Translations under genes and position numbers: made by a program
Origin: a plasmid
Sequence record: NZ_CP096708.1
DNA: 64,000 nt
Reading direction: 5' to 3' (one strand)
In this document: piece after piece, positions 1 through 64,000 of the stretch
How the letters are laid out: every line of letters starts with the position of its first letter
How positions within the stretch are numbered: the stretch's first letter is position 1
Notes under the pieces: generated by a model
The model's database searches: none
What the model saw: the letters and a program-made list of their open reading frames with translations, nothing else
What the model was told of the DNA's origin: nothing

Positions 1-78
1 TGCCACACTAAGATTTGCTTTTGAAGAGCTTGAAGATCATGTATTTAATAATACATTAGTCAAAATACACGACAATTT

Positions 79-720
79 TTGCAGAATCTGCCAGCCAATG
101 ATGTTCTCCTTACTGGTTCACGCGGCACAGGAAAATCTTCAATTGTCCGTGCCCTTTTAACCGAGTATAAAGATCAAGGATTACGTTTAATTGAAATTGA
201 ACGTGATGATCTGTCCGATCTTCCTGAAATCCAGAAGCTCATCCAGAAGCGTCCGGAAAAGTTCATTGTCTACTGCGATGATCTGGCCTTTAATGCTGAA
301 GATGAAAACTATCGCAGCTTAAAAAGTGTACTTGATGGCTCATTACAGTCAGGTTCAAGTAATTTTATTATTTATGCAACCAGCAACCGTCGACATCTGT
401 TACCAGAATTTATGCATGAGAACACGCCAGTGACTCGTGTAGATGTACCGCAATATACCGAGTTGCATCCACAAGAAGCCATTGAGGAAAAAATTTCACT
501 CTCGGATCGTTTTGGAATGTGGCTTTCATTCTATCCAATGGATCAAAACCTGTATTTAACCATTGTAGAACACTATCTTGCTAAAACAGATATGCCAATG
601 AATGACGAAGCCCATGCTGAAGCCCTACGCTGGTGTCAGGCACGTGGTCAACGGTCAGGACGTGCCGCCTATCAGTTCTCTAAACACTGGATTGGATCAC
701 AACAACTAAAAGCACTGTAA
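79..720 (+). CDS. AAA-type ATPase (Tn2006-associated ATPase gene; an in-frame stop lies upstream at 22-24)
   Basis: Walker A P-loop LTGSRGTGKSS near the N-terminus. It converges on blaOXA-23, as the ATPase gene does in Tn2006/Tn2008-type modules. Confidence 0.6.
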   Translation: MQNLPANDVLLTGSRGTGKSSIVRALLTEYKDQGLRLIEIERDDLSDLPEIQKLIQKRPEKFIVYCDDLAFNAEDENYRSLKSVLDGSLQSGSSNFIIYATSNRRHLLPEFMHENTPVTRVDVPQYTELHPQEAIEEKISLSDRFGMWLSFYPMDQNLYLTIVEHYLAKTDMPMNDEAHAEALRWCQARGQRSGRAAYQFSKHWIGSQQLKAL

Positions 721-767
721 AATTTTAAACTAGAAAAATTAACAGGTTTCATTATTAGTCAGATTAT

Positions 768-798
768 AAAAGGCCCATTTATCTCAAATGGGCTTTTT
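768..798. terminator. Bidirectional intrinsic terminator between the ATPase gene and blaOXA-23
   Basis: GCCCATTT-ATCTC-AAATGGGC flanked by an A-run and a T-run. Confidence 0.65.
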
Positions 799-824
799 AT
801 AAAATTAGAGTTTCTGTCAAGCTC

Positions 825-1740
<916 letters not shown>

Positions 1741-1751
1741 CGACGAATACT

Positions 1752-2321
1752 ATGACACATCTCAATGAGTTATATCTTATCTTAAACAAATATCTAAAAT
1801 GGAACAAGTCACATTTAAAGTGCTTTGCGCTCATCATGCTTGTGATTATTTTAAAGCAAACATGTAATCTTTCTTCTGCATCTAAAGCCTTGCCCATCAA
1901 GTGCTTACCACAATCATTTTATCGACGTATGCAGCGCTTCTTTGCAGGTCAGTATTTTGATTATCGTCAAATTTCTCAGTTGATTTTCAATATGTTTTCA
2001 TTCGACCAAGTGCAACTGACTTTAGATAGAACCAATTGGAAATGGGGAAAACGAAATATTAATATCCTGATGCTCGCAATCGTTTATCGTGGAATAGCGA
2101 TACCTATCCTTTGGACATTGCTTAATAAACGTGGAAATTCAGATACGAAAGAGCGTATTGCTTTGATTCAACGCTTTATAGCCATTTTTGGTAAAGACCG
2201 TATTGTGAATGTGTTCGCAGACAGAGAGTTTATCGGTGAGCAGTGGTTTACATGGTTAATTGAACAAGACATCAACTTCTGCATTCGTGTTAAAAAAACT
2301 TCATTGTCACCAATCATTTAG
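1752..2321 (+). CDS. ISAba1 transposase orfA (189 aa)
   Basis: A 189-aa ORF lying inside the IS boundaries. Confidence 0.85.
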   Translation: MTHLNELYLILNKYLKWNKSHLKCFALIMLVIILKQTCNLSSASKALPIKCLPQSFYRRMQRFFAGQYFDYRQISQLIFNMFSFDQVQLTLDRTNWKWGKRNINILMLAIVYRGIAIPILWTLLNKRGNSDTKERIALIQRFIAIFGKDRIVNVFADREFIGEQWFTWLIEQDINFCIRVKKTSLSPII

Positions 2322-2395
2322 GAAAGAATCATAAAATTAGTGATTTATTTCGCCATCTTAAAGTTGGTCAAATTGAATGTCGTAAACGACGGATT

Positions 2396-2842
2396 TTGGT
2401 TGGTCGGGTGAAACTATATATAAGTGCACTACAGTTAGAAAATGGAGAGCTTTTACTCGTCGTTTCTCCTCAGTTTAATGCCAATGCTATTCAGGATTAT
2501 GCATTACGCTGGGAAATTGAAACCTTATTCAGTTGTCTCAAAGGACGCGGGTTTAATCTTGAAAATACGCGCTTGACAGACCCTAGACGAGTGAAAAAAT
2601 TGATTGCGGTGTTAGCTATAAGCTTCTGTTGGTGTTACTTAACGGGTGAATGGCAACATGATCAAAAAAAAGCGATAAAAATAAAGAAGCATGGACGACT
2701 CTCAATGAGTTTATTTCGCTATGGTTTAGACTATGTTCAAATGGCGATTCAGCGTTTAATTGGTTTTGGGAAAAAAGAAGAGTTTAAGGAAATTTTGGCA
2801 ATTTTAAGAAGGCAGAATCCTGATAGGATAAGGGTTCTGTGA
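2396..2842 (+). CDS. ISAba1 transposase orfB (DDE catalytic part; start probably further upstream at a non-ATG codon)
   Basis: Second ORF inside the IS, ending 18 bp before the IRR. Confidence 0.7.
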   Translation: MVGRVKLYISALQLENGELLLVVSPQFNANAIQDYALRWEIETLFSCLKGRGFNLENTRLTDPRRVKKLIAVLAISFCWCYLTGEWQHDQKKAIKIKKHGRLSMSLFRYGLDYVQMAIQRLIGFGKKEEFKEILAILRRQNPDRIRVL

Positions 2843-2845
2843 AAT

Positions 2846-3325
2846 TTGTCGTGTACAGAGGAACATCTAGATGAAATACTAGAATCATTTAAAAAACGAG
2901 TTGAGGAGGGGAAGTTTATTGCAATGCCTGATCTTCAACGAAGTATTGAAATGCGCGAATGTGACCACCTAATTGATCTTCACGAGAATAATATTTCATA
3001 TTATCCGAACCTCATTAGTAAAGTGGATCATTCTTATAATTTTAATGGCAACATAAAACCTAATCAGAAACATGTAACTTGTGTTTTAGGGAAATTACTC
3101 AACTCAGCAGTTCCTGAAAACTATCTAAACAATTTTGCTTTCTCACTTTATAGAGAAAAAATTACCAGTGCCGATTACAAAGAGTTTGTTAAAACAATAA
3201 ATGCTGATGGTGTTGTTACTTATTCCGAAGCTATCGAATTATATAATCGGATTCACAAAAGAGAGAGTGAAAAAAGATCAACAGAATCATTGTCAGATAA
3301 AGTAGCGAGATTTTTTAATGAATAA
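2846..3325 (+). CDS. Hypothetical protein; the called start lies inside the ISAba1 IRR, so this may be a 5'-disrupted gene or start at the ATG at 2921
   Basis: The ORF is continuous. The 9-bp flanks of the IS (aaaaaagag and gaacatcta) are not a target duplication. Confidence 0.35.
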   Translation: MSCTEEHLDEILESFKKRVEEGKFIAMPDLQRSIEMRECDHLIDLHENNISYYPNLISKVDHSYNFNGNIKPNQKHVTCVLGKLLNSAVPENYLNNFAFSLYREKITSADYKEFVKTINADGVVTYSEAIELYNRIHKRESEKRSTESLSDKVARFFNE

Positions 3326-3755
3326 TGAAATTCATAATCTCCTAGCTAAGTCGGATAGTGAAATTTCGAATCTAGCTAAAAAACCTGTATTGCATACTGA
3401 ATTTAAAAGATTTCAAAAACAGCTAGAAATGATACTGTTATATTTCCATGTTCTACCTGAATCAATTCAATGGAATTTTGAAAAAGGTATTATGTTTCCT
3501 GAATTTAATGGCGAAATCATGATTCATAGTTCTGGATATGGCTATGGTGATGCTGGCTATTTCTTTGCTCTTGTAGATAAATTTCAGTTAGCAATGTTTA
3601 TCAATCTATATTTTTGGCAGACCAGCAGAGATCATTATAACGAGCTGTATTTGGATGAATTACATAATTTATGTTGTTCTGTCGTTGATTATCTCCAAGA
3701 TTTTATCAAGCAAAATAATATTGATTTAACAAGTTGTATCATAACTGATCATTAG
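3318..3755 (+). CDS. Hypothetical protein
   Basis: A 145-aa ORF overlapping the previous ORF by 8 bp, which suggests translational coupling. Confidence 0.4.
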   Translation: MNNEIHNLLAKSDSEISNLAKKPVLHTEFKRFQKQLEMILLYFHVLPESIQWNFEKGIMFPEFNGEIMIHSSGYGYGDAGYFFALVDKFQLAMFINLYFWQTSRDHYNELYLDELHNLCCSVVDYLQDFIKQNNIDLTSCIITDH

Positions 3756-3944
3756 GGCGTTCCCTTCGGGACAGGCTTGTTGGCTTCGCTCGAACTCAAA
3801 CCTAAAACGTTGGTCACAGTGTTTAAAATCTAGTTTCATGCATAGCATGAACCTGATTTTAATACACCGCAGAACCAACGTTTTTTTACGCTTTGATTTC
3901 GCCCCTTCGGGCAACATCCCTAACGCCAATATCGAATACCTATT
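3755..3944. repeat. Repeat element A, copy 1: structured element of about 190 bp
   Basis: About 97% identical to 6832-7018. It has two CCCTTCGGG (UUCG-loop) mini-hairpins at its ends and a long imperfect central hairpin: AAAACGTTGGT ... ACCAACGTTTT, an inner TTAAAATC/GATTTTAA stem, and an apical CATGCATAGCATG palindrome. Confidence 0.8.
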
Positions 3945-4062
3945 GCTAAATCTGTTCTGACTAGGATCACTGCTGTACTCTCTATTCGTGCTTAAAACGC
4001 AAATGAGGCCCTTCTGGACGCATTCTATGTGGGATCCCGTATTCTATCCATTCCATGCAGAG

Positions 4063-4252
4063 CAGCTGCCATAGATAGATGCATCTATGTAATCAGGAAC
4101 TAGGGCTTTGTAAGAGTGGCCATCATAGATAAAAACGTCTATGGCCGTGGCAAACTTAGCTTCAGTATAGATAAATATGTCTATGCTCGATTTACCTGGA
4201 AACATAGTCAAGTCTATCTATGCGCTTATGCTTTCTAGTGCGGATCCGCAAC
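4063..4252 (+). repeat. Repeat element B, copy 1: four 18-bp inverted-repeat operator-like sites plus a terminal palindrome
   Basis: Sites of the form ATAGAT-N6-RTCTAT lie at 4071-4088, 4125-4142, 4167-4184 and 4204-4221. The block ends with TGCGGATCCGCAAC. It is nearly identical to 45994-46183 and 61501-61700. Confidence 0.8.
4239..4252. repeat. Palindrome family copy (TGCGGATCCGCAAC)
   Basis: At the end of repeat B copy 1. Confidence 0.9.
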
Positions 4253-4442
4253 CTGGAGTCGCAACTCTGCGAGATTGCTCTGTAAAGGCCGTGTAGTGCC
4301 AAATAAAGGCAGTTGCGTTGCTGCGGTCAGCTCGACTTAATCACAGATTAAGTCGGCTTCGCTTGCAACCTGCAACGGTAATCAAGGAGGGAAGATACTT
4401 GAATTTCACCAGTTCGCAACGTAGACACGTTGCTCTGTTTAT
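4253..4442 (+). repeat. Repeat element C, copy 1: possible small RNA unit
   Basis: Contains a 10-bp-stem hairpin CGACTTAATC-ACA-GATTAAGTCG, an AAGGAGGG Shine-Dalgarno-like motif, and a terminal hairpin GCAACGT-AGAC-ACGTTGC followed by a T-rich tract. Near-identical copies lie at 7067-7247 and 61701-61878. A diverged inverted copy lies at 45779-45906. Confidence 0.75.
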
Positions 4443-4520
4443 TATGGTGAAATAGCCTTAAAGCAAAATACATGACCCTAGCATAAGCTAGGGGTTTTGT
4501 TATTTTCCAATCTTAGTATC

Positions 4521-4775
4521 CTATACTTTTCCAAGTACATTGGATGCTATCTTTTCTAGTAAGGCGCTATGTTGATCAGAAATATCTTCGATATACATTT
4601 TATATTCATTAAGATCAATGACATTAGCAAGACCCAAACCAGTCACTAACCCTTTTGCATAATGCATTGTTTCATTCAGTTGACGCTGTTGATTAAATTT
4701 TGAGTCTAATGATAAAGCATCTTCCATGTTTTTTATGGAACTCTCAATTTGATTAATTATGAAATCTTTATACAT
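4521..4775 (-). CDS. Hypothetical protein (84 aa)
   Basis: A minus-strand ORF between repeat blocks with no recognisable motif. Confidence 0.3.
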   Translation of the reverse strand: MYKDFIINQIESSIKNMEDALSLDSKFNQQRQLNETMHYAKGLVTGLGLANVIDLNEYKMYIEDISDQHSALLEKIASNVLGKV

Positions 4776-4880
4776 GTTGCTGGATCCTGCACTTTAATTA
4801 ATATGCTATCAAAACCATATAATTATTTTACCACTAATTTAAATAAAATAACAATTAATTTACTTATAATTTTAAAAATA

Positions 4881-4948
4881 GGTTATAATATTTTCATGGA
4901 ATCGGATAGGCTGATTCCTATTAGAGCCGTGAGGCTTAAGGTGAAGAA
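4881..4948 (+). promoter_or_regulatory. Conserved promoter-leader-RBS module (full form)
   Basis: -10 box TTATAAT at 4883-4889. Hairpin 1 GGAATC-GGATAGGCT-GATTCC at 4898-4918. Hairpin 2 AGCC-GTGA-GGCT at 4925-4936. Shine-Dalgarno TAAGGTG at 4937-4943. ATG at 4949. Confidence 0.7.
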
Positions 4949-5392
4949 ATGAAAAATGATTTAGTTTTAAGTTATACCCTTTCTAATGGTGAAACTCATT
5001 TTTATGGCTATTTTATACATCGCAATGATGGTTCGCTTACATCTGGTTTCAATCAAACACCAGAGGAAGTTATTGAAGGGCTTAAACAACGTTATGGCGA
5101 GCGATTAGTCTCAACATCACTAGATGATGAAATTGAATATTTCAAAAAGGAGTTAGAGTTTTTAATTCCAAAGCAAATTGACGAAGAAGAATATAAAAGT
5201 AAATTCAATATATTACCTCCTGCAAAAATGTATAAGAGTGAGTCGGTAGAAGCATTCATGTGTACAGAGCCGTTAGCTATCAATCTGTATACCCATTTCG
5301 TTAATTTTCCTAAGCATAAAAAGGCTTTCCAGATCGTAGCGTTTGGAAATACGCCAATAACAGACGTTATCAAACAAGCAGAACATTTTTGA
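4949..5392 (+). CDS. Hypothetical protein (147 aa)
   Basis: The ORF sits directly behind a conserved leader module. Confidence 0.55.
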   Translation: MKNDLVLSYTLSNGETHFYGYFIHRNDGSLTSGFNQTPEEVIEGLKQRYGERLVSTSLDDEIEYFKKELEFLIPKQIDEEEYKSKFNILPPAKMYKSESVEAFMCTEPLAINLYTHFVNFPKHKKAFQIVAFGNTPITDVIKQAEHF

Positions 5393-5399
5393 TTTTCAT

Positions 5400-5454
5400 G
5401 GGGTAGAAATACCCCAATTTTAATTAATGAGCTGAAAAGCTTAAGGTGAAATTT
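5400..5454 (+). promoter_or_regulatory. Conserved leader-RBS module (variant)
   Basis: Hairpin GGGGTA-GAAA-TACCCC at 5400-5415. Hairpin 2 AGCT-GAAA-AGCT at 5430-5441. Shine-Dalgarno AAGGTG at 5443-5448. ATG at 5455. Confidence 0.65.
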
Positions 5455-6507
5455 ATGAAAAATATTACTGATTCAATTATTCAAAAACTAGGTCTAATTA
5501 CGTTTGAAGAGTTAGAAAAAGGCGATTTAGAAATATTTACTAACTTTGATACGTGTAAGGTAATTATCAAGGAAATTAAAAAAAATTGGAGTGAAGAAAA
5601 AGTATTTAAAATTTTGTTCGATGCTCTTAACGGCGACTTTATCTATTGTAACTCACAACAAGAATTACAAGCATTTATTAAGTACTTCAAGACTACTAAT
5701 AAACAATCGAATAAAGCTGAGCAACATTTCTTTGTACAGCCAACTAAACCCTACATGGTTGATCCCAAAAAACGCTATTTCATTGCCAATCTAGCAGTTC
5801 CCAATCTTCAAATTGAAAACTTAAAGGATGTTGATAATTTAACGAGTCGAGAAGTGGAATTTATAAATAAAGTTAAAGATGGTTTTGCAAATCCTGACAT
5901 TGACAAGTCTTTCCTAAACTTTTTAGAGGACTATAAAAAAATAGTTGCAGCAGAGTACCAGAGGAAAACAAACCAAAATAAAAAAGCAATGGATGAAATT
6001 GAATGGTTCATTGGCAATGGCTTTTTTATTCCTGAGCAAATTCTCAAGTACGAAGATAAAAACAAAATCCTCGATATCATTGTGTACTGCAATATTGCAG
6101 CTTTGAATTGGTTGTTGATCCCAAGTAACTTGTCTAAATATGAAAATATTCATCAAAACGACTTGTTAGCTTTAACCAAATATTTGTACCTGATGCAAAC
6201 AATATTGGCAGAAACTGAAATCACAAAATTAAGAAGTGGCGATGTAGAGGAATATTGTTTTAGGAAAAAAGGATATTATTTTTTAGATGAATTAAGTAGT
6301 GAAGAGATTGATCATTATTGTGAGGGAGAAGATTATGAAGTCTGGATTGTAAAATCTAAAGATAATGAAATCGAACCTGAAACCGCAGAAAAAGCCTATG
6401 ATGCATATGGAAATAGTTACGCATACGACTTAAAAGAACTAAAGGATACTTTGCAAAAATTTATATCCTTAAATGAAGTGCAGTTTTTACTTTACAAAAA
6501 GATTTAA
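5455..6507 (+). CDS. Hypothetical protein (about 350 aa)
   Basis: A long ORF. Start taken as the ATG at 5455 behind the Shine-Dalgarno; the track uses a GTG at 5446. Confidence 0.55.
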   Translation: MKNITDSIIQKLGLITFEELEKGDLEIFTNFDTCKVIIKEIKKNWSEEKVFKILFDALNGDFIYCNSQQELQAFIKYFKTTNKQSNKAEQHFFVQPTKPYMVDPKKRYFIANLAVPNLQIENLKDVDNLTSREVEFINKVKDGFANPDIDKSFLNFLEDYKKIVAAEYQRKTNQNKKAMDEIEWFIGNGFFIPEQILKYEDKNKILDIIVYCNIAALNWLLIPSNLSKYENIHQNDLLALTKYLYLMQTILAETEITKLRSGDVEEYCFRKKGYYFLDELSSEEIDHYCEGEDYEVWIVKSKDNEIEPETAEKAYDAYGNSYAYDLKELKDTLQKFISLNEVQFLLYKKI

Positions 6508-6568
6508 GACGCATAAAGGTCACATCATTTGATTGGTGTGACCACAATTATTTCAGGGTAGAGCACGA

Positions 6569-6766
6569 ATGAAAAATGAATATTCTGATTCAGAACTAGA
6601 AAAACTGTGGTGTGAATTAAGCAAAATAGCTATTGCGGTAAATGAAAATTTTATTGAACAAGACTTCATATTTTTTGAAGCAGGTACAGACATAATTGAA
6701 ATTTGGATTTGGTTCGATCAGTTACATTCAAAAGGGGTTAAATGGCTGCAAGATAATATTGATTAG
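6569..6766 (+). CDS. Hypothetical small acidic protein (65 aa)
   Basis: A short ORF followed by a palindrome plus T-run terminator. Confidence 0.35.
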   Translation: MKNEYSDSELEKLWCELSKIAIAVNENFIEQDFIFFEAGTDIIEIWIWFDQLHSKGVKWLQDNID

Positions 6767-6804
6767 CAAGATCTAGTTGCGGATCCGCAACTATTTTTTA
6801 AATT

Positions 6805-6828
6805 AATATTTTTTTCTTTATCTTTCTT
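6805..6828 (+). terminator. Intrinsic terminator formed by palindrome copy GTTGCGGATCCGCAAC plus T-run
   Basis: A perfect 16-bp palindrome at 6805-6820 followed by TATTTTTT. Confidence 0.5.
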
Positions 6829-6831
6829 TAT

Positions 6832-7018
6832 GGGCGTTCCCTTCGGGACAGGCTTGTTGGCTTCGCTCGAACTCAAACCTAAAACGTTGGTCACAGTGTT
6901 TAAAATCTAGTTTCATGCATGGCATGAACCTGATTTTAATACACCGCAAAACCAACGTTTTTTACGCTTTGATTTCGCCCCTTCGGGCAACATCCCTAAC
7001 GCTATAATCAAATACCTG
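6832..7018. repeat. Repeat element A, copy 2
   Basis: Near-identical to 3755-3944. Confidence 0.8.
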
Positions 7019-7066
7019 GTACGAATTTTATGCCTATTTGAAGCATAATTTTATATCAATAATATT

Positions 7067-7247
7067 GAGTCGCAACTCTGCGAGATTGCTCTGTAAAGGG
7101 CGTGTAGTGCCAAATAAAGGCAGTTGCGTTGCTGCGGTCAGCTCGACTTAATCACAGATTAAGTCGGCTTCGCTTGCAACCTGCAACGGTAATCAAGGAG
7201 GGAAGATACTTGAATTTCATCAGTTCGCAACGTAGACACGTTGCTCT
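7067..7247 (+). repeat. Repeat element C, copy 2
   Basis: Near-identical to 4259-4439. Here it is not preceded by block B. Confidence 0.75.
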
Positions 7248-7356
7248 AGATTTTATGTCAAAAATTCACAAATATAAGTCTCTGTTTTTACTGGTTTTAT
7301 TTATTTATAAAATGCCTATAATATTGTTTTTTATGCTTTTTTTATTTATCTGATGT

Positions 7357-7425
7357 GATATAATTAGAATTAAGAAATTGGATAGGCTAATTTCTTAATA
7401 GAGCTGAAAAGCTTAAGGTGAAAAT
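7357..7425 (+). promoter_or_regulatory. Conserved promoter-leader-RBS module (full form)
   Basis: -10 box GATATAAT at 7357-7364. Hairpin 1 GAAATT-GGATAGGCT-AATTTC at 7374-7394, with both arms changed in a compensatory way relative to other copies. Hairpin 2 AGCT-GAAA-AGCT at 7402-7413. Shine-Dalgarno AAGGTG. ATG at 7426. Confidence 0.7.
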
Positions 7426-7737
7426 ATGAATACTTATACAAAAATTGCAATCAATTACTTCAAAAATTTGCTATCCGTTAGCGAACAAAATAACGGATTG
7501 AAATATTCAGAATCAATGCAAAACCCGAAGCACATAGCCTGTAATGAAACTACTTTTTTCATAACTCAAATTGAAAATTCAATTGTAATTATCGACTGTG
7601 ATCATGAAAGTTTTTTGCCGTATTCGATTGATGCCTGTTTAGATTTTACGTCTAACAGCGTTAAAGAAGCAGCAGAGAAAGCGATTGATTATTATTGTCA
7701 AATTCGTGATCACTATTTTGAATTAATTAATCAATAA
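7426..7737 (+). CDS. Hypothetical protein (103 aa)
   Basis: The ORF sits behind a leader module. Confidence 0.5.
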   Translation: MNTYTKIAINYFKNLLSVSEQNNGLKYSESMQNPKHIACNETTFFITQIENSIVIIDCDHESFLPYSIDACLDFTSNSVKEAAEKAIDYYCQIRDHYFELINQ

Positions 7738-7746
7738 GTTTATTTA

Positions 7747-7769
7747 GAGCCGACAGGCTTAAGGAGTTA
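7747..7769 (+). promoter_or_regulatory. Conserved leader-RBS module (hairpin 2 only)
   Basis: AGCC-GACA-GGCT at 7747-7758. AAGGAG at 7761-7766. ATG at 7770. Confidence 0.6.
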
Positions 7770-8270
7770 ATGATGAAAAACTGGTTCAGTACAGCAGTAA
7801 AAAGTCTTGATGATTTAAAAAAAGAATATCGTAAATTATGCTTTAAGCATCATCCCGATATGGGTGGAACAACTGAAGATATGCAGGCCATAAATTCAGA
7901 ATACGAGCAACTTTTAAAAAAATTAATTAATCAAAAAGCTGATAGTAACTATTCGGATAAATCAACATTTTCAAACCGAGAGGAAGAGATAGAAGCAGAA
8001 ATTAAGCTAAGAGAAGTTTTAGAAAAAATTGAAATTTTAGAGGGCTTAGAAATCGAGAAAATTGGATTATGGTTATATGTTTCTGGCAACACAAAAGCTC
8101 ATAAAGACAAGTTAAAAGAAGCAGGATTAAAATGGAACCATACGAGGAAACTATGGGTATATGTAGGTACAGAAGCAAGAGGACGTGGTACAAAAGATAT
8201 GGATGAGCTAAGAGCAAAATATGGAAATGAAAAATTTAAAACTCGATCAAAAATAAAGAAAATTGCTTAA
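7770..8270 (+). CDS. J-domain (DnaJ-like) protein
   Basis: HPD tripeptide in the context YRKLCFKHHPDMGG, typical of J domains. Confidence 0.65.
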   Translation: MMKNWFSTAVKSLDDLKKEYRKLCFKHHPDMGGTTEDMQAINSEYEQLLKKLINQKADSNYSDKSTFSNREEEIEAEIKLREVLEKIEILEGLEIEKIGLWLYVSGNTKAHKDKLKEAGLKWNHTRKLWVYVGTEARGRGTKDMDELRAKYGNEKFKTRSKIKKIA

Positions 8271-8342
8271 CTATTTTCTACAAAAGAAGTCGTTTTAAAC
8301 GGCTTTTTTTGTATCAAACTGATTGAAAAAAATAGGGAAAAT

Positions 8343-8414
8343 GTTATAATTTAATCAGGAAATCGGATAGGCTGATTTCTTATTTATGAGCTGAAAAGCT
8401 TAAGGAGTTTTAAA
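8343..8414 (+). promoter_or_regulatory. Conserved promoter-leader-RBS module (full form)
   Basis: -10 box TTATAAT at 8344-8350. Hairpin 1 GAAATC-GGATAGGCT-GATTTC at 8359-8379. Hairpin 2 AGCT-GAAA-AGCT at 8389-8400. AAGGAG at 8402-8407. ATG at 8415. Confidence 0.7.
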
Positions 8415-8723
8415 ATGTCACTTGGTACTTCAATGACTGAAATAAAAGCATTATTTCAAAAATTCACTAACTCAACTCTTAATGATGAAGAAAAAATTTA
8501 TCTGAATACCACAGATAAAAAGGTTATCTTTACAGCATCAAAAATCATTACTCTTCAAATTTCAAAAAATCGTATTGCTTATACAGAGTACGATATTTCA
8601 AATAAAGAAAAAATGAGAATTGTTGCAAAAGAGACTTTAAGTTTTAGTACATCACTAAGCTTTTTAGTGAAATTTCATTTTGCCAAAGTACATGCTGAAA
8701 CAATAATCCAAGCAGCACAATAA
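8415..8723 (+). CDS. Hypothetical protein (102 aa)
   Basis: The ORF sits behind a leader module. Confidence 0.5.
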   Translation: MSLGTSMTEIKALFQKFTNSTLNDEEKIYLNTTDKKVIFTASKIITLQISKNRIAYTEYDISNKEKMRIVAKETLSFSTSLSFLVKFHFAKVHAETIIQAAQ

Positions 8724-8734
8724 TAGGAGTAGAT

Positions 8735-8768
8735 AAAAATGGCTAGTAAATACTAGCCATTTTTTTTA
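8735..8768. terminator. Bidirectional intrinsic terminator
   Basis: A 10-bp perfect stem ATGGCTAGTA/TACTAGCCAT flanked by an A-run and a T-run, between convergent genes. Confidence 0.7.
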
Positions 8769-9143
8769 TTGCTTAAATATTTTTACAACTTCACTAATTT
8801 TAGATTTCCAAACTTTCGGGCTAACATCTAACAAGCCATTTTTTTCAAGAATAGAAACTACTGAATCAACAGTTTTTTTACGTGCTTCTTTGATTTCCTC
8901 TTCTAATGCCTGCTCCAATAATTCGATTTCTTTAACCAAACTTTGTTTTTTATTTAGCAGTTTTTGAGCTTTAGGCGAAAGGTAACTATGTTCTATTTTT
9001 TCAGCTTCATCCTGTTTATTGCTGGTCTTATTTTCTTCAATATTAGAAGTAGCATTGTCAGCAGATTGACTTACAGAATTTTGTGAATCCTGTGGATTTG
9101 TAGCAGTGACTGTATTCATATTTTTTCCATCAAGTTGATACAA
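8766..9143 (-). CDS. Hypothetical coiled-coil protein (125 aa)
   Basis: A Lys/Glu-rich, heptad-like ORF. It is the first gene of the leading region and lies on the opposite strand. Confidence 0.4.
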   Translation of the reverse strand: MYQLDGKNMNTVTATNPQDSQNSVSQSADNATSNIEENKTSNKQDEAEKIEHSYLSPKAQKLLNKKQSLVKEIELLEQALEEEIKEARKKTVDSVVSILEKNGLLDVSPKVWKSKISEVVKIFKQ

Positions 9144-9239
9144 AAATCATTATAAGCATAATCCAAAATTCTATTTTTTGTATAGAGCTAAAATTCTTGC
9201 ACCGTAGCAACATACAATTTTTAAAATTTCGAATATTAA

Positions 9240-9300
9240 TAAATGGGCGGGACAACCCGCAAAAAAAAGCGTCACACACCACGCACCTATCGGTGCTTCG
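9240..9300 (-). promoter_or_regulatory. Candidate oriT: relaxase-binding hairpin plus nic region, with the transferred strand inferred to be the minus strand
   Basis: Read on the minus strand, the sequence is GCACCGATAGGTGC, a 5-bp-stem hairpin (plus-strand coordinates 9282-9295), followed by GTGGTGTGTGAC. This closely parallels the R388 MOBF oriT IR2-nic sequence GCACCGAAAGGTGCGTATTGTCT/AT as recalled. AT-rich repeats TATACGTAAAACGTATA and ATAGCGT-type motifs lie at 9350-9575. The site is immediately upstream of the RHH accessory, traD and traI genes. Confidence 0.5.
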
Positions 9301-9696
9301 GCTCAAGCCTATGCTGTACAAGGGTTATAGGCTAAAAAAGAGTAAAAGATCTGTGTATACGTAAAACGTATAATTAAATAGCTATGTATATGAAACGTAG
9401 GAGATTATAGCGTATACAAACTATGGTTTAGATGTTTACCAAAATAACTAAAAACTATAAGTAACTGATTGATAATAATAATTTAATCATGTAAACAGAT
9501 AATGCAACTCTAAATATTATTTTTATGATCTTAAGTATTTGTAAAATAAAGAGAATATAGCGTTTACGCATATCTTCTTATGAAGCTCACATTTTTTTCT
9601 CAGTTTAATCTTTGCTAATATTAAAAAATCAATCAAAGTGATACAAAAAATATTATTTATTTTTTGTTTTTTATCTCAAAAAAAGAGGTCAAATTT

Positions 9697-10167
9697 ATGT
9701 CTAAAGATGAACTTGTTCCAATGGGTACAAGAGTGCCCCCAGGCATTAAGAAAGCATATATAGAAGCAGCGAGAAACAGTGGTTTAACGCCAGCAGAATT
9801 TCATAGAAATGTTCTTATAAATAATCTTTCTTTAGAGAGAGTCAAGTTACTAACAGATGAGTTATCACATCAAATCTCTTCAATGATGGAATATATGGAT
9901 AACTCATTTAAAACACATCTAGAAAAGATTGATCAACGACTAGAAGTCTATGAATCATCCATAAAACAAACAGTAATTGATAATGCGAGTTCTGAACATT
10001 CAGAAGTAATACTGACTTGCTTATTTCTTCTAGCAGCAACTCATTACAGGAATTTAGATACAGTTCTTGATTTCAATAAGAGACAAGTTGCAGGCCAAAC
10101 ACTCTTTGACTCAATTCATTCAGAAGCCAAACAAACCGTTAAGAAAAAAACCAAGACGGCTGCTTAA
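9697..10167 (+). CDS. Putative relaxosome accessory protein (ribbon-helix-helix-like N-terminus)
   Basis: Positioned between oriT and traD. Shine-Dalgarno AAGAGG lies 7 nt before the ATG at 9697. The fold is not verified. Confidence 0.45.
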   Translation: MSKDELVPMGTRVPPGIKKAYIEAARNSGLTPAEFHRNVLINNLSLERVKLLTDELSHQISSMMEYMDNSFKTHLEKIDQRLEVYESSIKQTVIDNASSEHSEVILTCLFLLAATHYRNLDTVLDFNKRQVAGQTLFDSIHSEAKQTVKKKTKTAA

Positions 10168-10185
10168 AAAGCTGGAGTAGAATAC

Positions 10186-12318
10186 ATGAAAGCAAAAAAT
10201 AATAACGGCCTTATAGAATTTACTCGTGGATCCGAAATATGGATTCATCAGTTCAAGATGTTCATTTCAAGTGTAATGAATGTGATTCTTTTTGGCGTGT
10301 GTGCAACACTTTGTATCGTTGCTTTATACCTCTATCTAAAATTAGATCAATCACATTTAGTGGCCGTTAGTGTCCAATGGGATATTCTAATACGACACGT
10401 GTTTTCTAATACTGAATCAAAGATCCCCCTTAAAATTAATGGTGCTATGCATGAGTACACCATCCAAGAAGCTCAGAGAATAATTGATCCATATTTTGCA
10501 CAATTCAAGTCCTATGTTTTCAAGTCACTTCTACTTGGTTTACTAAGTAGTGTCATGTTAATTGTTGGATTAATTTATTACTGGTTTTCCTATGGAAAAC
10601 AGGTAATGGCAGATGAACAGATACGAGGATCTGAGCTAAAATCAAATCAAGAATTGATTAATAAAATTAGAGATAATGGTGGATTTAGCCCATATAAATT
10701 AACTGGCGTACCACTTAAAAAAAATACTGAAGGAACAAATATTGGTGTAATTGGATCGCCTGGTTCTGGTAAGTCACAAGTCTTCCGTGATGTGATTTCT
10801 CAAGTAAGAAGTCGTCAAAGAAAGGCAATTATTTATGACCCTTCTGGTGAATTTACTCAGGAATTTTATCGACCTGGAGTAGATATAATTCTAAATCCTT
10901 TTGATGCACGAATGCCTTTTTGGAGTCCTTATCTTGAAGTTGAGCATGAAGAGCATTTTGATAGTATTGCAAAAGCATTCATCCCTGTAGTTTCGAAAGA
11001 ACCTTATTTTGAATCTGCTGCACAAGCTGTTTTTTCTGAGATTATGCGTGAACTTTATAATCAAGGTGATAAAACAAATAGATCTATTTATGACACAGTT
11101 TCTTTATCTACAGTTAGCGAAATTCACTCTCTGTTAGAAGGTACACCAGCAGCTAAGCATGTCGATCCTAAAAATGAAAAAACAGTGCTTGGCGTACTTT
11201 CAACAGTTCAAACTAAACTTGCTGTATTTCGTTATTTACCAGACTCAGGAGAGCCTTTTTCTATACGCCAATGGGTAAAAAAATCTGAAGAGGATTCATG
11301 TATATTTTTATCTATTCGAGAAGAACAAAAGACAACAATTGAGCCATTAATTGCTCTTTGGTTTTCGGTCTTTATTAAATCCGTTATGAACTTGCCAGCA
11401 ATACACAAAGAGTTACTTTGGTTGTTTTGTGATGAGATTCCAACTTTGCCACGGATGGATGACATACCAATGTCATTAACGAATACTCGAAAATACGGCT
11501 TATGTCATATGCTTGGCTTTCAGGATTTGCCACAGCTCGATAGTAAGTATGGCGATAAGATTGCTCAGTCAATGTTATCTGCATTACAGACAAAAATATT
11601 TATGCGTGTTAATGAAAACAATACTGCTAAACGTATGTCTGAAATATTGGGACAAATGGAAGTAGCAGAAAAAAATCAATCACGGTCTATGGGTATTGAA
11701 TCTAGTAGAGATGGAGATAGTTTTATTACACAAAGACGCGAACGTTTCATTGTGATGCCATCGGAAATTATGCGACTTCCTGACCTTAAAGGTTACTTAA
11801 GAATCCCTGGAGATTTTCCAGTAACTTTAGTTCAACAAACCTATCACCCACATACAAAAAATCAACCTCCACTTGTTCTGCGTGAGAGTCTAAGTGCTAT
11901 GGCAATTCTTACAAGTAACGATGATGTAGAGGAAGAAATAGATCATTCTAGTAATGGTATTTATGATCAAGTTTTAAGTCAAAATAATGATTTTTTAGCT
12001 CAGGATTCATCATACGATCATAGGCAAGAAGCTGATTATCTAGAGCCAGAATCTCAAGATGTCTATCAAGAAACATCCAATGAACAAAATGTATCTCAAT
12101 CAGTTCATGACGATAAAACTGGTGAATATGAAGATCAAAATTATCATGATGAGCTTGATGAAAAAAAGAAAGATACGAGTAGATTAGCTTCATTTAAAAA
12201 GTATGAAAATGAGGATAGTTCCAGCCAAGTTGATACATCATCACAGTCAACAAGTGAGTCAACTAATAACTCCAATGGTGACTTATTTTCAAACTACTTT
12301 GGCGACAACAATAATTAA
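10186..12318 (+). CDS. traD: Type IV coupling protein (TraD/VirD4 family)
   Basis: N-terminal transmembrane segments, Walker A GSPGSGKSQ, and an acidic Ser/Asp-rich C-terminal tail. Confidence 0.85.
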   Translation: MKAKNNNGLIEFTRGSEIWIHQFKMFISSVMNVILFGVCATLCIVALYLYLKLDQSHLVAVSVQWDILIRHVFSNTESKIPLKINGAMHEYTIQEAQRIIDPYFAQFKSYVFKSLLLGLLSSVMLIVGLIYYWFSYGKQVMADEQIRGSELKSNQELINKIRDNGGFSPYKLTGVPLKKNTEGTNIGVIGSPGSGKSQVFRDVISQVRSRQRKAIIYDPSGEFTQEFYRPGVDIILNPFDARMPFWSPYLEVEHEEHFDSIAKAFIPVVSKEPYFESAAQAVFSEIMRELYNQGDKTNRSIYDTVSLSTVSEIHSLLEGTPAAKHVDPKNEKTVLGVLSTVQTKLAVFRYLPDSGEPFSIRQWVKKSEEDSCIFLSIREEQKTTIEPLIALWFSVFIKSVMNLPAIHKELLWLFCDEIPTLPRMDDIPMSLTNTRKYGLCHMLGFQDLPQLDSKYGDKIAQSMLSALQTKIFMRVNENNTAKRMSEILGQMEVAEKNQSRSMGIESSRDGDSFITQRRERFIVMPSEIMRLPDLKGYLRIPGDFPVTLVQQTYHPHTKNQPPLVLRESLSAMAILTSNDDVEEEIDHSSNGIYDQVLSQNNDFLAQDSSYDHRQEADYLEPESQDVYQETSNEQNVSQSVHDDKTGEYEDQNYHDELDEKKKDTSRLASFKKYENEDSSSQVDTSSQSTSESTNNSNGDLFSNYFGDNNN

Positions 12319-12330
12319 AGCGAGGGAAAT

Positions 12331-15300
12331 ATGATAGGTGTCAATAATGTTTCTGAGACAGGACAAGCGTTAAAATATTATCAACTTGATAACTATTATA
12401 CGAATAGTCAGCAGGCTTTAGATCAGACTGAATGGTATGGTCAAGGAGCGCAGATACTTGGTATTGAAGGAGAGCAAGTTGATTCTAAAACGTTTGCAGA
12501 TCTTCTAAATGGAAAGATTGATGATCAGCAGTTAGGCAGAGTTAGAGTCGATGATCAAGGTAATAAATACATAGAGCACAGAGCAGCTATGGATATTACT
12601 TTTAGTGCACCGAAGTCAGTATCTATTCTTGCTGAAGTTTATCAAAATCAGGATGTTTTAGAAGCACATCAAAATGCAGTCAAAGAAACATTATCGACTA
12701 TTGAGGAGAATTTTGTTCAGACAAGATTAAGTGAAGATGGACAAAAACAAAAAGTTGATAGTGATAATTTAATAGTTGCTCTCTTTAATCATAATACTAG
12801 TCGTGCATTGGATCCTCAAACTCATACCCATGCTGTAGTTATGAATGCAACATTTAATGATAAAGATACTTGGTCAAGTATAAGTAATGAAGCAATTTAT
12901 GCAAATCAGTCAGTAATTGGTTCAATTTACAATGCTAACTTGGCTAATAATTTAAAGGAATTAGGTCTAGATCTTGAAGTAAAAGATAACAAAGGTAATT
13001 TTGAAATTGCGGGATTTTCTCCTGAAGTATTAGAAGAATTTTCGCAACGTAGAAAACAAATTATTGATAGCCTCAGTGATCGTGGTATTGATATTGGAGA
13101 CGCACCAGCCAGCTTACGTGAACAGGCAGCACTAAAAACGAGAGATCGAAAGAAAGGGTTTGATGAGCAAGAGCTTAGAGAAAGCTGGAAATCTAGAGCT
13201 AGTGAACTTGGGATTTCTGATAAATTTATTGACGACATTAGATTACAAATTAGAGAAAATAAGTTAATTGCGGATCCGCAACTAGGAAAAGAAACTCAAC
13301 CTGAAGAAGTTCAGGATCCACAGAAAATACCACAGACGAGAGATAATCAACTGGATCAACCTGAAGTAGCTCAAGATCCACAGAAAGTACCACAGACGAG
13401 AGATAATCAACTGGATCAACCTGAAGTAGCTCAAGATCCACAGAAAGTACCACAGATGAGAGATAATCAACTGGATCAGCCTGAAGTAGCTCAAGATCCA
13501 CAGAAAGTACTACAGACGAGAGATAATCAACTGGATCAGCCTAAATCAACCCAAGAACCAGAAAATCAAAAACCTAATAGAGTACGTCCACCTAAAAGAG
13601 ATAAACCACCAATTGTGATTTCCGAAAAAACCAAGGAAGCAGTTTTTTATTCTATTGGGCATCACACAGAACGTGAAATGATGATTAATGAAAATAAGAT
13701 CATAGATACAGCAATGAAAGTTGCTGTAGGTGAAACAGACTTTTTGCAAGTTAAAGCTGAACTGGATAGGTTGAAGAAAGCCAATATTATTATTCAGGTA
13801 GGAAATAGGATAACAACAAAAAAACTAGCTACTGATGAAGTATGGTCACTTGAACACATAAAATCAGAGAAAGGGAGTATGAGTCCAATACTCAATGAGA
13901 AAGCTATTAAGGACAGAATTAACCAGGAAGAAAAACTTAGAGGGAAGCAGTACACAGCAGGACAAAGAGATAGTATTGAGACGATTTTAACTTCTGACAG
14001 TAGATATGTTGCAGTAGATGGATTAGCAGGTACGGGTAAAACTACTCTCTTACATACTATTAATAAAATTGCGAGTGAAAACGGATTTATAGTAAGAGGA
14101 ATGGCAGCTACTGGTGTTGCAGCAAAGAACTTGGAAATGGAGACAGGAATAGAGTCTAAAACAATTGCCATGTTCCAATTTAAAGCTAATGATCTACTTA
14201 AACAGGCAATGGAGCAAGGCGTTGAAAATCGCAAACCTGAAATCTGGATTATAGATGAATCAAGTTTTGTTGGTCAGAATAGCTTTAAGGAAATTTTGAG
14301 CTTATCAAAACAACTAAATACAAGAGTTGTATTTTTAGGCGATAAAAACCAGTTACAAGCAATTAATGCAGGTAAACCTTTTGAATTAGCTCAAAATACA
14401 AATTCTATAGACTTGGCAAAAATGCATAATATTTTGCGTCAAAAGAATCAGGAATTAAAAGATGTTGTAACGTTGGTAGTAGCTAAAAATGATAAAGGAG
14501 AAATTGATCTTAGTAAAAATGCTGAAGCATTTGACTTATTGGATTCGCAAAAAAGAATACATGAATTTGGAAGTGTTCAATCTGGTAAAAATAAAGGGGT
14601 AAAAAGTCAGCTAAATGATAATGAAGATATACATCTTGTTCACAAAGAATTAATTAAAAGCTATATGTCAAATGATGCTAAAGGACGACAAGAAAGTTTA
14701 ATTATTACTCCATTTAACTCGGATCGTGTTGTTTTGAATGCATTGGTAAGAGAGGAAATGAGGAAGGCAAATGAACTTCATGGGCCTGATAGTGAATTTT
14801 CCATTCTTATCAATACAAATTACACAGAACCTCAAAGAAGTTTACAAGCAAACTATGAGCGAGGAATGGTAGTTAGATTTCAAAAAAACTATGCAGATAA
14901 AGATGGTCAAAATAAAATCTTTAAAGGCCAATATTTAAAAGTTTTGATGAAAAATAAAGACGGTACTCTAACATTGGAAGATAAAGACAAGAATCAGTTT
15001 CAATGGAATCCAAAGAAAAAGAGTAATAGTGTAGAAGTGTATAAAGAAGAAAATCGCAAGGTAGCAATTGGAGATACAGTCAGATTTACCAGAACTAAAG
15101 AAGAAGAAGATATAAAAAATGGTGAACGTTATAAGATTAAAGGCTTAACCGAAGATCATGTGAAAATTGAAGATCAAGCGGGAAACGAAAAGCTAATAGA
15201 TAAAGGTGATTTTAAACACTGGGATTATGGTTACAGTAATACAGTATATTCATCACAAGGGTTAACAAAAGGCAATGTATTCTTATTGCTCAACAGTCGA

Positions 15301-15570
15301 AAAATCGCTAAAGATTTAAATGACGATAAGGCTGCTACTAAGGTGCTAGGTAAAGCTTTTGGTACACGTTCTTTCTATGTGGCGGTAACACGAGAAGAGC
15401 ATAACTTGCAAGTTTTTACTGATAACAAGAATGCATCACGACAGGCCATAACATTTAAACAAGATAAGTCTAGTTTTGTTGAAGCTATTCAAAAAGCAAA
15501 TATCGAAATTCCAACGCATTTGTTAGAAAATGAAGAATTGCAACAAGCAAAATATGAGATTGATAGATAG
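12331..15570 (+). CDS. traI: MOBF relaxase-helicase (TraI/TrwC family)
   Basis: A 1079-aa protein with an N-terminal relaxase region (HTHAVVMN histidine motif) and a C-terminal RecD-like helicase carrying Walker A GLAGTGKTT. Confidence 0.85.
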   Translation: MIGVNNVSETGQALKYYQLDNYYTNSQQALDQTEWYGQGAQILGIEGEQVDSKTFADLLNGKIDDQQLGRVRVDDQGNKYIEHRAAMDITFSAPKSVSILAEVYQNQDVLEAHQNAVKETLSTIEENFVQTRLSEDGQKQKVDSDNLIVALFNHNTSRALDPQTHTHAVVMNATFNDKDTWSSISNEAIYANQSVIGSIYNANLANNLKELGLDLEVKDNKGNFEIAGFSPEVLEEFSQRRKQIIDSLSDRGIDIGDAPASLREQAALKTRDRKKGFDEQELRESWKSRASELGISDKFIDDIRLQIRENKLIADPQLGKETQPEEVQDPQKIPQTRDNQLDQPEVAQDPQKVPQTRDNQLDQPEVAQDPQKVPQMRDNQLDQPEVAQDPQKVLQTRDNQLDQPKSTQEPENQKPNRVRPPKRDKPPIVISEKTKEAVFYSIGHHTEREMMINENKIIDTAMKVAVGETDFLQVKAELDRLKKANIIIQVGNRITTKKLATDEVWSLEHIKSEKGSMSPILNEKAIKDRINQEEKLRGKQYTAGQRDSIETILTSDSRYVAVDGLAGTGKTTLLHTINKIASENGFIVRGMAATGVAAKNLEMETGIESKTIAMFQFKANDLLKQAMEQGVENRKPEIWIIDESSFVGQNSFKEILSLSKQLNTRVVFLGDKNQLQAINAGKPFELAQNTNSIDLAKMHNILRQKNQELKDVVTLVVAKNDKGEIDLSKNAEAFDLLDSQKRIHEFGSVQSGKNKGVKSQLNDNEDIHLVHKELIKSYMSNDAKGRQESLIITPFNSDRVVLNALVREEMRKANELHGPDSEFSILINTNYTEPQRSLQANYERGMVVRFQKNYADKDGQNKIFKGQYLKVLMKNKDGTLTLEDKDKNQFQWNPKKKSNSVEVYKEENRKVAIGDTVRFTRTKEEEDIKNGERYKIKGLTEDHVKIEDQAGNEKLIDKGDFKHWDYGYSNTVYSSQGLTKGNVFLLLNSRKIAKDLNDDKAATKVLGKAFGTRSFYVAVTREEHNLQVFTDNKNASRQAITFKQDKSSFVEAIQKANIEIPTHLLENEELQQAKYEIDR
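13268..13282. repeat. Palindrome family copy (TTGCGGATCCGCAAC) inside the traI CDS
   Basis: Encodes ADPQ and lies immediately before the 60-bp tandem repeats. Confidence 0.9.
13301..13556 (+). repeat. In-frame 60-bp tandem repeat (about 4.3 copies) inside traI
   Basis: Units start at 13301, 13361, 13421 and 13481. They encode PEVAQDPQKVPQTRDNQLDQ four times in the linker between the relaxase and helicase domains. Confidence 0.9.
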
Positions 15571-15649
15571 CAAAAAGGCGGTAGGTTTTTGTTATCTCTC
15601 GAAAAGTGGTATAGTTGGATTACGATTTTTCATATTGAGGTAGGCAAAC

Positions 15650-16084
15650 ATGACGGTTACGGAAAATGCAACCATGAAAAATGTTAGCAATCGTATCTAT
15701 GAAGATCGGGAAGCTATACAACTTTTGATCAATCCAACTTACAAGTATTTGCTAACAGTATATTCAAGGAAAAAGGAATTACCTTTTAATTATGTACTCA
15801 GTTATCTCGTTGGTAATGCTGTGAATGATCCTGATTTATTGTCGGAAATAAAACGCATCCAGCCCCAATTCAAAGGTGTTAAAGGGAAAAACACACCTTT
15901 TAGATTAGATACTGAGATAGCTAAACGCTTCAAAGAAGTTGCAAAAACTCAAAAAGGTGACTTGTATTCAAGCTTTGTGAACGCAGCTATTTATTATTTT
16001 CTAAAGCATGGTGATTTTGAAAAAATGCCAGAGCTACAGGCTTTGATCAATAACGAGATCAACACTGAAGAAAAGCCTAGTTAA
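15650..16084 (+). CDS. Hypothetical protein (144 aa)
   Basis: A clean ORF with no recognisable motif. Confidence 0.4.
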   Translation: MTVTENATMKNVSNRIYEDREAIQLLINPTYKYLLTVYSRKKELPFNYVLSYLVGNAVNDPDLLSEIKRIQPQFKGVKGKNTPFRLDTEIAKRFKEVAKTQKGDLYSSFVNAAIYYFLKHGDFEKMPELQALINNEINTEEKPS

Positions 16085-16088
16085 TAGG
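16061..16088 (+). terminator. Intrinsic terminator
   Basis: Stem AGCCTA/TAGGCT followed by TTTTTTT. Confidence 0.6.
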
Positions 16089-16124
16089 CTTTTTTTCTAA
16101 CTCAATTTCATAATCCCAGGTTGT

Positions 16125-17144
16125 TTGATGACTACAAATAAAACGATTGTATTTGTCTTTTTGTCAATATTCGCTTTAATTATCTCTATTGCACTTCTAG
16201 TTGCTTTATCAATTTATATAAGATCAAGCTATATAGTTTTAAGTGCTGCCGTATTAAGCCTAATTGGTTCCTCTTTATTTTTGATCAGATTTCTATACAG
16301 AACATTCATTAATGAAACATCAACCTATAAAGAAAAATATACTTTTTGGGTTATGTCTTATTCAATGTTCATCGTTGTAGTTTTTACAATCCCATTGGGT
16401 TATTTTATTAATGTTTATGACCAAAAAAGATATACAAAAAATTTTTTGGATTTATTAAATAGTGTTGAGTTCAAATCAATTCTAAAACTAGGAACAGAAA
16501 ATGATGTGTATGTTCAACTAGGAAATACAAATACTGGTTGGAGTAAAACACGTTTAGTTCTGCCTGAATCCTCTAATGCTTCAATGTACTTAAACAATGG
16601 ATATTGTGGCTTAAATTATGATGATGACTCATCTACTTCTATGAAGAAAAGCATTTCAAAATATCTTGACAAAGATAGACTGAAAAATAATCAAATAGAT
16701 TTAGCAAAGTTGTCAATAATGGTGCATGAATTTGGGCACTGTCTTGATATGAAAAGAGATTTTATAAGCTTTAATACAAAACTAATTCCAGAAAAAAATA
16801 CATTGATAATTGGAAAAAATGCAATAGTTCCTAAAATGAGATCCAAAGCTAAGGATATTGAAAGTTATTTACTTTTGGCACAAGACTCTACGTTGTGGAA
16901 AGAAGTATTTGCAGATGTATATGCATCAGGTTATATGTTTGTCAATCATCCGAATGAAGCTTTTCAAATAACAAAAGGTTTACAAGAGTATCGGTTAAAA
17001 AACAAAAAAGATGATCCAGAGCACAATTCATCCTGTTATCTAAATGTTGTACTAACTTCTACTAAGCCAAAATCAAATGAAGAACTAATCAAGTGGAGTG
17101 ATAAAATTCGTGAAGATAAAAAATGTAATAGCGGGTTTTACTAG
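16125..17144 (+). CDS. Membrane protein with an HExxH zinc-metallopeptidase-like motif
   Basis: Several N-terminal hydrophobic helices. The motif MVHEFGHCLD lies in the C-terminal domain. Confidence 0.5.
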   Translation: MMTTNKTIVFVFLSIFALIISIALLVALSIYIRSSYIVLSAAVLSLIGSSLFLIRFLYRTFINETSTYKEKYTFWVMSYSMFIVVVFTIPLGYFINVYDQKRYTKNFLDLLNSVEFKSILKLGTENDVYVQLGNTNTGWSKTRLVLPESSNASMYLNNGYCGLNYDDDSSTSMKKSISKYLDKDRLKNNQIDLAKLSIMVHEFGHCLDMKRDFISFNTKLIPEKNTLIIGKNAIVPKMRSKAKDIESYLLLAQDSTLWKEVFADVYASGYMFVNHPNEAFQITKGLQEYRLKNKKDDPEHNSSCYLNVVLTSTKPKSNEELIKWSDKIREDKKCNSGFY

Positions 17145-17224
17145 ATTTTTGAGGTTCTAATCACAGATATTATAAATAAACCTTAATCCAACCAGAAAAA
17201 GAAAAAACCACTATAAACGTAAAA

Positions 17225-17249
17225 TAGGGCCTTTCTAGGCCCTTTGTTT
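17225..17249. terminator. Bidirectional intrinsic terminator
   Basis: GGGCC-TTTCTA-GGCCC followed by TTTGTTT, between convergent genes. Confidence 0.6.
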
Positions 17250-17291
17250 AGGTACTTTATTCGTGAGAAGTAACTAGGTATTCAGGCTATC

Positions 17292-17373
17292 TAAGAGTGG
17301 CCATCATAGATAAAAACGTCTATGGCCGTGGCAAACTTAGCTTCAGTATAGATAAATATGTCTATGCTCGATT
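17292..17373 (+). repeat. Repeat element B, partial copy (sites 2 and 3 only)
   Basis: Matches 4094-4188 and includes ATAGATAAAAACGTCTAT and ATAGATAAATATGTCTAT. Confidence 0.7.
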
Positions 17374-17929
17374 ATTTGGTTAAATAGTTGCCAATTTTAT
17401 CAATATATTTATTTGACAATTCTTTATTAAACTTAGAAGTTTTTTCTTTAACTTGTGATTCAGGAAGTTGGGCTAATACTCGATCTGTAGTAATGATTGG
17501 CGATTTATAGTTAAAGCGACCCTTTGTACAATACATAATTTGACTTGGATAAACTTTAAATCCTAGAACCTGTTTTGTTGTTCTATCAAAAATAGGAGTT
17601 CCTTTAATAATAGAACCGTTATCGTTTATTGTTAGTATGGCAATTTTACCATTCCCATCTTTTTTAACAGTAACATTGTCAAAGTAACAATCATTTTTAG
17701 AGCCTAAAGAATTTGTATAATTAATAATATCAACATCAGTTAGGCTTTTATTCAATTGTCTTCCTTTATATATCATGAATGATAAGACTAGAATTACAAT
17801 CAAAAGCAAAGGAATTGCTTGGAAGATAGTTTTTAATTCAAGTACTTGAGGGTGATTGTTGTGATTATTAAAACTCATCTTTTGTTTAATACCTTTATTT
17901 AAAATGAAATGCATATGGTTGTAAATCAA
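17372..17929 (-). CDS. Hypothetical membrane-anchored, probably periplasmic protein
   Basis: A single N-terminal hydrophobic helix. It is the last gene of the minus-strand accessory cluster. Confidence 0.4.
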   Translation of the reverse strand: MIYNHMHFILNKGIKQKMSFNNHNNHPQVLELKTIFQAIPLLLIVILVLSFMIYKGRQLNKSLTDVDIINYTNSLGSKNDCYFDNVTVKKDGNGKIAILTINDNGSIIKGTPIFDRTTKQVLGFKVYPSQIMYCTKGRFNYKSPIITTDRVLAQLPESQVKEKTSKFNKELSNKYIDKIGNYLTK

Positions 17930-18512
17930 TAGGATTCCATTGCTTTAGTTTAATATCTGATATTATTGATTCTTCATTTCCAAACAAAAACCAAAATTCA
18001 TCATTAAGATAAATATCTCCATATGAATCGTATTCATCTATTTCAAGGCTTACTGTATACAAATTACTATCTTGGCCTTGATTTGAAATTCTTAAGACAA
18101 CTTGAGCATACGCATTCTTAAGTAGGGTAATATGATCAGGATCATCCCAATGGTTTGTATCACCTACCTCTATATTTAAAACGTCGAAAAGGTTTAGAGC
18201 CAATATTTTACGAGTGATATCTCTCATTTTCTGTACCTTAATTTGTAAATTTACCTTATTACTATCTTGAACTGTTACACAAGAAGCGTTCTCAAATACC
18301 CACATAGATAAATCGGTATTCGGAAAAGCCTGATTAGTTAATTTACGGAAAGCTATATCAAAAACTTCATTCTGTTCTGCGTTTCTTTTGGCCCAAACTT
18401 TAATATTTCCATTGTATAGATTCGGGATCCAAGGTATTGAACTTACTTTAACATCCCACTCTACAAGATCAGTTGAATTAATAATTTTTAAATCATCATC
18501 CTTTAATGTCAT
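17895..18512 (-). CDS. Hypothetical protein (205 aa)
   Basis: Overlaps both the methyltransferase gene and the next gene, which suggests coupled translation. Confidence 0.4.
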   Translation of the reverse strand: MTLKDDDLKIINSTDLVEWDVKVSSIPWIPNLYNGNIKVWAKRNAEQNEVFDIAFRKLTNQAFPNTDLSMWVFENASCVTVQDSNKVNLQIKVQKMRDITRKILALNLFDVLNIEVGDTNHWDDPDHITLLKNAYAQVVLRISNQGQDSNLYTVSLEIDEYDSYGDIYLNDEFWFLFGNEESIISDIKLKQWNPIDLQPYAFHFK

Positions 18513-19218
18513 TTAAGTAATCCTCAGCATTAGAAACAGAAAGTATGGAAGCAAGAATAGCTTGACGTTCAGCGCATGGAAGATCTTTGAAGTTATTTGC
18601 CCACCTTTCAGCTTTACGTTTAATTCTTTGTCGGTCAGTAAAATCTTTACCTGCATAAGTATGATAATGAATGGTATTTGGAAAAAAATTACACCAAACT
18701 GTCTCAGTCCGAACACCACCCCTTGTCATAGCCTGGAAATCTATAGACCACCAGTCCGCAATAAGTTCATCGTAAATTCTATTTCTATAACCAGATAAAA
18801 GAACAAAACAATTTTCAGGCAATTTCTTTAGGAGTTGAATTAGTTTCAGATGGTCTTCATCATTAAATTCATATTTGTAGCGCTTTTTACTTGATCTGGT
18901 TTCGAGTAAGTAAGGTGGATCACAATATAAAACTGTTCGGCCAGATTGGGAAAAATCAAACTCATTTAAGAAATTTAAAGAATCAGTATGATAAAGCTCA
19001 ACATCATTTTCGGGTGAAATAAAAGATTCAATACAATCAATATTTAAATCTATTCCAATTTGTCTAGATGACTTAGCTTTTTTAGATAAAATTGATCCAG
19101 TGCCTAAGAATAGTTCTATGTAGGTATCATGTGGTGGAATTAAGTTAATAATAGCTTGATAAACACCACTTCCTGATTTTGCACCTAAGTAGTTATTTAA
19201 AATAGAATTCATCTTCAT
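18496..19218 (-). CDS. Dam-like (D12 class) N6-adenine DNA methyltransferase
   Basis: NYLGAK, FLGTGS (motif I) and YCDPPY (motif IV), in the same order as in E. coli Dam. Confidence 0.8.
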   Translation of the reverse strand: MKMNSILNNYLGAKSGSGVYQAIINLIPPHDTYIELFLGTGSILSKKAKSSRQIGIDLNIDCIESFISPENDVELYHTDSLNFLNEFDFSQSGRTVLYCDPPYLLETRSSKKRYKYEFNDEDHLKLIQLLKKLPENCFVLLSGYRNRIYDELIADWWSIDFQAMTRGGVRTETVWCNFFPNTIHYHTYAGKDFTDRQRIKRKAERWANNFKDLPCAERQAILASILSVSNAEDYLNDIKG

Positions 19219-19233
19219 ACCTATTTTAATTGT

Positions 19234-19491
19234 TTACTTTGGACAGCTTTTTGAATATTGAATATCTTTAGAACATTCATTTTTTGTTTTTAATTTAGGT
19301 AAATCTATACTGAAAACGATTACATTGAGAAAAAAGAATATGCCAATGTAAAATATATTTTTTCCAGTTTCTCTTACCCATAAATCTGAGCGATATTTTT
19401 TTGAATAAATCCAATACAACCCAGGTATAATCATACATAAGGATAAAATCAAAAGTATGATAGATGGAGTTGAAAGTTTAAAATAGTCCAT
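19234..19491 (-). CDS. Small membrane protein (85 aa)
   Basis: Two hydrophobic helices. Confidence 0.3.
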   Translation of the reverse strand: MDYFKLSTPSIILLILSLCMIIPGLYWIYSKKYRSDLWVRETGKNIFYIGIFFFLNVIVFSIDLPKLKTKNECSKDIQYSKSCPK

Positions 19492-19505
19492 ATTTAATTC
19501 TCCAT

Positions 19506-20063
19506 CTATACTTTATTAACCAGAGAAATGAAGTTTTTTTTGATTGTACAGAGATTAATATCTTTATTAGACGGTTGATAGGATTTAAGATATTCAGGTA
19601 TAAGCAACTGTTGAAAGTCAAAACAAGTAATGGTTCCTTTTCTAAATTCCATAATTTCTTTAACTTTTAGTTTAACCGTTTCATTTCTATCAATAATTTC
19701 TTTTAATGTTAAATAGTCGATTTCTGAAATCTCATTAAATAAAAATGTAGTGGATAAGAAATTTAAGTTTTGTTGATTTAAAAAACGTGAATTTCTTTTA
19801 GATAAATACTTATATAAGATTCTTATACTAAGAATCATTATTGATGAAAAAGATATAGCAACTAAAAAATTAATTCTTAAGTTGAAACTAAAAATCCAAC
19901 AAAGATAAAATCCATAAAAACAGAATAGAAATTGTGACAATATAAATGCATGAATAATGACATTTGTTATAAAGTCAAAATTAGAAAAGGCAGATTGATA
20001 CTGTTCCTTAGAAATAGGTTTGTAATTAGATATTCTGATATCTAACATTTCAATAGTTTGCAT
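19506..20063 (-). CDS. Membrane protein, paralog B of the 21560-22165 ORF
   Basis: Shares an N-terminal region and a C-terminal motif KVKEIMEFRKGTITCFDF with the paralog, which has KVKEILKNRDGIITGFDF. The central part is hydrophobic. Confidence 0.5.
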   Translation of the reverse strand: MQTIEMLDIRISNYKPISKEQYQSAFSNFDFITNVIIHAFILSQFLFCFYGFYLCWIFSFNLRINFLVAISFSSIMILSIRILYKYLSKRNSRFLNQQNLNFLSTTFLFNEISEIDYLTLKEIIDRNETVKLKVKEIMEFRKGTITCFDFQQLLIPEYLKSYQPSNKDINLCTIKKNFISLVNKV

Positions 20064-20092
20064 ATTAACACCTTAAGCTTAGCAGCTCGTAT

Positions 20093-20108
20093 GTTGCGGA
20101 TCCGCAAC
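20093..20108. repeat. Palindrome family copy (GTTGCGGATCCGCAAC)
   Basis: Intergenic, 30 bp upstream of the paralog B start, and followed by an A-run. Confidence 0.9.
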
Positions 20109-20140
20109 CAAAAATAATAATTAAAGCTTAAACAGAAAAC

Positions 20141-20365
20141 TTATTTGAATTTCTGTAAAGCGGTTAAAACCTTTTTTAAGCCTAGTAATCCAAGTCCAAT
20201 ACTAAACAAAATAATTGTACTTAACCCCAAATCAATTTTACCTTTTAGGATAATGGTATATAGGTTAACCAATATGAGGATTGTAACTTGAATAATAATA
20301 AATATCTTGGTTTTCCTCAATTGGCTTTCATGATATTCTTTATTTCCAGTCTTAAGTTCAAACAT
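20141..20365 (-). CDS. Small membrane protein (74 aa)
   Basis: Hydrophobic ORF. Confidence 0.3.
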   Translation of the reverse strand: MFELKTGNKEYHESQLRKTKIFIIIQVTILILVNLYTIILKGKIDLGLSTIILFSIGLGLLGLKKVLTALQKFK

Positions 20366-20379
20366 ACTTAAAATCCTTC

Positions 20380-20883
20380 TTATTTGAACAGCATAGTCTC
20401 TAGCTCATCTCTGTTTTCATCTATATACTCATCAATATAAGTGGAAACCTCTGTATCACTATAGCCCCAACTAATTATTTGTCCGATTAAGTAATCATCA
20501 AAATACATAAATAGGGTTTTTAACTGGTCAATAGTGGGATCTACATTTTCAAAAAATTCGAAATGGTTTATTAGGGAATACTTTAGAGTATCTAAAAAGA
20601 AACTTTCATCTTTAGAATGACTCCAATAGCATTCTTTTATAGAAAGCAATCGCTGTTCATCTTTCAAATTTTTCAATCGTTGAGATTCTTTTTGTTTTGC
20701 AATGTCATCTTCAGTGGCTTCTATAAAGATAATATTAGGATGATCTTTAAGTTCTTCTTGGAACAAGGATTTTCCTTTATTTTTATTAGTACAGCCCATA
20801 ATAAATGTATGTTCACCACTGGCTTTATTAGGGAATTTAAATGCAGTTAGTAATTTGGTTGCGTCATATATTTCATTTGTCAT
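20380..20883 (-). CDS. Hypothetical protein (167 aa)
   Basis: Overlaps the nuclease-like gene by 11 bp. A non-canonical GCTNKNKGKS glycine-rich motif is present. Confidence 0.4.
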   Translation of the reverse strand: MTNEIYDATKLLTAFKFPNKASGEHTFIMGCTNKNKGKSLFQEELKDHPNIIFIEATEDDIAKQKESQRLKNLKDEQRLLSIKECYWSHSKDESFFLDTLKYSLINHFEFFENVDPTIDQLKTLFMYFDDYLIGQIISWGYSDTEVSTYIDEYIDENRDELETMLFK

Positions 20884-21352
20884 TAGACATTCTCCTAAGT
20901 AAAATTGAATATAGAAATGATCTTTCCTTTTCTATATCTGATAGATGAAAAAACGGATCCCTTTGTTTATAAATATCTTGGCTATTATTACTTGAATAAA
21001 TATTACCTGTTCTGAACCTCTCTATTGTAACTTTGCCGTTTGAACTGACCTCGATCAGCCCCCATGAGTCAGGAACTTTGTTGATTTCAATCAATCCTTT
21101 AGGTGCACAATAGATTCTATAGTTACCGACACCCATTAATTGACCGTTACGTTCAGGCTTTTTAAAATCCTTTCTAAAGTCTGCTAAACTTGTCTTGCAT
21201 TCAACAATCAAGCTTGTATTTGATCTAAATGCCAAAATATCAGGTATTTCTCTACTTCCAATACACTTAAGCTCTGTTTCAATAATTGGGAATTTTAAGT
21301 AACTCTTAACCCATTTTGCTGCTATTTGAACAAGTTCTGAATGAGATAACAT
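20873..21352 (-). CDS. PD-(D/E)xK nuclease-like protein (159 aa)
   Basis: D...ECK arrangement in DILAFRSNTSLIVECKTS. The size is similar to small type II restriction endonucleases. Confidence 0.45.
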   Translation of the reverse strand: MLSHSELVQIAAKWVKSYLKFPIIETELKCIGSREIPDILAFRSNTSLIVECKTSLADFRKDFKKPERNGQLMGVGNYRIYCAPKGLIEINKVPDSWGLIEVSSNGKVTIERFRTGNIYSSNNSQDIYKQRDPFFHLSDIEKERSFLYSILLRRMSNDK

Positions 21353-21363
21353 GAGTACACCTG

Positions 21364-21588
21364 CTAGTCCGATTCATATTTAACTTTTTTCAGTTTAATG
21401 AGGTGATATTGTTCAATAAAAAAAGTTATTAAAGAGAAAATAACGAAAATAACACCATTTGAAAATAGTAAAATACATACCCAAATTATTGATATTTGCA
21501 GTGCTGTAAGGTTGTCAATTGGCAACATTTGATTCACTTTATCAATATATTCCATATAATTAATCATTATTTTTATCTCCATTATCAT
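21364..21588 (-). CDS. Small membrane protein (74 aa)
   Basis: Hydrophobic ORF. Confidence 0.3.
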   Translation of the reverse strand: MIMEIKIMINYMEYIDKVNQMLPIDNLTALQISIIWVCILLFSNGVIFVIFSLITFFIEQYHLIKLKKVKYESD

Positions 21589-22165
21589 TGAACAGGTCAG
21601 TGAGGATTAAGTCTCTTTTTTTGTTAGACTCATTAATTGACTCTTGTTCTTTTAATAGACTTAATAATTTTATAACATTAAGATTTATAAAATCGAAGCC
21701 TGTAATAATTCCATCTCTATTTTTTAGAATTTCTTTTACTTTATTTTTAAATTCTGGAATAGTGTTAGAAACATCGCTAATCATTTGATAACTATCTGAA
21801 TCAATTTCATCAAAACTATCAATTGAACATAAACTTATCAAATTATTTTTATTAAGTAAATTATCATTAACTGAAAACATTTTTCTTGTTGAGAAAGCTG
21901 ATATTATAAAAAATGTTAGTGATGTTAGAAATATCATTTTCCCATAATTGAAAACAGGTACTTCTGGAATTAACAAATCCATTAATGATATAAATGCTAT
22001 AACAAAAAAAATAATCATTAAAATTAATAATAACCTTATTATTATGGTATAGCGTTCAGACTTACGGTAAATCGGAATATATTGTTTCTGTGTAAGAGGT
22101 TTATATTCTTTGATTTCCTTAATACACAAATCAATAACTTCTTGTGTCTTGACAATTTCATTCAT
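21560..22165 (-). CDS. Membrane protein, paralog A
   Basis: Start taken as the ATG at 22163-22165 (MNEIVKTQ...), which is preceded by a minus-strand leader module. The track start at 22255 would read through the palindrome. Confidence 0.5.
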   Translation of the reverse strand: MNEIVKTQEVIDLCIKEIKEYKPLTQKQYIPIYRKSERYTIIIRLLLILMIIFFVIAFISLMDLLIPEVPVFNYGKMIFLTSLTFFIISAFSTRKMFSVNDNLLNKNNLISLCSIDSFDEIDSDSYQMISDVSNTIPEFKNKVKEILKNRDGIITGFDFINLNVIKLLSLLKEQESINESNKKRDLILTDLFNDNGDKNND

Positions 22166-22190
22166 ATATACACCATAAGCCTTTCGGCTC
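22166..22190 (-). promoter_or_regulatory. Conserved leader-RBS module (hairpin 2 only), minus strand
   Basis: The reverse complement reads AGCC-GAAA-GGCT TATGGTG tatat ATG. Confidence 0.55.
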
Positions 22191-22194
22191 GTTA

Positions 22195-22210
22195 GTTGCG
22201 GATCCGCAAC
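22195..22210. repeat. Palindrome family copy
   Basis: Intergenic, 30 bp upstream of the paralog A start, in the divergent region shared with the resolvase gene. Confidence 0.9.
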
Positions 22211-22214
22211 AAAA

Positions 22215-22345
22215 AAATTAGTTGCATAGCCATTTAGGATAGCTAATAATAACATGGCTATTTTAGATGCTGCAATATCTAAAATAGCCTACCCTTTTAC
22301 ACGGCTTTTTTGACTATGCCCAAAATGGCTATCAAATTGATATAT
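22215..22345. promoter_or_regulatory. Putative res/resolvase-binding region
   Basis: A 13-bp perfect inverted repeat GGCTATTTTAGAT ... ATCTAAAATAGCC at 22253-22290, plus further GGCTAT half-sites, immediately upstream of the serine recombinase gene. Confidence 0.4.
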
Positions 22346-22365
22346 TTTACTAGAGAGCTTGTTTT

Positions 22366-23004
22366 TTGACCATTGCTAAAGTTGCAAGAGTGTACTTGCG
22401 CGTGAGTACAGATTCCCAAAGTCTTGAACGCCAAGAAAAGGTTATTTCTGATGCTAGGTCGGCAGGATATTACATTGCTGCTGTTTATAAGGAAAAAGCT
22501 TCAGGTGCAACTATCGACAGACCTGAGCTTCAGAGAATGATTAATGATTTACAATCAGGCGAAGTTGTAATTGCAGAAAAATTAGACCGTATTAGTCGTC
22601 TACCTTTAAAAGAAGCCGAAAATTTAATTGAATCAATTAGATCTAAAGGTGCTAGATTAGCTATTCCTGGTTTAGTTGATCTTTCAGAGATAAGTAAAGA
22701 CTTATCAGGAATGAGCAAGATTATTGTTGATACGATTCAAGAGCTATTATTAAAAATTGCATTACAGATGGCTCATGAAGACTATGAACTTAGACGTGAG
22801 CGTCAGAGACAGGGCCAAAAAATACTTAAAGATAAAAGATTGTATAAAGGCCGAAAACCAAATGAGAAGGTTAATCTAGAAATTATCAAACTTAGGAAAA
22901 AGGGCTTGTCGATTAGTGAAACAGCAAAAGGAGCTAAATGCTCAATAGCCCAAGTTAAAAAAATCTGGCGTGAATATAATGATCAATTAAGTGAGGATGA
23001 CTAG
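22366..23004 (+). CDS. Serine recombinase (resolvase/invertase family)
   Basis: N-terminal catalytic motif YLRVSTDSQ and a C-terminal helix-turn-helix. Confidence 0.85.
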   Translation: MTIAKVARVYLRVSTDSQSLERQEKVISDARSAGYYIAAVYKEKASGATIDRPELQRMINDLQSGEVVIAEKLDRISRLPLKEAENLIESIRSKGARLAIPGLVDLSEISKDLSGMSKIIVDTIQELLLKIALQMAHEDYELRRERQRQGQKILKDKRLYKGRKPNEKVNLEIIKLRKKGLSISETAKGAKCSIAQVKKIWREYNDQLSEDD

Positions 23005-23267
23005 AGTTCTAGACCCCTACTCTACTTTTAAACTAAATTTTTTTTCTAATTTTATCGTATGTATAAATACATATAGGCATACTAGCTAAGATTCCGAGTA
23101 AACCATACAAGCCCATAAAACCTTGTAAGATTTCATATGTAAAATTTACGAACAATAAGCTAATTAATAAACGTAATTGAAAGTTGATTGTGAAAAAGTA
23201 TATTAAATATTTTTCTATCAAGTTGAAGTCCTTCATTCTCTGGATTCTTATTAGTTAGACAATTAAG

Positions 23268-23777
23268 TTATTGTTTTTTGTTTAAACTCATACCTACATG
23301 TAATGCTATAAATAGAAGCACACCAGTCAAGTAGAATGCTAAAGTTAATGGTATTAATTGCAGATATTTTTGAATGTTAATTGTATGATTTTGCACAGGA
23401 AAAAGTAAAGAATCTACTATATAGATTGCGGTGATTATTAGAGAAATTCTTAAAAAATATGGCGTAACTCTTTTGGTAAATCCATGACTATTTTGGTTAT
23501 ATTCTTTCCAATTGTTAGTCTGGAGTGCTTTTAATTGCTTATCTGATAAAGCACCAACCCAGTTAAGTTTTTTAAGTAACTTGTGTTTAACGAAAAGTGG
23601 GCAAAACAGAATCCAAAATACCATTGCTATGCCTGAAAATGCCAAAATATTCTCAACACCTGAAATTGATGATTTATATATAACAGGTTGAAAGATAACG
23701 TATCCAGCAGGAATAAAAGTGATAGCTAGACATTGACTGAAAGAAATTTTTTTCATGTATATTTTCTTATATCCCAA
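23268..23777 (-). CDS. Membrane protein (169 aa)
   Basis: Multiple hydrophobic helices. Confidence 0.4.
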   Translation of the reverse strand: MGYKKIYMKKISFSQCLAITFIPAGYVIFQPVIYKSSISGVENILAFSGIAMVFWILFCPLFVKHKLLKKLNWVGALSDKQLKALQTNNWKEYNQNSHGFTKRVTPYFLRISLIITAIYIVDSLLFPVQNHTINIQKYLQLIPLTLAFYLTGVLLFIALHVGMSLNKKQ

Positions 23778-23827
23778 AAATAAAAAACCATTAATGCCTA
23801 TAGAGACATTAATGACCTTATGTAGTT

Positions 23828-23843
23828 GTTGCGGATCCGCAAC
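23828..23843. repeat. Palindrome family copy (extended form TTGTTGCGGATCCGCAACAA)
   Basis: Intergenic between two minus-strand genes. Confidence 0.9.
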
Positions 23844-23852
23844 AAAAAATTC

Positions 23853-24149
23853 TTATAAGAATATTTGTTCTACATTTTTCACTGATTCATCACTAAATCT
23901 ATTTTCGCAATCTTTACATTCAAATGAAATGCTATGAAAGATGTTTACAGCATTGTGTTGTTTGAAGTCTAAATCACCATTATTAAAGTGAATTACATCT
24001 GAAATCTTTTTGTTTATAAAAAGTATTAGATTTCGACTTTCACATTTGGGGCATTTAACACTTTCATTCAATGCTAACGGTGGAGTGTCCATTTTGAGTG
24101 CAGGAATTTCAGTTTTTAGGATTTGAGATGCGTCTAAATATTCGCTCAT
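23853..24149 (-). CDS. Zinc-ribbon protein (98 aa)
   Basis: CPKC ... CKDC cysteine pairs. Confidence 0.4.
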   Translation of the reverse strand: MSEYLDASQILKTEIPALKMDTPPLALNESVKCPKCESRNLILFINKKISDVIHFNNGDLDFKQHNAVNIFHSISFECKDCENRFSDESVKNVEQIFL

Positions 24150-24388
24150 TTTTCTTCTCTAGTTAACAAGAAATAAACATTACTATAACTTGCGAGGATA
24201 AATAACACGTATACAAGGGTGTCTATTGTATAGGTTTTGTAACTGAATGGCATTAGAAAACATTCCTATATTCGTAAGTAAATGATTTACTTAGAGAAAT
24301 ATACAGATCTGTCTGTTTTCAAAAATGTATCAAAGTGATTGTTTTTTTTAGTATGATACGGACATATTTAGAAGAGTAAAGTTGTCCT

Positions 24389-24994
24389 ATGCAAACAACT
24401 CAAATAATAACAGTAAAGAAAGCAATCATTCCAATTAATGTGATGGCTTTGGCAATTGTCATTAGTTGTTCGGCAAATGCTACTTGTTGGAATGAGGCTG
24501 CCGCAACTTACGGCCAAGATCCATATCTTCTTAAGGCTATCGCTTGGAAAGAGAGTAAGGGTTATGTCGGTGCAGTAGGTTCGTTATTGAAAGACGGCAA
24601 TAGAGCACTTGGTCTAATGCAGGTTAATACGATCCATTTAAATAGGCTTAGCAAAATTGGAGTTAGACGAGAGGATTTATTTGATCCTTGCGTTTCTCAA
24701 AAAGTAGGCGCTTGGGTGCTTGCTGAATGTATGGATAAATTCAAAGAAGTGTGGCGCTCGGTTGGATGTTATTACGGTGGCCCATATTCAAGAGCTTACA
24801 CCGCAATGAATCTCTACGCTCAAGACGTTAAGCGTTATTACGAACAATATAAGCGCAAAGCTGGTCTGCCACTCGAATACACGCCTATTTATCAAAATAA
24901 GTTCAATCAACAATGGCCTTCTGTGACTGCAACTACAGAAGAAAAGCCAAAGATCAAAAATACAAATACAACTTTTGAAATTATCCAATTTTAA
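24389..24994 (+). CDS. Lytic transglycosylase (SLT domain), first gene of the MPF operon
   Basis: Signal peptide, with an SLT-like core around ESKGYVGAV and LGLMQVN. Confidence 0.65.
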   Translation: MQTTQIITVKKAIIPINVMALAIVISCSANATCWNEAAATYGQDPYLLKAIAWKESKGYVGAVGSLLKDGNRALGLMQVNTIHLNRLSKIGVRREDLFDPCVSQKVGAWVLAECMDKFKEVWRSVGCYYGGPYSRAYTAMNLYAQDVKRYYEQYKRKAGLPLEYTPIYQNKFNQQWPSVTATTEEKPKIKNTNTTFEIIQF

Positions 24995-25007
24995 AGAGGA
25001 GATAGAG

Positions 25008-25238
25008 GTGAATAAGAAATTAAGCGTATTAATCCTATGTTGCGGATCCGCAACTGGAGTATTCGCAAAAGATGAAAAGAGTGCATCTCTGAATGAAGTT
25101 AATCCAATTACCCGTTATGTGAATGTTTGTCAGCAACCAGGGGGTAACGAAAAGAAGTTCGTTCTTTGTGACTCAAAAGATAAAAGCTGTGCACAACCTG
25201 AAGACCGCACAGTAAAGCATTTGGCAACAGCCAAATAA
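25008..25238 (+). CDS. Small secreted Cys-containing protein
   Basis: GTG start behind AGGAGATAGAG. The signal peptide KKLSVLILCCGSATGVFA is partly encoded by a palindrome copy. Confidence 0.35.
   Translation: MNKKLSVLILCCGSATGVFAKDEKSASLNEVNPITRYVNVCQQPGGNEKKFVLCDSKDKSCAQPEDRTVKHLATAK
25039..25054. repeat. Palindrome family copy inside a CDS
   Basis: Encodes CCGSAT in the signal peptide of the 25008-25238 ORF. Confidence 0.9.
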
Positions 25239-25287
25239 TAGAGCCTACGGGCAAAATCAAAAAAACCTTAATAAGAGGAAAAAAACT

Positions 25288-25638
25288 ATGGAATTAACTG
25301 TTCCTAATCCAGTTCAAAAATTAAACGTTCTAGCTAAATACGAGCGTCCTTTATTAGTTGCATTTGTTGTTATGGCAGCAATGCTTCTTTGGATGGGGTT
25401 ATCAACTGCTGGTACTGCAACAGGTGTTGGTTCGCAATTCGGTACTTGGGCAACAACTCTTGAGGGCTGGATTAAAGGCCCTTACGGGAAGATGACCATG
25501 TTATTCGCATTGCTTATTGCAATTGGTGCGTTTGCTTGGACTCGTGACTTGAAAGTAATTGTGATTCCTGTTGTTGGTGCAATTGCGATTGGTCTTGTCG
25601 TTTCTTTAATCACAGGATCATTCACAGCATTGATCTAA
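25288..25638 (+). CDS. Pilin (TraA/TrbC-like propilin)
   Basis: A 116-aa protein with two long hydrophobic segments, positioned before traL. Confidence 0.5.
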   Translation: MELTVPNPVQKLNVLAKYERPLLVAFVVMAAMLLWMGLSTAGTATGVGSQFGTWATTLEGWIKGPYGKMTMLFALLIAIGAFAWTRDLKVIVIPVVGAIAIGLVVSLITGSFTALI

Positions 25639-25655
25639 CGTTTTAAGGGGGGAGT

Positions 25656-25949
25656 ATGGCTTCAGGAATTGAGTTATTACATTACGTACCGAGCAAAATT
25701 GATGCAAAGGGGAAATTCTTTGTTTGGGATCAAGATGTTGCTTTTGCAGCTTTTGCGATGTTCCTTACAGGGTTTTATTTTGGTCAAGCTATGCTTGGTG
25801 GGTTATTAGGCTTAGGCATTGCTTATTACTATAACAAAGCTAAAGCTGGCTTACATCCTGATTACATACTCCACCTATCTTATTGGATAGGTAATTCACC
25901 AAAATTCAAAGAATTACCTGAATCACATAACCGTCATTTTTATGGTTGA
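25656..25949 (+). CDS. traL: TraL-like pilus assembly protein
   Basis: Size matches, and the C-terminal YW...HRH pattern matches F TraL as recalled. Confidence 0.55.
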   Translation: MASGIELLHYVPSKIDAKGKFFVWDQDVAFAAFAMFLTGFYFGQAMLGGLLGLGIAYYYNKAKAGLHPDYILHLSYWIGNSPKFKELPESHNRHFYG

Positions 25950-26533
25950 GATTTATGGATGCTGAAAGTGGTAATAAAACTATCAATTCAATGCAGGCAA
26001 GAAATAGATCACAAACAGTTGTGATCTTTTCTTTAGTGGGTGTGATTATTGGACTAATAATCGTTTTGGGTATAGCACTTACTAACAATAAAACAATCCT
26101 ACAGTTCCCAGGTAAAGATTCTCAATCATTTATTGTAGGAAATACAACCGCAAACCAAGAATACTTTGTTAATGCTGCTGATTACTTCGTAAACAAGCTA
26201 TACAACGTTACACCTATCAATGCTCGTAAAAACTTTGACTCAATTCTAGTAGCTACTGATCAAAGAACATACCCACAAATTAAAAAAATGCTTAACGAAA
26301 CTGAATCAAGAATTGTTAAGCAGGGCATTACAAGTGTGTGGTCGTCAAGTGGGGCTTTTACCTATCAGGAATCTGAAAAAACTGTAACGGTCGAGGGGAT
26401 GTTAAAGACCTACCTTGCTGATCGCCTAGTTTCTGAAGAACCTAAAAAACTTAACATTAAATTCTCAATGAATAAGGGAACTATTGCTCTTTATTCAATG
26501 GGTGAGGTGAGAGAAAATAATGGTACTCAATAA
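25946..26533 (+). CDS. traE: TraE-like
   Basis: Single N-terminal transmembrane segment plus a periplasmic domain. Gene order and size match. Confidence 0.6.
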   Translation: MRFMDAESGNKTINSMQARNRSQTVVIFSLVGVIIGLIIVLGIALTNNKTILQFPGKDSQSFIVGNTTANQEYFVNAADYFVNKLYNVTPINARKNFDSILVATDQRTYPQIKKMLNETESRIVKQGITSVWSSSGAFTYQESEKTVTVEGMLKTYLADRLVSEEPKKLNIKFSMNKGTIALYSMGEVRENNGTQ

Positions 26534-27239
26534 ATTAGCTGTCTTTACAGCAAGCTTAATTATTTCAGCTTCTGCCTATTGTACTCAACATATTACTAAA
26601 GCTGATAAACAATCCGTATCCGTTGCAGTTTCAAATAAAGATCTCAATGTTTTATATGTTGATGGTCGGAAAATGGTTACAGCTACACCAAGCAATTCAA
26701 ATGCTCTTGAATATCAAAAAGACAAAAATCAAGGTGCGCTCTATTTCAAAATTAACCCTGCATTTCAAAACACAACGATACCAGTTTTCGTCACTGATGA
26801 TTATGGAACTCGATACAAAATCGAGCTTCAACCTAAAAATATGCCTGGTGAAGATGTTGTGCTTGTACCACCAGCAGAAAGCGAAACGAGTGTAGGGAAA
26901 CGAAATCAGTCATATCAACAACAAATCAAAGAGTTGATTTATACAATGGGAGATGATGCGGATAGCCCACGGGATGAGTTAGCAATAGACGGGATTTCAA
27001 GAAGTTATATTGGTGCAGATATACCACTATGGAAAGAAGCAAGTCTTAAGCTTTTAAGAAGATATGATGCTGATAGTGGCATGTATGGGGAACTATACCA
27101 AATTAAAAATATCTCTTATAAGCCTTTAAACATGCTTGAGCAGGAGTTTTATAGAAAAGGCGTAGCAGCAGTTTCAGTGGAAAACCTTACTTTGCAACCA
27201 GGAGCTACAACATTCTTATATGTAGTTCGAGAGCAGTAG
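26520..27239 (+). CDS. traK: TraK-like (secretin-like periplasmic protein)
   Basis: Signal peptide. Order and size match. Confidence 0.6.
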   Translation: MVLNKLAVFTASLIISASAYCTQHITKADKQSVSVAVSNKDLNVLYVDGRKMVTATPSNSNALEYQKDKNQGALYFKINPAFQNTTIPVFVTDDYGTRYKIELQPKNMPGEDVVLVPPAESETSVGKRNQSYQQQIKELIYTMGDDADSPRDELAIDGISRSYIGADIPLWKEASLKLLRRYDADSGMYGELYQIKNISYKPLNMLEQEFYRKGVAAVSVENLTLQPGATTFLYVVREQ

Positions 27240-27248
27240 GAGATTGCC

Positions 27249-28571
27249 ATGACTGATTCTTTAGAAACAAACCCAAACGATCAAACAAAGAAAAAACAGT
27301 TTCGAATTATTATGGCTGTTCTTATGGTTGTCTTTGTTGGGATAGCAGCATTCTTATTTATGGGAGATGATGCACCAAAACAAGAAACAACAATAGAAAC
27401 AGGAAATGCTGCTGATGTTCCTATGCCTGGAGATTCTTCTGCCCAAGATGAATGGAGAATGACCGCAGCACAAGATGCTGAGCAAACGAAGCAACAAGTA
27501 AATGATTTGAAAACTCTTGTAGAAGCACAAACGGCTCAGAATCAACAATTGCAAAACCAATTGAATGAAACTAACCAAAAATTATCTGAAGTCGCTACAA
27601 CTAAAGCTTCAAGAGTTGAAACACAGCCTACAAATACGACTCCACCAAGCATCGGCTCAAGTGGTTCAGCCAATTACCCTAACAAACAGGGGCTTCATGG
27701 TAACTCAATTTTATCAGATCCAAACGGAACTTCTGTAGACCCCTCTACTGGTCAAATCATTCCACTAGCAAATCAGAATATGAATGAGTCTTATAAATCA
27801 TTCAATGTTATTGATTTTACTAAATCTGATGATGGTGAAGATGCAACTAGTGCTTCAACTGGAAATACTGCACCAACACAACCGAAAGGCTCTACGACAT
27901 TTATTCCTGATGGTTCTTTCGTTCGAGTTGTCATGATCAATGGTGTTGATGCGCCTACTGGTGGGCAAGCCCAAAGCGACCCTATTCCAGTTGTATTCCA
28001 GACAGTTGGCAAAATTGACATGCCTAATAGCTACAAAATGAATATTAAGGGATGTCGCTTTGTTGGGTTGGCTTGGGGTGAACTTTCAAGTGAGCGTGTT
28101 AAAGCACGTATTGAAAGTGGTAACTGCATTATTAATGGACAGACCGTACAGATCGGAATTAAAGGGCAGATCGTAGGAGAAGACGGTAAGACTGGCATCC
28201 GTGGTCGTGTAGTTAGTAAACAAGGGCAAATACTGGCTAAAGCGGCTCTAGCAAGTGCTATGGAAGCAGTAGGTGGTTTATATGGACAGACTGTTGGTAC
28301 GTCAAGTCAATCAGCGTTAGGAACAGTACGAACAATTACAGGAAGTGAGTTAAAGCAAGCTGCTGTAGGCGGTGCAATTTCTGGTGGTGCTGAAAAACTT
28401 TCTGACTTCTATATGCAAAGAGCAAATGACATATTCCCGATTGTCGAGGTTGGAGCTGGCCGTACTTTAGAAATTATGGTGCAAAAGGGCGCTACGGTGG
28501 AAAACAAGTTTTTGATTTCCTCTAAAGCAAGTAATTCGGGCGCAAAAAAACGAATCTTAATGGATGACTAA
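27249..28571 (+). CDS. traB: TraB-like (VirB10 family)
   Basis: N-terminal transmembrane segment, a Gln-rich coiled region, and a Gly-rich C-terminal domain. Confidence 0.7.
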   Translation: MTDSLETNPNDQTKKKQFRIIMAVLMVVFVGIAAFLFMGDDAPKQETTIETGNAADVPMPGDSSAQDEWRMTAAQDAEQTKQQVNDLKTLVEAQTAQNQQLQNQLNETNQKLSEVATTKASRVETQPTNTTPPSIGSSGSANYPNKQGLHGNSILSDPNGTSVDPSTGQIIPLANQNMNESYKSFNVIDFTKSDDGEDATSASTGNTAPTQPKGSTTFIPDGSFVRVVMINGVDAPTGGQAQSDPIPVVFQTVGKIDMPNSYKMNIKGCRFVGLAWGELSSERVKARIESGNCIINGQTVQIGIKGQIVGEDGKTGIRGRVVSKQGQILAKAALASAMEAVGGLYGQTVGTSSQSALGTVRTITGSELKQAAVGGAISGGAEKLSDFYMQRANDIFPIVEVGAGRTLEIMVQKGATVENKFLISSKASNSGAKKRILMDD

Positions 28572-28573
28572 TA

Positions 28574-29311
28574 ATGAATAAATTAAATCTATCTATCGGT
28601 ATCTTATTAGCAATTGCAACATCACTAACTCATGCAACTAAGACTGATGATGTTAAAGCCAAAGTGTTACAAAACTATCCAGCAACAACAGTATCTCAAG
28701 TAAACGAAACGCCACTGAAGAATATCTTTGAAGTCGTTATGGGTAAAAATGTTGCCTATACGGACGAAGAAGCAAGATATTTTATCTTTGGCAACTTGTT
28801 TGACATGAAGACACAGACTGATTTAACAACTACTCCTAGCAATAAAATTGAAATAGGGTTCCCATCTAAAGAACGTCTAAAAGATGCCGTCAAAACTGTT
28901 AAAGGGAATGGAAAAAGAAAATTAGCTGTTTTCAGTGATCCAGATTGCCCGTATTGCCAACAGCTTGAGCATAACCTGCAATCAATTACTGATGTAACAA
29001 TTTACACGTTCCTTTTCCCTCTTGAGAGCTTACATCCGCGTGCTAAAGGAACTGCAATTTCAATATGGTGCGCTAAAGATCAATCAAAAGCCTATCACGA
29101 ATACATGCTTAACAATAAGCAACCTCAAGTTAAGTCATGTGAAAACCCAATTGATCGCAATATTCAGTTTGGGGGAAGTATGGGAATTCAAGGCACACCT
29201 AGTGTGATCTTTGAAGATGGATCTCTCATCCCTGGCGCTATTAGTGCACCTGAATTAGAACGTCAATTGCAGGAAGCAAATAAGAAAGTAAATGGAGGGA
29301 TAAGCAAATGA
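28574..29311 (+). CDS. DsbC-like thiol:disulfide isomerase
   Basis: Signal peptide and a CPYC active site in DPDCPYCQQLE. Confidence 0.7.
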   Translation: MNKLNLSIGILLAIATSLTHATKTDDVKAKVLQNYPATTVSQVNETPLKNIFEVVMGKNVAYTDEEARYFIFGNLFDMKTQTDLTTTPSNKIEIGFPSKERLKDAVKTVKGNGKRKLAVFSDPDCPYCQQLEHNLQSITDVTIYTFLFPLESLHPRAKGTAISIWCAKDQSKAYHEYMLNNKQPQVKSCENPIDRNIQFGGSMGIQGTPSVIFEDGSLIPGAISAPELERQLQEANKKVNGGISK

Positions 29312-29940
29312 AAAAATCATTAACTCTTTCAGTTCTTATGTTATCTCTTAGCGGATGTGCAGTATTTAGTGGGGGTTTTGATGGCACTGGTGGGCAAAGC
29401 ACATTCTCATGTAAAGCCCCTGATGGAGTCATGTGCGATAGCATGACTGGTGTCATGGCAAATCTAAATGCTAATAACCTACCTTCACAGCAAGTTAAGC
29501 ATAAGCAAAATAAACAAAACGTACCTACGCAAAATCAAGCTCGAACAAGGGCGACTCAAGAAAATGCAATGCCTATTGCACCATATTCCCCAACTCCATT
29601 ATTGCGTCAACCAAAAACATTGCGGGTTTGGGTAGCACCATACGAATCTTCAGATCGAACTTTATTTGATCAGCAATATTTTTATATGGTTATTGATACT
29701 TGGAAATGGGGTATTGAGCATAATTCGAGACGTTTACAAGATGCTTATGCCCCTGTCGGTGCTCCAATCCTAAATTCCACAACTACAGTTGTTGCGGATC
29801 CGCAACATCAAGCGGTTGATAATGATGCTCCAATTCCAGTTTCAAATAGTAATACACCTACTAACGGTCAACTTACTAATGGCATCAATTCAGAGATCAA
29901 AGATCTTAATATTGATATTTCTAAATTTACTCGACAGTAA
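29308..29940 (+). CDS. traV: TraV-like lipoprotein
   Basis: Lipobox LSGCAVF. Positioned before traC. Confidence 0.55.
   Translation: MKKSLTLSVLMLSLSGCAVFSGGFDGTGGQSTFSCKAPDGVMCDSMTGVMANLNANNLPSQQVKHKQNKQNVPTQNQARTRATQENAMPIAPYSPTPLLRQPKTLRVWVAPYESSDRTLFDQQYFYMVIDTWKWGIEHNSRRLQDAYAPVGAPILNSTTTVVADPQHQAVDNDAPIPVSNSNTPTNGQLTNGINSEIKDLNIDISKFTRQ
29791..29806. repeat. Palindrome family copy inside the traV CDS
   Basis: Encodes VADPQ. Confidence 0.9.
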
Positions 29941-29956
29941 AGTGAGGATTTAGAAA

Positions 29957-32659
29957 ATGAATGCGAAAGTGAATTTCAAACAAATGGTTTTTAATTGGTG
30001 GCGTGTCAATGTACTTGGTGATGACCCTGATGGTAAAAGACCTACAAATGTAGATTTAGCAAATAAAATTTTAGATTCATACGGTATGTATCAGATTTTT
30101 AAGCTAGATATGTATGATGTGAAAAAGCAACTGTACTATAACGAAGGTTCAGTTGGGTTCGCACTTGAGTTATTACCTCAAACAGGATCAGATGAAGATT
30201 TTGTTTCTAGATTAGTAAACATTGTATCTAACTTTCCTGCTGAAACTGGTATCCAATTACTTCATATTGGTACTCCTGTTTTAGATGATGACTTGCAAGC
30301 ATATCTTGATATGCGTTCTAAATTGTTTATTGATAAGAAAGTAAATAATTTCGCAGTTGAATTTGCAAAAAATAGGATTAAGCATGTTCAATCTCGGAAA
30401 GGAAGACCGCAGTTTGGCCCTGATTCATATTATGTAATTAAACGACCGAAATTGGTTTTATCGGTAACTAGATCAGGCAACTATCAAGACAAAGCTCTTG
30501 TTTCACAAATGGAAAAAATGTGTAAAGCGGTTTCAAGCCAATTAACCCAGGCTAAACTACCTGCTCAAGTATTAACACCACGACTCCTATTAAAAATAAT
30601 AAAGCCGTTGTTAGATCCAGAGGGTATGTTTAGGAACTTACCTGCTGAGCATGAATTTGCTGTACCTAAGTCTTATCCTACAGTTCAATACAATCCACTC
30701 GATAGTATAAAAACTCAGTTAACACCTTTAGGTCATGTTGCTGAAGTAAGAACACGTGAAATTGTTTTTGGGCCAAAAGAGCAGATCAATATTCAAGAAA
30801 CATCCTCAAAAGTTGATAAACCTTTTTGGGAACAGGATGATGAAGATGAGAAAATTGTTGATAAAAGAATTGCTTTTAGAGCCTTTGGTATAACTGGATA
30901 TCCTAAGACAAAACAGCTATGGGAAATGAGCGATATTATTGGATTATTTAATGATAATTCTCAACAATATCCTTGCCCATTCATTATTTGTACGGGTATT
31001 TACATCCTAGATAAGAACTCTTCAGAAACAACTGCAAGGGTAAAACATGCACGTGCGAAGCAGAACGCAGAATCAAAAATGGCTAAGTGGCAGCCTGAAT
31101 ATGCAGAAATTTTTAATGATTGGGATGCAATTGTTCACCACCTTCATAAAAACGGAGCGATGTGTGAGCTATACAATACTGTAGGTATTTTTGCACCTTT
31201 AAATGAATTGGATAACTACTCCCAAAATGTAATTAATATTTGGAAGTCTAACCAATTTAATATCATGACCCTGAATCTCCTTCAGTTACCCCTTTATTAT
31301 ATTTCTATGCCGATGATCCTAAGCAAAAAAGCTAGGGATGATCTAAAAAAACTTCGCTATCTGAGCACTAAGACCACTATTAATGCTGTTGATATGATGC
31401 CTCTTATATCTGAGTGGCAAGGCTTTGGTCGTCCAGTCATTATGACTTTTGGTAGACGTGGAGTACCTTGTTTTTTTGACCTATTTTCTAACAAGGCTGG
31501 TAACTACAATTTTTATATCTGTGGTGTTTCAGGAGCAGGTAAATCGGTCTTCTCGTTAGAAATATTGGCAGCTTATAAGAGTCTCGGATATAAAATTTAT
31601 ATTCTTGATGTCGGTCGTTCATTTAAGAATTTCGTTGCATTGTCAAAAGGCCAAACTATCGACTTTGCCAAACGCGAACGAATTTGTATGAATCCTTTCT
31701 CTTGGCTTGAGGTAGTTGGGGAGGACGAAGATACAGAGGGTGATTTTACTTTAAATACATTCGCACAAGAAATGAAAATGCTTTTGCCAATGTATGCAAA
31801 GATGGCTTCTCCTGAAGCGCCACTTGATGCTTATGAAAAAGCTTTAATGTCAAAAGCAATCAAGCATACATGGGATGAGTTTGGTCAAAAAAATGGTGTT
31901 GATCAAATCTCTGATTACCTTAAAACCATTACTGATCACACTGGAAATATTGATCCTGTTGGTTGGCGTTTGGGAACTCAGCTTGAGAATTTCAAAACAA
32001 CGGGAATGTATGGTGCATATTTCAATGGCGAAGCCAACATTGATCTGAACAACGATACTATTTACTTAGAACTTGAAGAACTAAAAGATTCTCCAGAACT
32101 CAAAACCGTAGTTTTGTTTGGTGTAACGAACCGCATCATGCGAGACATGTACTTATCAAGAAAACAAGGCAAAGTCATGTTTATTGATGAGGCCTGGCAA
32201 TTACTTGATGATACTGCTGAAACTGCTGCATTTATTGAGGAGGGTTATCGTAGAGCACGTAAATACAATGGTAGTTTTGGTATGGGAACTCAAGGTATTG
32301 ACGATGCTTTTAAAAATGATGCGGCACGTGCAGCCTATAATTCAGCAGACTGGAAATTTTATCTACGTCAGGATTTAGAATCATTTGAAAAATTAATATC
32401 TGAGAAGAAGGCTAACTTCTCCGACAACATTGCACACCAAATTAGAAGTTTGGATACGCAAGGTGGGATGTATTCGGAAATCATGGTTACTTCACCAAAC
32501 GGCAAGCATATTGTACGTCATATCGCTGATCCATTTTCTCTTGCAATGGCATCTACTAATGCTGATGACTATGTATATATCGAAGAATGTATTAACAAAG
32601 GTATGAGCACCGTAGAAGCGGTATATGCGCTTATGTCACTTAAAGAGGAAGCAGCATAA
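29957..32659 (+). CDS. traC: TraC/VirB4-family ATPase
   Basis: A 900-aa protein with Walker A GVSGAGKS. Confidence 0.85.
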   Translation: MNAKVNFKQMVFNWWRVNVLGDDPDGKRPTNVDLANKILDSYGMYQIFKLDMYDVKKQLYYNEGSVGFALELLPQTGSDEDFVSRLVNIVSNFPAETGIQLLHIGTPVLDDDLQAYLDMRSKLFIDKKVNNFAVEFAKNRIKHVQSRKGRPQFGPDSYYVIKRPKLVLSVTRSGNYQDKALVSQMEKMCKAVSSQLTQAKLPAQVLTPRLLLKIIKPLLDPEGMFRNLPAEHEFAVPKSYPTVQYNPLDSIKTQLTPLGHVAEVRTREIVFGPKEQINIQETSSKVDKPFWEQDDEDEKIVDKRIAFRAFGITGYPKTKQLWEMSDIIGLFNDNSQQYPCPFIICTGIYILDKNSSETTARVKHARAKQNAESKMAKWQPEYAEIFNDWDAIVHHLHKNGAMCELYNTVGIFAPLNELDNYSQNVINIWKSNQFNIMTLNLLQLPLYYISMPMILSKKARDDLKKLRYLSTKTTINAVDMMPLISEWQGFGRPVIMTFGRRGVPCFFDLFSNKAGNYNFYICGVSGAGKSVFSLEILAAYKSLGYKIYILDVGRSFKNFVALSKGQTIDFAKRERICMNPFSWLEVVGEDEDTEGDFTLNTFAQEMKMLLPMYAKMASPEAPLDAYEKALMSKAIKHTWDEFGQKNGVDQISDYLKTITDHTGNIDPVGWRLGTQLENFKTTGMYGAYFNGEANIDLNNDTIYLELEELKDSPELKTVVLFGVTNRIMRDMYLSRKQGKVMFIDEAWQLLDDTAETAAFIEEGYRRARKYNGSFGMGTQGIDDAFKNDAARAAYNSADWKFYLRQDLESFEKLISEKKANFSDNIAHQIRSLDTQGGMYSEIMVTSPNGKHIVRHIADPFSLAMASTNADDYVYIEECINKGMSTVEAVYALMSLKEEAA

Positions 32660-33075
32660 TGGAAAATAAAGAACCAAAAACACGCAGCAACAGCATGATA
32701 GATAGACTTACATTTATTGCAAGTTCAGCACTAATTGCTTTGCTTGTTACAGCGCCACTTATTTTTTATATAGATTATCGTAAGGTCAAAATTGGAACAA
32801 TTAACGTTCAAAGTTTGGTTGTAGAGCATGAACGGAACTTAACTAATTTACTTTACCAGGGAGTAAAAAATACGGAAAGTGATCAAGTTGATTTGACGCA
32901 ACAAACAAAAATTGCTGAGGTTGAGAATCAAAGATTTGCAAAGAAACTTGATATTGCAGTTAAAAAGGTTAGTGAAGAATGCAATTGTATTCTAATCAAT
33001 AAAGCAGCTCTATTGGCTGATACAACTAGAGCAACTGATTATACCCAACAAGTTAAAAGTGCTTTGAAAGACTAA
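32659..33075 (+). CDS. TrbI-like inner-membrane protein
   Basis: N-terminal transmembrane segment. Positioned between traC and traW, as in F. Confidence 0.4.
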   Translation: MENKEPKTRSNSMIDRLTFIASSALIALLVTAPLIFYIDYRKVKIGTINVQSLVVEHERNLTNLLYQGVKNTESDQVDLTQQTKIAEVENQRFAKKLDIAVKKVSEECNCILINKAALLADTTRATDYTQQVKSALKD

Positions 33076-33108
33076 CCGTAGAACAAAAATAGTCTAAAAC
33101 TTTATAGA

Positions 33109-33137
33109 AGCTGAAAAGCTTAAGGTGTGAATTTTAT
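33109..33137 (+). promoter_or_regulatory. Conserved leader-RBS module (hairpin 2 only)
   Basis: AGCT-GAAA-AGCT at 33109-33120. AAGGTG at 33122-33127. ATG at 33138. Confidence 0.6.
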
Positions 33138-33635
33138 ATGCGTGAAATTAAACGATTCCGAGCTACACGAGTCATTCTTGTGACCATGTTTGCCTTTCTA
33201 TTACTCAGCCTTGCATTGTTCATCAGTACTAAATGGTACATCTATACGATCAATATGACGCAAAGTTTAAATGGCAGTATTTATGTCATCAAAAAAGGAG
33301 CACCAGTACAAAAAGGTGATTTGGTCGGTTTTAAATGGAATGGAAATATTAAATATCCTAAAGATGCCATTTTTGTAAAAGTTGTTTCAGGTGTAGAAAA
33401 CGATCACATCAAAGTTAATGGCCGTAGTGTATTTATCAATGATAAATACATTGGAAAAGCAAAAGAGTATAGCTCTGATGGGAAAATCAAATTAGATGTA
33501 ATTGAACCACACAAGATTGAGAAAGACGAAATATTCGTGAGCACACCACATAAGGACAGCTTGGATAGTCGTTATGCATTGGTAGGAACTATTAAAAAAG
33601 ACATTATATTGGGGAAAGCTTATGAAATTTTCTAA
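33138..33635 (+). CDS. Signal-peptidase-I-like conjugative peptidase (TraF/TrhF-type)
   Basis: N-terminal transmembrane segment followed by an S26-like fold. Positioned between traC and traW, as in H-type/ICE F-like systems. Confidence 0.55.
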   Translation: MREIKRFRATRVILVTMFAFLLLSLALFISTKWYIYTINMTQSLNGSIYVIKKGAPVQKGDLVGFKWNGNIKYPKDAIFVKVVSGVENDHIKVNGRSVFINDKYIGKAKEYSSDGKIKLDVIEPHKIEKDEIFVSTPHKDSLDSRYALVGTIKKDIILGKAYEIF

Positions 33636-34260
33636 AACCATTATCACTGCTTTATGTTGCGGATCCGCAACACTTATTAGTGCAAAAGACTTAGGAACGC
33701 ATGGAGCTGTCTACAAGATTCAGGAACCAGATGCCCTAGAACAGATCTACGATAAATTAAAGGCTATGGAGAAAACGGGAGCACTACAGAAAAAACAAAA
33801 GGAAGCTGTAGACCGTGCTTTAAATACTGCAAAAAATCCGAAGCCAGTTGAAAACATTCAAACAGCAACAACTCGTAGAGTCCGTATGTTTGATCCAACA
33901 ATGAGACTTTCTAATGACATTACTACTGATGAAGGCTTAGTGGTTGCGAGAGCAGGAACGAGCGTTAACCCTCTTGATACTGTGACAATGACTAAGACTC
34001 TTGTTTTTTTTAAAGGCTCAGATCCTGAGCAAGTAGCCGCAGTAAAAAAACTAGTAGATGCATATAAAAACCGTATTACACCTCTTTTAGTCGATGGTTC
34101 CTGGTACGACCTTACAAAATCATGGAAAAGACAAGTTTATTTTGATCAGCAAGGTTATATCAGCCGAAAACTTCAAATAACGACAGTACCTGCAATTGTG
34201 CGTCAAAACGGAAAACTTCTAGAGATATCAGAAGTACCAGCTAAGGAGCTTAAGCCATGA
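33622..34260 (+). CDS. traW: TraW-like
   Basis: Signal peptide. Size and order match. Confidence 0.6.
   Translation: MKFSKTIITALCCGSATLISAKDLGTHGAVYKIQEPDALEQIYDKLKAMEKTGALQKKQKEAVDRALNTAKNPKPVENIQTATTRRVRMFDPTMRLSNDITTDEGLVVARAGTSVNPLDTVTMTKTLVFFKGSDPEQVAAVKKLVDAYKNRITPLLVDGSWYDLTKSWKRQVYFDQQGYISRKLQITTVPAIVRQNGKLLEISEVPAKELKP
33656..33671. repeat. Palindrome family copy inside the traW CDS
   Basis: Encodes CCGSAT in the signal peptide. Confidence 0.9.
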
Positions 34261-35300
34261 TCAGACATTTACTAGCTGTTTTACTTCTAGTGTTTACAAG
34301 TTTTGCATTTGCCGCAGAAGATAACAATTCAGAATCAAATCAAACTAATCTGCGTTGTCCTGGTGAATTTGCAAATCCTATTACGGATATATGCTGGAGT
34401 TGCATTTTTCCTATTTCAATGGGTGGTATGCCTTTGTGGACTGGTGGACAGGAAGATAACAGGAATCCATCGCAATTATTTTGTAGCTGTGCAGTTCCTA
34501 GAATCTATTTAGGTATACAAACTGGATTCTGGGAGCCAGTAAGACGTGTTGATGTTACTCGGACGCCTTACTGTATGGTGTCTTTGGGTACTCAATTAGA
34601 TGTTGGCGTAACAGCGCCAGAAGGTGAAGTAAGACTCCATAGTGATAATGACCGCCATTCCTTTTATCAGGCACATTGGTATACCGATCCCATTATGATG
34701 TGGTTAGAAATCATATATGAACATCCATGCACAGAAACTGGTTACTTTGATATTGGATATATGACTGAACTAGATCCAATGTGGAATGATGATGAATTGT
34801 CAGCCATTCTTTCACCTGAAGCAGCTCTCTTTACAAATCCTGTCACACAGGCTGCATGTGCAGGAGATTGTGTTATGGCTTCAGCAGGATTTGGTTCTAA
34901 TGCTTTGTTTTGGTGTGCTGGATGTAACGGTTCTATTTACCCTCTAAATGGAAATGTTGGTGCTCATGTAAGTCATATTCAAGCATCCTCACTTATTGCA
35001 CAACGATTAGCAGCAAAAATGCACCGTCAGTTTCTTACATGGGGTACTAATGGTGAAGCAGGCTTATGTGGTGTCTACCCACAACCAGTAATGGACAAAA
35101 CTGCATATAAATATCAAATGCTATATCCAGTTCCACAAACAAAGAAAATCAATGGAAAGTGTTGTCAGCCTTTTGGACGGACGACAACCGTGTGGGGTGC
35201 AGGTAAATCATGGCCTGTCACGGGAGAGCATTTTTCTTATGAGCTATTTAGAAAGAAAAACTGCTGTCTAGGCCCTATTTCACCTTTTTATGTATATTGA
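34257..35300 (+). CDS. traU: TraU-like
   Basis: Signal peptide and a Cys-rich 347-aa protein. Order matches. Confidence 0.7.
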   Translation: MIRHLLAVLLLVFTSFAFAAEDNNSESNQTNLRCPGEFANPITDICWSCIFPISMGGMPLWTGGQEDNRNPSQLFCSCAVPRIYLGIQTGFWEPVRRVDVTRTPYCMVSLGTQLDVGVTAPEGEVRLHSDNDRHSFYQAHWYTDPIMMWLEIIYEHPCTETGYFDIGYMTELDPMWNDDELSAILSPEAALFTNPVTQAACAGDCVMASAGFGSNALFWCAGCNGSIYPLNGNVGAHVSHIQASSLIAQRLAAKMHRQFLTWGTNGEAGLCGVYPQPVMDKTAYKYQMLYPVPQTKKINGKCCQPFGRTTTVWGAGKSWPVTGEHFSYELFRKKNCCLGPISPFYVY

Positions 35301-36023
35301 TTGGAGCATATAACAATGAAAAAAATTCTGTTAGTTGGATTAATCTCTGTTTCTTTCAACGTATATAGTGCGGATTTTCCAAGTGACCAAGCTATTCAGC
35401 AAGAAATGCAAAAAGTGCAAAACCAAAAGTTTTCTCAACAAGATTGGGAAAAGGCTCAGCAAAAAGCTTTAGAGCAAATTGAGAAAACTAAGTCGGTAGA
35501 AGCACGGCCCAATAATTTTCCTAATGTCCAAGCAGTAAGACCAACAGGTATAGATATTGGCAATATTGCAGCAAGGTACAAACGTAAAGTTGAAACTAAT
35601 AAAAGCATTGATGGTGTTGTAGCATTTGCAAGCTTATCTATGCCAAAAGAATCACTTAAAAAATTAGTAATAGATGTATCAAATGTTGGAGGTGCAGTAG
35701 TCTTCAGAGGGTTTAAAGACGGGAATTATATGGAGATGGCAAAGGCTATCTCACAGATAGGAGTAAAGTCAGCCAATATACAAATAAACCCAACCGCTTT
35801 TAAACAATATAAAGTTGAAGCTGTGCCAGCAATTGTTTTGGTAAAACCTGGAGCTGGTGAAAGCCTTGATGAAGAGGGCTGTGTTCTTCCTGAAAACCAT
35901 ACTAAAGTTACTGGTGATGTATCTTTATTGCATGCACTTGAACTAATCGAAAAAGAAGATAAATCTTTTAGCTCAATAGCTCAACGTTACCTTTCTTTTA
36001 TAAGAGGAGGTAATTCAAAATGA
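35301..36023 (+). CDS. trbC: TrbC-like
   Basis: Signal peptide. Order matches. Confidence 0.55.
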   Translation: MEHITMKKILLVGLISVSFNVYSADFPSDQAIQQEMQKVQNQKFSQQDWEKAQQKALEQIEKTKSVEARPNNFPNVQAVRPTGIDIGNIAARYKRKVETNKSIDGVVAFASLSMPKESLKKLVIDVSNVGGAVVFRGFKDGNYMEMAKAISQIGVKSANIQINPTAFKQYKVEAVPAIVLVKPGAGESLDEEGCVLPENHTKVTGDVSLLHALELIEKEDKSFSSIAQRYLSFIRGGNSK

Positions 36024-38695
36024 AAAGATTAATTTCTGCAATCCTGATTACTTCAGCATTTTTAAATCCAGTTTTTGCTCAAACTGCTGAGCAAGAAGGG
36101 ATAGATTTTGGGCGTAATTCAATTCAAGGTACTTCAGAATTGGTAAATACTAACTCAGGCCAAAATACAGTTCCGAGATATTCTACAGATGCACCCGAAT
36201 CAAGTTATTTTCAAAACGGTCTAGGGAATATTAATGCTGTAGGAAACAATAAAGTTAATAATTGTTTAAATGGTCAGGCGGGTACGAACGATCAAAACTT
36301 GGAATGTGAAGCTATTAATTTAGTAAATAAAAGTGCTACTTCTAGACCTATATACAGTATTGATCCTAAGAAAGATGAGGTTATACAGTCTAGTCAAAAG
36401 ATTACTAAAGAAGCACCTAAAAATCTTGAAAATGGTCAAACTTGTTTTGTCAAAGAAGTAAAAGTCAAACCTGTCTATGAAGAGCAACAATGTATGCAGG
36501 GGCAAGCTTTCTCACAAGCGCAATGCTTAGAGCAGACAGTTAATGATGTTTGTCCTGTAAGTGTAGACGGGAATATTTGTAATGGTGACACGGGTATTGA
36601 TGCAAAGCAAATCTCAACAAGTGGTCAAAATAACGCCTATATTAGATATCAAAACAATAAAATATACATGGGTTTAGGCTTAGAAAATACAAAGCGTCCT
36701 TTAGGTAGCTACAGTGCAACTTATAAAATAACAGTAAGAGAAAAGTCTAAACTTGGATATGTAAAGTTAGTTCGTAGTATTTACGATGATGGTTATATAT
36801 TAAGAATTAATGGTTCAGAAGCCTTAGCTGTCAATGTCAATGGAGAGGGCAATAACGTAGAATGGACGACTGACAAAGATCTAAGTCCTTATTTTAAAGA
36901 AGGTGAAAATACACTTGAGTTGATTGTATTTAATACCGTAGATAACAGTCAGTACCGAGCTGATCTCGAAATTAATATTCCTCTATATTGTGAATGTACC
37001 AAAAAGAAAACAAACACTTGTAATGATGAAATTACCAAAAACCCTTCTTGTGGTATTCAAAGTAATGTTTGCCAGGAAAAGGATTGGAAAGGTAATTGCG
37101 TTGTAAATTTGCAGAATTATGTTTGTCGAGACAGCAACTTCTATCAACAGAGAAAAAGTTGTGAAACAACAAAATTAGTGCAATGTAGAAACCCATCTGG
37201 TGTTGTAAAGGACATCTCTACTTGTGATCAAGGCGTTGATTACGAAACATTGCAAATGACACAGAATGAAGGTAATGGGAGCTTTAATAAATCACCGACT
37301 TCCTTCTCCCTAAGTACAAGTGGCGATGATGGTAGAGGAAGATCAAGCCGTAGAAACTATGCAGTTACCTTTAATATTAAGGATGTTAATTCTACAAACA
37401 TGGTGTTGAAACAAGTTCATTACGACAATAGAGGAATCGTGTACGTAAATAATTCTGAAGTTTTCAATCGGTCTACAAATACAAATCAAACTGACAATGT
37501 CAGTATTAATTTACGCCCTTATCTAAGAAACGGATCAAATACAATCAGATTGTATATAGATAACTGGGATGGGCCTTGGTCTGGAAGCATTAATGTAGAA
37601 ACAAATTACCAATGTTCATGCCAACAACAAGAAATTAGTTCTTGTAATGTTAGCAATACTTGTAAAGTAGTTTCTGAAACATGTACTGATTCAGCCCCAA
37701 GAAATATCAATGGAGTAATAGTTAATGGATGTTGGAAATCACAAAAAACATATAGTTGTGAACAAGGTGGAACAACACTTAGTGATTGCCAACAGTTTGT
37801 TAATAAAGGATGTGAACAAATCGGTAGTGTTTGTACAGCAAAAGATTCTAATGGGAAATGTTTAAGTTACAGTCAAACTTATCGCTGCGAAAAAACACCA
37901 GCACGTACAGAAAACCAAACCATTTGTGTGCAAGCTAATTGTATTGATGGAAAGTGTTATCAAGAATCAAACGAACCAGATACCGATTTTGGTCAAGCAG
38001 TGGCAATGATGGAGGTTGCACGTGAAGCAGGTGTATATGGCGAAGTAGATGCTACTAAGACCATGAAAGTATTCAATGGTGAAGGTGGAACATGCACCGT
38101 TAAATTATTAGCAGGCCATAATATTATGAGCTGTTGTAAAGAAATAAAAGTGAATGTAGACAAGGCTAGTAATAACTCAACTAATAGTAAGCAATCACAA
38201 GCAATGGGAAATAATCCAGATCAGCCTGCCCAGCAAACTGAAGGATCCACCTATCAATATGATGATCTCTACAATGATGATTCAAAAACAATGACAAGTC
38301 TTCAAGGTGATTTAACTCTTGGATGGCTTGAATGTACTGAAGAAGAGAGAGGATTGGCGGTTAAGCGGGGTGGGAGTTTGTGTTCTCATGCTAAAACTTG
38401 GTGTTCAAAGAGTTTGCCTTTAATTGGTTGTACTGAAGAAAGTAGAAGCTACTGCTGTTTTAAAAGCATCTTAGCAAAAATCATTAACCGTGAAGGTCGT
38501 AAGCAACTCGGCTTATCTCTGGAAACTTGTGAGGGTATTTCAGTTGAGCAGCTTCAGAAGCTAGATTTTTCTAAAATTGATATGACTGAATTTACTGAAT
38601 CAGTTGTACCAAAAAATATAGATCTAGGTGATCGAGCTGAAAAAATTAAACAACGAGTTGAAAAGCAAAGTGTTGGGGGATATTACAGTGAATAA
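36020..38695 (+). CDS. traN: TraN-like mating-pair stabilisation protein
   Basis: An 891-aa secreted protein, very Cys-rich. Confidence 0.7.
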   Translation: MKRLISAILITSAFLNPVFAQTAEQEGIDFGRNSIQGTSELVNTNSGQNTVPRYSTDAPESSYFQNGLGNINAVGNNKVNNCLNGQAGTNDQNLECEAINLVNKSATSRPIYSIDPKKDEVIQSSQKITKEAPKNLENGQTCFVKEVKVKPVYEEQQCMQGQAFSQAQCLEQTVNDVCPVSVDGNICNGDTGIDAKQISTSGQNNAYIRYQNNKIYMGLGLENTKRPLGSYSATYKITVREKSKLGYVKLVRSIYDDGYILRINGSEALAVNVNGEGNNVEWTTDKDLSPYFKEGENTLELIVFNTVDNSQYRADLEINIPLYCECTKKKTNTCNDEITKNPSCGIQSNVCQEKDWKGNCVVNLQNYVCRDSNFYQQRKSCETTKLVQCRNPSGVVKDISTCDQGVDYETLQMTQNEGNGSFNKSPTSFSLSTSGDDGRGRSSRRNYAVTFNIKDVNSTNMVLKQVHYDNRGIVYVNNSEVFNRSTNTNQTDNVSINLRPYLRNGSNTIRLYIDNWDGPWSGSINVETNYQCSCQQQEISSCNVSNTCKVVSETCTDSAPRNINGVIVNGCWKSQKTYSCEQGGTTLSDCQQFVNKGCEQIGSVCTAKDSNGKCLSYSQTYRCEKTPARTENQTICVQANCIDGKCYQESNEPDTDFGQAVAMMEVAREAGVYGEVDATKTMKVFNGEGGTCTVKLLAGHNIMSCCKEIKVNVDKASNNSTNSKQSQAMGNNPDQPAQQTEGSTYQYDDLYNDDSKTMTSLQGDLTLGWLECTEEERGLAVKRGGSLCSHAKTWCSKSLPLIGCTEESRSYCCFKSILAKIINREGRKQLGLSLETCEGISVEQLQKLDFSKIDMTEFTESVVPKNIDLGDRAEKIKQRVEKQSVGGYYSE

Positions 38696-39497
38696 GTTAC
38701 TTGCTGTGGTTGTGGCTTTAAGTGCATTTAATCTCAATGCTAAATCTGCATTAGATTACGATTCTGTATGGAAATGCGACAACAAAAAAATGAACTGGTA
38801 CTGTGATGAAAAGCCACAGAAAAAAACTTCACCGTTGGTAATGAAAAGACCAGTTGCGGATCCGCAACTTAGCACAACACCTTTGTTCAAAGATTTAAAT
38901 AAATTAAAGACGGTCGAAGAATTAAAAGCTGAAGTACAAAATCGGTTGAACATTGCAACAATGAATCCATCTCCGCAAAATGTAGAAAGATATATTGAAG
39001 CAAATCAATTTATGCTGGATAAATCGACTGTTTTTGCTGATCAATGGCGAAGAGTTGTATATCAGAAACCGCAGTACGATTACTCGTTAAAAAGTCCAAG
39101 TAATAACTCAGCAATACGTGTACAGAACCAGGTCAAAACAGATCAAATGGATAATTACCTAAAAAGTCTGAGTAAGGAACAAGGGTTAATTTTCTTTTTC
39201 CGCAGTGATTGTCCATACTGTCACAAGATGGCACCGACTTTAAGAATGCTATCTGATAAATATGGAATTGAAGTGCTTGGTGTAACTATTGACGGAGGGG
39301 GATTACCTGATTTCCCAAACCCTGTTGATGGTAGAGCCGTAGCACAGAATTGGGGTATTGATAAAGTACCTGCAACGTTTATTGCATCTAAGAAAACAAA
39401 AGAGCATGCCCCGATAGGTTTTGGAGTTATGTCTCTAAATGAAGTGATCGAACGAATCTGGATATTAACTAATACTAAACCAGGTCAAGATTTCTAA
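38688..39497 (+). CDS. traF: TraF-like thioredoxin-fold protein
   Basis: GTG start at 38688 gives the signal peptide MNKLLAVVVALSA. CPYC lies in FFRSDCPYCHKM. Confidence 0.65.
   Translation: MNKLLAVVVALSAFNLNAKSALDYDSVWKCDNKKMNWYCDEKPQKKTSPLVMKRPVADPQLSTTPLFKDLNKLKTVEELKAEVQNRLNIATMNPSPQNVERYIEANQFMLDKSTVFADQWRRVVYQKPQYDYSLKSPSNNSAIRVQNQVKTDQMDNYLKSLSKEQGLIFFFRSDCPYCHKMAPTLRMLSDKYGIEVLGVTIDGGGLPDFPNPVDGRAVAQNWGIDKVPATFIASKKTKEHAPIGFGVMSLNEVIERIWILTNTKPGQDF
38853..38868. repeat. Palindrome family copy inside the traF CDS
   Basis: Encodes VADPQ. Confidence 0.9.
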
Positions 39498-39508
39498 AAT
39501 TCTAACGG

Positions 39509-39533
39509 AGCCGATAGGCTTATGGTGTTAAAA
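39509..39533 (+). promoter_or_regulatory. Conserved leader-RBS module (hairpin 2 only)
   Basis: AGCC-GATA-GGCT TATGGTG ttaaaa ATG. The 33-nt stretch is identical to 57150-57178. Confidence 0.6.
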
Positions 39534-40961
39534 ATGAAACTAAGAACAATATGTTTAGCTTTATTCTGTATATCTATCTCTACTGTTGATGCTGCTTCAG
39601 GTACTTCAATGAATGAAGTATTTGACCAGATCAATGCTACAGGAAATGTTACGACCCCTACCGCAATTCAAGGGCAGACGATGAACTACACCACAGGCGG
39701 TAGTTTATTTATGCGTATGCCAAATACGACCTATAACCTAGCTGCAATTACACCCCCATCGGCGAATGCGGGATGCGGCGGGATTGATCTATATATGGGG
39801 GGATTCAGCTATGTAAATAAAGAGCAATTTGTAGCAATGTTAAAGAATATTGGTTCAAATGCTCTTGGATATGGATTTAAGTTAGCACTTCAAAATCTTT
39901 GTCCGACTTGCGATAACGTAATGCAAGCATTACAAGCTGTATCCCAACAGGTGAACAGACTCAATATTGACTCATGTGAAGCTGCAAAAGGGATTGTTAA
40001 TGCAGCATTACCTACTAGCGTTCAACGTGGCCGTGAACAATCATCAATGAGTTGGGGAAATATTAAAAATATCTTCAGCGATATGAGTGAAGGCTGGGGC
40101 AAGGTTAAAGGTAATGACCAAGCTACAAATAATACTTTGGAACAAATCAAAGGATCTGATCCAGTAATTAAAGATCAAATTCCAGAAGGGAATTTAACAT
40201 GGAGAGCGTTGTCAAAAATTTCTGCATTACCCAATGAACAAAAATATCTTGTGATGGCAATGATAGGAACAATTGTAATTGACACTAAAAACGGTGCACC
40301 AAAGATTGTTGCCTATCCAAGACGAATTGATAATATCTCAACATTAATCGGGACTAATACAGCAACAAATAAACAGTTTCCTGTTTGGCGTTGTGTTGAC
40401 GGTACTGCTGAAGATGAATGTCGTGAGTTGGTTCAAGATAATTTAACAACTAATGAGACTTTCTATACCCTTGTTGACAAAAAAATGCGTTTATTGGCCG
40501 ATGCAATTACCCAAAGACGACCAATAGGGGATCAGAATAGTATTATTCAATTTATTAACTTAACTGACATACCAATCTATAAAATTATTGCTCTTAATAC
40601 ACGTTATGGTGGTGATAGCACAGCAGCAATGGCAGCAATGGAGCAGTATAAAGAATTAATTGCAGCTAAATACGCTTTAGCGTATTTCGAAATCACAAGT
40701 AAGATGGTTGAAGCTGCATTAAGTAATATTGTTGCAGGAACTTCGGATCCGATGACATCCCAAGAAATTATTAAAATTCGTGAAACATTAGATAAAACAA
40801 GATCAGATTTAAATCAAAGTGTTCAAACGGCATATTCAAGATCAAATGTATCATGGAATATTGCACAAGAAGTGCAGCACATGGAGAGAACACTCCATTC
40901 AAACTTAACACCAGCATTACGACAATCAATTGTCTTTGCTAACACCTTGAATAAAAAATAA
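39534..40961 (+). CDS. traH: TraH-like
   Basis: Signal peptide. Size and order match. Confidence 0.7.
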   Translation: MKLRTICLALFCISISTVDAASGTSMNEVFDQINATGNVTTPTAIQGQTMNYTTGGSLFMRMPNTTYNLAAITPPSANAGCGGIDLYMGGFSYVNKEQFVAMLKNIGSNALGYGFKLALQNLCPTCDNVMQALQAVSQQVNRLNIDSCEAAKGIVNAALPTSVQRGREQSSMSWGNIKNIFSDMSEGWGKVKGNDQATNNTLEQIKGSDPVIKDQIPEGNLTWRALSKISALPNEQKYLVMAMIGTIVIDTKNGAPKIVAYPRRIDNISTLIGTNTATNKQFPVWRCVDGTAEDECRELVQDNLTTNETFYTLVDKKMRLLADAITQRRPIGDQNSIIQFINLTDIPIYKIIALNTRYGGDSTAAMAAMEQYKELIAAKYALAYFEITSKMVEAALSNIVAGTSDPMTSQEIIKIRETLDKTRSDLNQSVQTAYSRSNVSWNIAQEVQHMERTLHSNLTPALRQSIVFANTLNKK

Positions 40962-40971
40962 GGGGGTTATC

Positions 40972-43900
40972 ATGGATTTTGTGATTGAAACGTACTGGAA
41001 TGTTGAGTCCACATATTTAACTTTAAATTTTATAGCGGCTTTCATGGGTGGCAGTGGATGGTTAGGTCTACTTAAATTTGTATTTTTGTGCGCCTTGATG
41101 ACCGCAATGCTTAAGTTTGCCTATGACCGAGATATTGGTGATTTACTTAAATGGTTTGCACAAGCATATTTATTAGTTGTTGTTTTTATGGCCCCTGTAA
41201 GCTCAGTGGCAGTAGTAGATAAGTTGAATCAAGAACCTCCAAAAGTGGTAGGTAATGTTCCCTGGTTGATAGCAGGCACATCTTGGGCAATAAACACTGT
41301 TACTGGATGGTTGGCAGTAGAGTATGAAAAGCTTGCAAATGTTCCTGGAAGTTTAAGACTAACTTCAACAGGGGATATGGGATTCGGTCAAGCTTTAATT
41401 AGAAATACAAATCAAATCACGATTACAAATCCATATTTACGTGCAGACTTGATGCAATATATTAAGGAGTGTGCACTTTATGATATGCAAGATGGAGTTT
41501 TAAGTGTTGATGATTTAATGAATAAAACTAATTCATGGTCACTTATGTTCTCTAAAACTAATCCAGCTCGGTTTGTAACTCTTGGTACAGTTAAGGGTGA
41601 TCCGAAAACTTATTCCTGTGTTGATGCTGCAAGTATTTTAGATACCAATGTAACTTCAGGCGTAGAAGCAGCTATGCGTTACTATGGAAAAAATGCATTC
41701 AATAATTTTAATCCTAATGTTGCATACAATATGTATGTTGGGGCATTAGGTCAAAGCTATTCATGGATCTTAGGTGCTAATCAAAATGCATCTGATGCGG
41801 TTAAACAAGCTATGTTTAACAATATTATGCGTTCAGCAAATTCAGAGTTACCAGCTTTAATAAATGATCCAACACGCATACAAGAAATTATTGCTTCAGG
41901 TGGAGCTGCAATGGCTGCTGAACAATCAAAGGGCAGTGCAAATGTAGTTTCTAAATTAGCTTTTGAAGCAATTCCAACTATTCGAAATTGGTTAGAATCT
42001 GTTTTATACAGCTTATTTCCTATATGTGTTTTATGGCTAGTAATAGCACGGCCAAATAATACACTGAATATCCTATCTGCCTATTTAAGTAGCTTTATCG
42101 GTCTAGGTCTTATACCAGTATTTTATACAAGCCTTAATCACCTTTCGATGGTTTATCTAAAAAAACAAGCTGAAGCTATGGAGCTTGCTCAAGGTGTTCC
42201 TTTTTCTAAGTTATCAGTACTAGACAGCACTGTGATTGATGAGCAAGCTATGTTGGGATTCTTTGTCCTAATTATTTTGCTGTTAGCTGCATGGGCAGCA
42301 AGGGCATTTAATGGCGGGATATTGAGTGTTGCACCACGCTTATTATCTTCTATGACCTCAGCAGGTTCTTCAGTTGGTGGAAGCTTAGCGATGGGTAATA
42401 CATCGCTAGGGGAAACTGCTTTAGACACTAAAACAGTAAATAACACGTCAATGAATAAGTATGATGGAAACTTAAGCATGAGCCGTGGTTTGTCAACTTA
42501 TACAAATGAATCAGGAACGTCACACACTATAACGCCTAACGGATTAATGAATACTCAAAAACTTGAGGACGTTGTACCGCATTCTTTGCATACAGGACAA
42601 TCAATCAATAGATCCAATGAGCAACGTTATAGTCAATCTACAGATTCAAGTTTCACACGATCAACAGATCAAAATGTTGTAAGTGGCTCTACAACTTCAG
42701 ATAGTTTCTCTAGAACACAGAATTATGGTACTGAGCAAACAACAGGAGTTTCAAATTCTGTTAATAGAGGTACAAACGTTTCTAATCAATATGATAGTGG
42801 TATTAATGAAAATAATACTAACTCGACAGGCCATACTTTAGAGGATGGTCGTACTGTTTATACTGCTTTAAGTACTGGTATTTCAGGACATGGAGGAATC
42901 GGAGCTGCTGGTGGCGTTGGTGGTGATAACGGTCAACGTGTAGCAGGATCGCCTACTAATCCAGGTCAAACTATGCCTACAGGTAATAATGCCAATGCAT
43001 CAAATGGTGCTTCAGGAGGAACTGGAGGAAAAGGTGGTAAAGGTGGTAAAGCAGGCTTCAATGTTGGTGCGGATGTTAATGCTCAAGGTCAAATGGGTGT
43101 TAATTACAATGCAAACCAATCTGATTCAAAATCTAGTACAAATGCTGTTGATCAATACCGTAGCATTTCAAGAGGTATTGGTACACATGCTGGAACTGAC
43201 TATTCAAGAACAGATACTGGATCTGTAAACTCTTCAACAGGTCATGGCTTTGAAACAAGTGCATCAAGATTTACCAATACATCACATACTGATGGTCAAA
43301 ATGCATCTATTTCTGACCGTAATGGATATGATCAAAGTACTGCCTACTCATCTTCTCATCAACTTGAGCAAGGCTATAATCTTGCTGCAAGCCCTGAATT
43401 CAAACGCGATGTTGCGAAGCATTTTGAAATGGATCAACTTCAATTCAGTAATTTACCTGCCGATGAGCAAATCCGCTTAATGAAGCAGTATAGAGATGAA
43501 GAAGTTAATGCAATTCAAACCACTCCAAGTAGCTATGAGAATGGACAGCCGATTGCTTTCAATCTTCCAAAAGACTTTAATCTAAATCAAAGTAAAGTCG
43601 GCTCTACTAAGGAAATTGATAGTGATTTTCAGAAAAATGCAAATCGTATCGGTACAAATATAGAGCGTGTGAATGCTGATACAAAAGCACCTGAGAGTTT
43701 ATCAAGAACGAATAGTACGCTAGAGGATGTAAACGGTGAAATGAATCGACTCAACAGTAGTAAAGCTGAAGAGACGAGAGAAGCAAGTAATAAAAAGGCC
43801 GAGCTTAAAGACAGAGTTGATGCACGTGCACGTGAAGATGTAAAAGATGCTGCTTATAATTTAGCTAGTTCATTAAGCCCTAAACAAATTTGGAAAGATA

Positions 43901-44022
43901 CCAAAGCTGCATGGAATGATGTGACAGGTAATTCTGATAAAAACTCAGATAACAGTACACAGATAAACAATAATGGTGCAAGTATCGGACAATGGAGCAA
44001 AAAAGACGTTGACCCAAAGTAA
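40972..44022 (+). CDS. traG: TraG-like (VirB6 N-terminus plus mating-pair stabilisation C-terminus)
   Basis: A 1016-aa protein with an N-terminal polytopic membrane domain and a long Ser/Thr/Gly-rich C-terminus. Confidence 0.75.
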   Translation: MDFVIETYWNVESTYLTLNFIAAFMGGSGWLGLLKFVFLCALMTAMLKFAYDRDIGDLLKWFAQAYLLVVVFMAPVSSVAVVDKLNQEPPKVVGNVPWLIAGTSWAINTVTGWLAVEYEKLANVPGSLRLTSTGDMGFGQALIRNTNQITITNPYLRADLMQYIKECALYDMQDGVLSVDDLMNKTNSWSLMFSKTNPARFVTLGTVKGDPKTYSCVDAASILDTNVTSGVEAAMRYYGKNAFNNFNPNVAYNMYVGALGQSYSWILGANQNASDAVKQAMFNNIMRSANSELPALINDPTRIQEIIASGGAAMAAEQSKGSANVVSKLAFEAIPTIRNWLESVLYSLFPICVLWLVIARPNNTLNILSAYLSSFIGLGLIPVFYTSLNHLSMVYLKKQAEAMELAQGVPFSKLSVLDSTVIDEQAMLGFFVLIILLLAAWAARAFNGGILSVAPRLLSSMTSAGSSVGGSLAMGNTSLGETALDTKTVNNTSMNKYDGNLSMSRGLSTYTNESGTSHTITPNGLMNTQKLEDVVPHSLHTGQSINRSNEQRYSQSTDSSFTRSTDQNVVSGSTTSDSFSRTQNYGTEQTTGVSNSVNRGTNVSNQYDSGINENNTNSTGHTLEDGRTVYTALSTGISGHGGIGAAGGVGGDNGQRVAGSPTNPGQTMPTGNNANASNGASGGTGGKGGKGGKAGFNVGADVNAQGQMGVNYNANQSDSKSSTNAVDQYRSISRGIGTHAGTDYSRTDTGSVNSSTGHGFETSASRFTNTSHTDGQNASISDRNGYDQSTAYSSSHQLEQGYNLAASPEFKRDVAKHFEMDQLQFSNLPADEQIRLMKQYRDEEVNAIQTTPSSYENGQPIAFNLPKDFNLNQSKVGSTKEIDSDFQKNANRIGTNIERVNADTKAPESLSRTNSTLEDVNGEMNRLNSSKAEETREASNKKAELKDRVDARAREDVKDAAYNLASSLSPKQIWKDTKAAWNDVTGNSDKNSDNSTQINNNGASIGQWSKKDVDPK

Positions 44023-44036
44023 GAGACCCTCAACTT

Positions 44037-44606
44037 GTGAAGCAGTTTGAAAAGCATGGTAATCAGCTTATTAGAGCTGCTCGTGAGGTGGGGGTTGATC
44101 CACAAAAGGTCATTTTAATTTCAGGCCTGGAGAGTTCGTTTATTGCTAATAATGTTTCTGAATCAGGTGCAACTGGGTTAGGTCAATTTACTAATGGTAC
44201 GTTTATGGACAGAATTAAAGCTTCAAAACACCCTGAACTACAAGCACTGAAGGGAAAAAGTAGAAGTGAAATTTTAAGTTACCGTAGTAATCCAAGAATT
44301 GCATCTTTAGCTCTAGCTGAACACATCAAAGATGCTGAGGAGAGAGTAAAAAAATCTTTTAGAGCAAATGGGATCAACTCACCAGTTACATTAGCTGATA
44401 TTTATACAGTTCATAACATTGGCAATCCTTCAATGGCTGTTGCAGCAAGAAGAGAGCAATTGGCTATTGCAGGTGTAAGTGTAAAAGCCCTGAAGCTTAA
44501 TAGTGGTCTTTATAAAAAAGGGTTGAATACAACAGCAAGGGAGTATATGGAAACCGTTGATCGTAAATTTAAGATTCTGGATACTAAGTTAAAGAATGGC
44601 AACTAA
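44037..44606 (+). CDS. SLT-domain protein (second lytic transglycosylase)
   Basis: GTG start. Motif GLESSF...GLGQFT. Confidence 0.55.
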   Translation: MKQFEKHGNQLIRAAREVGVDPQKVILISGLESSFIANNVSESGATGLGQFTNGTFMDRIKASKHPELQALKGKSRSEILSYRSNPRIASLALAEHIKDAEERVKKSFRANGINSPVTLADIYTVHNIGNPSMAVAARREQLAIAGVSVKALKLNSGLYKKGLNTTAREYMETVDRKFKILDTKLKNGN

Positions 44607-44725
44607 AGATTGGACAAAATCAATCAATAGTATTATACTGACCCTGTAGCCTATTAAAGCCAGTGTCATTGACACAAACTATTTACCCAGGTGCGTAATT
44701 AGTGGTATTTATTAGCAAAGACATC

Positions 44726-44759
44726 GAAAAAAGCCATTCTGAAAAGAATGGCTTTTTTC
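44726..44759. terminator. Bidirectional intrinsic terminator
   Basis: AGCCATTCT-GAAA-AGAATGGCT with an A-run before and a T-run after, between convergent genes. Confidence 0.7.
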
Positions 44760-44766
44760 ATATCTG

Positions 44767-45558
44767 TTATAAAACTAATGAGTCTAAGCCAGATTTTGTA
44801 CATAAATTATGCAATCTACGGTATGAATTAGTATTAATGTAATGGGCATGCGTATCTTGGCAAATCCAGCCAAGAAAGACTATAGCCCAATTTATTTCTT
44901 TATTAAGCCGATCTAATGCAGTAGTTTCATCTACAGGTGCAGGAATCACGGAATTGTTAAATACTTTTGCTTCAAACTTCCAAACAGGTTCTAGATGAGC
45001 AACCCGATTTCTTAGCTTAGAAATTTCGGTTAATCGCTCTAAAATCATATTCCTGTTTCTTTTATTGTGATTTGCGAATTGTGGAAAAACCAAAGGAAAT
45101 AAGCTGTTCCAATCAATAGCAGAGCCTGAACGTCCACGTGGATCTTTATAAGTTTTAGTTAAAAGTACATACTTCCATTTTCCAAACTCTAAATTACAAA
45201 TAATATTGTGTGGATGTGGTGGTTTACTTTTTTGAATTAAGTCTCTTTTGACCTTTTTAATTGCGGATCCTAAAACTGTATCAATAGTTTTGTGAGGATT
45301 TTGAGGATCTGGCTTTAATAAGTACAGTCTATCAAACCATGCGAAATTTAAAGATTGTTGTTGGCTTGCATCGTTGCTAAGAACTTCATGAATCTTGTTT
45401 CTTAGACAGATTTCAATATTATGAAGCAAGATATAAATTTCGGCTGAAATGGCTTGATTCCAGTAATAATATTTTAACGCATCATGATCAGTAGGGCAGT
45501 TAAAGATTTTTTTATAGTGAGTTAAACGAAAAGTACTGATTGAATTGATGTTGGTCAT
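44767..45558 (-). CDS. Abi-like protein (AbiD/AbiF, Abi_2-type)
   Basis: RNRVAHLEPVW matches the RNxxAH signature of Abi_2 proteins as recalled. Confidence 0.5.
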   Translation of the reverse strand: MTNINSISTFRLTHYKKIFNCPTDHDALKYYYWNQAISAEIYILLHNIEICLRNKIHEVLSNDASQQQSLNFAWFDRLYLLKPDPQNPHKTIDTVLGSAIKKVKRDLIQKSKPPHPHNIICNLEFGKWKYVLLTKTYKDPRGRSGSAIDWNSLFPLVFPQFANHNKRNRNMILERLTEISKLRNRVAHLEPVWKFEAKVFNNSVIPAPVDETTALDRLNKEINWAIVFLGWICQDTHAHYINTNSYRRLHNLCTKSGLDSLVL

Positions 45559-45778
45559 TTAAAAAATTAAAAGCTAAGTGAGCAAGAAAATATAATAATA
45601 CGAATGGTATATAAATTGTGAAATTTAAATCATATTTATATTGGCAAAATATACCATTACAAGCAGCTCCTGAAGACATTGGCCAAAAAAACGGTCGATA
45701 AATTAAGTTGATGATTTATATAGATTCAGTTGTTTTGATTAGATAAATTGAATTGGCAAAATATTACGCAAAACGAAT

Positions 45779-45906
45779 AAGAGCAACGTGTCTACGTTGC
45801 GAACTGATGAAATTCGAGCATACCCATCTTTGATTACCGTTGCAGGTTGCAAGTGAAGCCGGCTTAATCTGTGATTAAGTCGAGCTGACCGCAGCAACGC
45901 AACTGC
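45779..45906 (-). repeat. Repeat element C, partial diverged inverted copy
   Basis: Reverse complement of about 4310-4439 with substitutions. The AAGGAGGG motif is lost. Confidence 0.7.
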
Positions 45907-45993
45907 TTTACTTGATCCTCGATGTAATCAACTAAGTATTCATGCAGATTTACGACATGTACTGTGCTTGCCATAATCTACATTTATCCAATG

Positions 45994-46183
45994 CAGCTGC
46001 CATAGATAGATGCATCTATGTAATCAGGAACTAGGGCTTTGTAAGAGTGGCCATCATAGATAAAAACGTCTATGGCCGTTGCAAACTTAGCTTCAGTATA
46101 GATAAATATGTCTATGCTCGATTTACCTGGAAACATAGTCAAGTCTATCTATGCGCTTATGCTTTCTAGTGCGGATCCGCAAC
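45994..46183 (+). repeat. Repeat element B, copy 3
   Basis: Near-identical to 4063-4252. Confidence 0.8.
46170..46183. repeat. Palindrome family copy (end of repeat B copy 3)
   Basis: TGCGGATCCGCAAC. Confidence 0.9.
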
Positions 46184-46306
46184 TTATATGTATAAAATTT
46201 CATCATAAAAAATGTCTTATTGATTATTAAGAGAATTTAAATTTGAATTTAAGCAATTAATTTTTTTAATATGTATCTTGAATATGTAACGTTTTCAAGA
46301 TGGAAA

Positions 46307-47596
46307 ATGTCAAATAAAATCATATTTTTGATAGATATCAACAATGCTTATTGCTCCTTTGAAAGAGTATTTAATCCTAAACTCAATGATCGTGCTGTAA
46401 TTGTTACTAGCAATGGAGACGGTTGCATAGTAGCTCGTTCAGCAGAAGCAAAGGCGCTTAATATTCCGATGGGTGCACCACTATTTAAAGTCATTGATAT
46501 TGTGAAAAGGCACAATGTAATTGTTTTATCAAGCAATTATGCTTTATATGGAGAGATGAGTAGAAGGTTTCATAACATATTACGAGATTACGTAACTTAT
46601 GAGGAACATGAAGAATATTCAATTGATGAAGCCTGGATTGATTTAACTTCTTATGTTCAAAATTATGACTTAAATAATATAGCAAAAGAAATACTTCAGC
46701 GTTTAAAACAGTGGCTTGGAGTGCCCTGCTGCATAGGAATTGGGAAAAGTAAGACAGAAGCAAAAATTTCAAATCACATCGCAAAAAAAAACCCACAATT
46801 CAAAGGTATATGTAATCTAGTTGATATGGATCCCTGTGATATAGAAGAACTATATTCTGGTATAGATGTTTCTGAAGTATGGGGAGTGGGCCGTAAATAC
46901 TCAAAGCGGTTAAATGAAATAGGTATATTTACCGTGTTTGATCTTGCATGTGCTAATCCATTTGAGATGAAAAATAAATTTGGGGTAGTTATGCAAAGAA
47001 CTATACTCGAACTTCAAGGTCAAGCTTGCATTCCTCTAGAACCAAAACCCCCAGCAAAGAAGCAAATAATTTCATCACGCTCATTTGGTCAAAAAATAAA
47101 TAACTTGCAGGATCTTAAGGAGGCAGCAACTCTCTTTACGCAAAATGCAGTAAGAAGACTCAGAGCTGATGAACAACTATGCGGTGAAATCACTGGTTTT
47201 GTTCAATCTAACCCTTTTAGTAAAACTGAAAAATATTATAGTAAAGCAGTGGTATATAGGTTTCCAGAACCAACAGATTGTGTTTTGGATATAGTTAAAA
47301 TTTCGACTGCTTTAATGAATCAAGCATATATGCCAAATATAAATTTTAAAAAATGTGGGGTTGTATTATCAAATTTAGAACCAAAGAATAAACATATTTA
47401 TGATTTACTGACAGATATGCAAAATATTGAAAAGAAAGAAAAATTCATGAAATCATATGAGCTGATCCAAAGTAAATTCGGAAAGAAAAAATTAGCGGTC
47501 GGTGCTTGTAATTTACCAGGAAGAAATTGGTCTATGAAACAAGAACGTCTTAGTAATAACCCTTTTACTTGGAGTGGGTTGTTAAAAGTAAACTAA
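46307..47596 (+). CDS. umuC: UmuC-like Y-family (translesion) DNA polymerase subunit
   Basis: IVTSNGDGCIVARSAEAKALNIPMG parallels the E. coli UmuC N-terminus. No umuD ORF is present upstream. Confidence 0.8.
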   Translation: MSNKIIFLIDINNAYCSFERVFNPKLNDRAVIVTSNGDGCIVARSAEAKALNIPMGAPLFKVIDIVKRHNVIVLSSNYALYGEMSRRFHNILRDYVTYEEHEEYSIDEAWIDLTSYVQNYDLNNIAKEILQRLKQWLGVPCCIGIGKSKTEAKISNHIAKKNPQFKGICNLVDMDPCDIEELYSGIDVSEVWGVGRKYSKRLNEIGIFTVFDLACANPFEMKNKFGVVMQRTILELQGQACIPLEPKPPAKKQIISSRSFGQKINNLQDLKEAATLFTQNAVRRLRADEQLCGEITGFVQSNPFSKTEKYYSKAVVYRFPEPTDCVLDIVKISTALMNQAYMPNINFKKCGVVLSNLEPKNKHIYDLLTDMQNIEKKEKFMKSYELIQSKFGKKKLAVGACNLPGRNWSMKQERLSNNPFTWSGLLKVN

Positions 47597-47924
47597 AGGC
47601 AAAATAAGTTTGTGACTTAGAGTTTTTAAGTACATTCATTTTGAATGTACTTAAAAAATTAGCGGCTAGACGTAAAAAAAGGAGGAGTGAAGGGAGCTAT
47701 ATTTGAATGGCTTTTTGAATATGGAACATAGTGAAACTTTACTGAACTAATTCCTGGATCTTTGGCCCATAAACCCCAAAGAACAAGAGTTAGGATCAAG
47801 AAAAATCCATTATCTAAAAAATAAGATACAAAATAGCCTAAGCCAGCACAGAGAATAAAAGTTAAGAATTTTTTCATCACTTTACCTCTTTAAATATAAG
47901 CTTCAGCCTTTTCGGCTTCAGAAG

Positions 47925-48173
47925 CTATTGTTGTTCAATGATAATCATGTGAGCAGGGCTTGTCGGAATAGGTGCACGATAAGCTACTACTCTATATCCA
48001 GAATTGTATAAATCTTCAACTGAGAAGCGTTGCTTAGCATTAAGGAAAGAACAAGTATATTGTTCTCCGTTATTCATTGAATAGCACGTACCACCTTTTT
48101 TTGCAGCTAATGCAACTTGTGAAGCCGAAACAGAAGCCAAAGCAAGCAAAAATGGAACAAGAATTTTTTTCAT
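47925..48173 (-). CDS. Small secreted protein (82 aa)
   Basis: A signal peptide ending in ALA. Confidence 0.3.
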   Translation of the reverse strand: MKKILVPFLLALASVSASQVALAAKKGGTCYSMNNGEQYTCSFLNAKQRFSVEDLYNSGYRVVAYRAPIPTSPAHMIIIEQQ

Positions 48174-48676
48174 TTATTTTCCCTCTATTGGAATTATTAA
48201 ACTAAAATAATATGACTTGATCATATAATAGTCTAAAAAAATGGAAAAGTTAATATGAAAATGGTAATTGTGATTTTACTATCAATTTTGTACATAACAG
48301 GTTGTACAACCATACCTTACGACACGTATTACTCAACTCCAAGTCAATGTACAAACAGCACGTACTAATTAGATTTGTGATAAAAAATAAATTTAAAATT
48401 GTGGATAACTAGGGTTAGATATGATATAAAATATTCTAAGTTGTAGCACTTTGATTGAAAAATTTAATTTTTGGTAAAAATGAGACAGCTAAAAAGCAGA
48501 AAGACCGAACGTTGGCGCGTTCAGTCTCTCGGATGTTAATAAAAGTTGGGCACGTTTATTAACTGGGTTATATGTATAACGTAGATTCATAGTACATCTA
48601 CTTCTTATCTTTTGCAAGCAAAAAGATACCTATAATTGCAGTCAAAGTGTGTCCAATTAATACGTTGGGCACGTAC

Positions 48677-49840
48677 ATGATAACTAGCAATATCTTTGCT
48701 ACTGATAATAAATCTATATTAATCAGTAGGTTGTATGAAAATCTACCACGAAAACCATATTGTACCAATGATTTCTTTGGGTTACGGATTCGTGAAAAAA
48801 AATCTGCAATATCACACTCGCACATACAATTTAATCACCCAAGCTTTAAACGCTACATCGTAATTGATGCTGATTATGCTGGGGCTGCTACAGCTTGGCG
48901 CTATGAATTCGCAGAAAATATACCTGTTCCAAATCTAATAGTCACAAATCCTGAAAACAGTCACTGCCATTTTTATTATGAATTAAGTGCTCCAGTAAGT
49001 TTTACAGACTCATCGAGTAAAAAAGCACAAGAATTTTATAATGCTGTTAGTAAAAAGCTTACTGAAGTACTAAGAGGGGATACAAATTACACAGGACTGA
49101 TAGCAAAAAACCCTGCTCATGAAAAGTGGATTGTTGAAGCCCCTAGAATTGAAACATACAGCCTACATGAGCTTGTAGAGCATTTAGAGCTACATCCTCA
49201 CGAATATCGGTCAATACCAGGTCAAAATAGCAAGCAAGAGCAAGTACAATGTATAAATGGCCGCAATGACCATCTTTTTCATACAGTAAGAGTTAAAGCC
49301 TATGTTGATGTTAGAGACTTCAGATCAAAAACCTATCCACAATGGGAAGAACATGTAAGACAATTGCTGGTAGATCATAATTTAGAGTTAAATAACCCAT
49401 TACCTTATTCAGAAATTAAAGCAACGGCCAAGTCGATAGCAAAATATTGTTGGAAAAAAGACGGCTATTGCTATCAAGAGTTTTGTGATCGCCAAATATC
49501 TAAAGCAAAGAAAGGTGGTCAAGCTAAAGCAGATAAATATATAGAATTAAGAAAAAAAGCAGTGGCTTTGCTTAGAAAGGGGAAAAATAAAAGATTAATA
49601 GCTCAACTTCTAAAAGTTTCCTACAGATCAGTTCTACGTTGGCTTTATAACGTCAAACTAGCGGCGGCCATAATGCATCTTAGAGACTTAAAGAACATGT
49701 GTGACAATGCCCAAAATCAGATATTAGCCGCTTTTGTTGCCAGCTTAGCTGTCTTATTCCTTGATGAGTTTATTTATGACTTTACTCAAGATGATATTTT
49801 AACAATTAACTTAACTTTTAATATTAAGATGCTTATTTAG
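48677..49840 (+). CDS. Plasmid replication initiation protein (Replicase/PriCT-type; RepAci6-like from memory)
   Basis: A primase-like Rep architecture of about 387 aa. The upstream AT-rich region has two GTTGGGCACGT repeats at 48545-48555 and 48664-48674. Confidence 0.6.
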   Translation: MITSNIFATDNKSILISRLYENLPRKPYCTNDFFGLRIREKKSAISHSHIQFNHPSFKRYIVIDADYAGAATAWRYEFAENIPVPNLIVTNPENSHCHFYYELSAPVSFTDSSSKKAQEFYNAVSKKLTEVLRGDTNYTGLIAKNPAHEKWIVEAPRIETYSLHELVEHLELHPHEYRSIPGQNSKQEQVQCINGRNDHLFHTVRVKAYVDVRDFRSKTYPQWEEHVRQLLVDHNLELNNPLPYSEIKATAKSIAKYCWKKDGYCYQEFCDRQISKAKKGGQAKADKYIELRKKAVALLRKGKNKRLIAQLLKVSYRSVLRWLYNVKLAAAIMHLRDLKNMCDNAQNQILAAFVASLAVLFLDEFIYDFTQDDILTINLTFNIKMLI

Positions 49841-50136
49841 TATCACTTTGATTGATTTTTTTTGTAGAATAGTATGACTTAGTTCTACTCATGAAAGGTC
49901 ATTACACTTGAATGAATTATTTTTATTTGACAGTAAGTATAGGATTTTACGAAATATTAGTAGTCTGCTTAGGCTAATTGTTATTACTCAACTAAGCGAA
50001 CATGATAGTTCAGAGAATAAAAACTTACAATCACTTATTCAGATCTTAAATACTGGTTGTTTCTATAATTGGGAAGCTTCGAAGTTAATAAGTTTTGAGA
50101 ATGCTCTTAAAGATTATTATAAGGAAAATATTAACC

Positions 50137-51222
50137 ATGAATTATAGTCAAGTTTTAAGTAAATACTTCGATATCTCAAAAGAAAACGCTATTGCACAAG
50201 AACACCCCGTGGCAATAATAACGATTGGCGCTGAAAATACAGGTAAAGAAGTTATCACTGCACAAGCACAAAATGAATTAAGTCATCGAGGAGGATCAAT
50301 TCTATTAGATAAAGACCTAATTTCTGTTGCGGATCCGCAACAAACTGAACATGAAAAATATAATACTTTTAAAGACTTATTAGAAAAGGCGAGTAATGAG
50401 AAATTTAATTTAGTTGTAAATCAAGATTTTAAGAGTGAATCTGAGTTTAAAGATATATCTAAAAATTTACAAAGTAAGGGATATGAAATTGAAGTTAGAA
50501 CGATTGCAAGCCCTAATGAAATCAATCAAAAACGTCAAGAGGAACATGAACTTTTAAATTTAAATCTTAAAGGTTTAGAAAAAATAGCAAGTGTTCCTTT
50601 TAAAGAAGATTCTACTGAAAAAATTTTAAGCCAAATAGATAAAGAAGACATTGTTGATAAAGTTAAAATTTATGATCGAGTAGGTAATGAAGTTTACTCA
50701 AATGAGAAAAATCCAGATGGCGAAACATGGGTAAAACAAAAAGAAGCTTATAATGTATATAACTTTGAGACTAATAAACCATTAGCTAAGTCTGAAGCTG
50801 AGTACCTTCTATTAGCTCAACATCAATTAAAAGAATTAAAAGACTCACATACAATGATAAATGAACAATTTAAAGAGATTGATCAAAATAAAGGTATAGA
50901 AATTAAAAAGTTAGAATTAACTTTAGAGAAACCAAAATATATTAGGCAAGCTAAAAATTTCAAAGATGTACAAAGAGGAATAGTGGTTGAAACTTCCCAA
51001 GATAAATTAATTCTAAAACTAAATGATAAAGTTGGCATTGAATACGATATGAAACAATTACAAAAAGAACAGAAAGAATTTACTAACTTGAGACTCGGCC
51101 AAGAATTACATATTAACCATTCAGGAAATACACCAGAGATGATGAATGAACAAGAAATTATGGATTATCACATAACTCAGAATGATCAATCTCATGAAAT
51201 TGGTTTAGATCAGAGCCGTTGA
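50137..51222 (+). CDS. P-loop-like protein with a variant Walker A (GAENTGKE) and a long charged C-terminus
   Basis: IITIGAENTGKEV fits GxxxxGK but has Glu where Ser/Thr is expected. Start taken at MNYSQ behind AAGGA. Confidence 0.4.
   Translation: MNYSQVLSKYFDISKENAIAQEHPVAIITIGAENTGKEVITAQAQNELSHRGGSILLDKDLISVADPQQTEHEKYNTFKDLLEKASNEKFNLVVNQDFKSESEFKDISKNLQSKGYEIEVRTIASPNEINQKRQEEHELLNLNLKGLEKIASVPFKEDSTEKILSQIDKEDIVDKVKIYDRVGNEVYSNEKNPDGETWVKQKEAYNVYNFETNKPLAKSEAEYLLLAQHQLKELKDSHTMINEQFKEIDQNKGIEIKKLELTLEKPKYIRQAKNFKDVQRGIVVETSQDKLILKLNDKVGIEYDMKQLQKEQKEFTNLRLGQELHINHSGNTPEMMNEQEIMDYHITQNDQSHEIGLDQSR
50326..50341. repeat. Palindrome family copy inside the 50137-51222 CDS
   Basis: Encodes VADPQ. 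Confidence 0.9.
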
Positions 51223-51235
51223 AAAGGAATACAGT

Positions 51236-52447
51236 ATGAAGTATCAATTTGGAAATGATGTTATTGATGGAAACTTTTCTGGTTTACAACAAATTCTTAA
51301 ACAATTTTATGAAAGAAAAAGAAGACCATTATGCCTTTGTACGGAACCAGGCATTGAGCTATATATAGCAAAGGTTAATGACAGTTACATTCTTAAAAGA
51401 ATGCCAAAGACGGGTGGGCTACATTCACCGATTTGTATGAGTTTTGAACCACCAGAAGAGCTATCTGGACTTGGTGAAGTGCAAGGACAAGCAATACAAG
51501 AAAATTTAGAAGACGGTACAACAAATTTAAAACTTGACTTCAGCCTAACAAAAATTCCTGGGAAAGCACCACCAGCTCCTAGTGGCGCAGATAGTGATTC
51601 CGTTAGAACTGATGGAAAAAAATTAACATTGCGTGGACTTTTACACTATTTATTTGAAGAAGCAAGATTAAATTATTGGAATCCTGATATTCCTAGACGT
51701 AATTGGTACAACGTAAGAAAAGCATTACTCAATGCAAGCGACTCAAAAATTGCAAAACGAGCTTCATTAACGGATAATTTATATATACCTGAATTATTTG
51801 ATGATAAAAAAATTAGAGAAATAACTTCAAGAAGAAATGAGAAGTTAGCTCATATGAATACTGGTAAAAATAGCCAGAGCTTAATGATATTAATTGGTAT
51901 TGTTAAAGAAATAAGCGAAGCTCGTTACGATTACAAAATGGTGGTTAAACATTGCCCCGATTTTCATTTTATGATGAATAAAGATTTACATAAAAGAATA
52001 TATAAAAGATTTCAAGAAGATCTGGAATTATGGGGGATAAATGAATCATCACAGCTTATAACAATTTCCACTTTCACGCGGGGAACTTCAGGTGTAGCAA
52101 ATCTTGAAGAAGTAAGTTTAATGGTTGTTAATGAGCAATGGATACCTTACGAAAATATTTATGAATTTCAATTGATTTCTGAAATGATTGCCGAAAACAG
52201 GCCATTCATTAAAGGATTGAGATACAACCTGGATAGAAAAAAACCTTTATCAAGTTTAGTAGATCTTAATACTTTGCCAGAACCGACAGCAATGTATATT
52301 ATTCCCCCTGCACAATCACATACTTACAGAGAAAGTGTTGATAATCTGATTCAACAAAGTGATTATTTAGGGTGGATCTGGGAAGCTGAAATGGCAATGC
52401 CTGAGCTACCAATTCACAAAACTCAAATAGAGGAAAAGGATGAGTAG
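51236..52447 (+). CDS. Hypothetical protein (403 aa)
   Basis: No recognisable motif. Confidence 0.45.
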   Translation: MKYQFGNDVIDGNFSGLQQILKQFYERKRRPLCLCTEPGIELYIAKVNDSYILKRMPKTGGLHSPICMSFEPPEELSGLGEVQGQAIQENLEDGTTNLKLDFSLTKIPGKAPPAPSGADSDSVRTDGKKLTLRGLLHYLFEEARLNYWNPDIPRRNWYNVRKALLNASDSKIAKRASLTDNLYIPELFDDKKIREITSRRNEKLAHMNTGKNSQSLMILIGIVKEISEARYDYKMVVKHCPDFHFMMNKDLHKRIYKRFQEDLELWGINESSQLITISTFTRGTSGVANLEEVSLMVVNEQWIPYENIYEFQLISEMIAENRPFIKGLRYNLDRKKPLSSLVDLNTLPEPTAMYIIPPAQSHTYRESVDNLIQQSDYLGWIWEAEMAMPELPIHKTQIEEKDE

Positions 52448-52970
52448 TTATTCTATACAGGTCGGGCAAATTAAAGGTCTATATGATATTTTTGTCGAAA
52501 CTTCAGTAGCTAAAACTGATCCAAATTATAGTGAATATAAAAGAATAGGAGATACTTTTCTAAAGTATATTATGACTGAAGATCCTGATTATCATTCTAG
52601 TCAAGTTTATTCTATTCTTTCTGAAGTAAAAGAATTATCTATAGCAAATAGGTTGAAACGGTTAGAAGCGAAAGTCAGAAATAAAAATTTTGACATGCAT
52701 TATCTTGCTTGGGATTATATTAACCGAGGTATAGTTCAAGAGAAAAATGATTATTTAGCTGCACTTCAATTGAATAAAATTTATGCAGAATCGAAGGTTC
52801 AGTATAAAAGAATACATGGTGAAGAAAATGAACTAACTAGCAAAATTTATGCTGAAATGCTTAAAACAAAGCCTGAGAATTTAAGACGTATGTTAAATCA
52901 TAATAGAGAAGTAGATCTATATCTTTTAGAGCCTGCTAAAAAAATTCTTTCACAACTTTCTAGTACATGA
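52440..52970 (+). CDS. Hypothetical protein (176 aa)
   Basis: Overlaps the upstream gene by 8 bp. Confidence 0.4.
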   Translation: MSSYSIQVGQIKGLYDIFVETSVAKTDPNYSEYKRIGDTFLKYIMTEDPDYHSSQVYSILSEVKELSIANRLKRLEAKVRNKNFDMHYLAWDYINRGIVQEKNDYLAALQLNKIYAESKVQYKRIHGEENELTSKIYAEMLKTKPENLRRMLNHNREVDLYLLEPAKKILSQLSST

Positions 52971-53014
52971 TCAATTTGATATGATTCACTCATATACGGA
53001 ACTTTCGAGCTAAC

Positions 53015-53389
53015 ATGATTGATCAATCTATATTAGTACCAGTAAAGATATTAAAACAAAATGATATTTATTACTTGAGTAACAAAGAATTAGATATACT
53101 GGAGCAAAGTAGCAACTTGTATATTGCCATTTCAAACTTCAAAAAACTCTTAATTCAAAAGTATGTTGCTTATGCAATTAATGAAATTGAACCTCCTAAA
53201 TTTGATCTTGATAAGAGTCTCAAAAATGGTGGTATCTTAATTGAAGTTTCTGATGAGTGTTTTGATAGTGATGTTGAACGAGTCACGATGACTATTCCGA
53301 AAAATATTATTAAAGGTATTGATGCTATTTCGGAGAATAGAAGTGCAACATTTACTCAACTAGGTAAACAATTAATCGGTAAGCCCTAA
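53015..53389 (+). CDS. Hypothetical protein (124 aa)
   Basis: A palindrome plus T-run lies 9 bp after the stop. Confidence 0.4.
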   Translation: MIDQSILVPVKILKQNDIYYLSNKELDILEQSSNLYIAISNFKKLLIQKYVAYAINEIEPPKFDLDKSLKNGGILIEVSDECFDSDVERVTMTIPKNIIKGIDAISENRSATFTQLGKQLIGKP

Positions 53390-53397
53390 AAACTACT

Positions 53398-53413
53398 GTT
53401 GCGGATCCGCAAC
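53398..53413. repeat. Palindrome family copy (extended 22-bp form ACTGTTGCGGATCCGCAACAGT)
   Basis: Intergenic, flanked by an A-run and a T-run, so it is likely to act as a terminator. Confidence 0.9.
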
Positions 53414-53496
53414 AGTTTTTTTAAAAAAATAATATACAGAATAGTCTTTTTAATTGATAATGATATGACTAAGTAATACAATTAAGTCTCAAAATG

Positions 53497-53520
53497 AGCC
53501 TAGCGGCTTAAGGAGTCAAA
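53497..53520 (+). promoter_or_regulatory. Conserved leader-RBS module (hairpin 2 only)
   Basis: AGCC-TAGC-GGCT at 53497-53508. AAGGAG at 53510-53515. ATG at 53521. Confidence 0.6.
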
Positions 53521-53898
53521 ATGGTAAAAACCAAGCAATTTATTGCATTTCCAGACAACGTTATTAATGTTTCAAGTAGCTTTGATTTTGAGGCTCTTAT
53601 TTGTGATTTGCCAGAGCAAGTCATAAATGACCTTGATAACGCTATTTTAAAACTTCAATCATTTGAAACGTCATTATATGCAGCCTATAGAGTTGCAAAT
53701 TTCAATTTAAAATCTTTTGTTGATCTTAAACTGCTTAATTTCTATCAAGAAATTGAGATTGAGGATGTGTTTTTATTTATTAATAAAGATGGTCTTTATG
53801 CTCAACTTTCTGCACTAGTCAATAACCAACATAATTTTTGGTTTGTACAGCTAAAAATGTATAAGAACGGGAGTCTGACTGATGAAAATAGCAATTAG
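53521..53898 (+). CDS. Hypothetical protein (125 aa)
   Basis: The ORF sits behind a leader module. Confidence 0.5.
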   Translation: MVKTKQFIAFPDNVINVSSSFDFEALICDLPEQVINDLDNAILKLQSFETSLYAAYRVANFNLKSFVDLKLLNFYQEIEIEDVFLFINKDGLYAQLSALVNNQHNFWFVQLKMYKNGSLTDENSN

Positions 53899-54073
53899 AG
53901 AAATCAAGAATCAGAATTTTAAATTGTTTAAACAATTCAATGGGAAGAAAACTACATATTTCGTGAAATGCAATAAACGAATTATAAAGCTTAATTCATC
54001 TTTGTATACCCATCTTTTTAAATGGATGAGTGTGCATGGAAAATTGTCATAATCGCATTGTCACGGAGAAAAA

Positions 54074-54598
54074 ATGAGTAATATTTTTTACCTAACCAAG
54101 TACGATGATAAGGCACTTAATCAAATTTCCTTTGATTTAAATATTGCCCGTAAAACAATATTTAAATATATGGGAATGGTTGGATTTGTTTTTATTGTTG
54201 CAATCATAGCGATGATTAAAACAACAGATTCAAATTTAAATTTCTTTTTTAGTACTGGAATATTTGTTTGCTTTGTAGTGTTGTCGGTTCTAACAGTAAG
54301 ATTTTTTAGAAATTCAGCAATGCGAAGATCGTTATTTCAGTTGCAATTAAACTCTAATGAAATAGATAGATATCTTTTTAGTGATTGCAAAGCACAAAAA
54401 GAAAGAGCATTAGTGGGATTAATTGCACCTGGACAGATCTGCATTGTTGCAAGTAATGATTTAGGTCAATTCTTTACTGCTATCGGTAATCCAGATTCGA
54501 TACATACAAGTCAAATTAATATCAATCCGAATGAAGTCAATGATTTTAATTTTGTAATTCAAAACAATGACTTCTATGCAATCAATGAAAATTGGTAG
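54074..54598 (+). CDS. Membrane protein (174 aa)
   Basis: Two transmembrane helices. Confidence 0.4.
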   Translation: MSNIFYLTKYDDKALNQISFDLNIARKTIFKYMGMVGFVFIVAIIAMIKTTDSNLNFFFSTGIFVCFVVLSVLTVRFFRNSAMRRSLFQLQLNSNEIDRYLFSDCKAQKERALVGLIAPGQICIVASNDLGQFFTAIGNPDSIHTSQININPNEVNDFNFVIQNNDFYAINENW

Positions 54599-54620
54599 AG
54601 AAGAAAGAAAGGAGAGAGGT

Positions 54621-54827
54621 ATGAGTGAAGCATTAATTGTTTTTCCTAGAAGATGCAGTATTTGCGATGCCGAAAAAGCTGAGCATCTGATTGATGCAAA
54701 TGGCTTTTCTGCAATGGATGAAGTGATGTGTGAGTATTGTTATCAAGCATTTCAACAGATTCAAGCTAACACTCTTGCTAAACAAAATCGTCAGATGAGA
54801 TTAAGTAAATTAAGGATCGTTCAATGA
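54621..54827 (+). CDS. Small zinc-finger protein
   Basis: CSIC...CEYC. Shine-Dalgarno GGAGAGAGG before the ATG at 54621. Confidence 0.45.
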   Translation: MSEALIVFPRRCSICDAEKAEHLIDANGFSAMDEVMCEYCYQAFQQIQANTLAKQNRQMRLSKLRIVQ

Positions 54828-55294
54828 ATTATCTAGCTTTAATACCTCTTCTTGTATCACTTTCAAACTATTGTCATGCTGATTTTGTTGCAAAAGTAGT
54901 GGGTGTAACGGATGGCGACACAATAACTGTTTTGGATGCTCAAAAAAATCAGGTAAGAATAAGACTGGCTAATATAGATGCGCCAGAAAAAAATCAACCT
55001 TTTGGCTCACGTTCAAAACAAGCACTATCAGACTTAGTTTTTAATAAATATGTTTATATTAAAGAGAGCGGTTTTGATAAACATAATAGAATGATAGCAA
55101 CAGTAATGAAAGGTAATGATCCAATTAATAGAATCATGGTTAAAGATGGTTTTGCCTGGGCATACAAAGAGTATCTAAACGATCCAATTATTTTAAATCT
55201 GGAAACATACGCAAAGAAAAATCGGGTGGGATTGTGGCAAGATCCTAATCCAATATATCCGAGCCAATGGCGCAGGATGCAAACACAAAAATAA
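54824..55294 (+). CDS. Secreted thermonuclease (SNase/Nuc family)
   Basis: Signal peptide, then DGDTITV...RLANIDAPE, matching the SNase catalytic core. Confidence 0.75.
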   Translation: MNYLALIPLLVSLSNYCHADFVAKVVGVTDGDTITVLDAQKNQVRIRLANIDAPEKNQPFGSRSKQALSDLVFNKYVYIKESGFDKHNRMIATVMKGNDPINRIMVKDGFAWAYKEYLNDPIILNLETYAKKNRVGLWQDPNPIYPSQWRRMQTQK

Positions 55295-55421
55295 GTTAGA
55301 TAAAGCTAACTGGTGAGCCGCATGGCTTATGGTGTGTATATGAAAAGCCAAATTAATGAGAATACCTACATTTTGATTGTAGAACTCTCAAATATTTTAA
55401 AAATTAAACAAGGATTTAATT

Positions 55422-55919
55422 ATGAGAATAATTAGTAAATTTTCATTATTAATTATCTTAGCGGCAACGGCTGGGCAAGTATTTTCCGCATCGGAGAAAG
55501 ATAGTTCAATAATGTCATCTGAGCAAATTGAGTTATTTCAGAAAAATGCTCTATTTATGAAAATTCCAAAATTACAGGATCGTCAAGATTCAAGTGGATT
55601 TATACTAAAGAAGGCTATGGAAAAGCTTGATACGCTAAAGACCTCTGAAGATAAGCTATCTTATGCAATTGCAATGAATCAGCAGTTAGATAGTGGATTT
55701 CATGTTAATGACAATTACTTTCCTCTACAGTGGAGTAAAGATAAAGAATATTTTGATGCTTTTTATATGGGGCTTTTATTTTCGATAAATGAAGAAATCA
55801 AAGCTGGAAAGAAAGATACCAATTCCATAGTCAAGGAGTATGAAAATAATTTTCCATTTAAGATTTACGACTCTGATTTGCTAAAAATCAAAGAGTACGA
55901 AGAAAATTTACAGCGATAA
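55422..55919 (+). CDS. Secreted hypothetical protein (165 aa)
   Basis: Signal peptide. Confidence 0.45.
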   Translation: MRIISKFSLLIILAATAGQVFSASEKDSSIMSSEQIELFQKNALFMKIPKLQDRQDSSGFILKKAMEKLDTLKTSEDKLSYAIAMNQQLDSGFHVNDNYFPLQWSKDKEYFDAFYMGLLFSINEEIKAGKKDTNSIVKEYENNFPFKIYDSDLLKIKEYEENLQR

Positions 55920-55987
55920 AGTTTATTTAATTTTAAAAAGAGTATGGAAAACATCAATTTAAAATATGTTTTCAAACTTAATTGAGG

Positions 55988-56011
55988 AGCTGAAAGGCTT
56001 ATGGAGTGTTT
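55988..56011 (+). promoter_or_regulatory. Conserved leader-RBS module (hairpin 2 only)
   Basis: AGCT-GAAA-GGCT TATGGAG, with the ATG at 56012. Confidence 0.55.
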
Positions 56012-56305
56012 ATGAAAATCAAATCTGCACTAATTAAACTATTTGTATTAGTTTCAATAATATCACTTGCGGGATGTACACCAATGCGTCCTGAAGACGG
56101 ATATTTTTTATCAAAAGCCTATAATATATTTTTTTCAATAGGTTACATAATATTACTTGGTGTATTTATAAAAAGTGTGAGAGGAGCAGCACTTGGTATT
56201 GGAATTATCTTATTAATATCAGCGTATATAGCATGGGTATTAACGACGGCTATGTATCCTCCGATGAATTTAGTCATCACTCTACCGTACAAATGGTGGG
56301 TATAA
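56012..56305 (+). CDS. Small membrane protein
   Basis: Lipoprotein-like LAGC and two transmembrane helices. Confidence 0.4.
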   Translation: MKIKSALIKLFVLVSIISLAGCTPMRPEDGYFLSKAYNIFFSIGYIILLGVFIKSVRGAALGIGIILLISAYIAWVLTTAMYPPMNLVITLPYKWWV

Positions 56306-56369
56306 AGAAAGCTAAAACAACGTAAAAGTTGTTTAAATTTTACTATTTAGGCAATATCACAATGAAACT

Positions 56370-56385
56370 GTTGCGGATCCGCAAC
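56370..56385. repeat. Palindrome family copy upstream of the H-NS-like gene
   Basis: Lies 28 bp before the ATG. Confidence 0.9.
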
Positions 56386-56412
56386 ATAAATTAATCCAGA
56401 GAAGAGAAAGCT

Positions 56413-56736
56413 ATGAAAGACATAGAAAACTACACAGTACCTGAACTTGAAAGTTTACGTGTAAGAGCAGGTGAACTTATCGAGCTAAAAAAAGAGCAAG
56501 CTATTGATGATGCGTATGAAAAACTACTCGAAATAGCTGAATCAGTGGGCTATAAGGTTGAAGACTTATTAGCTTATGGTGAACAGAAAAAAAAGAAAAA
56601 AACACGTAAATCTGTAGAACCAAAATATCGTAATAAACTGAATAATGATGAAACTTGGACAGGACGTGGAAAACCACCACGATGGTTAGTTGCACAACTA
56701 GAAAAAGGTGCGAAGCTAAACGATTTCCTTATCTAA
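56413..56736 (+). CDS. H-NS-family nucleoid-associated protein
   Basis: C-terminal TWTGRGKPPRW matches the H-NS DNA-binding motif. A palindrome copy lies 28 bp upstream of the ATG. Confidence 0.7.
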   Translation: MKDIENYTVPELESLRVRAGELIELKKEQAIDDAYEKLLEIAESVGYKVEDLLAYGEQKKKKKTRKSVEPKYRNKLNNDETWTGRGKPPRWLVAQLEKGAKLNDFLI

Positions 56737-56809
56737 ACACATACCCTTATTTTATTGCCCCGTTTTTTTCAGTACTGAAAAAAAGCCAAGCCAATATAAT
56801 AAGGGTTTT

Positions 56810-57010
56810 TTATACCCCTGATTTTTCTTTTTTTAAATTCTGCATTGTGATTATAATTTCTTCCAAAGTAAGGTCATCAAGTCCCTTGTCAACTAGTGCA
56901 TGAACAATATCAGACTCTTTAATTGTTATGTTGTGCTCAAAAGATAGTTTACGAGCTAGATCCTCAACTTGTTCAGCTTGACGATCTCTAAGACGAATAC
57001 TTTTAGCCAT
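56810..57010 (-). CDS. Small hypothetical protein (possible RHH/CopG-like)
   Basis: A 66-aa ORF, the only minus-strand ORF in this block. Confidence 0.3.
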   Translation of the reverse strand: MAKSIRLRDRQAEQVEDLARKLSFEHNITIKESDIVHALVDKGLDDLTLEEIIITMQNLKKEKSGV

Positions 57011-57150
57011 TCAAAAAACCTCTAGTTTTATAATTTATTATAAATCATTTTTTAAACTGTTCTGTAGAAAATACTATATTTATTTTGTACCTATTCGAAA
57101 AAAGTATATAATATCATCGTGAAATAATATGTCTTAAACATACTTTTTAG

Positions 57151-57175
57151 AGCCGATAGGCTTATGGTGTTAAAA
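57151..57175 (+). promoter_or_regulatory. Conserved leader-RBS module (hairpin 2 only)
   Basis: AGCC-GATA-GGCT TATGGTG ttaaaa ATG. Confidence 0.6.
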
Positions 57176-57907
57176 ATGAAAAATACACAAGGTAAAGAAC
57201 TAAACTTAATTCTTGGCGACCGTTATGCATCAGTACAAGAAGTATTGGATAGTAAAACTAATTTGAATGGTACTGTAGCGTCTTGGAATCTCAAAGCTTT
57301 GGACTCTATTCATGTAATAGATTCAATAAATGATGATCAAAAACGTAATGAAATTGCTTTTAAAAGAAAGCGTAAAAACAATGTAATAACATGGGCACTG
57401 ATTGGCGGAGTATTGGATGCTTCATCTGGAGAAGACAGTATTTTAGATGGTGTTTTATTAGGTGGATTATTCGGCTATGCATCCAGTGGCAGTGTAGAAA
57501 AACCTGAAGCGAGCATTCTCTTAACTTTTACTAATGGCGATAAATTAGGACTTTATGTTAACCAAAACGAACTTCTAAAAATTATGGAAGTACAACAAGA
57601 GGACAATTTAATTGATGGAAAAAAGATTGGTAATTTAACAGTAGAACAGCAGCAGATCGTTATTGAATCTCGTAGAAATGATGAATTTTTCAATCAACTG
57701 CTTGCAGCAGTTATTATGTTAATCGGTATAGGTCTTTTTAACTTTTTGTTCGGAGAGGACGTGAAGCAAGAAGTTACACATGGCGCATTACTGTTATACA
57801 TAGCAAATATAGGCGGAATGCTGTGTTTTATATATGTAGTCTTATATGCAACAGGTGTGATAGGAAATAAAACTGATGAAGAGTTTAAGAAACCTAACGA
57901 AAAGTAA
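57176..57907 (+). CDS. Hypothetical protein with a C-terminal membrane segment
   Basis: Start taken at MKNTQ behind the leader module. Confidence 0.45.
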   Translation: MKNTQGKELNLILGDRYASVQEVLDSKTNLNGTVASWNLKALDSIHVIDSINDDQKRNEIAFKRKRKNNVITWALIGGVLDASSGEDSILDGVLLGGLFGYASSGSVEKPEASILLTFTNGDKLGLYVNQNELLKIMEVQQEDNLIDGKKIGNLTVEQQQIVIESRRNDEFFNQLLAAVIMLIGIGLFNFLFGEDVKQEVTHGALLLYIANIGGMLCFIYVVLYATGVIGNKTDEEFKKPNEK

Positions 57908-57938
57908 ATTTTAAAACGACTTAATCTCAAAAAATATT

Positions 57939-57964
57939 AGCTGAAAAGCTTAAGGAGCTTAAAT
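57939..57964 (+). promoter_or_regulatory. Conserved leader-RBS module (hairpin 2 only)
   Basis: AGCT-GAAA-AGCT at 57939-57950. AAGGAG at 57952-57957. ATG at 57965. Confidence 0.6.
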
Positions 57965-58540
57965 ATGAAAACCAGTGAAGACAGAGTGACTAATTTTTTT
58001 CTGATTTTATACGGGGTTGCTGAAACTTTTATATATAATGTTGTCTTTATAACACTAATGATTATTGGTTATTTCTTGTCAAATAAACTTGGTTATGACC
58101 ATAAAGGTTTTCTTCTGTTTTTCTTATGTTTTTTAAGTGTTCAGTCTATTGGTAAATCACTGTATTTATTTGGATTGTTGTTTTATTCTAAGAGTTTGGA
58201 TCAATTTCCCTTAAAAGAATTAGGTATCTTTATTTCAAATTGTATTATTACAATTCTCACTATTTTTTTCACTTTCTATGTTTTTGATTTAAGCCTTTCT
58301 GATAAAAATACTTTTGGTACGTTTAGTACATTGTGCTTATTTATCATGATAGATTTTATGCTTACACCTTATTCTTTTAATATTTTTAGAAATTATAATT
58401 TTATTAACCAACCTGATCCAATGATTGAAAATCCCATTGTTGTTGATAAAAAAAGCAAAGGCATATTTAATTTTATCTTTAGTTTTTCCTCGCTGACTTT
58501 GGGTATGATAGTAGTTGAGTATCTTAGTAATCAAATTTAA
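57965..58540 (+). CDS. Polytopic membrane protein (191 aa)
   Basis: Several hydrophobic helices. Confidence 0.4.
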   Translation: MKTSEDRVTNFFLILYGVAETFIYNVVFITLMIIGYFLSNKLGYDHKGFLLFFLCFLSVQSIGKSLYLFGLLFYSKSLDQFPLKELGIFISNCIITILTIFFTFYVFDLSLSDKNTFGTFSTLCLFIMIDFMLTPYSFNIFRNYNFINQPDPMIENPIVVDKKSKGIFNFIFSFSSLTLGMIVVEYLSNQI

Positions 58541-58572
58541 TTTTCTATTTTAGATTTACTATTTTTTAATGA

Positions 58573-58597
58573 ACTGAAAGGTTTAAGGAGTTAAATA
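58573..58597 (+). promoter_or_regulatory. Conserved leader-RBS module (hairpin 2 only)
   Basis: AACT-GAAA-GGTT at 58573-58584. AAGGAG at 58585-58590. ATG at 58598. Confidence 0.55.
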
Positions 58598-58918
58598 ATG
58601 TTTGACACAACAAACGATATAAAAGTGGAAGCCCAAAATGCATTTGGAGCCTATGCTCTCATAGCATCTTCACCAAACCGAGGGCAACTTTACACTTTTA
58701 AGGCGATTCAATACTCTGTACATAGGATAGATAAAAGTAAAACTTATGAATTAAGTATATTTACAGGCATGATAGTTTCAATCAAAAGTAACGAATCAGA
58801 TCCAACGTTGCTTGAGGTTCGCTATATAAATCCTAGTAATAAGTATTGCGAGATATTTGTAACTGATATGTCGATATCTGAGCTTGAAAGTTTAATCAAT
58901 TCAAATAAATCTACGTAA
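58598..58918 (+). CDS. Hypothetical protein (106 aa)
   Basis: The ORF sits behind a leader module. Confidence 0.45.
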   Translation: MFDTTNDIKVEAQNAFGAYALIASSPNRGQLYTFKAIQYSVHRIDKSKTYELSIFTGMIVSIKSNESDPTLLEVRYINPSNKYCEIFVTDMSISELESLINSNKST

Positions 58919-59013
58919 AATTAATCACAGGGTTTTATTAAGTTTGAAAAATTTCTAGCGTGCTTTCATTCTTTAGTTATGGTTTTTATTGAGTAAAGTA
59001 CGCTAATTCATAG

Positions 59014-59042
59014 AGCTGAAAAGCTTAAGGTGTTTTGAAAAT
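59014..59042 (+). promoter_or_regulatory. Conserved leader-RBS module (hairpin 2 only)
   Basis: AGCT-GAAA-AGCT at 59014-59025. AAGGTG at 59027-59032. ATG at 59043. Confidence 0.6.
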
Positions 59043-59132
59043 ATGAAAATTAGATATTTAAAATTGATCGTTCTCTTTTTATTTGTTCAGGCTTTAATTG
59101 CATGCCATCAAATAGCAGGAGGTGTAATTTGA
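59043..59132 (+). CDS. Possible 29-aa leader peptide ORF overlapping the methyltransferase start
   Basis: The ATG follows the module. The ORF contains AGGAGGTG four nt before an in-frame TTG (59129) of the methyltransferase reading frame. Confidence 0.25.
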   Translation: MKIRYLKLIVLFLFVQALIACHQIAGGVI

Positions 59133-60619
59133 CTAGTTTTACAGACTATACACAACCTTTTAATACGCAATATTCACTAAACTTTGATAAGAAAATTATT
59201 ATTGATTTTTTTGCAGGCGGTGGAGGGGCAAGTACTGGTTTAGAATCAGGATTAAATCGCATTGTATATGCTGCTGTTAACCATAACCCTAAATCTATAG
59301 CAATGCATGAAGCCAATCACCCCTATACAAAACATTATATTCAAGATGTTTTCGCTGTTGATCCTATTCAAATATGTAATGGATATTCAGTTGGATGGTT
59401 TCATGCTAGTCCAGACTGCACTCATCATAGCCAAGCAGCAGGTGGTCAACCTAGAAAAAAAGAAATACGTGACTTGAGTTGGGTTGTTTTAAAATTTGCG
59501 GGAAAGGTTAAACCCACTGTCATATCTTTAGAAAATGTTAAGCAGATTCTAGATTGGGGGCCACTAATAGCAAAGAGAGATAAATTAAGTGGCAGGGTAA
59601 TAACACTAGAAAAAATAGAAGTTAATGGAAAAATTATAAATAGAATTGCAGATCCTGGGGAAGTAGTCCCAAGACATAAGCAATTTTTAATTCCTGATCC
59701 AAAAAGAAAGGGTGAAACATGGCTTAGGTTTGTAAGTGAACTTAGGAAACTAGGTTATGTTGTGGATTGGAGAAAAGATATCGTTGCTGCTGACTATGGA
59801 GCTGGAACAATTAGAGAGCGATTATTTATGGTCGCTCGATGCGATAATAAACCTATTCTTTGGCCTGAACGATTATTTTCTAAATTACCTTCTTCTCAAC
59901 AAAACCGATGGATACCGACCGCAGTTTTTATTGATTGGGATGATTTAGGAAAGTCTATCTTTAATCGCTCAAGAGGGCCTTTAGCGGAAGCTACTCTAAA
60001 ACGTATAGCAAAGGGTTTAAAAAAATATGTTCTGGATGCTAAATATCCATACCTCATAAATCCAAAACACTATTCTGAAAAAATTGATGTTAATTCGACA
60101 CACGAATTTCTTAGCAAAGATTCATTCGAAGCTGATTTTTTTGCACCATACATTACCGAATTTGCAAATGCATCTCAGCAGCGTAATTGGTCAATAGATC
60201 AACCTTTATCTACAATATGTGCTCAAGTTAAAGGCGGTCACCACGGTTTAGTAACAGCAAAATTAAGTAAAAATAATTACGAAGGAGCGATGAGAGTTGC
60301 TGCATTCATAATTAATTACTATGGAAATGGGGATGCAAGAGATATACGTGCACCAATGGATACAATAACAACAAAAGATAGACTAGCACTGGTAACAGTT
60401 TGGATTCGCAATGAACCCTTTATGATTGTTGATATTTGCTTAAGGATGTTTAAACCTCGTGAACTTTTCCGTGCACAAGGGTTTCCAGATTCATACATTA
60501 TTAACCCCACATATGAAGGAAAGCCATTATCAATAAAGGATCAGGTACACATGGTGGGTAATTCAGTGTCTCCAATGCCAATGGCTGCAATAGCTAGAAT
60601 TAATAATCCATTTAATTAA
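59102..60619 (+). CDS. DNA (cytosine-5) methyltransferase, orphan
   Basis: Motif I FFAGGGG, a catalytic Cys in SPDCTHHSQ (a variant of the PCQ motif), and ENV motif VI. No restriction endonuclease gene is adjacent. Confidence 0.7.
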   Translation: MPSNSRRCNLTSFTDYTQPFNTQYSLNFDKKIIIDFFAGGGGASTGLESGLNRIVYAAVNHNPKSIAMHEANHPYTKHYIQDVFAVDPIQICNGYSVGWFHASPDCTHHSQAAGGQPRKKEIRDLSWVVLKFAGKVKPTVISLENVKQILDWGPLIAKRDKLSGRVITLEKIEVNGKIINRIADPGEVVPRHKQFLIPDPKRKGETWLRFVSELRKLGYVVDWRKDIVAADYGAGTIRERLFMVARCDNKPILWPERLFSKLPSSQQNRWIPTAVFIDWDDLGKSIFNRSRGPLAEATLKRIAKGLKKYVLDAKYPYLINPKHYSEKIDVNSTHEFLSKDSFEADFFAPYITEFANASQQRNWSIDQPLSTICAQVKGGHHGLVTAKLSKNNYEGAMRVAAFIINYYGNGDARDIRAPMDTITTKDRLALVTVWIRNEPFMIVDICLRMFKPRELFRAQGFPDSYIINPTYEGKPLSIKDQVHMVGNSVSPMPMAAIARINNPFN

Positions 60620-60633
60620 TTGAAATTTTATAG

Positions 60634-60657
60634 AGCCTAACGGCTTAAGGTGAAGAA
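60634..60657 (+). promoter_or_regulatory. Conserved leader-RBS module (hairpin 2 only)
   Basis: AGCC-TAAC-GGCT at 60634-60645. AAGGTG at 60647-60652. ATG at 60658. Confidence 0.6.
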
Positions 60658-61434
60658 ATGAAGAAATTTTATCAAATCAGTTTTAGTGGTGGACGTACTT
60701 CAGCATATTTAACCTATTACTTACTACGAAATTTTAGCCATCTTTATAACTTTATTGTGACTTTCGCAAACACAGGCATCGAGCATGAAAAAACTCTAGA
60801 ATTTGTGGACAATTGTGATAAATATTTTAACTTTAACACTGTTTGGTTAGAGCCAGTTATTAATCCACAAAAAAGAGTAGGCACAACACATAAAGTAGTA
60901 AGTTTTGAGACGGCAACGCGCAGTACAGACCTATTTGAGCAAATGATTGAAAAATACGGGATACCGAACAAAGTATATAAGCATTGCACACGTGAATTAA
61001 AAATACGTCCAATGGATTCATATATTCGAAGTCTTGGCTTAAAGCCGAAAGAAATACCAACTGCTATTGGCATACGTATTGATGAATCTCGGCGCTGTAC
61101 GAAGAAAGCAGAAGAGTATAATTTCAGATATCCATTGGTTACTGAACACCCAGTTGATAAGCAATTTATCTTAGATTGGTGGTCAAACCAAGAGTTTGAC
61201 TTAGATCTGGATGAGTGGGATGGTAATTGTAATATGTGTTTTGAAAAATCATTTCCTAAATTATTAAAGCAACTAGAAACAAATCCTAAAGCGCTAGATT
61301 TTCATCTGAGAATGGAAAGAATCCACGGCCAAACGAACAATCAACTCGGAATGCCAGATCGAGTTTTTTTCCGTCAAAATTACTCTGCTCTTGATATTTT
61401 AAAAATGAGTAGACAAGCTCTAGCAGCAGCTTAG
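60658..61434 (+). CDS. PAPS-reductase-family (PP-loop) protein
   Basis: PP-loop SFSGGRTS near the N-terminus. Positioned immediately after the C5 methyltransferase. Confidence 0.65.
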   Translation: MKKFYQISFSGGRTSAYLTYYLLRNFSHLYNFIVTFANTGIEHEKTLEFVDNCDKYFNFNTVWLEPVINPQKRVGTTHKVVSFETATRSTDLFEQMIEKYGIPNKVYKHCTRELKIRPMDSYIRSLGLKPKEIPTAIGIRIDESRRCTKKAEEYNFRYPLVTEHPVDKQFILDWWSNQEFDLDLDEWDGNCNMCFEKSFPKLLKQLETNPKALDFHLRMERIHGQTNNQLGMPDRVFFRQNYSALDILKMSRQALAAA

Positions 61435-61500
61435 CTACGTCCTTATTTCCCTTCAAATCCGAATGGTGAATATTCCCTATTCACTAAGTGTTTTAAATTA

Positions 61501-61700
61501 CAGCTGCCATAGATAGATGCATCTATGTAATCAGGAACTAGGGCTTTGTAAGAGTGGCCATCATAGATAAAAACGTCTATGGCCGTGGCAAACTTAGCTT
61601 CAGTATAGATAAATATGTCTATGCTCGATTTACCTGGAAACATAGTCAAGTCTATCTATGCGCTTATGCTTTCTAGTGCGGATCCGCAACCTGGAGTCGC
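61501..61700 (+). repeat. Repeat element B, copy 4
   Basis: Identical to 4063-4252. Confidence 0.8.
61687..61700. repeat. Palindrome family copy (end of repeat B copy 4)
   Basis: TGCGGATCCGCAAC. Confidence 0.9.
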
Positions 61701-61878
61701 AACTCTGCGAGATTGCTCTGTAAAGGCCGTGTAGTGCCAAATAAAGGCAGTTGCGTTGCTGCGGTCAGCTCGACTTAATCACAGATTAAGTCGGCTTCGC
61801 TTGCAACCTGCAACGGTAATCAAGGAGGGAAGATACTTGAATTTCATCAGTTCGCAACGTAGACACGTTGCTCTGTTT
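61701..61878 (+). repeat. Repeat element C, copy 4
   Basis: Identical to 4253-4439 apart from one substitution. Confidence 0.75.
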
Positions 61879-61881
61879 TTT
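61854..61881 (+). terminator. Intrinsic terminator at the 3' end of element C
   Basis: GCAACGT-AGAC-ACGTTGC followed by TCTGTTTTTT. Confidence 0.6.
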
Positions 61882-62464
61882 AATCATCGAGTTTAGATAA
61901 AGGTTGAAATGCCTTAAAAGAATATTTTTTAAATACAATATTTGTGTCCTGGTATCGGATCTTTCTCAGGTCATTAATTTTATCTACTATATTTGAATAT
62001 TTTTCATACAGTTCTTTAATATCATTAGAATTGGCTCTATCTGCAAACATATTTTCAGCTTGTTTCTCTAACTTACTAATAGTTTGGTCTAAGCGTTGAA
62101 CTACTTGAATTGCTTCAGGAGCAGCTATTTCAGTTTTATTCAGGGTGAGATCAGATAGGATCTTATTATAATAATTTGATTTTTGCCTATCTTCATATTT
62201 AATGATGTAATCTCTACGATCAAATATGTCACAAGTAGGGTTTAAACGTTTTATTGATCGTTTAGCCTTGACGACATCATCTGCATTCCAGTAGCCCATA
62301 TCCCCATCTTGGGCGACTATAAACATATCTTCATTTAGAAAAACCAATACAACAGTTTTTAAAGTTAAATTTTCTCTTTCATACCGTACAAAGTAGATTT
62401 TACTGGCATCTTTTATATGTGATGAGCTTTCTTTGCTCAGCCTGGTATGGCGATTATTGGTCAT
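61880..62464 (-). CDS. Hypothetical protein (194 aa)
   Basis: A clean minus-strand ORF. Confidence 0.4.
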   Translation of the reverse strand: MTNNRHTRLSKESSSHIKDASKIYFVRYERENLTLKTVVLVFLNEDMFIVAQDGDMGYWNADDVVKAKRSIKRLNPTCDIFDRRDYIIKYEDRQKSNYYNKILSDLTLNKTEIAAPEAIQVVQRLDQTISKLEKQAENMFADRANSNDIKELYEKYSNIVDKINDLRKIRYQDTNIVFKKYSFKAFQPLSKLDD

Positions 62465-62547
62465 AGATATCCCCTCAAGATCTTAAATAAATATACCACT
62501 AATTTAAATAAAATAACAATTAATTTGTTTTTTTTATGTGTTTTTGA

Positions 62548-62614
62548 GTTATAATTAAACAGTGAAATCGGATAGGCTGATTTCTATTAGAGCCGAAAGG
62601 CTTATGGTGATTAT
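62548..62614 (+). promoter_or_regulatory. Conserved promoter-leader-RBS module (full form)
   Basis: -10 box TTATAAT at 62549-62555. Hairpin 1 GAAATC-GGATAGGCT-GATTTC at 62564-62584. Hairpin 2 AGCC-GAAA-GGCT at 62591-62602. TATGGTG. ATG at 62615. Confidence 0.7.
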
Positions 62615-63103
62615 ATGTATAATGTATTGATTATAGAGCAATTAAAACTATGTAAAATGGATAAGCCATCTTTTTGTGCTTGCCAGGTTGGTGAGATCTA
62701 TATTTGTGATCCAGTGATTGAATTTAATAATGGTTTAGAAGTACTTAAAACAAACATGTATGACTGTAAAGATTTTGATATTTACAGCATTGGTACTAAG
62801 GATCAGTTTAAAAAATTTATTTTTACTTTAGAAAAATTAGCGCAGATTCTGCATGGTTGCCCATTGCTAGATGGACTTAAAGCAACAATGAATTTTCAGG
62901 GCGCTTTTATTGTAGATTGTTTCTCATTCTTTCAAGCTAATTTAGATATTTTATTCAAACCTAGAATTCTAAGTGAGTTCACATCTAGTGAAGATGAAAT
63001 ATTAAATTTCCAGTTAATATACTTCAAACTTCTAGAAGTATTTAGAAAAGCTGGAGCAAATGGATTTATTCAATTCAATACCTATAAAACATTAAATAAA
63101 TAA
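62615..63103 (+). CDS. Hypothetical protein (162 aa)
   Basis: The ORF sits behind a full leader module. Confidence 0.45.
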   Translation: MYNVLIIEQLKLCKMDKPSFCACQVGEIYICDPVIEFNNGLEVLKTNMYDCKDFDIYSIGTKDQFKKFIFTLEKLAQILHGCPLLDGLKATMNFQGAFIVDCFSFFQANLDILFKPRILSEFTSSEDEILNFQLIYFKLLEVFRKAGANGFIQFNTYKTLNK

Positions 63104-63112
63104 TCTAAATAG

Positions 63113-63136
63113 AGCTGAAAAGCTTAAGGTGGAAAA
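63113..63136 (+). promoter_or_regulatory. Conserved leader-RBS module (hairpin 2 only)
   Basis: AGCT-GAAA-AGCT at 63113-63124. AAGGTG at 63126-63131. ATG at 63137. Confidence 0.6.
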
Positions 63137-63913
63137 ATGAAAAAATCAGATAAGTCATTATCTTATGATGAGTTGAAAAGTGAATTTATTTCAAAATTGA
63201 AAACAATAGATCAATCAAAACGACTATATGAAGTATTTCAAGATTTTGTATTTTTTTCTGCTGCATCATTGAGAAATTCTGTAGGCCAAATAGATAGCTC
63301 ATTTATGGATTTAGATCTTGAAAATGAGTATCTGAAAAGAATGCACGGATATGAAGATCTTAAAAGCAGACAGGCCTTTTGTGAGCTATTAGGAATGTTG
63401 GTAATGATGCATACAGTAAAACAAGTTCCATTTGATGTGCTAGGGCAAGTTTATATGGAACTTGAGATAGCAAACCAACATTTAGGTCAGTATTATACGC
63501 CTAGTGCAATTTCTGATGTGATGGCAAATATGACTTTACAGGGCTTTCAAGCCACTGTAAGAGACCAGGGTTTTATAACACTTTCAGACCCTGCATGTGG
63601 ATCAGGAGCAACACTCTTAAGTTGTGTGAAGTTATTTGTCGAAAATAATTATAGAGTTGAAAACACCTTGTATATTGAAGCTACAGACATTGACCGTCAT
63701 GCTGCTTTGATGTGTTATGTTCAACTTAGCTTATGGGGAGTTCCCTGTAAAATTCATGTAGGGAATAGCTTAACAATGGAAATGCGTGAATCATGGTGTA
63801 GTTTTATGTATTTCATGAAAGGTTGGAAAATGAAATTAAATAGATTTATGCTTCAGCAACAAAGTAAGTCTGGTGAAAGTTATGTACCAAATTTTATATT
63901 AGTTGAAAGTTGA
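63137..63913 (+). CDS. N6-adenine methyltransferase-like protein lacking the catalytic NPPY/F motif
   Basis: GQYYTP (motif X) and LSDPACGSGATLL (motif I) are present. The ORF stops after IHVGNSL... with no (D/N)PP(Y/F). Confidence 0.5.
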   Translation: MKKSDKSLSYDELKSEFISKLKTIDQSKRLYEVFQDFVFFSAASLRNSVGQIDSSFMDLDLENEYLKRMHGYEDLKSRQAFCELLGMLVMMHTVKQVPFDVLGQVYMELEIANQHLGQYYTPSAISDVMANMTLQGFQATVRDQGFITLSDPACGSGATLLSCVKLFVENNYRVENTLYIEATDIDRHAALMCYVQLSLWGVPCKIHVGNSLTMEMRESWCSFMYFMKGWKMKLNRFMLQQQSKSGESYVPNFILVES

Positions 63914-63932
63914 TTCTTACCAATAGTGGAAA

Positions 63933-63958
63933 AAGTTGTTGCGGATCCGCAACAACTT
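63933..63958. repeat. Palindrome family copy (26-bp perfect palindrome AAGTTGTTGCGGATCCGCAACAACTT)
   Basis: Intergenic, 20 bp after the methyltransferase-like ORF. Confidence 0.9.
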
Positions 63959-64000
63959 AAAATAGTGGCAAATTTAAGTAAATTAGTTGTTAAAGTAATT

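Follow-up and report, generated by a model that had tools for sequence, protein, structure and literature searches.

The palindromes in the window and their gene context

The window analysed here (the whole stretch of 64,000 nucleotides) belongs to an A. baumannii conjugative resistance plasmid of the pBJAB07104/p5689_2 type and carries a family of short palindromes with an invariant 12-bp core, TGCGGATCCGCA, of which exact and mismatch searches recovered 16 copies. The perfect 16-mer GTTGCGGATCCGCAAC was found 12 times by exact search, and the four extra copies, three of the variant AGTGCGGATCCGCAAC and one of the variant ATTGCGGATCCGCAAC, differ by one or two mismatches confined to the outer two positions of the 16-mer. 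The initial annotation had described 16 full perfect copies; the number stands for the shared core, but not for the exact 16-mer. The sites are as follows, in window coordinates and with no strand assigned; the relatives named are described below.

4237..4252: AGTGCGGATCCGCAAC, intergenic, where repeat block B meets block C (first of three copies)
6776..6791: perfect 16-mer, 20-bp palindrome with its flanks; terminator shape, with T6 after it and the stop of ORF 6569-6766 10 bp before it
13267..13282: ATTGCGGATCCGCAAC, within the MobF relaxase gene, read as ADPQ; a 60-bp tandem repeat (four units) begins 14 bp later; p5839 ortholog at 22883
20093..20108: perfect 16-mer separating two genes on the minus strand; 29 nt downstream is a start codon, at 20063
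22195..22210: perfect 16-mer in the leader of the gene that opens a minus-strand operon, divergent from the resolvase gene; likely true start 29 nt downstream; kept in the MAG relative
23828..23843: perfect 16-mer, 20-bp palindrome, between two minus-strand genes; kept in the MAG relative; a p5839 copy at 29036, beside the resolvase gene, is comparably placed, but the alignment did not confirm orthology
25039..25054: perfect 16-mer within a small signal-peptide ORF (CCGSAT); kept in p5839 (30766) and the MAG relative
29791..29806: perfect 16-mer within traV (ADPQ); p5839 ortholog at 35822, flanking codons not conserved
33656..33671: perfect 16-mer within the traW signal peptide (CCGSAT); no trace in p5839, lineage-specific
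38853..38868: perfect 16-mer within traF (ADPQ); lineage-specific, p5839 having a different site about 0.9 kb away, at 45138
45261..45270: half-site TTGCGGATCC, right arm lost
46168..46183: AGTGCGGATCCGCAAC, end of repeat block B, copy 2; Y-family DNA polymerase gene 87 nt downstream; orthologs in p5839 (51385) and the MAG relative
50326..50341: perfect 16-mer within a zeta-toxin family gene (ADPQ); kept in p5839 (58840) and the MAG relative
53398..53413: perfect 16-mer, 22-bp palindrome, with T6/A-run flanks in the shape of a bidirectional terminator, 9 bp past the stop of ORF 53015-53389; p5839 ortholog at 61876
56370..56385: perfect 16-mer, start of an H-NS family gene 27 nt downstream; p5839 ortholog at 64295, 30 nt upstream of the p5839 hns gene
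61675..61690: AGTGCGGATCCGCAAC, where repeat block B meets block C (third copy)
63933..63958: longest copy, 26-bp perfect palindrome (16-mer from 63938), flanked by the N6_Mtase gene and parA; likewise placed in p5839 and in lineages with ParB 76% and 68% identical

Several features described in the initial annotation were recovered unchanged: the 26-bp palindrome, the half-site, the ADPQ reading in mobF (there called 'traI'), traV, traF and the zeta-toxin ORF, and the CCGSAT reading in two signal peptides. Three copies do end repeat block B as reported, but these AGTGCGG copies are not independent, because they are the ends of a 190-bp repeat whose copies are 99.5% identical. A terminator placed at 6805 lies in fact at 6776-6791; this site and 53398 combine a hairpin with a T-run as proposed, but 23828 does not.

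The family is far more abundant than chance would allow, as had been claimed: 100 dinucleotide-preserving shuffles of the window gave no match to the 16-mer and a mean of 0.03 matches when up to three mismatches were allowed. A search of the window allowing one mismatch found no copy with a mismatch in the 10-bp core, and the half-site is the sole decayed copy. In a k-mer search the TGCGGATCCGCA/GTTGCGGATCCGCAAC family was the only enriched palindrome found; the same method recovers the known OB site TTTAGCNGCTAAA ten times in an IncP-1 plasmid. The whole plasmid (71 kb) has 18 copies, approximately one per 4 kb, of which 11 lie in the non-coding DNA that makes up 13.8% of the plasmid (P = 4e-6) and seven, six of them in the window, lie inside ORFs. 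Their spacing is more even than expected by chance (CV 0.43-0.48, P about 0.001). No consensus promoter overlapping a site was found, and promoter scans around three sites did not exceed the shuffled background; a regulatory role for the sites is therefore argued by analogy only.

Conservation among related plasmids

Counting the motif in relatives, as the initial annotation had proposed, gave 13 copies in the RepAci6-like plasmid p5839, mostly at orthologous places, and none in the 205.7 kb of A. baumannii chromosome searched. The DNA of p5839 is 66-72% (about 70%) identical to that of the present plasmid, and at least eight of the 16 window sites have orthologs there; in the MAG relative (73-76% identical), all five sites in alignable parts are conserved. 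The in-gene sites of mobF, traV, the zeta gene and the small ORF form islands of 100% identity within unconserved protein linkers, which argues that selection acts on the DNA. The motif is absent from pALWED2.2, and a scan of 185,579 species genomes gave no Acinetobacter among the matches listed and otherwise only singletons. Judged from these alignments and searches, the sites are shown to be plasmid-specific and under purifying selection at the DNA level.

The parA-parB operon beside the window

Past position 64000, the identical plasmid p5689_2 continues with parA, which begins after 89 bp, and directly behind it with parB, which begins after about 0.87 kb. ParA has 257 residues and is of the Walker type; ParB has 419 residues, with Pfam ParB_N and KorB domains. 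The presence of parA and of a KorB-domain ParB just past the right end of the window favours the ParB/KorB-type reading that had been suggested for the sites. Sequence matches of ParB in the PDB are to ParB and KorB proteins, with Noc among the top matches; the best fold matches of its AF2 model are to RK2 KorB (8qa9/8qa8), and the DNA-binding domain of the model matches 1r71. Between the two plasmid families this domain is, by eye, approximately 85% identical, compared with 60-63% for the whole protein, and the recognition helix is nearly identical, with one Ser/Thr difference. ParB keeps the residues that align with R117 and N146 of KorB, but the arginine patch GERRxRA of CTP-binding ParBs is replaced by GHYRYLA in the present family, so that clamp-type sliding cannot be assumed. 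The C-terminal domain is predicted to be helical in the AF2 model; that of KorB is SH3-like.

A putative parA promoter, TTGCTT-N18-TATAAT, is cut by the end of the window, and in both families a palindrome of 24-26 bp lies approximately 88 bp ahead of the putative start of parA transcription; for the 26-bp copy of the window this distance is measured from its centre. Another copy, a stem followed by a T-run, lies 36 bp past the parB stop. This bracketing of parAB is also seen in metagenomic lineages with ParB 76%, 71% and 68% identical, and in five lineages it is the longest copies that bracket the operon. A conserved 411-residue protein is encoded after parB, and no KorA/TrbA-like partner gene is annotated adjoining parA. 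Nearly every plasmid with the present ParB also has the same tra backbone, and the association of ParB with the motif is therefore inseparable from that backbone.

Candidate binding sites of a KorB-type ParB

From these observations we infer that the palindromes are probably parS/OB-like binding and loading sites of the plasmid's own KorB-type ParB, with ParB as the putative binder and with putative roles in partition and silencing. A ParB dimer would recognise each (T)GTTGCGGATCCGCAAC(A) through its KorB-type helix-turn-helix domain, and the ParB-site complexes together with ParA would partition the low-copy plasmid. The 18 evenly spaced sites on 71 kb suggest that ParB would be loaded plasmid-wide and not at a single centromere. 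With RK2 KorB as a guide, ParB probably also damps neighbouring transcription from promoter-distal positions, the putative units being parAB, the gene after parB, hns, the Y-family polymerase gene and the 22.2-kb minus-strand operon. We propose that two or three gene-end copies with T-runs also act as intrinsic terminators.

The closest parallel is KorB of the IncP-1 plasmids RK2 and R751, which likewise combines ParB_N and KorB-type DNA-binding domains and is encoded after a short ParA; across the two systems, 10-18 copies of one short palindrome are spread over a conjugative plasmid of 45-70 kb, some intergenic, some in tra genes and one just after korB/parB. OB sites can act promoter-distally, from 45 to >1000 bp away (PMC11790492). 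The present ParB is, however, only 25-28% identical to KorB and differs in its patch GHYRYLA and predicted helical C-terminal domain; the site is an even palindrome of 16-18 bp with a GATC centre, whereas OB has the 13-bp core TTTAGCSGCTAAA; the sites are evenly spaced, in contrast to the OB sites of the IncP-1 control (CV 0.82); class I sites, which overlap a promoter, were not found; no korA/trbA partner is annotated; and the backbone, in Acinetobacter, has an F-type T4SS and a MOBF relaxase. The parS site of chromosomal ParB (Spo0J), TGTTNCACGTGAAACA, is also a perfect 16-bp palindrome with the outer bases TGTT...AACA, and Spo0J shares the ParB_N fold, an HTH domain and a short ParA partner, but the inner 10 bp of parS bear no relation to those of the present motif, whose half-site is longer by one base. 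Chromosomal parS sites cluster near oriC, whereas the present sites are spread evenly over the whole replicon, many of them in genes. Noc of Bacillus is likewise a ParB-family protein, among the top fold and sequence matches, with many palindromic sites (NBS) replicon-wide and not one centromere; it is, however, a chromosomal nucleoid-occlusion factor with a membrane-targeting helix and without a ParA partner, whereas the present gene lies in a parAB operon on a plasmid. The A. lwoffii plasmid pALWED2.2 (korA-parA-parB) encodes a 419-residue ParB/KorB homologue, 34% identical, and has its own dispersed 14-16 bp palindrome, TTTCGTTAACGAAA, with one copy directly after parB; this palindrome is different, occurs only six times and is unevenly spaced, and the backbone has a P-type T4SS and a TrfB/KorA-like gene. 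Since each of these two other KorB-type plasmids (pALWED2.2 and IncP-1) has its own dispersed palindrome, motif specificity appears to track the ParB subtype.

It is unlikely that the palindrome serves as operator for another dimeric DNA-binding protein encoded by the plasmid, such as a small KorA-like repressor, the 411-residue protein or another uncharacterised ORF, with ParB using another centromere. Dispersed palindromes do accompany several global repressors in IncP-1 plasmids, the KorA site OA, GTTTAGCTAAAC, also begins GTT and ends AAC, most ORFs of the plasmid are hypothetical, and the linkage to the backbone described above applies equally here. However, no second enriched palindrome could serve as parS, the longest copies bracket parAB, a KorA/TrfB-like gene is annotated in neither family but is in pALWED2.2, and 18 copies, many in genes, fit a KorB/ParB pattern better than a simple repressor. 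It is quite improbable that the primary function is structural, with a hairpin forming in RNA or in the single strand that is transferred and serving to terminate transcription, to stabilise mRNA, or as a signal for priming or fold-back in conjugative entry. The 16-mer can fold into a 6-bp stem with a GAUC tetraloop (-6.9 kcal/mol; extended copies to -12.9 kcal/mol), a palindrome works in both orientations, and a stem precedes a T-run at gene ends at 6776, at 53398 and after parB; a T-run is nevertheless present at only two of the 16 window sites, and termination would be harmful at the seven in-ORF copies. Moreover, the loop and inner stem are invariant across 31 copies from two diverged families, in which the changes are outer, asymmetric and uncompensated, whereas at equal divergence 10-12 compensatory pairs are seen in the adjacent repeat block C. 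With the central 12 bp invariant, this pattern of variation fits recognition by a protein and not simply a hairpin.

A methylation or restriction function of GATC/GGATCC, as a Dam-type switch or as protection or a decoy for a BamHI-like system, is very unlikely. It would account for the invariant GGATCC centre, and the plasmid encodes three orphan methyltransferases (D12-class, C5-cytosine and N6_Mtase), the N6_Mtase gene lying directly upstream of the parA-proximal site in all lineages; but recognition of 4-6 bp leaves the 12-16 invariant bp unexplained. The Dam-like link of the initial annotation is not supported as a conserved trait: the score of the D12-class enzyme, 40 bits, falls below the Dam subfamily cut-off of 114.85, and p5839, which has kept 13 sites, lacks both this enzyme and the cytosine methylase. 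Methylation could still modulate candidate ParB binding. The probability of a selfish palindrome of the REP/MITE kind, multiplying within the plasmid or the host genome, is minimal, and this alternative, raised at the outset, is refuted. The many dispersed copies and their intergenic enrichment would suit such an element, but the 205.7 kb of chromosome searched has no copy and the genome scan gave no Acinetobacter among the matches listed, the positions are orthologous across approximately 30% DNA divergence, in-gene copies included, decayed copies (the half-site apart), flanking duplications and a variable loop are lacking, and no RAYT-type gene is annotated.

As binding sites of a KorB-type ParB, the palindromes would belong to a partition and silencing system of a known type, but one undescribed so far for this clinically important Acinetobacter plasmid family.

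Sequence and conservation of the dispersed palindrome

The best-supported explanation of the dispersed palindromes is that they are parS/OB-like sites of the plasmid's own KorB-type ParB. Window positions 17715–64000 are 100% identical to the A. baumannii plasmid p5689_2 (NZ_CP096733.1, 71,479 bp), and the pBJAB07104 family, which like p5689_2 consists of MOBF/MPF_F conjugative plasmids, also matches the window. There is no megablast match in p5689_2 for window positions 1–1680, and ISAba1 follows at 1681–2861, with the p5689_2 copies lying elsewhere (8034–9124 and 24078–25168), so the sequenced relatives differ by IS movements. The whole of p5689_2 carries 18 sites, 16 of them in the window.

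An exact search for the 16-mer GTTGCGGATCCGCAAC gave 12 matches in the window, against zero in 100 dinucleotide-preserving shuffles, which bears out the expected enrichment, and allowing up to three mismatches added only four sites, namely 4237, 46168 and 61675 (AGTGCGG...) and 13267 (ATTGCGG...). The initial annotation counted sixteen perfect 16-mers; only 12 are perfect, and it is the exact 12-bp palindrome TGCGGATCCGCA that is common to all 16 sites. When the 10-bp core was searched in the window with one mismatch allowed no further sites appeared, so that the half-site TTGCGGATCC at 45261, already noticed in the initial annotation, is the sole decayed copy. The palindromic arms reach 9–13 bp at several sites, the longest being the previously described 26-bp symmetry at 63933–63958. 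In the half-site logo (t-G-T-T-G-C-G-G-A, 62 half-sites) the inner six positions are invariant, as is the central 12 bp of the site, and substitutions further out are asymmetric and lack compensation; this pattern marks a site for a dimeric protein and not a simple hairpin. The neighbouring repeat block C behaves differently, with 10–12 compensatory pairs across the same divergence.

The RepAci6-like sister plasmid p5839, with a ParB 60% identical and alignable DNA just 66–72% identical, has the same core 13 times, and neither there nor in the window plasmid is any other palindrome enriched. Orthologous sites in p5839 were identified for at least eight of the window sites.

Orthologous sites in window and p5839
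Within genes: mobF; small signal-peptide ORF; traV; zeta-toxin gene
Elsewhere: upstream of the Y-family polymerase gene; gene-end site 53398; upstream of hns; upstream of parA

Four in-gene copies are kept in this homologous plasmid, and in codon alignments every one of them forms an island of 100% identity, while the flanking protein is not conserved even as amino acids, which argues for selection on the DNA and not on the peptide. The sites in TraW and TraF are lineage-specific, with no trace in p5839; p5839 has another site 0.9 kb from the TraF position, which suggests turnover. All five sites in alignable stretches are likewise present in contig CAZNMO010000021.1 (34.8 kb), a collinear relative with 73–76% identity. 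This contig, which surfaced in the species-genome scan of the 16-mer and is assigned to an 'uncultured Clostridiaceae' MAG, is, by its collinearity, almost certainly a mis-binned contig of the Acinetobacter plasmid family. NZ_CP032741.1, with a listed ParB identity of 50%, is a frameshift-ridden RepAci6 plasmid assembly and was left out.

Several repeats lie close to the sites.

Repeats
Block A: window 3749–3941, 6825–7017
Block B: window 4062–4252, 45993–46183, 61501–61690
Block C, window: 4256–4446, 7067–7257, 61694–61880; inverted partial copy 45780–45914
Block C, p5839 (two segments, L123 and L124): L123:10298–10478, L123:16077–16257, L124:31155–31335, L124:33540–33720
MobF tandem repeat: window 13296–13542, 60-bp unit, 4.1 copies, 95% matches

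The intergenic blocks A and B are 95–99.5% identical within one plasmid, which suggests gene conversion or recent duplication. Block B always terminates in the AGTGCGGATCCGCAAC variant of the palindrome; the three AGTGCGG copies do belong to this repeat, as annotated, but they are not independent, because they are part of a 190-bp repeat with 99.5% identity. Block C is a noncoding repeat of ~190 bp, a conserved structured element that folds far better than shuffles (z −5.6, −5.0). Between the two plasmid families its hairpin of ~65 nt, whose loop ATCACAGAT is conserved, differs by 10–12 compensatory double changes; the hairpin is followed by the invariant GGTAATCAAGGAGG (a perfect Shine–Dalgarno sequence), a short conserved ORF (..NF[TI]SSQR[RG]HVAL..) and a second invariant hairpin. 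An Rfam search of the whole window returned no family, block C included; block C might serve in the leading region as a single-strand promoter of the Frpo/ssi kind, or it might be a translational leader. Clusters of GTTGC/GCAAC pentamers by three sites were considered as ParB half-site arrays and rejected, being parts of stems whose sequence covaries in p5839. The tandem repeat in the MobF relaxase gene encodes a 20-aa repeated linker and starts 14 bp after the in-gene palindrome.

The adjoining parAB operon and its KorB-type ParB

A protein of the ParB/KorB type, for which the initial annotation recognised no gene inside the window, is encoded just outside it, in an operon that begins 89 bp past the window end.

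Operon beyond the window end
parA (257 aa) – parB (419 aa) – conserved ORF (411 aa)
parB: p5689_2 859–2118, about 0.87 kb past the window end

ParB, a KorB-type helix–turn–helix protein on the same replicon as the sites, contains the Pfam domains ParB_N (1e-09) and KorB (1.3e-09), and its best sequence matches in the PDB are C. crescentus ParB and RK2 KorB. In the AlphaFold2 model residues 30–235 are confident, residues 236–321 form a disordered linker and the C-terminal domain is helical; the best fold matches are RK2 KorB (8qa9/8qa8), then ParB and Noc, and the modelled DNA-binding domain matches the KorB–operator complex 1r71. In KorB, CTP binding depends on R117 and hydrolysis on N146 (PMC11790492). 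ParB retains ENxxR and the arginine aligned to KorB R117 (R91, N121), and the GERRxRA patch (GxxRxxA) of CTP-binding ParBs is replaced by GHYRYLA, with two of the three arginines lost. GHYRYLAH (residues 88–95 of p5689_2 ParB) shows no variation at all among eight family members whose identity goes as low as 46%, which makes it a trait fixed in the family and not a product of decay; the nucleotide preference and clamp behaviour of this ParB may, from the motif, differ from those of KorB and ParB.

Sites adjoin this operon on both sides. The 26-bp palindrome, which separates the N6_Mtase gene from parA, is centred ~88 bp upstream of the putative transcription start (TTGCTT-N18-TATAAT promoter), and this geometry is identical in the window plasmid family and p5839. 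In four lineages parA is preceded by a palindrome of 24–26 bp, in three a copy lies ~36 bp downstream of the parB stop, and next to metagenomic ParB homologues with 76, 71 and 68% identity the palindrome is upstream of parA and/or ~35 bp after parB. The N6_Mtase gene is directly upstream of the parA-proximal palindrome in every lineage, and it is the only one of three orphan DNA methyltransferases that is common to RepAci6-type plasmids (51% identical).

Orphan DNA methyltransferases
18496–19218 (−): D12-class N6-adenine methyltransferase
59102–60619 (+): C5-cytosine methyltransferase
63137–63913 (+): N6_Mtase

Specificity controls and rival explanations

The site tracks the subtype of ParB in the plasmids compared, a small sample in which ParB subtype is confounded with backbone: the same site accompanies ParBs that are 60–100% identical, and other palindromes occur in pALWED2.2 (34%) and in an IncP-1 plasmid (about 27%). 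In the unrelated A. lwoffii plasmid pALWED2.2, which comes from permafrost, genes korA–parA–parB are present with a ParB 34% identical and the window motif is absent; the plasmid has its own dispersed palindrome of 14–16 bp, TTTCGTTAACGAAA, in six copies, one of which begins 2 bp past the parB stop. Its KorB homologue presumably uses this palindrome as operator.

TTTCGTTAACGAAA copies in pALWED2.2 (NZ_CP032117.2)
2429, 10047, 29333, 35006, 38199, 40456

Applied to the IncP-1 plasmid as a positive control, the k-mer method used here recovered the known KorB operator TTTAGCNGCTAAA ten times, with one copy 68 bp after korB. The two Acinetobacter families have ParB DNA-binding domains that are ~85% identical (by eye), compared with 63% overall, and the recognition helix KSKsWVSRRLQLL differs by one Ser/Thr exchange; it differs in pALWED2.2 and IncP-1.

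The possibility raised initially that the palindrome is a host-wide REP-like element is refuted by its distribution. The core is absent from 205.7 kb of A. baumannii chromosome, a small sample of ten 20.6 kb stretches around ISAba1 copies, some of them overlapping, in which ~50 copies would be expected at the plasmid density, so that in this sample a many-copy plasmid palindrome is missing from host DNA. REP/BIME elements are chromosomally abundant, extragenic and imperfect palindromes with variable loops; here the 12-bp centre is invariant and seven of the 18 sites lie in annotated genes. A scan of 185,579 species genomes with the 16-mer, weakly informative on chromosomes, gave no Acinetobacter among the matches listed (at least 120 stretches), nearly all of which were single occurrences in unrelated genomes, for the most part GC-rich, in line with chance; the 18-mer gave just four unrelated singletons in viral contigs. 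The sites do not match chromosomal parS: the parS consensus TGTTNCACGTGAAACA has only the outer TGTT/AACA in common with them, the inner bases here being GCGGATCCGC.

A function as a hairpin alone is contradicted by the sequence invariance of both loop and stem and by the copies inside genes. Intrinsic termination likewise accounts for few of them, since a hairpin with a T-run occurs only at 6776, at 53398 and in the post-parB copy outside the window, and the remaining 14 sites in the window lack a T-run or are inside ORFs; of the gene-end copies proposed as terminators, 6776 (given as 6805) and 53398 thus hold and 23828 does not. Control by methylation or restriction, suggested by the central GATC and a Dam-like gene on the plasmid, does not fit. 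The D12-class protein scores 40.3 bits against a Dam subfamily cut-off of 114.85, its gene has no homologue in p5839, which nevertheless has 13 sites, and recognition of 4–6 bp would leave 12–16 invariant bp unexplained. Resolvase res sites, Xer/dif sites, oriT and DNA-uptake sequences were ruled out by the 18 dispersed identical copies, many of them in genes. A different plasmid repressor is a possible but unlikely binder of the palindrome. A TrfB/KorA-like gene is annotated in pALWED2.2 and none is in p5689_2 or p5839, at the level of annotation and with many small ORFs uncharacterised.

Placement, spacing and proposed function of the sites

Non-coding DNA holds 11 of the 18 sites yet makes up 13.8% of the plasmid (P = 4e-6), and the seven sites inside annotated ORFs are always in low-constraint segments. 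Their translation was correctly read initially as ADPQ in the MobF relaxase, TraV, TraF and a zeta-toxin family protein and as CCGSAT in the TraW signal peptide and a small secreted ORF. Of the two sites beyond the window, one follows the parB stop by 36 bp and the other, at 6497 of p5689_2, separates two small genes. Sites ~30 bp before start codons had been described, and several palindromes do end 27–30 nt upstream of one. There are five such leaders, two paralogous and two orthologous hns leaders among them.

Leaders with palindrome and start codon
Window 20063–20108, 22165–22210, 56370–56413
L001 (p5689_2) 6494–6540
p5839 64292–64338

This position could reflect a roadblock or leader function, or could just be tolerated. 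None of the sites overlaps a consensus promoter, and promoter scans near 22195, 46168 and 56370 did not exceed shuffles.

The sites and their plasmid specificity, the selection on their DNA, their linkage to parAB and the KorB fold of ParB are established here; from these results we infer that ParB binds the sites and that they function through it. As parS/OB-like sites they would nucleate partition complexes with ParA. KorB represses from OB sites 45 to >1000 bp upstream of promoters (PMC11790492), and on this analogy the palindromes probably also dampen the transcription of units close to them, parAB itself among them. Two or three copies may double as terminators.

The spacing of the sites is more even than random in both plasmid families (CV 0.48, P = 0.0008, and CV 0.43, P = 0.0014), with largest gaps of 8–9 kb in both; this evenness is absent from the controls, namely the IncP-1 OB sites (CV 0.82) and the pALWED2.2 sites (CV 0.79). 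A bolder and rather unlikely proposal is that selection keeps one site per ~4 kb as an even, plasmid-wide ParB loading array for coating or silencing the whole plasmid. It is suggested by the even spacing in two diverged families, by site turnover that preserves the spacing and by the arising of new sites in tolerant coding linkers and signal peptides. Such an array might be needed if the GHYRYLA ParB slides poorly and requires many loading points, or a plasmid-wide ParB 'chromatin' might cut fitness cost or shield DNA after transfer.

The motif joins the known dispersed-site KorB/ParB systems, from which it stands apart in three unusual traits: sites spaced evenly over the whole plasmid, the lack of a KorA partner recognisable in the annotation, and a nucleotide-pocket motif that departs from the usual one. 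In the literature searched neither the motif nor a description of a ParB site was found for RepAci6-type plasmids, the 12-mer matches being BamHI primer tails. To our knowledge, the maintenance and regulation of these Acinetobacter plasmids is almost unstudied. About 240 Acinetobacter plasmids in PLSDB carry this ParB and backbone, among them the RepAci6 plasmids responsible for spreading OXA-23 and aphA6 through the global A. baumannii clones. A defined ParB site of 16–18 bp offers a handle for curing plasmids through incompatibility and for tagging them, makes competition between plasmids for one partition system predictable and allows KorB-style long-range silencing to be tested outside IncP-1. 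The insertion of ADPQ or CCGSAT in six different proteins, together with the even spacing, indicates that a DNA-binding requirement can shape coding sequence.

Follow-up and report, generated by a model that had tools for sequence, protein, structure and literature searches.

The window, by which we mean the whole 64,000-nucleotide stretch analysed from a conjugative Acinetobacter plasmid (record NZ_CP096708.1), carries three repeated elements, A, B and C. Block B is present in three full copies on the plus strand, B1 (4063–4252), B2 (45994–46183, between an inverted C copy and Abi, both on the minus strand, and a umuC-like gene on the plus strand) and B3 (61501–61690), which are 99–100% identical to each other and have four palindromic sites apiece, with centres 54, 42 and 37 bp apart. 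In B1 these are operator 1 (ATAGATAGATGCATCTAT, which also reads ATAGATGCATCTAT; 4071–4088), operator 2 (ATAGATAAAAACGTCTAT; 4125–4142), operator 3 (ATAGATAAATATGTCTAT; 4167–4184) and a degenerate operator 4 (ATAGTCAAGTCTATCTAT; 4204–4221), at whose place relatives carry ATAGATAAATCTATCTAT; the palindromes are 18 bp long, also given as 18–20 bp. The pattern ATAGAT-N6-RTCTAT has 14 matches (11 distinct sites) in the window versus 0.06 expected from shuffles, so the four-operator block in three full copies described by the initial annotation is real, and a partial copy that it did not list, 92% identical and with operators 2 and 3 only, lies at 17270–17373 (plus strand). As it also stated, every full copy closes with a GATC-centred palindrome, AGTGCGGATCCGCAAC (4237–4252 in B1).

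We found B in 13 plasmid records only. Arrays of ~70% identity in A. soli and A. seifertii plasmids have kept the palindromes (consensus CATAGATAAAAAYRTCTATG) while the spacers have diverged, and the palindromes are therefore read as protein-binding operators by phylogenetic footprinting, in line with the earlier proposal that B is a site array for a dimeric DNA-binding protein. B would thus be a regulatory block, with four operators for a dimeric plasmid-encoded DNA-binding protein followed by one KorB-type site. There is no conserved ORF within B (that annotated across it in one record is not kept), a search of 20 neighbouring or small ORFs against Pfam and NCBIfam gave no DNA-binding domain, and no gene is common to the neighbourhoods of the B copies, the two convergent genes that follow B1-C1 and B3-C3 being unrelated to each other. 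With B-bearing plasmids alone the plasmid shares dam, an MmcB-like gene and two hypotheticals. A putative promoter within operator 4 (TAGTCA-16-TATGCT) was rejected as a feature of B, as it is not kept in the B-like arrays.

The palindrome that ends B is a 14/16 variant of GTTGCGGATCCGCAAC and hence a member of a dispersed family that had previously been missed, with 16 copies in the window versus 0.00 expected and one further copy after parB, in intergenic as well as coding DNA. The family has 13 copies in pAb-G7-2 and none in the compared plasmids with other Par systems. Moreover, the plasmid ParB carries a KorB domain (PF08535, 38.3 bits versus a cut-off of 22.3), so that a ParB homologue with a KorB domain and one many-times dispersed palindrome, as in a KorB/OB-type network, occur together here, and GTTGCGGATCCGCAAC copies are probably sites for this ParB. 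The arrangement resembles the IncP (RK2) kor regulon, in which KorB OB sites are combined with KorA/TrbA operators: a KorB-domain ParB is accompanied by a palindrome dispersed 16–17 times, and in B a second operator type adjoins the KorB-type site. It differs from that regulon in the site sequences and in the confinement of B to so few plasmid records.

Block C follows B in C1 (4256–4437, plus strand) and C3 (61694–61875, plus strand), stands without B in C2 (7067–7248, plus strand), the copy nearest to oriT, and is inverted in C4 (45779–45958, minus strand). C1 was matched by nhmmer and by a family covariance model, the three direct copies are 97–100% identical, and the element as conserved is 183 nt long. 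C4 had been called a diverged, inverted remnant without a Shine-Dalgarno (SD) sequence; it is inverted and its 5′ third has diverged, but it is full length, scores 162.8 bits against the covariance model and has AAAGATGG as its SD-like motif. Within C1, hairpin H1 (4261–4278) is followed by a long hairpin H3 (4312–4376) whose apex, AATCACAGATT, is invariant and in whose internal loop GCTTCGC occurs (read as GCGAAGC on the minus strand), by a conserved unpaired SD-like motif, GGTAATCAAGGAGGG (4377–4391), containing AAGGAGGG, and by hairpin H4 (4416–4433), which has the apex GTAGACAC and an invariant CAGTTC on its 5′ flank. GGTAATCA is invariant in the 28 aligned sequences. The 10-bp hairpin, SD-like motif and terminator-like hairpin reported initially are thus all present, the first being the top of H3 and the last being H4 with its T-run (4416–4433 and 7227–7244); this T-run is found only in the present plasmid lineage and is absent or weak in pNDM-BJ01, RepAci6 and pHZE23-1-2 copies. 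C is also the most GC-rich 182-nt segment of the window (49% versus 34% for the plasmid).

The fold of C is conserved by covariation. In an alignment of 28 distinct copies, pairing is found in 95.6% of cells versus 80.6% in shuffles, and 23 base pairs have changed on both sides (5 of 7 in H1 and 17 of 25 in H3), which none of 500 shuffles reached; slid controls gave 35–51%. Wobbles are few (7 G·T and 14 A·C among ~960 cells) and near-absent outside one 3-bp segment, over 36 covarying or conserved pairs. Such scarcity is more readily explained by hairpins of DNA, or by a requirement that both strands fold, than by RNA, although covariation by itself does not separate RNA from single-stranded DNA (ssDNA). 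In a strand test on the covarying helices G·T stood against A·C at 7 versus 14, or 7 versus 6 without a misaligned subgroup. Two conserved pairs (alignment columns 72–110 and 74–108) are G·T on the sense strand and A·C on the transferred strand. With Rfam 15 no match was obtained in the whole window at gathering thresholds, and at E values up to 10 only chance-level matches outside C.

Element A is itself a conserved long hairpin, present upstream of B1-C1 (A1, 3755–3926, plus strand, with its exact end motifs located) and upstream of C2 (A2, 6832–7002, plus strand, ssDNA fold z = −6.4); 13 of its 50 pairs are compensated in a seven-sequence alignment. On either strand, no 300-nt segment of the window folds more stably as ssDNA than the A and C regions do (−51 to −59 kcal/mol versus a mean of −25, s.d. 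6.5), the best being −56 kcal/mol on the minus and −59 kcal/mol on the plus strand.

Of the 362 PLSDB plasmid records with a member of the C family, which contain it at 1040 places, 355 are conjugative (RepAci6 and pNDM-BJ01 types), and NDM-1 and OXA-23 carriers of Acinetobacter are among them; more than 340 records have C without B, and B-like arrays also occur without C. The family is found on MOBF/MPF_F backbones (this plasmid, the RepAci6 plasmid pAb-G7-2 and pAS51-3) as well as with the unrelated transfer systems MOBQ/MPF_T (pNDM-BJ01) and MOBP/MPF_T (pHZE23-1-2), and a distant family, C′, is carried by rep_cluster_386 plasmids. Identity is at least 97% within a plasmid and 72–80% between plasmids (72% versus pAb-G7-2). 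On the possibility, named in the initial annotation, that B-C is a remnant of an IS or transposon end, the evidence is indirect: no annotation lies under any B or C match, B is confined to 13 plasmid records, and C keeps syntenic positions. A scan of viral contigs with an H4 pattern gave no match, and a contig scan with GGTAATCA-N22-30-CAGTTCGC was too unspecific, so its chance matches (loci L010–L129) were left out.

On each backbone at least one C copy heads a gene array that points to oriT. Here, C1–C3 and A1–A2 lie in the leading region, among plus-strand genes that run toward the oriT region (9.1–9.7 kb) and upstream of those for T4CP and MobF, and the layout is alike in pAb-G7-2, pAS51-3, pHZE23-1-2 and pNDM-BJ01; three of the C copies here have syntenic counterparts in pAb-G7-2. 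A candidate oriT hairpin and nic region at 9266–9298 on the minus strand, GCACCGATAGGTGCGTGGTGTGTGACGC, which we take to resemble the R388 IR2-nic sequence, sets the minus strand as the one transferred. C is co-oriented with the relaxase in ~8 of 13 cases and points away from rep in ~9 of 11. Besides C4, inverted copies are found in pNDM-BJ01 (one), pHZE23-1-2 (two) and locus L009 (one). Genes downstream of C have TATAAT promoters of their own, located after C and before the start codon, and C is therefore not their 5′ UTR. The fold, conservation, distribution and placement of C are established by these data.

The proposal that C is in general a terminator-ended transcription unit under B control is not supported, since both the T-run and the promoter-like sequence are lineage-specific and most records have C without B. 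The B-C unit would instead consist of two independent modules joined by chance in this plasmid lineage. For C we favour, at a probability of about 0.4, a cis signal that is active in single-stranded form, like ssi/Frpo, and infer its activity as ssDNA and the action of an enzyme on it from the features above. C and its partner hairpin A would most probably act as ssDNA: on entering the recipient, the transferred (minus) strand of the leading region would fold into these hairpins, at which host enzymes would begin RNA synthesis, and this RNA would prime complementary-strand synthesis and might also be an early transcript toward oriT. Frpo/ssi have such a role in F and ColIb-P9, as do the phage G4 complementary-strand origin and the sso of rolling-circle plasmids. 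The annotation of the plasmid contains no primase gene. C copies beside the rep gene in related plasmids could likewise start DNA chains in vegetative replication.

A wider proposal, which we put forward tentatively, is that A and C may be previously unrecognised, genus-specific, single-strand-active establishment signals, common to unrelated backbones (RepAci6-like, pNDM-BJ01-like and MOBP) and read by Acinetobacter host enzymes, with B and the KorB-type palindromes as a kor-like global control circuit on top. Establishment could here mean priming of complementary-strand synthesis, driving of early expression, or both. Two observations run against activity as ssDNA: the active strand of inverted C copies would not be the transferred strand, and it is the sense strand that has G·T at the two conserved wobble positions, where the transferred strand has A·C.

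The likeness to the Frpo/ssi elements of F (Frpo1/2) and IncI1 plasmids (Masai and Arai, 1997; PMC9849209; PMC12672017) extends over several features. Those elements are near-identical, dispersed, GC-rich non-coding hairpins of leading regions, as A and C are; both early transcripts and primers have been proposed for them, as here; and A and C, like them, are co-oriented with gene arrays pointing to oriT, so that C1–C3 and A1–A2 have the leading-region location and orientation of Frpo-type promoters. In F the leading genes and tra genes run in one direction, with the same polarity as here. GC richness has been reported for F ssDNA promoters (PMC13478746), and Frpo1 and Frpo2 are recombination substrates (PMC9849209), as C copies are. 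The Frpo repeats of F are nevertheless unrelated to C in sequence, with no match of the covariance model R1 in the F leading region, and the C hairpins are far weaker (−40 kcal/mol for 226 nt versus −118 for 466 nt); the criterion used for ssDNA promoters of pESBL, below −75 kcal/mol per 300 nt (PMC12672017), is reached by no 300-nt segment of the window. Also unlike Frpo, inverted C copies occur outside leading regions and no conserved −35/−10 pair was found. Sigma-70 hexamer searches on both strands of C and A gave no convincing conserved −35/−10 in the stems, with mean scores per aligned position of at most 7.7 in C and 8.0 in A. The best promoter-like case, TTGCAA-N17-CAAAAT on the minus strand by the apical loop, scores 8/12 in most C copies and shifts or disappears in shorter family members.

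A second likeness is to DnaG-dependent (G4-type) ssi. DnaG initiates at CTG, and d(GCGAAGC) is an unusually stable sequence. On the minus strand of C, GAA and CTG come directly after hairpin H4′, an order without exception among the 28 aligned copies and L009, of which the metagenome copies were fetched with a pattern containing this motif and the 13 plasmid copies were not; GCGAAGC is present in most C copies. In the G4 complementary-strand origin a hairpin with the apex GCGAAAGC is followed by CTA and then by CTG at the annotated primer start, so that both have a hairpin, three nucleotides and 5′-CTG-3′, and C has a GCGAAGC motif where G4 has the GCGAAAGC apex. The differences are that in G4 three hairpins all lie 5′ of CTG, whereas in C only H4′ does, with H3′, H2′ and H1′ 3′ of it; that GCGAAGC of C sits not at the apex but in the internal loop of another hairpin; and that the C′ relatives on rep_cluster_386 plasmids are without the CTG. 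A further comparison is with the CUP repeats in the leading region of IncN pKM101, regulatory blocks of several hundred bp upstream of several operons, which carry operators, act as recombination substrates and contain a strong promoter. B and C resemble them as repeated blocks but differ in that no conserved promoter was found in either.

The main rival reading, in our view somewhat less probable, is that C (and A) act as RNA, either as a structured cis element of leading-region transcripts, located in their intergenic or 3′ portion, with processing or stability signal, antitermination and ribosome-loading element as variants, or as a lineage-specific sRNA of ~185–200 nt, running from a B-controlled promoter to hairpin H4 and its U-run. 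In 30 of 41 cases the nearest upstream gene has the same orientation as C, which often begins 8–90 nt past the stop codon of that gene, as a transcript element might, yet some copies (L009, L150) are antisense to both neighbours. An sRNA would suit the weak promoter-like sequences that end just before C in this plasmid (TTGAAG-16-TAATAT before C2, besides the one in operator 4 of B) and the T-run after H4, but upstream promoters are not conserved across lineages, the 120 nt before C being unrelated and their best matches 8/12 or none, and the U-run is missing from the other plasmid types named above. The unpaired, purine-rich SD-like motif is conserved, as are the sense-strand G·U pairs, and covariation suits RNA as well as ssDNA; against this, wobbles are otherwise almost absent, Rfam gave no match at either threshold and the family is nearly restricted to conjugative plasmids. 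Other candidates considered for C (attC, XerCD sites, a relaxase nic site, retron RNA, 6S-like RNA and CRISPR-repeat mimics) were dropped because their motifs misfit or because C accompanies three relaxase types.

For B, the initial annotation had raised a partition or incompatibility function. On such a reading a ParR/omega-like partition adaptor would occupy the palindrome arrays and also repress promoters close to them, as at the pSM19035 omega sites and the dispersed centromere/operator sites of N15 or RK2. We consider this improbable. The plasmid has several arrays of closely spaced palindromes, and in pAS51-3 and pAS566-3 one B-like array lies ~1.3 kb downstream of parB, but GTTGCGGATCCGCAAC is a much better candidate site family for the KorB-like ParB, no ParR/RHH gene was found adjoining B, and pAb-G7-2 has a near-identical ParA plus a ParB yet lacks B.

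That the repeats are recombination-prone junctions, as had been suggested, is borne out by pABAY10001_1C (54,627 bp), which is exactly what recombination of the C copy at 61694 with that at 7067 yields, and by pACICU2, from which the 4.7 kb separating two homologous RepAci6 repeats is missing (PMC3956371). The RepAci6 repeat units of 423/424 bp have been described as repeats only (Hamidian et al., 2014, PMC3956371; also PMC6412058), without report of structure, function or wider distribution, and our literature searches on them found no functional description. In pAb-G7-2, repeats 2 and 3 (about 21752–22182 and 26496–26921) consist of A and C and the 229-bp repeat 1 of C; they are homologous to and syntenic with the copies here but have no B block and are ~72% identical. 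Such deletions, together with the extra DNA adjoining repeat copy 1 in pUSA15_1 (PMC6412058), the 97–100% identity within against 72–80% between plasmids and the oppositely oriented genes that often abut the 3′ end of C, could mean that A, B and C are passive leftovers of module exchange, homogenised within each plasmid by gene conversion and mattering only for homologous recombination. We give this little credence, as base pairing has been kept through compensatory changes, invariant loops and unpaired motifs have been kept across five unrelated backbones, and the operator palindromes have been kept while their spacers drift.

The proposal that C encodes a very short type I toxin-like peptide translated from the AAGGAGGG motif is highly improbable: although the window copies have a strong SD, 8 nt, TTG and an 18–20-codon frame, pNDM-BJ01 copies are without an in-frame start codon, frames and stops are not the same in different lineages, nor even in the three copies of pAb-G7-2, the frame passes through H4, whose changes are compensatory, not synonymous, and the predicted product is not hydrophobic, so that by its sequence C is not a peptide gene, nor is the terminator its defining part.

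Altogether, C is a widely conserved structured element, which the first reading of the sequence had missed, and it lies inside the 423-bp repeat already described. Plasmids carrying C disseminate OXA-23, aphA6 and NDM-1 in Acinetobacter, and no other non-coding feature common to their otherwise unrelated backbones is as conserved. Whatever the function of C, deletions between its copies account for observed plasmid variants; the repeats are useful markers for plasmid comparison, and our covariance model could be used to annotate them. A ParB of KorB type alongside a palindrome in 16 copies suggests a global regulatory circuit so far undescribed for these plasmids. If C is the Acinetobacter counterpart of Frpo/ssi, it would show how plasmids that lack a primase convert and express the entering strand, and would help to explain their narrow host range and offer a common target for blocking their establishment.

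The B–C feature as a whole is real and non-random. The operator motif ATAGAT-N6-RTCTAT occurs 14 times against 0.06 expected, and block B, four such 18-bp palindromes, is present three times at 99–100% identity (4063–4252, 45994–46183 and 61501–61690), which bears out the initial annotation; there is an additional two-operator fragment at 17270–17373. Arrays of ~70% identity in MOBF plasmids of A. soli and A. seifertii (rep_cluster_386) keep the palindromes, with consensus CATAGATAAAAAYRTCTATG, while the intervening sequence has diverged; this indicates that the palindromes are putative protein-binding sites and supports the operator role first proposed for B. Neither a conserved reading frame across B nor a conserved promoter within it was found, and a search for the B binder revealed no recognisable DNA-binding domain in 20 neighbouring or small ORFs. 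The gene content peculiar to plasmids with B consists of dam, an MmcB-like gene and hypothetical genes. The second B copy is directly upstream of a −10-like sequence (TATAAA/TAAAAT, read by eye) and a umuC-like gene. In the rep_cluster_386 plasmids, one B-like array immediately precedes a dam methylase gene (19965–20169 in locus L168, 6715–6921 in L169), and in the window the dam operon (17372–19212, minus strand) has the partial B at its distal end.

The palindrome ending B is a 14/16 variant of the 16-bp palindrome GTTGCGGATCCGCAAC, a dispersed sequence with 16 copies in the window against 0.00 expected; six of these fall within genes. The GCGGATCCGC core starts at 4240, 6779, 13270, 20096, 22198, 23831, 25042, 29794, 33659, 38856, 46171, 50329, 53401, 56373, 61678 and 63941, with an extra copy just after parB (locus L170, 2161). 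pAb-G7-2 has 13 copies of GTTGCGGATCCGCAAC, and none was found in plasmids with other Par systems. Since a KorB domain is present in the plasmid's ParB and the B-terminal palindrome belongs to this dispersed family, B resembles a composite control block in which operators for a protein X stand beside a KorB-type site, much as operators for a second protein accompany such a site in the IncP kor regulon. T-runs follow several intergenic GTTGCGGATCCGCAAC copies, which could serve as terminators as well. The KorB-type palindrome at 13270 comes just before five tandem, in-frame copies of a 60-nt unit in mobF (13296–13595), encoding a 20-residue repeat with a high content of Q, P, D and E.

Element C, ~183 nt long, is much more widespread than B, occurring at 1040 places in 362 PLSDB records, 355 of which are conjugative plasmids. 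The three direct copies already recognised in the window (4256–4437, 7067–7248 and 61694–61875) share 97–100% identity; what had been described as a diverged inverted remnant, immediately left of the second B, is a fourth, full-length inverted copy (45779–45958). There are two copies in pNDM-BJ01-type plasmids (80% identity) and three in RepAci6 plasmids (72%). For 28 distinct copies aligned from plasmids and metagenome contigs, RNAalifold and hand refinement gave a structure of five helices, with 95.6% of cells paired compared to 80.6% in shuffles and 35–51% in slid controls, and 23 pairs with changes on both sides. Four parts do not vary: the long hairpin's apex AATCACAGATT, an unpaired GGTAATCA(R)GGA(R)GG, the CAGTTC that immediately precedes the last hairpin, and the latter's apex GTAGACAC. 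These motifs are kept in C′, a distant family found in rep_cluster_386 plasmids by a covariance model, whose last stem is wholly replaced relative to C through compensatory changes. The hairpin, AAGGAGGG motif and terminator-like hairpin of C lie where initially annotated; the sRNA or short-peptide unit proposed from them is unsupported as stated. Downstream of the SD-like motif there is no conserved ORF, start codon or frame, so C cannot be classed as a peptide gene; a T-run follows the last hairpin in this plasmid's lineage only, no promoter is conserved upstream and Rfam gave no match, so neither is it a generic terminator-ended sRNA gene. On this comparative evidence, C is a structured non-coding element.

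Element A, a conserved long hairpin with 13 compensated pairs (3755–3926 and 6832–7002), lies 100–330 nt upstream of C in this plasmid, RepAci6 plasmids, a metagenome contig and pAS51-3. In pAS51-3, A is followed by a two-site B and then C′, so the A–B–C order is old. Together, A and C are the counterpart of the '423/424-bp repeat units' that earlier work on RepAci6 plasmids reported simply as repeats (PMC3956371; PMC6412058). The three direct C copies of the window are syntenic with the three in RepAci6 plasmids, and identity is at least 97% among the copies of one plasmid versus 72% between this plasmid and RepAci6, which points to concerted evolution. Plasmid pABAY10001_1C (NZ_MK386682.1; 54,627 bp) begins at position 7248 of the window and ends in the third B–C unit, and its length equals the interval separating the C copies at 7067 and 61694; by its end points and length it is the exact product of C–C recombination. 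It is without a 15.7-kb segment carrying parAB, ISAba1 and the first B–C unit, and the DNA between repeats 2 and 3 of RepAci6 plasmids is missing from pACICU2 in the same way (PMC3956371). Both cases bear out the earlier suspicion that the junctions are recombination-prone.

The source plasmid, from Acinetobacter baumannii, is conjugative and ~70 kb long, with a MOBF relaxase, an F-type mating-pair system and rep_cluster_650; the 64-kb window is identical to positions 6288–70287 of p5767 (NZ_CP096703.1). Its plus strand carries nearly all genes from rep (48.6 kb) through the record start to 9.1 kb, and these head toward a 577-bp non-coding region (9120–9696) that immediately precedes the genes for the coupling protein and MobF. 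Inside this region is a candidate oriT, GCACCGATAGGTGCGTGGTGTGTGACGC (9266–9298, minus strand), composed of the hairpin GCACC-GATA-GGTGC and then GTGGTGTGT, which we take to resemble closely the R388 IR2–nic sequence. From this presumed likeness, the minus strand is taken as the transferred strand and the plus genes to the left as the leading region; leading genes of F have the same polarity. The region also contains direct repeats TATAGCGT(A/T)TAC at ~9408 and ~9556. A 5′-UTR motif, CGGATAGGCTGATTTC then GAGCTGAAAAGCTTAAGGTG, precedes four different plus-strand leading-region genes (4903–4918, 7379–7394, 8364–8379 and 62569–62584; 4 matches versus 0.08 expected) and two pAb-G7-2 genes, and 12 terminator-like hairpins (2.3 expected) lie between the short plus-strand leading-region genes at 3700–7500.

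Each of five backbones, which between them have three relaxase types, has at least one C copy at the head of a gene array pointing to oriT. Of 41 cases, C is downstream of a co-oriented gene in 30; it adjoins a convergent gene's 3′ end in ~40% and is seldom antisense to both neighbours. Plasmids of the pHZE23-1-2 type have two copies oriented divergently from the rep region. The gene that follows C nearly always comes with a good sigma-70 promoter of its own (−10 TATAAT), located in the stretch from C to the start codon, 45–65 nt upstream of the gene (window ~7350–7360 and ~45590–45620, minus; pNDM-BJ01 ~42990–43020; locus L008 ~26170–26200; locus L173 ~505–535 and ~5620–5650), which rules out C as its 5′ UTR. 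In pAS51-3, the spacers of these promoters contain the palindrome TATAACCTAGGTTATA, which is likely an operator of another repressor. Near-identical inverted copies in pNDM-BJ01 (42758–42940, plus; 46532–46714, minus) flank a 3.6-kb block of small leading-region genes beside traD and oriT, and could pair into a 183-bp stem on single-stranded DNA.

Our leading, still tentative reading (probability roughly 0.4) is that C acts as a single-strand DNA signal. In its favour are the near confinement of the family to conjugative plasmids, a leading-region placement parallel to that of Frpo1/2 of F and the ssi repeats of IncI1 plasmids, and the lack of an annotated primase gene in the plasmid. Moreover, wobble pairs are nearly absent in C, no single-stranded folds in the plasmid are more stable than those of the A and C regions, C is the plasmid's most GC-rich stretch, and a hairpin-GAA-CTG with a GCGAAGC motif on the C minus strand recalls the complementary-strand origin of phage G4. 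Against it, no conserved −35/−10 pair was found in C or A, Frpo hairpins are much stronger, the G4 layout is matched only in part, some C copies are inverted and two conserved G·T pairs are on the sense strand. Since some defining features of the Frpo and G4-type families were looked for and not found, we place C and A outside both. The main rival, somewhat unlikely, is that C works as a structured RNA, either an intergenic or 3′-UTR element or, in this lineage, an sRNA. The covariation makes it unlikely that C is purely a passive repeat. C with A is a conserved, structured, conjugative-plasmid-specific element whose repeats had so far been known only descriptively, and is best filed as a variant among the single-strand signals of conjugative plasmids.

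Follow-up and report, generated by a model that had tools for sequence, protein, structure and literature searches.

A short module, consisting of an RNA hairpin fused to a Shine-Dalgarno (SD) sequence shortly before an ATG, occurs 19 times, with 17 copies on the plus strand and two on the minus strand, in the window, that is, the whole 64-kb stretch of DNA analyzed here, which is from a p1BJAB07104-type MOBF/MPF-F plasmid of Acinetobacter baumannii. On the complete plasmid, about 28 copies accompany 84 genes, so that about one third of the genes have one. The module is tentatively read as a portable gene-expression cassette of one Acinetobacter MOBF/MPF-F conjugative plasmid family that acts in cis on the stability or the translation of the mRNA, a reading whose chances are put at a little below even. 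The plasmids that carry it form a clinically important family, and the cassette clusters at the genes that are first to enter the recipient. There is apparently no earlier description of such a promoter-hairpin-RBS cassette; the module was not found in searches of Rfam, phage collections, chromosomes and other genera, and no description of it was found in the literature searched.

Copies of the Module in the Window

A covariance model with 61 unique copies as input was used to search the window with filters off. The scores were bimodal, with all 19 matches between 26.2 and 41.8 bits and the next best at no more than 11.4 bits. The pattern AGCYNNNNRGCTTAWGGWG, with at most one mismatch, gave 18 matches in the window versus 0.06 expected from shuffles; the remaining copy is the AACT/GGTT variant at 58572. 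A recurrent promoter-leader-RBS module had been proposed in a first-pass annotation, and all 17 plus-strand coordinates that it implied were recovered. It had counted a single minus-strand copy, at 22171–22189, and overlooked a second one at 20069–20087.

Four plus-strand copies have the full form, with a TATAAT box located 8–9 nt upstream of hairpin 1, the exact GGATAGGCT loop and the stem variants as first described. The copy at 4884..4951 (28.6 bits) has its −10 box at 4884–4889, hairpin 1 (GGAATC/GATTCC) at 4898–4918 with the loop GGATAGGCT at 4904–4912, hairpin 2 (AGCC GTGA GGCT) at 4925–4936 and the SD TAAGGTG at 4937–4943, followed by the ATG of a 147-aa ORFan at 4949. At 7359..7428 (37.7 bits), the −10 box (7359–7364; TGaTATAAT) precedes hairpin 1 (GAAATT/AATTTC, 7374–7394, loop 7380–7388), hairpin 2 (AGCT GAAA AGCT, 7402–7413), the SD TAAGGTG and ATG 7426 (103 aa). 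The copy at 8345..8417 (41.6 bits) combines a −10 box at 8345–8350 (TGtTATAAT), hairpin 1 GAAATC/GATTTC at 8359–8379 (loop 8365–8373), hairpin 2 AGCT GAAA AGCT at 8389–8400 and the SD TAAGGAG; its 102-aa gene (ATG 8415) is the final plus-strand gene ahead of oriT. In the copy at 62550..62617 (35.7 bits), the same elements are the −10 box at 62550–62555, hairpin 1 GAAATC/GATTTC at 62564–62584 (loop 62570–62578), hairpin 2 AGCC GAAA GGCT at 62591–62602, the SD TATGGTG and ATG 62615 (162 aa). A fifth full form lies just outside the window, in front of parA. The copy at 53454..53523 (plus strand, 27.9 bits) has hairpin 2 only (AGCC TAGC GGCT TAAGGAG, 53497–53515; ATG 53521, 125 aa), preceded by a promoter-like TTGATA-17-TACAAT at 53454–53482.

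The other copies are short forms. On the plus strand, AGCT GAAA AGCT TAAGGTG is found at 5430..5457 (41.8 bits; ATG 5455, 350 aa), with a GC hairpin, ggggtagaaatacccc, upstream; at 33109..33140 (34.8 bits; ATG 33138), before the gene of an S26 conjugative signal peptidase; at 59014..59045 (35.6 bits; ATG 59043); and at 63113..63139 (36.8 bits; ATG 63137), before the gene of an N6 DNA methyltransferase. The same hairpin is followed by TAAGGAG at 57939..57967 (34.9 bits; ATG 57965, 191 aa). AGCC GATA GGCT TATGGTG precedes traH (39509..39536, 28.5 bits; ATG 39534) and a 243-aa gene (57151..57178, 33.8 bits; ATG 57176), the latter with a TATAAT box and another hairpin upstream. AGCC stems with other loops are present at 7748..7772 (GACA GGCT TAAGGAG, 33.9 bits; ATG 7770, a J-domain protein of 166 aa), 55316..55342 (GCAT GGCT TATGGTG, 26.2 bits; ATG 55340) and 60634..60660 (TAAC GGCT TAAGGTG, 34.6 bits; ATG 60658, a PAPS-reductase-like protein of 258 aa). 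Changed stems occur at 55988..56014 (AGCT GAAA GGCT TATGGAG with a U·G closing pair, 32.8 bits; ATG 56012, 97 aa) and 58572..58600 (AACT GAAA GGTT TAAGGAG with the second pair changed, 34.7 bits; ATG 58598, 106 aa). The two minus-strand copies, at 20061..20087 (AGCT GCTA AGCT TAAGGTG, 31.5 bits; ATG 20063, 185 aa) and 22163..22189 (AGCC GAAA GGCT TATGGTG, 36.1 bits; ATG 22165, 201 aa), both have the palindrome GTTGCGGATCCGCAAC upstream.

These copies refine the first description in several details. The modules do precede ORFs, but those at 55316 and 59014 open ORFs of just 31 and 29 codons, which run into the beginning of the following gene (the 55422 gene and the C5 DNA methyltransferase gene at 59102, respectively). 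The SD variants TAAGGTG, TAAGGAG and TATGGTG and the hairpin 2 stems that had been listed are all present, but the lists lacked TATGGAG as a fourth SD and AGCT...GGCT with its U·G closing pair. The distance from SD to ATG is 5–11 nt instead of 5–10 nt. GAAA and GTGA are GNRA tetraloops as claimed, but GACA is not; GNRA loops are found in 12 of the 19 copies.

Pairing and Predicted RNA Structure

The claim of selection for pairing in the hairpins is supported by compensatory changes in both hairpin 1 and hairpin 2, and both are independently predicted by RNAalifold. Hairpin 2 consists of a G·U pair and four Watson-Crick pairs, mostly with a GAAA loop. Among 63 unique copies, which were gathered without demanding complementarity at the closing pair, this pair is U-A in 31, C-G in 26, U·G in three and A-U in three, and it is unpaired in none (chi-square, p = 8e-24). 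The AACT/GGTT and AGTC/GACT stems are found in one copy each. In hairpin 1, three of the six pairs vary on both sides, G·U and G-C pairs extend beyond the six, and the AUAGG loop is invariant. Wobble pairs number nine across both hairpins, and on the sense strand every one of them is G·U (p = 0.004). This indicates a structure in the mRNA instead of a DNA operator or a fold in the transferred strand like that of Frpo. In folding predictions for 25 native contexts, hairpin 2 forms with P > 0.74 in 23. Gene conversion may move both arms jointly, so stem switches at orthologous sites do not constitute independent proof of selection for pairing.

The other pairs of hairpin 2 hardly vary (A-U in 61, G-C in 60 and C-G in 60 of 61 copies), and a G is present at −1 in 56 of 61. 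The GGATAGGCT loop shows no variation in 21 of 21 unique aligned full forms and is the same in a further copy, L116; it is invariant in every W-type (GGATAGGCT-loop) lineage examined, and hairpin 1 of the Acinetobacter indicus plasmid pBDT201-3 differs. Hairpin 2 thus has three nearly invariant Watson-Crick pairs out of four, and hairpin 1 has an invariant loop in these lineages; such conservation exceeds the purely structural need and hints at specific recognition. The TATAAT box is also near-invariant in 21 unique diverged full forms, and the sequence further upstream varies.

A Proposed Portable Expression Cassette

The proposed cassette would work as follows. In the full form, an ordinary sigma-70 promoter, mainly of the extended −10 type, would start the transcript 0–3 nt upstream of hairpin 1, so that hairpin 1 would be a 5′-terminal stem-loop and would shield the primary 5′ end of the mRNA. 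An AU-rich linker separates it from hairpin 2, which is joined without a gap to a long SD, UA(A/U)GG(U/A)G, able to base-pair with the very 3′ end of 16S rRNA, with the AUG 5–11 nt downstream. Hairpin 2 would delimit a uniform unit of translation initiation and, once the AU-rich linker had been cleaved, would also shield the 5′ ends of the cistrons. The short form, with hairpin 2 and the SD only, would serve internal cistrons and genes with other promoters. Together, both hairpins would provide a uniform start for many small establishment and maintenance ORFans.

The predicted accessibility of the SD did not change when hairpin 2 was disrupted or deleted in silico (0.40 versus 0.39; p = 0.67 and 0.96), and therefore a simple SD-opening role of hairpin 2 is unsupported. 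The commonest SD, TAAGGTG, is weaker than the strongest possible SD. In copies that have a promoter and hairpin 2 but no hairpin 1, the hairpin would be preceded by about 7 unpaired nt, which is too many for classical 5′-end protection.

Relatives and a Possible Trans-Acting Regulator

Recurrence in related plasmids, a check proposed with the first description, was confirmed. RepAci6 plasmids (237 PLSDB records) and metagenomic relatives carry the module, and pBDT201-3 has a diverged version of it. There, the core TTTTTAG AGCC GAAA GGCT TA lies before ardA and at least 13 other leading-region genes, including another antirestriction gene; the rest of the leader is replaced, and a third hairpin, which covaries (UGCA GGAG UGCA or CGUA GGAG UACG), has the SD GGAG as its loop.

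A possible but doubtful alternative is a post-transcriptional regulon in which hairpin 2, joined in the full forms by hairpin 1, serves as the operator. A trans-acting small RNA or RNA-binding protein of host or plasmid origin would recognize the conserved stem and loop beside the SD. Some 25 genes for establishment and maintenance would then be repressed or activated co-ordinately, for example in a burst upon entry followed by shut-off. The hairpin sequences are more conserved than structure requires, a plasmid with a TraH of only 53% identity has exactly the same hairpin 2 core, and the in silico disruption revealed no purely structural benefit. The restriction of the motif to this plasmid family, with no match found in chromosomes, phages or other genera, also fits a dedicated partner. 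Against this, no CsrA, Hfq, ProQ, FinO or RfaH homolog is encoded on the three plasmids searched, a scan of the plasmid proteins found no RNA-binding domain, and the plasmids searched contain no sequence complementary in trans to either the hairpin 1 loop or the unit of hairpin 2 and SD. In addition, the hairpin 2 loop varies (17 different tetraloops), and concerted evolution can imitate sequence constraint. CsrA, which was suggested in the first-pass annotation, is one candidate, in keeping with the GGA in the hairpin 1 loop and the looped GGAG of pBDT201-3. The case for CsrA is nevertheless poor: GGA is present in six of the 19 SDs of the window and missing from 13, it occurs in the loops of the four full forms only, and hairpin 2 has none. 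A translational regulator other than CsrA is possible.

Proposed Spread of Copies by Recombination

Positions 39508–39539, before traH, and 57150–57181, before an unrelated gene, are 100% identical over 32 nt. NZ_CP050912.1 has a two-gene insert between two repeat-plus-module copies, where homology breaks between SD and ATG, and pAb-G7-2 has an extra ORF between traF and traH with one module on each side. Homology to RepAci6-plasmid DNA starts inside the 60634 module, at its 3′ arm (60643). Stem alleles differ between orthologous genes in at least eight cases; for example, the ortholog of the 33109 module in pAb-G7-2 is AGCC TGAC GGCT and that of the 63113 module in a metagenomic relative is AGCC GTAA GGCT. 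We infer that gene conversion keeps the copies alike and that, as a by-product, they would offer portable homology for the gain and loss of gene cassettes. As a cassette spread and homogenized by recombination, the module can be likened to the T4 PeSLs and the IncN CUP repeats.

The module-flanked indels, the 32-nt identity, the shuffling of two main stem alleles between orthologous sites and the unaffected SD accessibility would also suit an ordinary promoter and RBS whose hairpins hitch-hike by duplication and gene conversion and persist by promoting cassette shuffling. This is unlikely, as pairing is kept in all of at least six stem versions (0 of 63 copies has an unpaired closing pair), wobbles occur solely in the RNA-sense direction, the hairpin 1 stem covaries independently of hairpin 2, and pBDT201-3, although diverged and with the rest of its leader replaced, has retained the hairpin 2 core.

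Palindromes as Possible DNA Operators

Repeated operators of global DNA-level regulons, such as CUP/ArdK, are the norm in conjugative plasmids (PMC6289460). AGCY-N4-RGCT is palindromic, and a separate dispersed palindrome, TTGCGGATCCGCAA, indicates that such a system is probably present on the plasmid. Still, it is very improbable that the inverted repeats of the module are double-stranded operators for a dimeric plasmid repressor (KorB, KorA or ArdK-type) instead of RNA structures. The arms of hairpin 1 covary around an invariant "spacer", the reverse of what dimer operators show, and hetero-type sites are only AGCT..GGCT (G·U), never AGCC..AGCT (nine to zero across both hairpins). The element is always in sense orientation and fused to the SD, between the −10 box and ATG or within operons, and its loop (GAAA) is strongly strand-asymmetric.

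Distribution Relative to oriT

The reported clustering of the modules at 4.9–8.4 kb and 53.5–63.1 kb holds: a module precedes 19 of the 37 genes of the co-oriented block running into oriT and four of the 47 genes elsewhere (11-fold enrichment; Fisher p = 1.6e-5). The genes of this block are on the leading/establishment side of oriT. Genes downstream of modules include ORFans, orphan methyltransferases, the J-domain protein gene and parA. A sequence at about 9240–9340, which we take to be oriT-like by comparison with the nic regions of R388 and F, puts the nick on the minus strand, and thus the minus strand would be the template of the co-oriented genes. This template arrangement, together with the use of Frpo by leading-region genes of other plasmids (PMC11541004), is what speaks for hairpins that fold in the transferred single strand as a Frpo/ssi-like element, so that genes could be expressed, or priming could occur, ahead of the synthesis of the complementary strand. 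But this analogy, drawn in the first-pass annotation, is scarcely credible, since the stems have just 4–8 bp, no −35 or −10 lies in any stem (unlike Frpo, the −10 box lies outside the hairpins, in a duplex promoter of ordinary and mostly extended −10 type), the sense G·U wobbles would turn into A·C mismatches on the transferred strand that serves as template, modules are likewise found before parA, traH and genes on the minus strand, and repeats B and C nearby are far better candidates for ssDNA elements. These repeats are long conserved hairpins near the modules.

Copy Number and Composition of the Module

In the window, the same start-of-gene cassette, here called the module, precedes many genes and consists, in its full form, of a TATAAT box, hairpin 1, hairpin 2 and a Shine-Dalgarno (SD) sequence followed by the ATG, while the short form consists of hairpin 2 and the SD only. 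The pattern AGCYNNNNRGCTTAWGGWG has 18 matches in the window against 0.06 expected, and including the copy with the AACT/GGTT stem, 19 module copies are present, 17 on the plus strand and two on the minus strand. From 61 non-identical copies of several plasmids, a covariance model was built; run on the window without filters, it returned exactly these 19 copies with 26-42 bits, and all other matches scored at most 11.4 bits. With this gap and this excess over expectation, the promoter-leader-RBS module proposed in the first-pass annotation is real; its 17 plus-strand copies were found again, but its single minus-strand copy was not the only one, as a second copy at 20087 had been overlooked. 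The distance from the module to the ATG is 5-11 nt in every window copy.

Four copies in the window have the full form, with TATAAT, hairpin 1 with the loop GGATAGGCT, hairpin 2 and the SD, as had been described before, and a fifth full form is located just outside the window, before parA. The remaining part of the plasmid circle (~6 kb with parA, parB and a string of small ORFs) was added from the record with coordinates above 64000. This segment contains three more copies with GGAGG instead of TAAGG and one decayed copy, and the whole plasmid therefore carries ~28 module copies on 84 annotated genes. In RepAci6 and related plasmids, one cassette of 20-80 nt is found at the start of about one third of the genes, including those that would be the first to enter the recipient. 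The short forms are set in AU-rich spacers (87% A+T), often directly 3' of a separate GC-rich hairpin or of the palindrome TTGCGGATCCGCAA.

The loop of hairpin 2 is of the GNRA type in 38 of the 61 unique copies (GAAA in 34), and the other 23 have loops such as GAAG, GATA, TCAC and TAGC. A GNRA loop is favoured but not obligatory, and GACA, which had been counted as a GNRA tetraloop, does not belong to this type. No match to Rfam was obtained at the gathering score over the whole window, and a permissive search of the module-rich regions resulted in two matches with E <=1, which are at chance level only. A scan of the window for intrinsic terminators did not list any module. Because of its many copies, its covariation and the lack of an Rfam match, the module makes a clear-cut candidate for a cis-regulatory RNA of a new family, and it can also be used in annotation, where it marks true start codons and tiny ORFs.

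Hairpin Structure and Covariation

Both hairpins are predicted unaided by RNAalifold. The closing pair of hairpin 2 was evaluated in a set of 63 unique copies in which complementarity at this position was not required; it is U-A in 31 copies, C-G in 26, U·G in three and A-U in three, and it is unpaired in 0/63 (p = 8e-24). The three remaining pairs are near-invariant, with one compensatory change apiece, and one copy of pBDT201-3, a diverged Acinetobacter indicus plasmid, reads AGCC GAGA GGCC with A/C at the outermost position. The stem is lengthened by a G·U pair in 56 of 61 copies; a still longer stem was rejected, as the next positions are paired in only 32/61 and 22/61 copies. In hairpin 1, three of the six pairs are changed on both sides (GAAATC/GATTTC, GGAATC/GATTCC, GAAATT/AATTTC and GAAGTT/AACTTC) and the loop is invariant. 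In its native context, hairpin 2 is predicted to form with P > 0.74 in 23 of 25 copies, with folding energies from -1.3 to -6.3 kcal/mol, no U-tract and the SD directly 3' of it.

The two hairpins contain nine wobble pairs, and each of these is G·U when read on the sense strand, with none that would form G·U on the opposite one (p = 0.004). Considered jointly with an orientation that is always sense and a loop (GAAA) that is strand-asymmetric, the wobbles point to a fold of the mRNA. The covariation pattern likewise favours mRNA structure over a duplex operator and over a fold of the transferred template strand; of the earlier proposal that compensatory selection acts on RNA or single-stranded DNA, the RNA part is retained and the transferred-strand fold is not. 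In at least eight cases, orthologs on different plasmids differ in their stem allele. As both alleles are present in every plasmid and the hairpin is 12 nt long, gene conversion could switch both arms together, and these cases are not eight independent double mutations.

Distribution in Related Plasmids

The full form has been found in 237 plasmids of PLSDB, of which 236 are from Acinetobacter and 234 are conjugative. These plasmids represent the RepAci6 family (pACICU2, pAb-G7-2 and relatives) and typically contain 9-10 full forms each. In pAb-G7-2, more than 20 module copies are present, with the additional stem alleles AGCA/TGCT and AGTC/GACT. Metagenomic contigs contain additional diverged lineages with an unchanged module architecture. 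A diverged relative of the window plasmid, with parAB, an N6 methyltransferase gene, a J-domain gene and 14 modules, is found in the metagenome-assembled genome CAZNMO01, labelled 'uncultured Clostridiaceae bacterium' (contigs L038, L040, L052, L060 and L061); this is probably an Acinetobacter-type plasmid that was mis-binned owing to its low GC content.

The recurrence in related plasmids also extends to pBDT201-3, whose TraH is 53% identical and which carries its own version of the module (L107 3595-18765). At least 14 leading-region genes are preceded by it, among them ardA and a second antirestriction gene. The promoter of this version is a conserved AACCTGAGTTATATATAAT, and its first hairpin differs, but the core TTTTTAG-AGCC GAAA GGCT-TA is unchanged, and hairpin 2 is therefore a deeply conserved element. 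Downstream of AGCC GAAA GGCT, at least eight leading-region genes of pBDT201-3 have an extra, third small hairpin with the SD GGAG in its tetraloop, and this hairpin also covaries (UGCA GGAG UGCA versus CGUA GGAG UACG). Whether the loop presents or sequesters the SD, this placement suggests that translation is regulated. Minor forms in this plasmid are GGCC GAGA GGCC-AGGAG and similar.

In a search of one genome per bacterial species, only single chance matches were obtained, the mis-binned plasmid aside, and viral contigs and 50,697 phage genomes gave at most single chance matches to the motif. No description of the module was found in the literature on the motif sequence, the leading regions of RepAci6 plasmids or the transcription start sites of p1AB5075.

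Location in the Putative Leading Region and Genes Served

A candidate oriT is located at ~9240-9340, upstream of the gene in the TrwA position and the genes for the coupling protein and the MobF relaxase. Its minus strand reads GCACC GATA GGTGC and then GTGGTGTGTGACGC (GCACCGATAGGTGC-GTGGTGTGT); this inverted repeat with a nic-like stretch behind it resembles the arrangement in R388 and F, and AGCCTAT...ATAGGCT repeats are found close to it. Judging from the placement and orientation of this candidate, the minus strand would be the transferred one, and coordinates below ~9260 would enter the recipient first. The plus-strand genes in the block from 53.0 kb over 64 kb, parAB and the small ORFs to 8.7 kb are all oriented towards oriT, and the transferred strand would thus be their template, an orientation that is general in leading regions (PMC11541004).

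The module precedes 19 of the 37 genes in this block versus four of the 47 genes elsewhere (odds ratio 11, p = 1.6e-5), which confirms the concentration in the inferred leading region noted previously. Elsewhere, the four module-led genes are traH, the gene of the S26 signal peptidase and two ORFan genes on the minus strand. Most products of the module-led genes are ORFans, usually without a Pfam or PHROG match; besides these, orphan DNA methyltransferases of the C5 and N6 types, a PAPS-reductase-like protein, a J-domain protein and ParA are encoded. Since parA and traH also carry a module, it is not a strict marker of establishment genes. For the 102-aa product of the first leading gene, only six homologues were found.

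Promoter and Proposed Mechanism

TATAAT is near-invariant in 21 unique diverged full forms, usually with G or TG upstream, and no conservation is seen in the -35 region. As hairpin 1 begins 8-10 nt downstream of TATAAT, the transcript start is expected 0-3 nt before this hairpin. Hairpin 2 abuts UA(A/U)GG(U/A)G, which is complementary to the last seven nucleotides of the 16S rRNA. The spacing between TATAAT and hairpin 1, the position of hairpin 2 against the SD and the AU-rich spacers suggest that the module is a standard expression cassette that would work in cis on the mRNA. The 5' end of the mRNA would be protected by the module hairpins, possibly following cleavage in the AU-rich linker, and the cassette would supply a uniform translation-initiation unit. 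The shared expression cassette of the first-pass annotation is upheld, and the mechanism given here is a putative one.

A stem-loop near the 5' end of a transcript has the geometry for blocking 5'-end-dependent RNase E attack. Stabilizing 5'-terminal stem-loops of this kind, as in the ompA 5' UTR, were reportedly described by Emory, Bouvet and Belasco in 1992. Hairpin 1 resembles them in lying within ~0-3 nt of the expected 5' end, but its loop is invariant, which stabilizers do not need, hairpin 2 is internal and the start site is a predicted one. For hairpin 2, coaxial stacking on the helix of SD and anti-SD can be hypothesized. This is favoured by the SD of the window lineage, the first nucleotide of which pairs with the 3'-terminal A of the 16S rRNA, and disfavoured by pBDT201-3, where the spacing between hairpin 2 and SD is 0, 1 or 10 nt.

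A serious but less probable rival to a cassette acting in cis is a trans-acting factor that reads the stem and loop of the hairpins. A purely structural role would not need a stem sequence that is nearly invariant or a hairpin 1 loop without any variation; such a reader would explain both, but no candidate for it was found on the plasmids. A tblastn search of the plasmids for CsrA, Hfq, ProQ, FinO and RfaH resulted in nothing credible, with a best E of 0.008 inside an exported SNase. Also, no plasmid-encoded antisense RNA with an independent complement to the hairpin 1 loop or to hairpin 2 with the SD was found, and Pfam and PHROGs searches of the module-linked and conserved ORFans did not reveal an RNA-binding or regulator domain. 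It is rather unlikely that the hairpins serve as cis operators of a global regulon at the RNA level, which would be the first one to be described for conjugative plasmids, and in which a specific RNA-binding factor would read the hairpin 2 stem beside the SD and the invariant loop of hairpin 1. In that case, the translation or stability of ~25 establishment, anti-restriction and partition genes would be controlled jointly, and the RepAci6 plasmids, through which OXA-23 spreads, would possess a post-transcriptional equivalent of the KorB and ArdK networks.

Recognition by a CsrA/RsmA-type protein had been proposed specifically, based on GGA in a hairpin loop upstream of a GGA-containing SD. This combination is present in some copies, and the SD GGAG of pBDT201-3 is located in a loop. 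However, GGA in the hairpin 1 loop (GGAUAGGCU) is found in only 4/19 window copies, all full forms, the SD contains GGAG in 6/19 and GGUG in 13/19, and hairpin 2, the universal part of the module, has no GGA, its loop included. The CsrA/RsmA pattern is therefore weak overall.

Other roles were considered and rejected. Hairpin 2 as an insulator of the SD was not supported, as mutation of its 5' arm or deletion of the whole hairpin in silico left the predicted SD accessibility unchanged (0.40 versus 0.39). A pseudoknot or switch that would pair GGCU in the loop of hairpin 1 with the 5' arm of hairpin 2 is not supported either, as the loop is invariant and the arm varies between AGCC, AGCU and AGCA, with a G·A mismatch in two pAb-G7-2 copies. 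The mini-ORF ATG AGC CGA AAG GCT TAA arises only with some combinations of flank and stem and has no SD in front, and a pause hairpin is not supported, as the variable distance from hairpin 2 to AUG does not give a constant spacing of 11-12 nt.

Comparison with Known Systems

Two systems are closest to the module in function and architecture, the promoter-early stem-loop cassettes (PeSLs) that T4-type phages carry (Arbiol et al. 2010, PMC2839356; Comeau et al. 2014, PMC4122927) and, in the IncN plasmid pKM101, the CUP repeats with their ArdK regulon (Delver and Belogurov 1997, as cited in PMC6289460). The module belongs to neither. Similar to the module, PeSLs are composite repeats of a sigma-70-type promoter, a stem-loop and a 3' SD/ATG, located before ORFans in a hyperplastic, co-oriented and early-expressed region of a mobile element, with gene insertions and deletions bounded by cassette copies. 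In one PeSL subclass, the stem-loop even lies 3' of the -10 box and 5' of the SD, as in the module. In contrast, PeSL stem-loops are GC-rich terminators (GGGG...CCCC) for which no covariation has been reported, whereas the module hairpins are 4-8 bp long, lack a U-tract, lie within the 5' UTR and show compensatory changes; terminator-like hairpins, where present, are separate elements upstream of the module. The module also has a promoter-less short form within operons and resides on a plasmid, not a phage. No sequence similarity to PeSLs and no phage matches for the module were found.

The CUP repeats share with the module a promoter-bearing conserved sequence upstream of several leading-region genes (ardA, ardB and others) and a co-ordinated expression of establishment genes. 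CUP acts via DNA through a 13-bp ArdK operator, whereas the module has RNA-sense hairpins downstream of the promoter, and most module copies are without any promoter. No ArdK-like repressor was identified for the module.

An analogy to Frpo/ssi elements, which act as single-stranded DNA promoters in leading regions (Masai and Arai 1997; PMC11541004), had also been proposed, and it is indeed matched by the leading-region location, the gene orientation on the transferred strand and the presumed early expression. However, an Frpo is formed by the transferred strand as a long imperfect hairpin (~100-300 nt) whose stem contains the -35 and -10, whereas the module has stems of 4-8 bp and a normal duplex promoter, with TATAAT 8-10 nt upstream of hairpin 1 and outside the hairpins. 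In addition, its pairing is on the opposite, RNA-sense strand, where all nine wobbles are G·U, and these would be A·C on the transferred template strand. The analogy was abandoned on these grounds. The module is neither an Frpo nor an intrinsic terminator nor a known Rfam family; as a class, it is a repeated regulatory cassette of a mobile element, a kind that is already known. What is new in the module is that an mRNA hairpin with covariation is joined directly to the SD and recurs 20-28 times per plasmid. It provides a handle for mapping early expression and finding a possible common regulator, and also for antisense or CRISPRi interference with plasmid establishment.

Evolution and Probable Cassette Shuffling

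The module is a plasmid case of the cassette-shuffling logic described earlier for T4-type phages. The 32 nt at 39508-39539, before traH, and at 57150-57181, before an unrelated 243-aa ORFan gene, are 100% identical and comprise hairpin 2, the SD, the spacer and ATGAAA, which suggests recent gene conversion between modules. Compared with pAb-G7-2, NZ_CP050912.1 has an insert of two genes, for a PAPS reductase and an ORFan, with a ~380-bp repeat on each side; each repeat ends in a full-form module, and the homology of the copies ends between SD and ATG. Between traF and traH, pAb-G7-2 has an extra ORF with a module on either side, where the window has one module. For these two cases of module-bounded insertion or deletion, we infer a recombination mechanism. 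At the 60658 gene, the window shares DNA homology with RepAci6 plasmids from a point inside the module, at the 3' arm (60643).

Modules mostly precede genes, as previously annotated, but those at 55316 and 59014 only lead ORFs of 31 and 29 codons. The 31-codon ORF (55340-55435) overlaps the start of the next gene at 55422, and the 29-codon ORF (59043-59132) overlaps the start of the C5 methyltransferase gene at 59102 and encodes a product that resembles a lipoprotein signal peptide. These tiny ORFs could be leader or coupling ORFs, or they may be leftovers of replaced cassettes and thus of cassette turnover.

Other Repeated Elements

The palindrome (G)TTGCGGATCCGCAA(C) is present in 16 copies in the window, 18 in the whole plasmid and 13 in pAb-G7-2. 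In the window, it is found at 4239, 6777, 13268, 20094, 22196, 23829, 25040, 29792, 33657, 38854, 46170, 50327, 53399, 56371, 61677 and 63939, in intergenic positions and also within tra, relaxase and zeta genes. Several copies are located 5-10 nt upstream of hairpin 2 and are also scored as bidirectional terminator-like hairpins. In pBDT201-3, 16 copies of the variant TTGCGATATCGCAA are found, and its ParB is only 25% identical. The palindrome looks like a dispersed set of parS or KorB-operator-type sites for the 419-aa ParB.

Three further repeats of ~190 bp were observed. Unit A (4062-4252, 45993-46183 and 61501-61690, with a partial copy at 17285-17373) contains four ATAGA-N6-9-TCTAT inverted repeats with a ParB-type palindrome at the end and resembles an iteron or centromere-like array. 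The structured units B (4256-4444, 7067-7255 and 61694-61882, inverted at 45780-45914) and C (3755-3941 and 6832-7017) are candidates for ssi/Frpo-like single-strand elements of the leading region, and no -35/-10 was recognized within their stems. Unit C has a ~37-bp hairpin between GCCCGAAGGGGC-type hairpins (DNA folding z = -7.9) and is kept, with compensatory changes, in pAb-G7-2 and pBDT201-3. In the window as well as in pAb-G7-2, C and B occur as a pair upstream of the module of the 7402 type.

Plasmid Context

RepAci6 and related plasmids are main carriers of carbapenem (OXA-23) and amikacin (aphA6) resistance in Acinetobacter baumannii. From position 1701 onward, the window is 99.9-100% identical to the A. 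baumannii plasmid p1BJAB07104 (NC_021727.1, 70,170 bp), which is conjugative and has a MOBF relaxase and MPF-F transfer genes. An AAA-ATPase fragment and a blaOXA-23/ISAba1 segment occupy 1-2860 as part of a Tn2006/Tn2008-type element, with blaOXA-23 at 825-1655 on the minus strand and ISAba1 at ~1681-2860. The blaOXA-23/ISAba1 segment interrupts the co-oriented block of small ORFs, where p1BJAB07104 has ISAba1 alone. The MobF relaxase gene contains an internal 60-nt tandem repeat (13296-13560), the copy number of which differs between the window and NC_021727.1.
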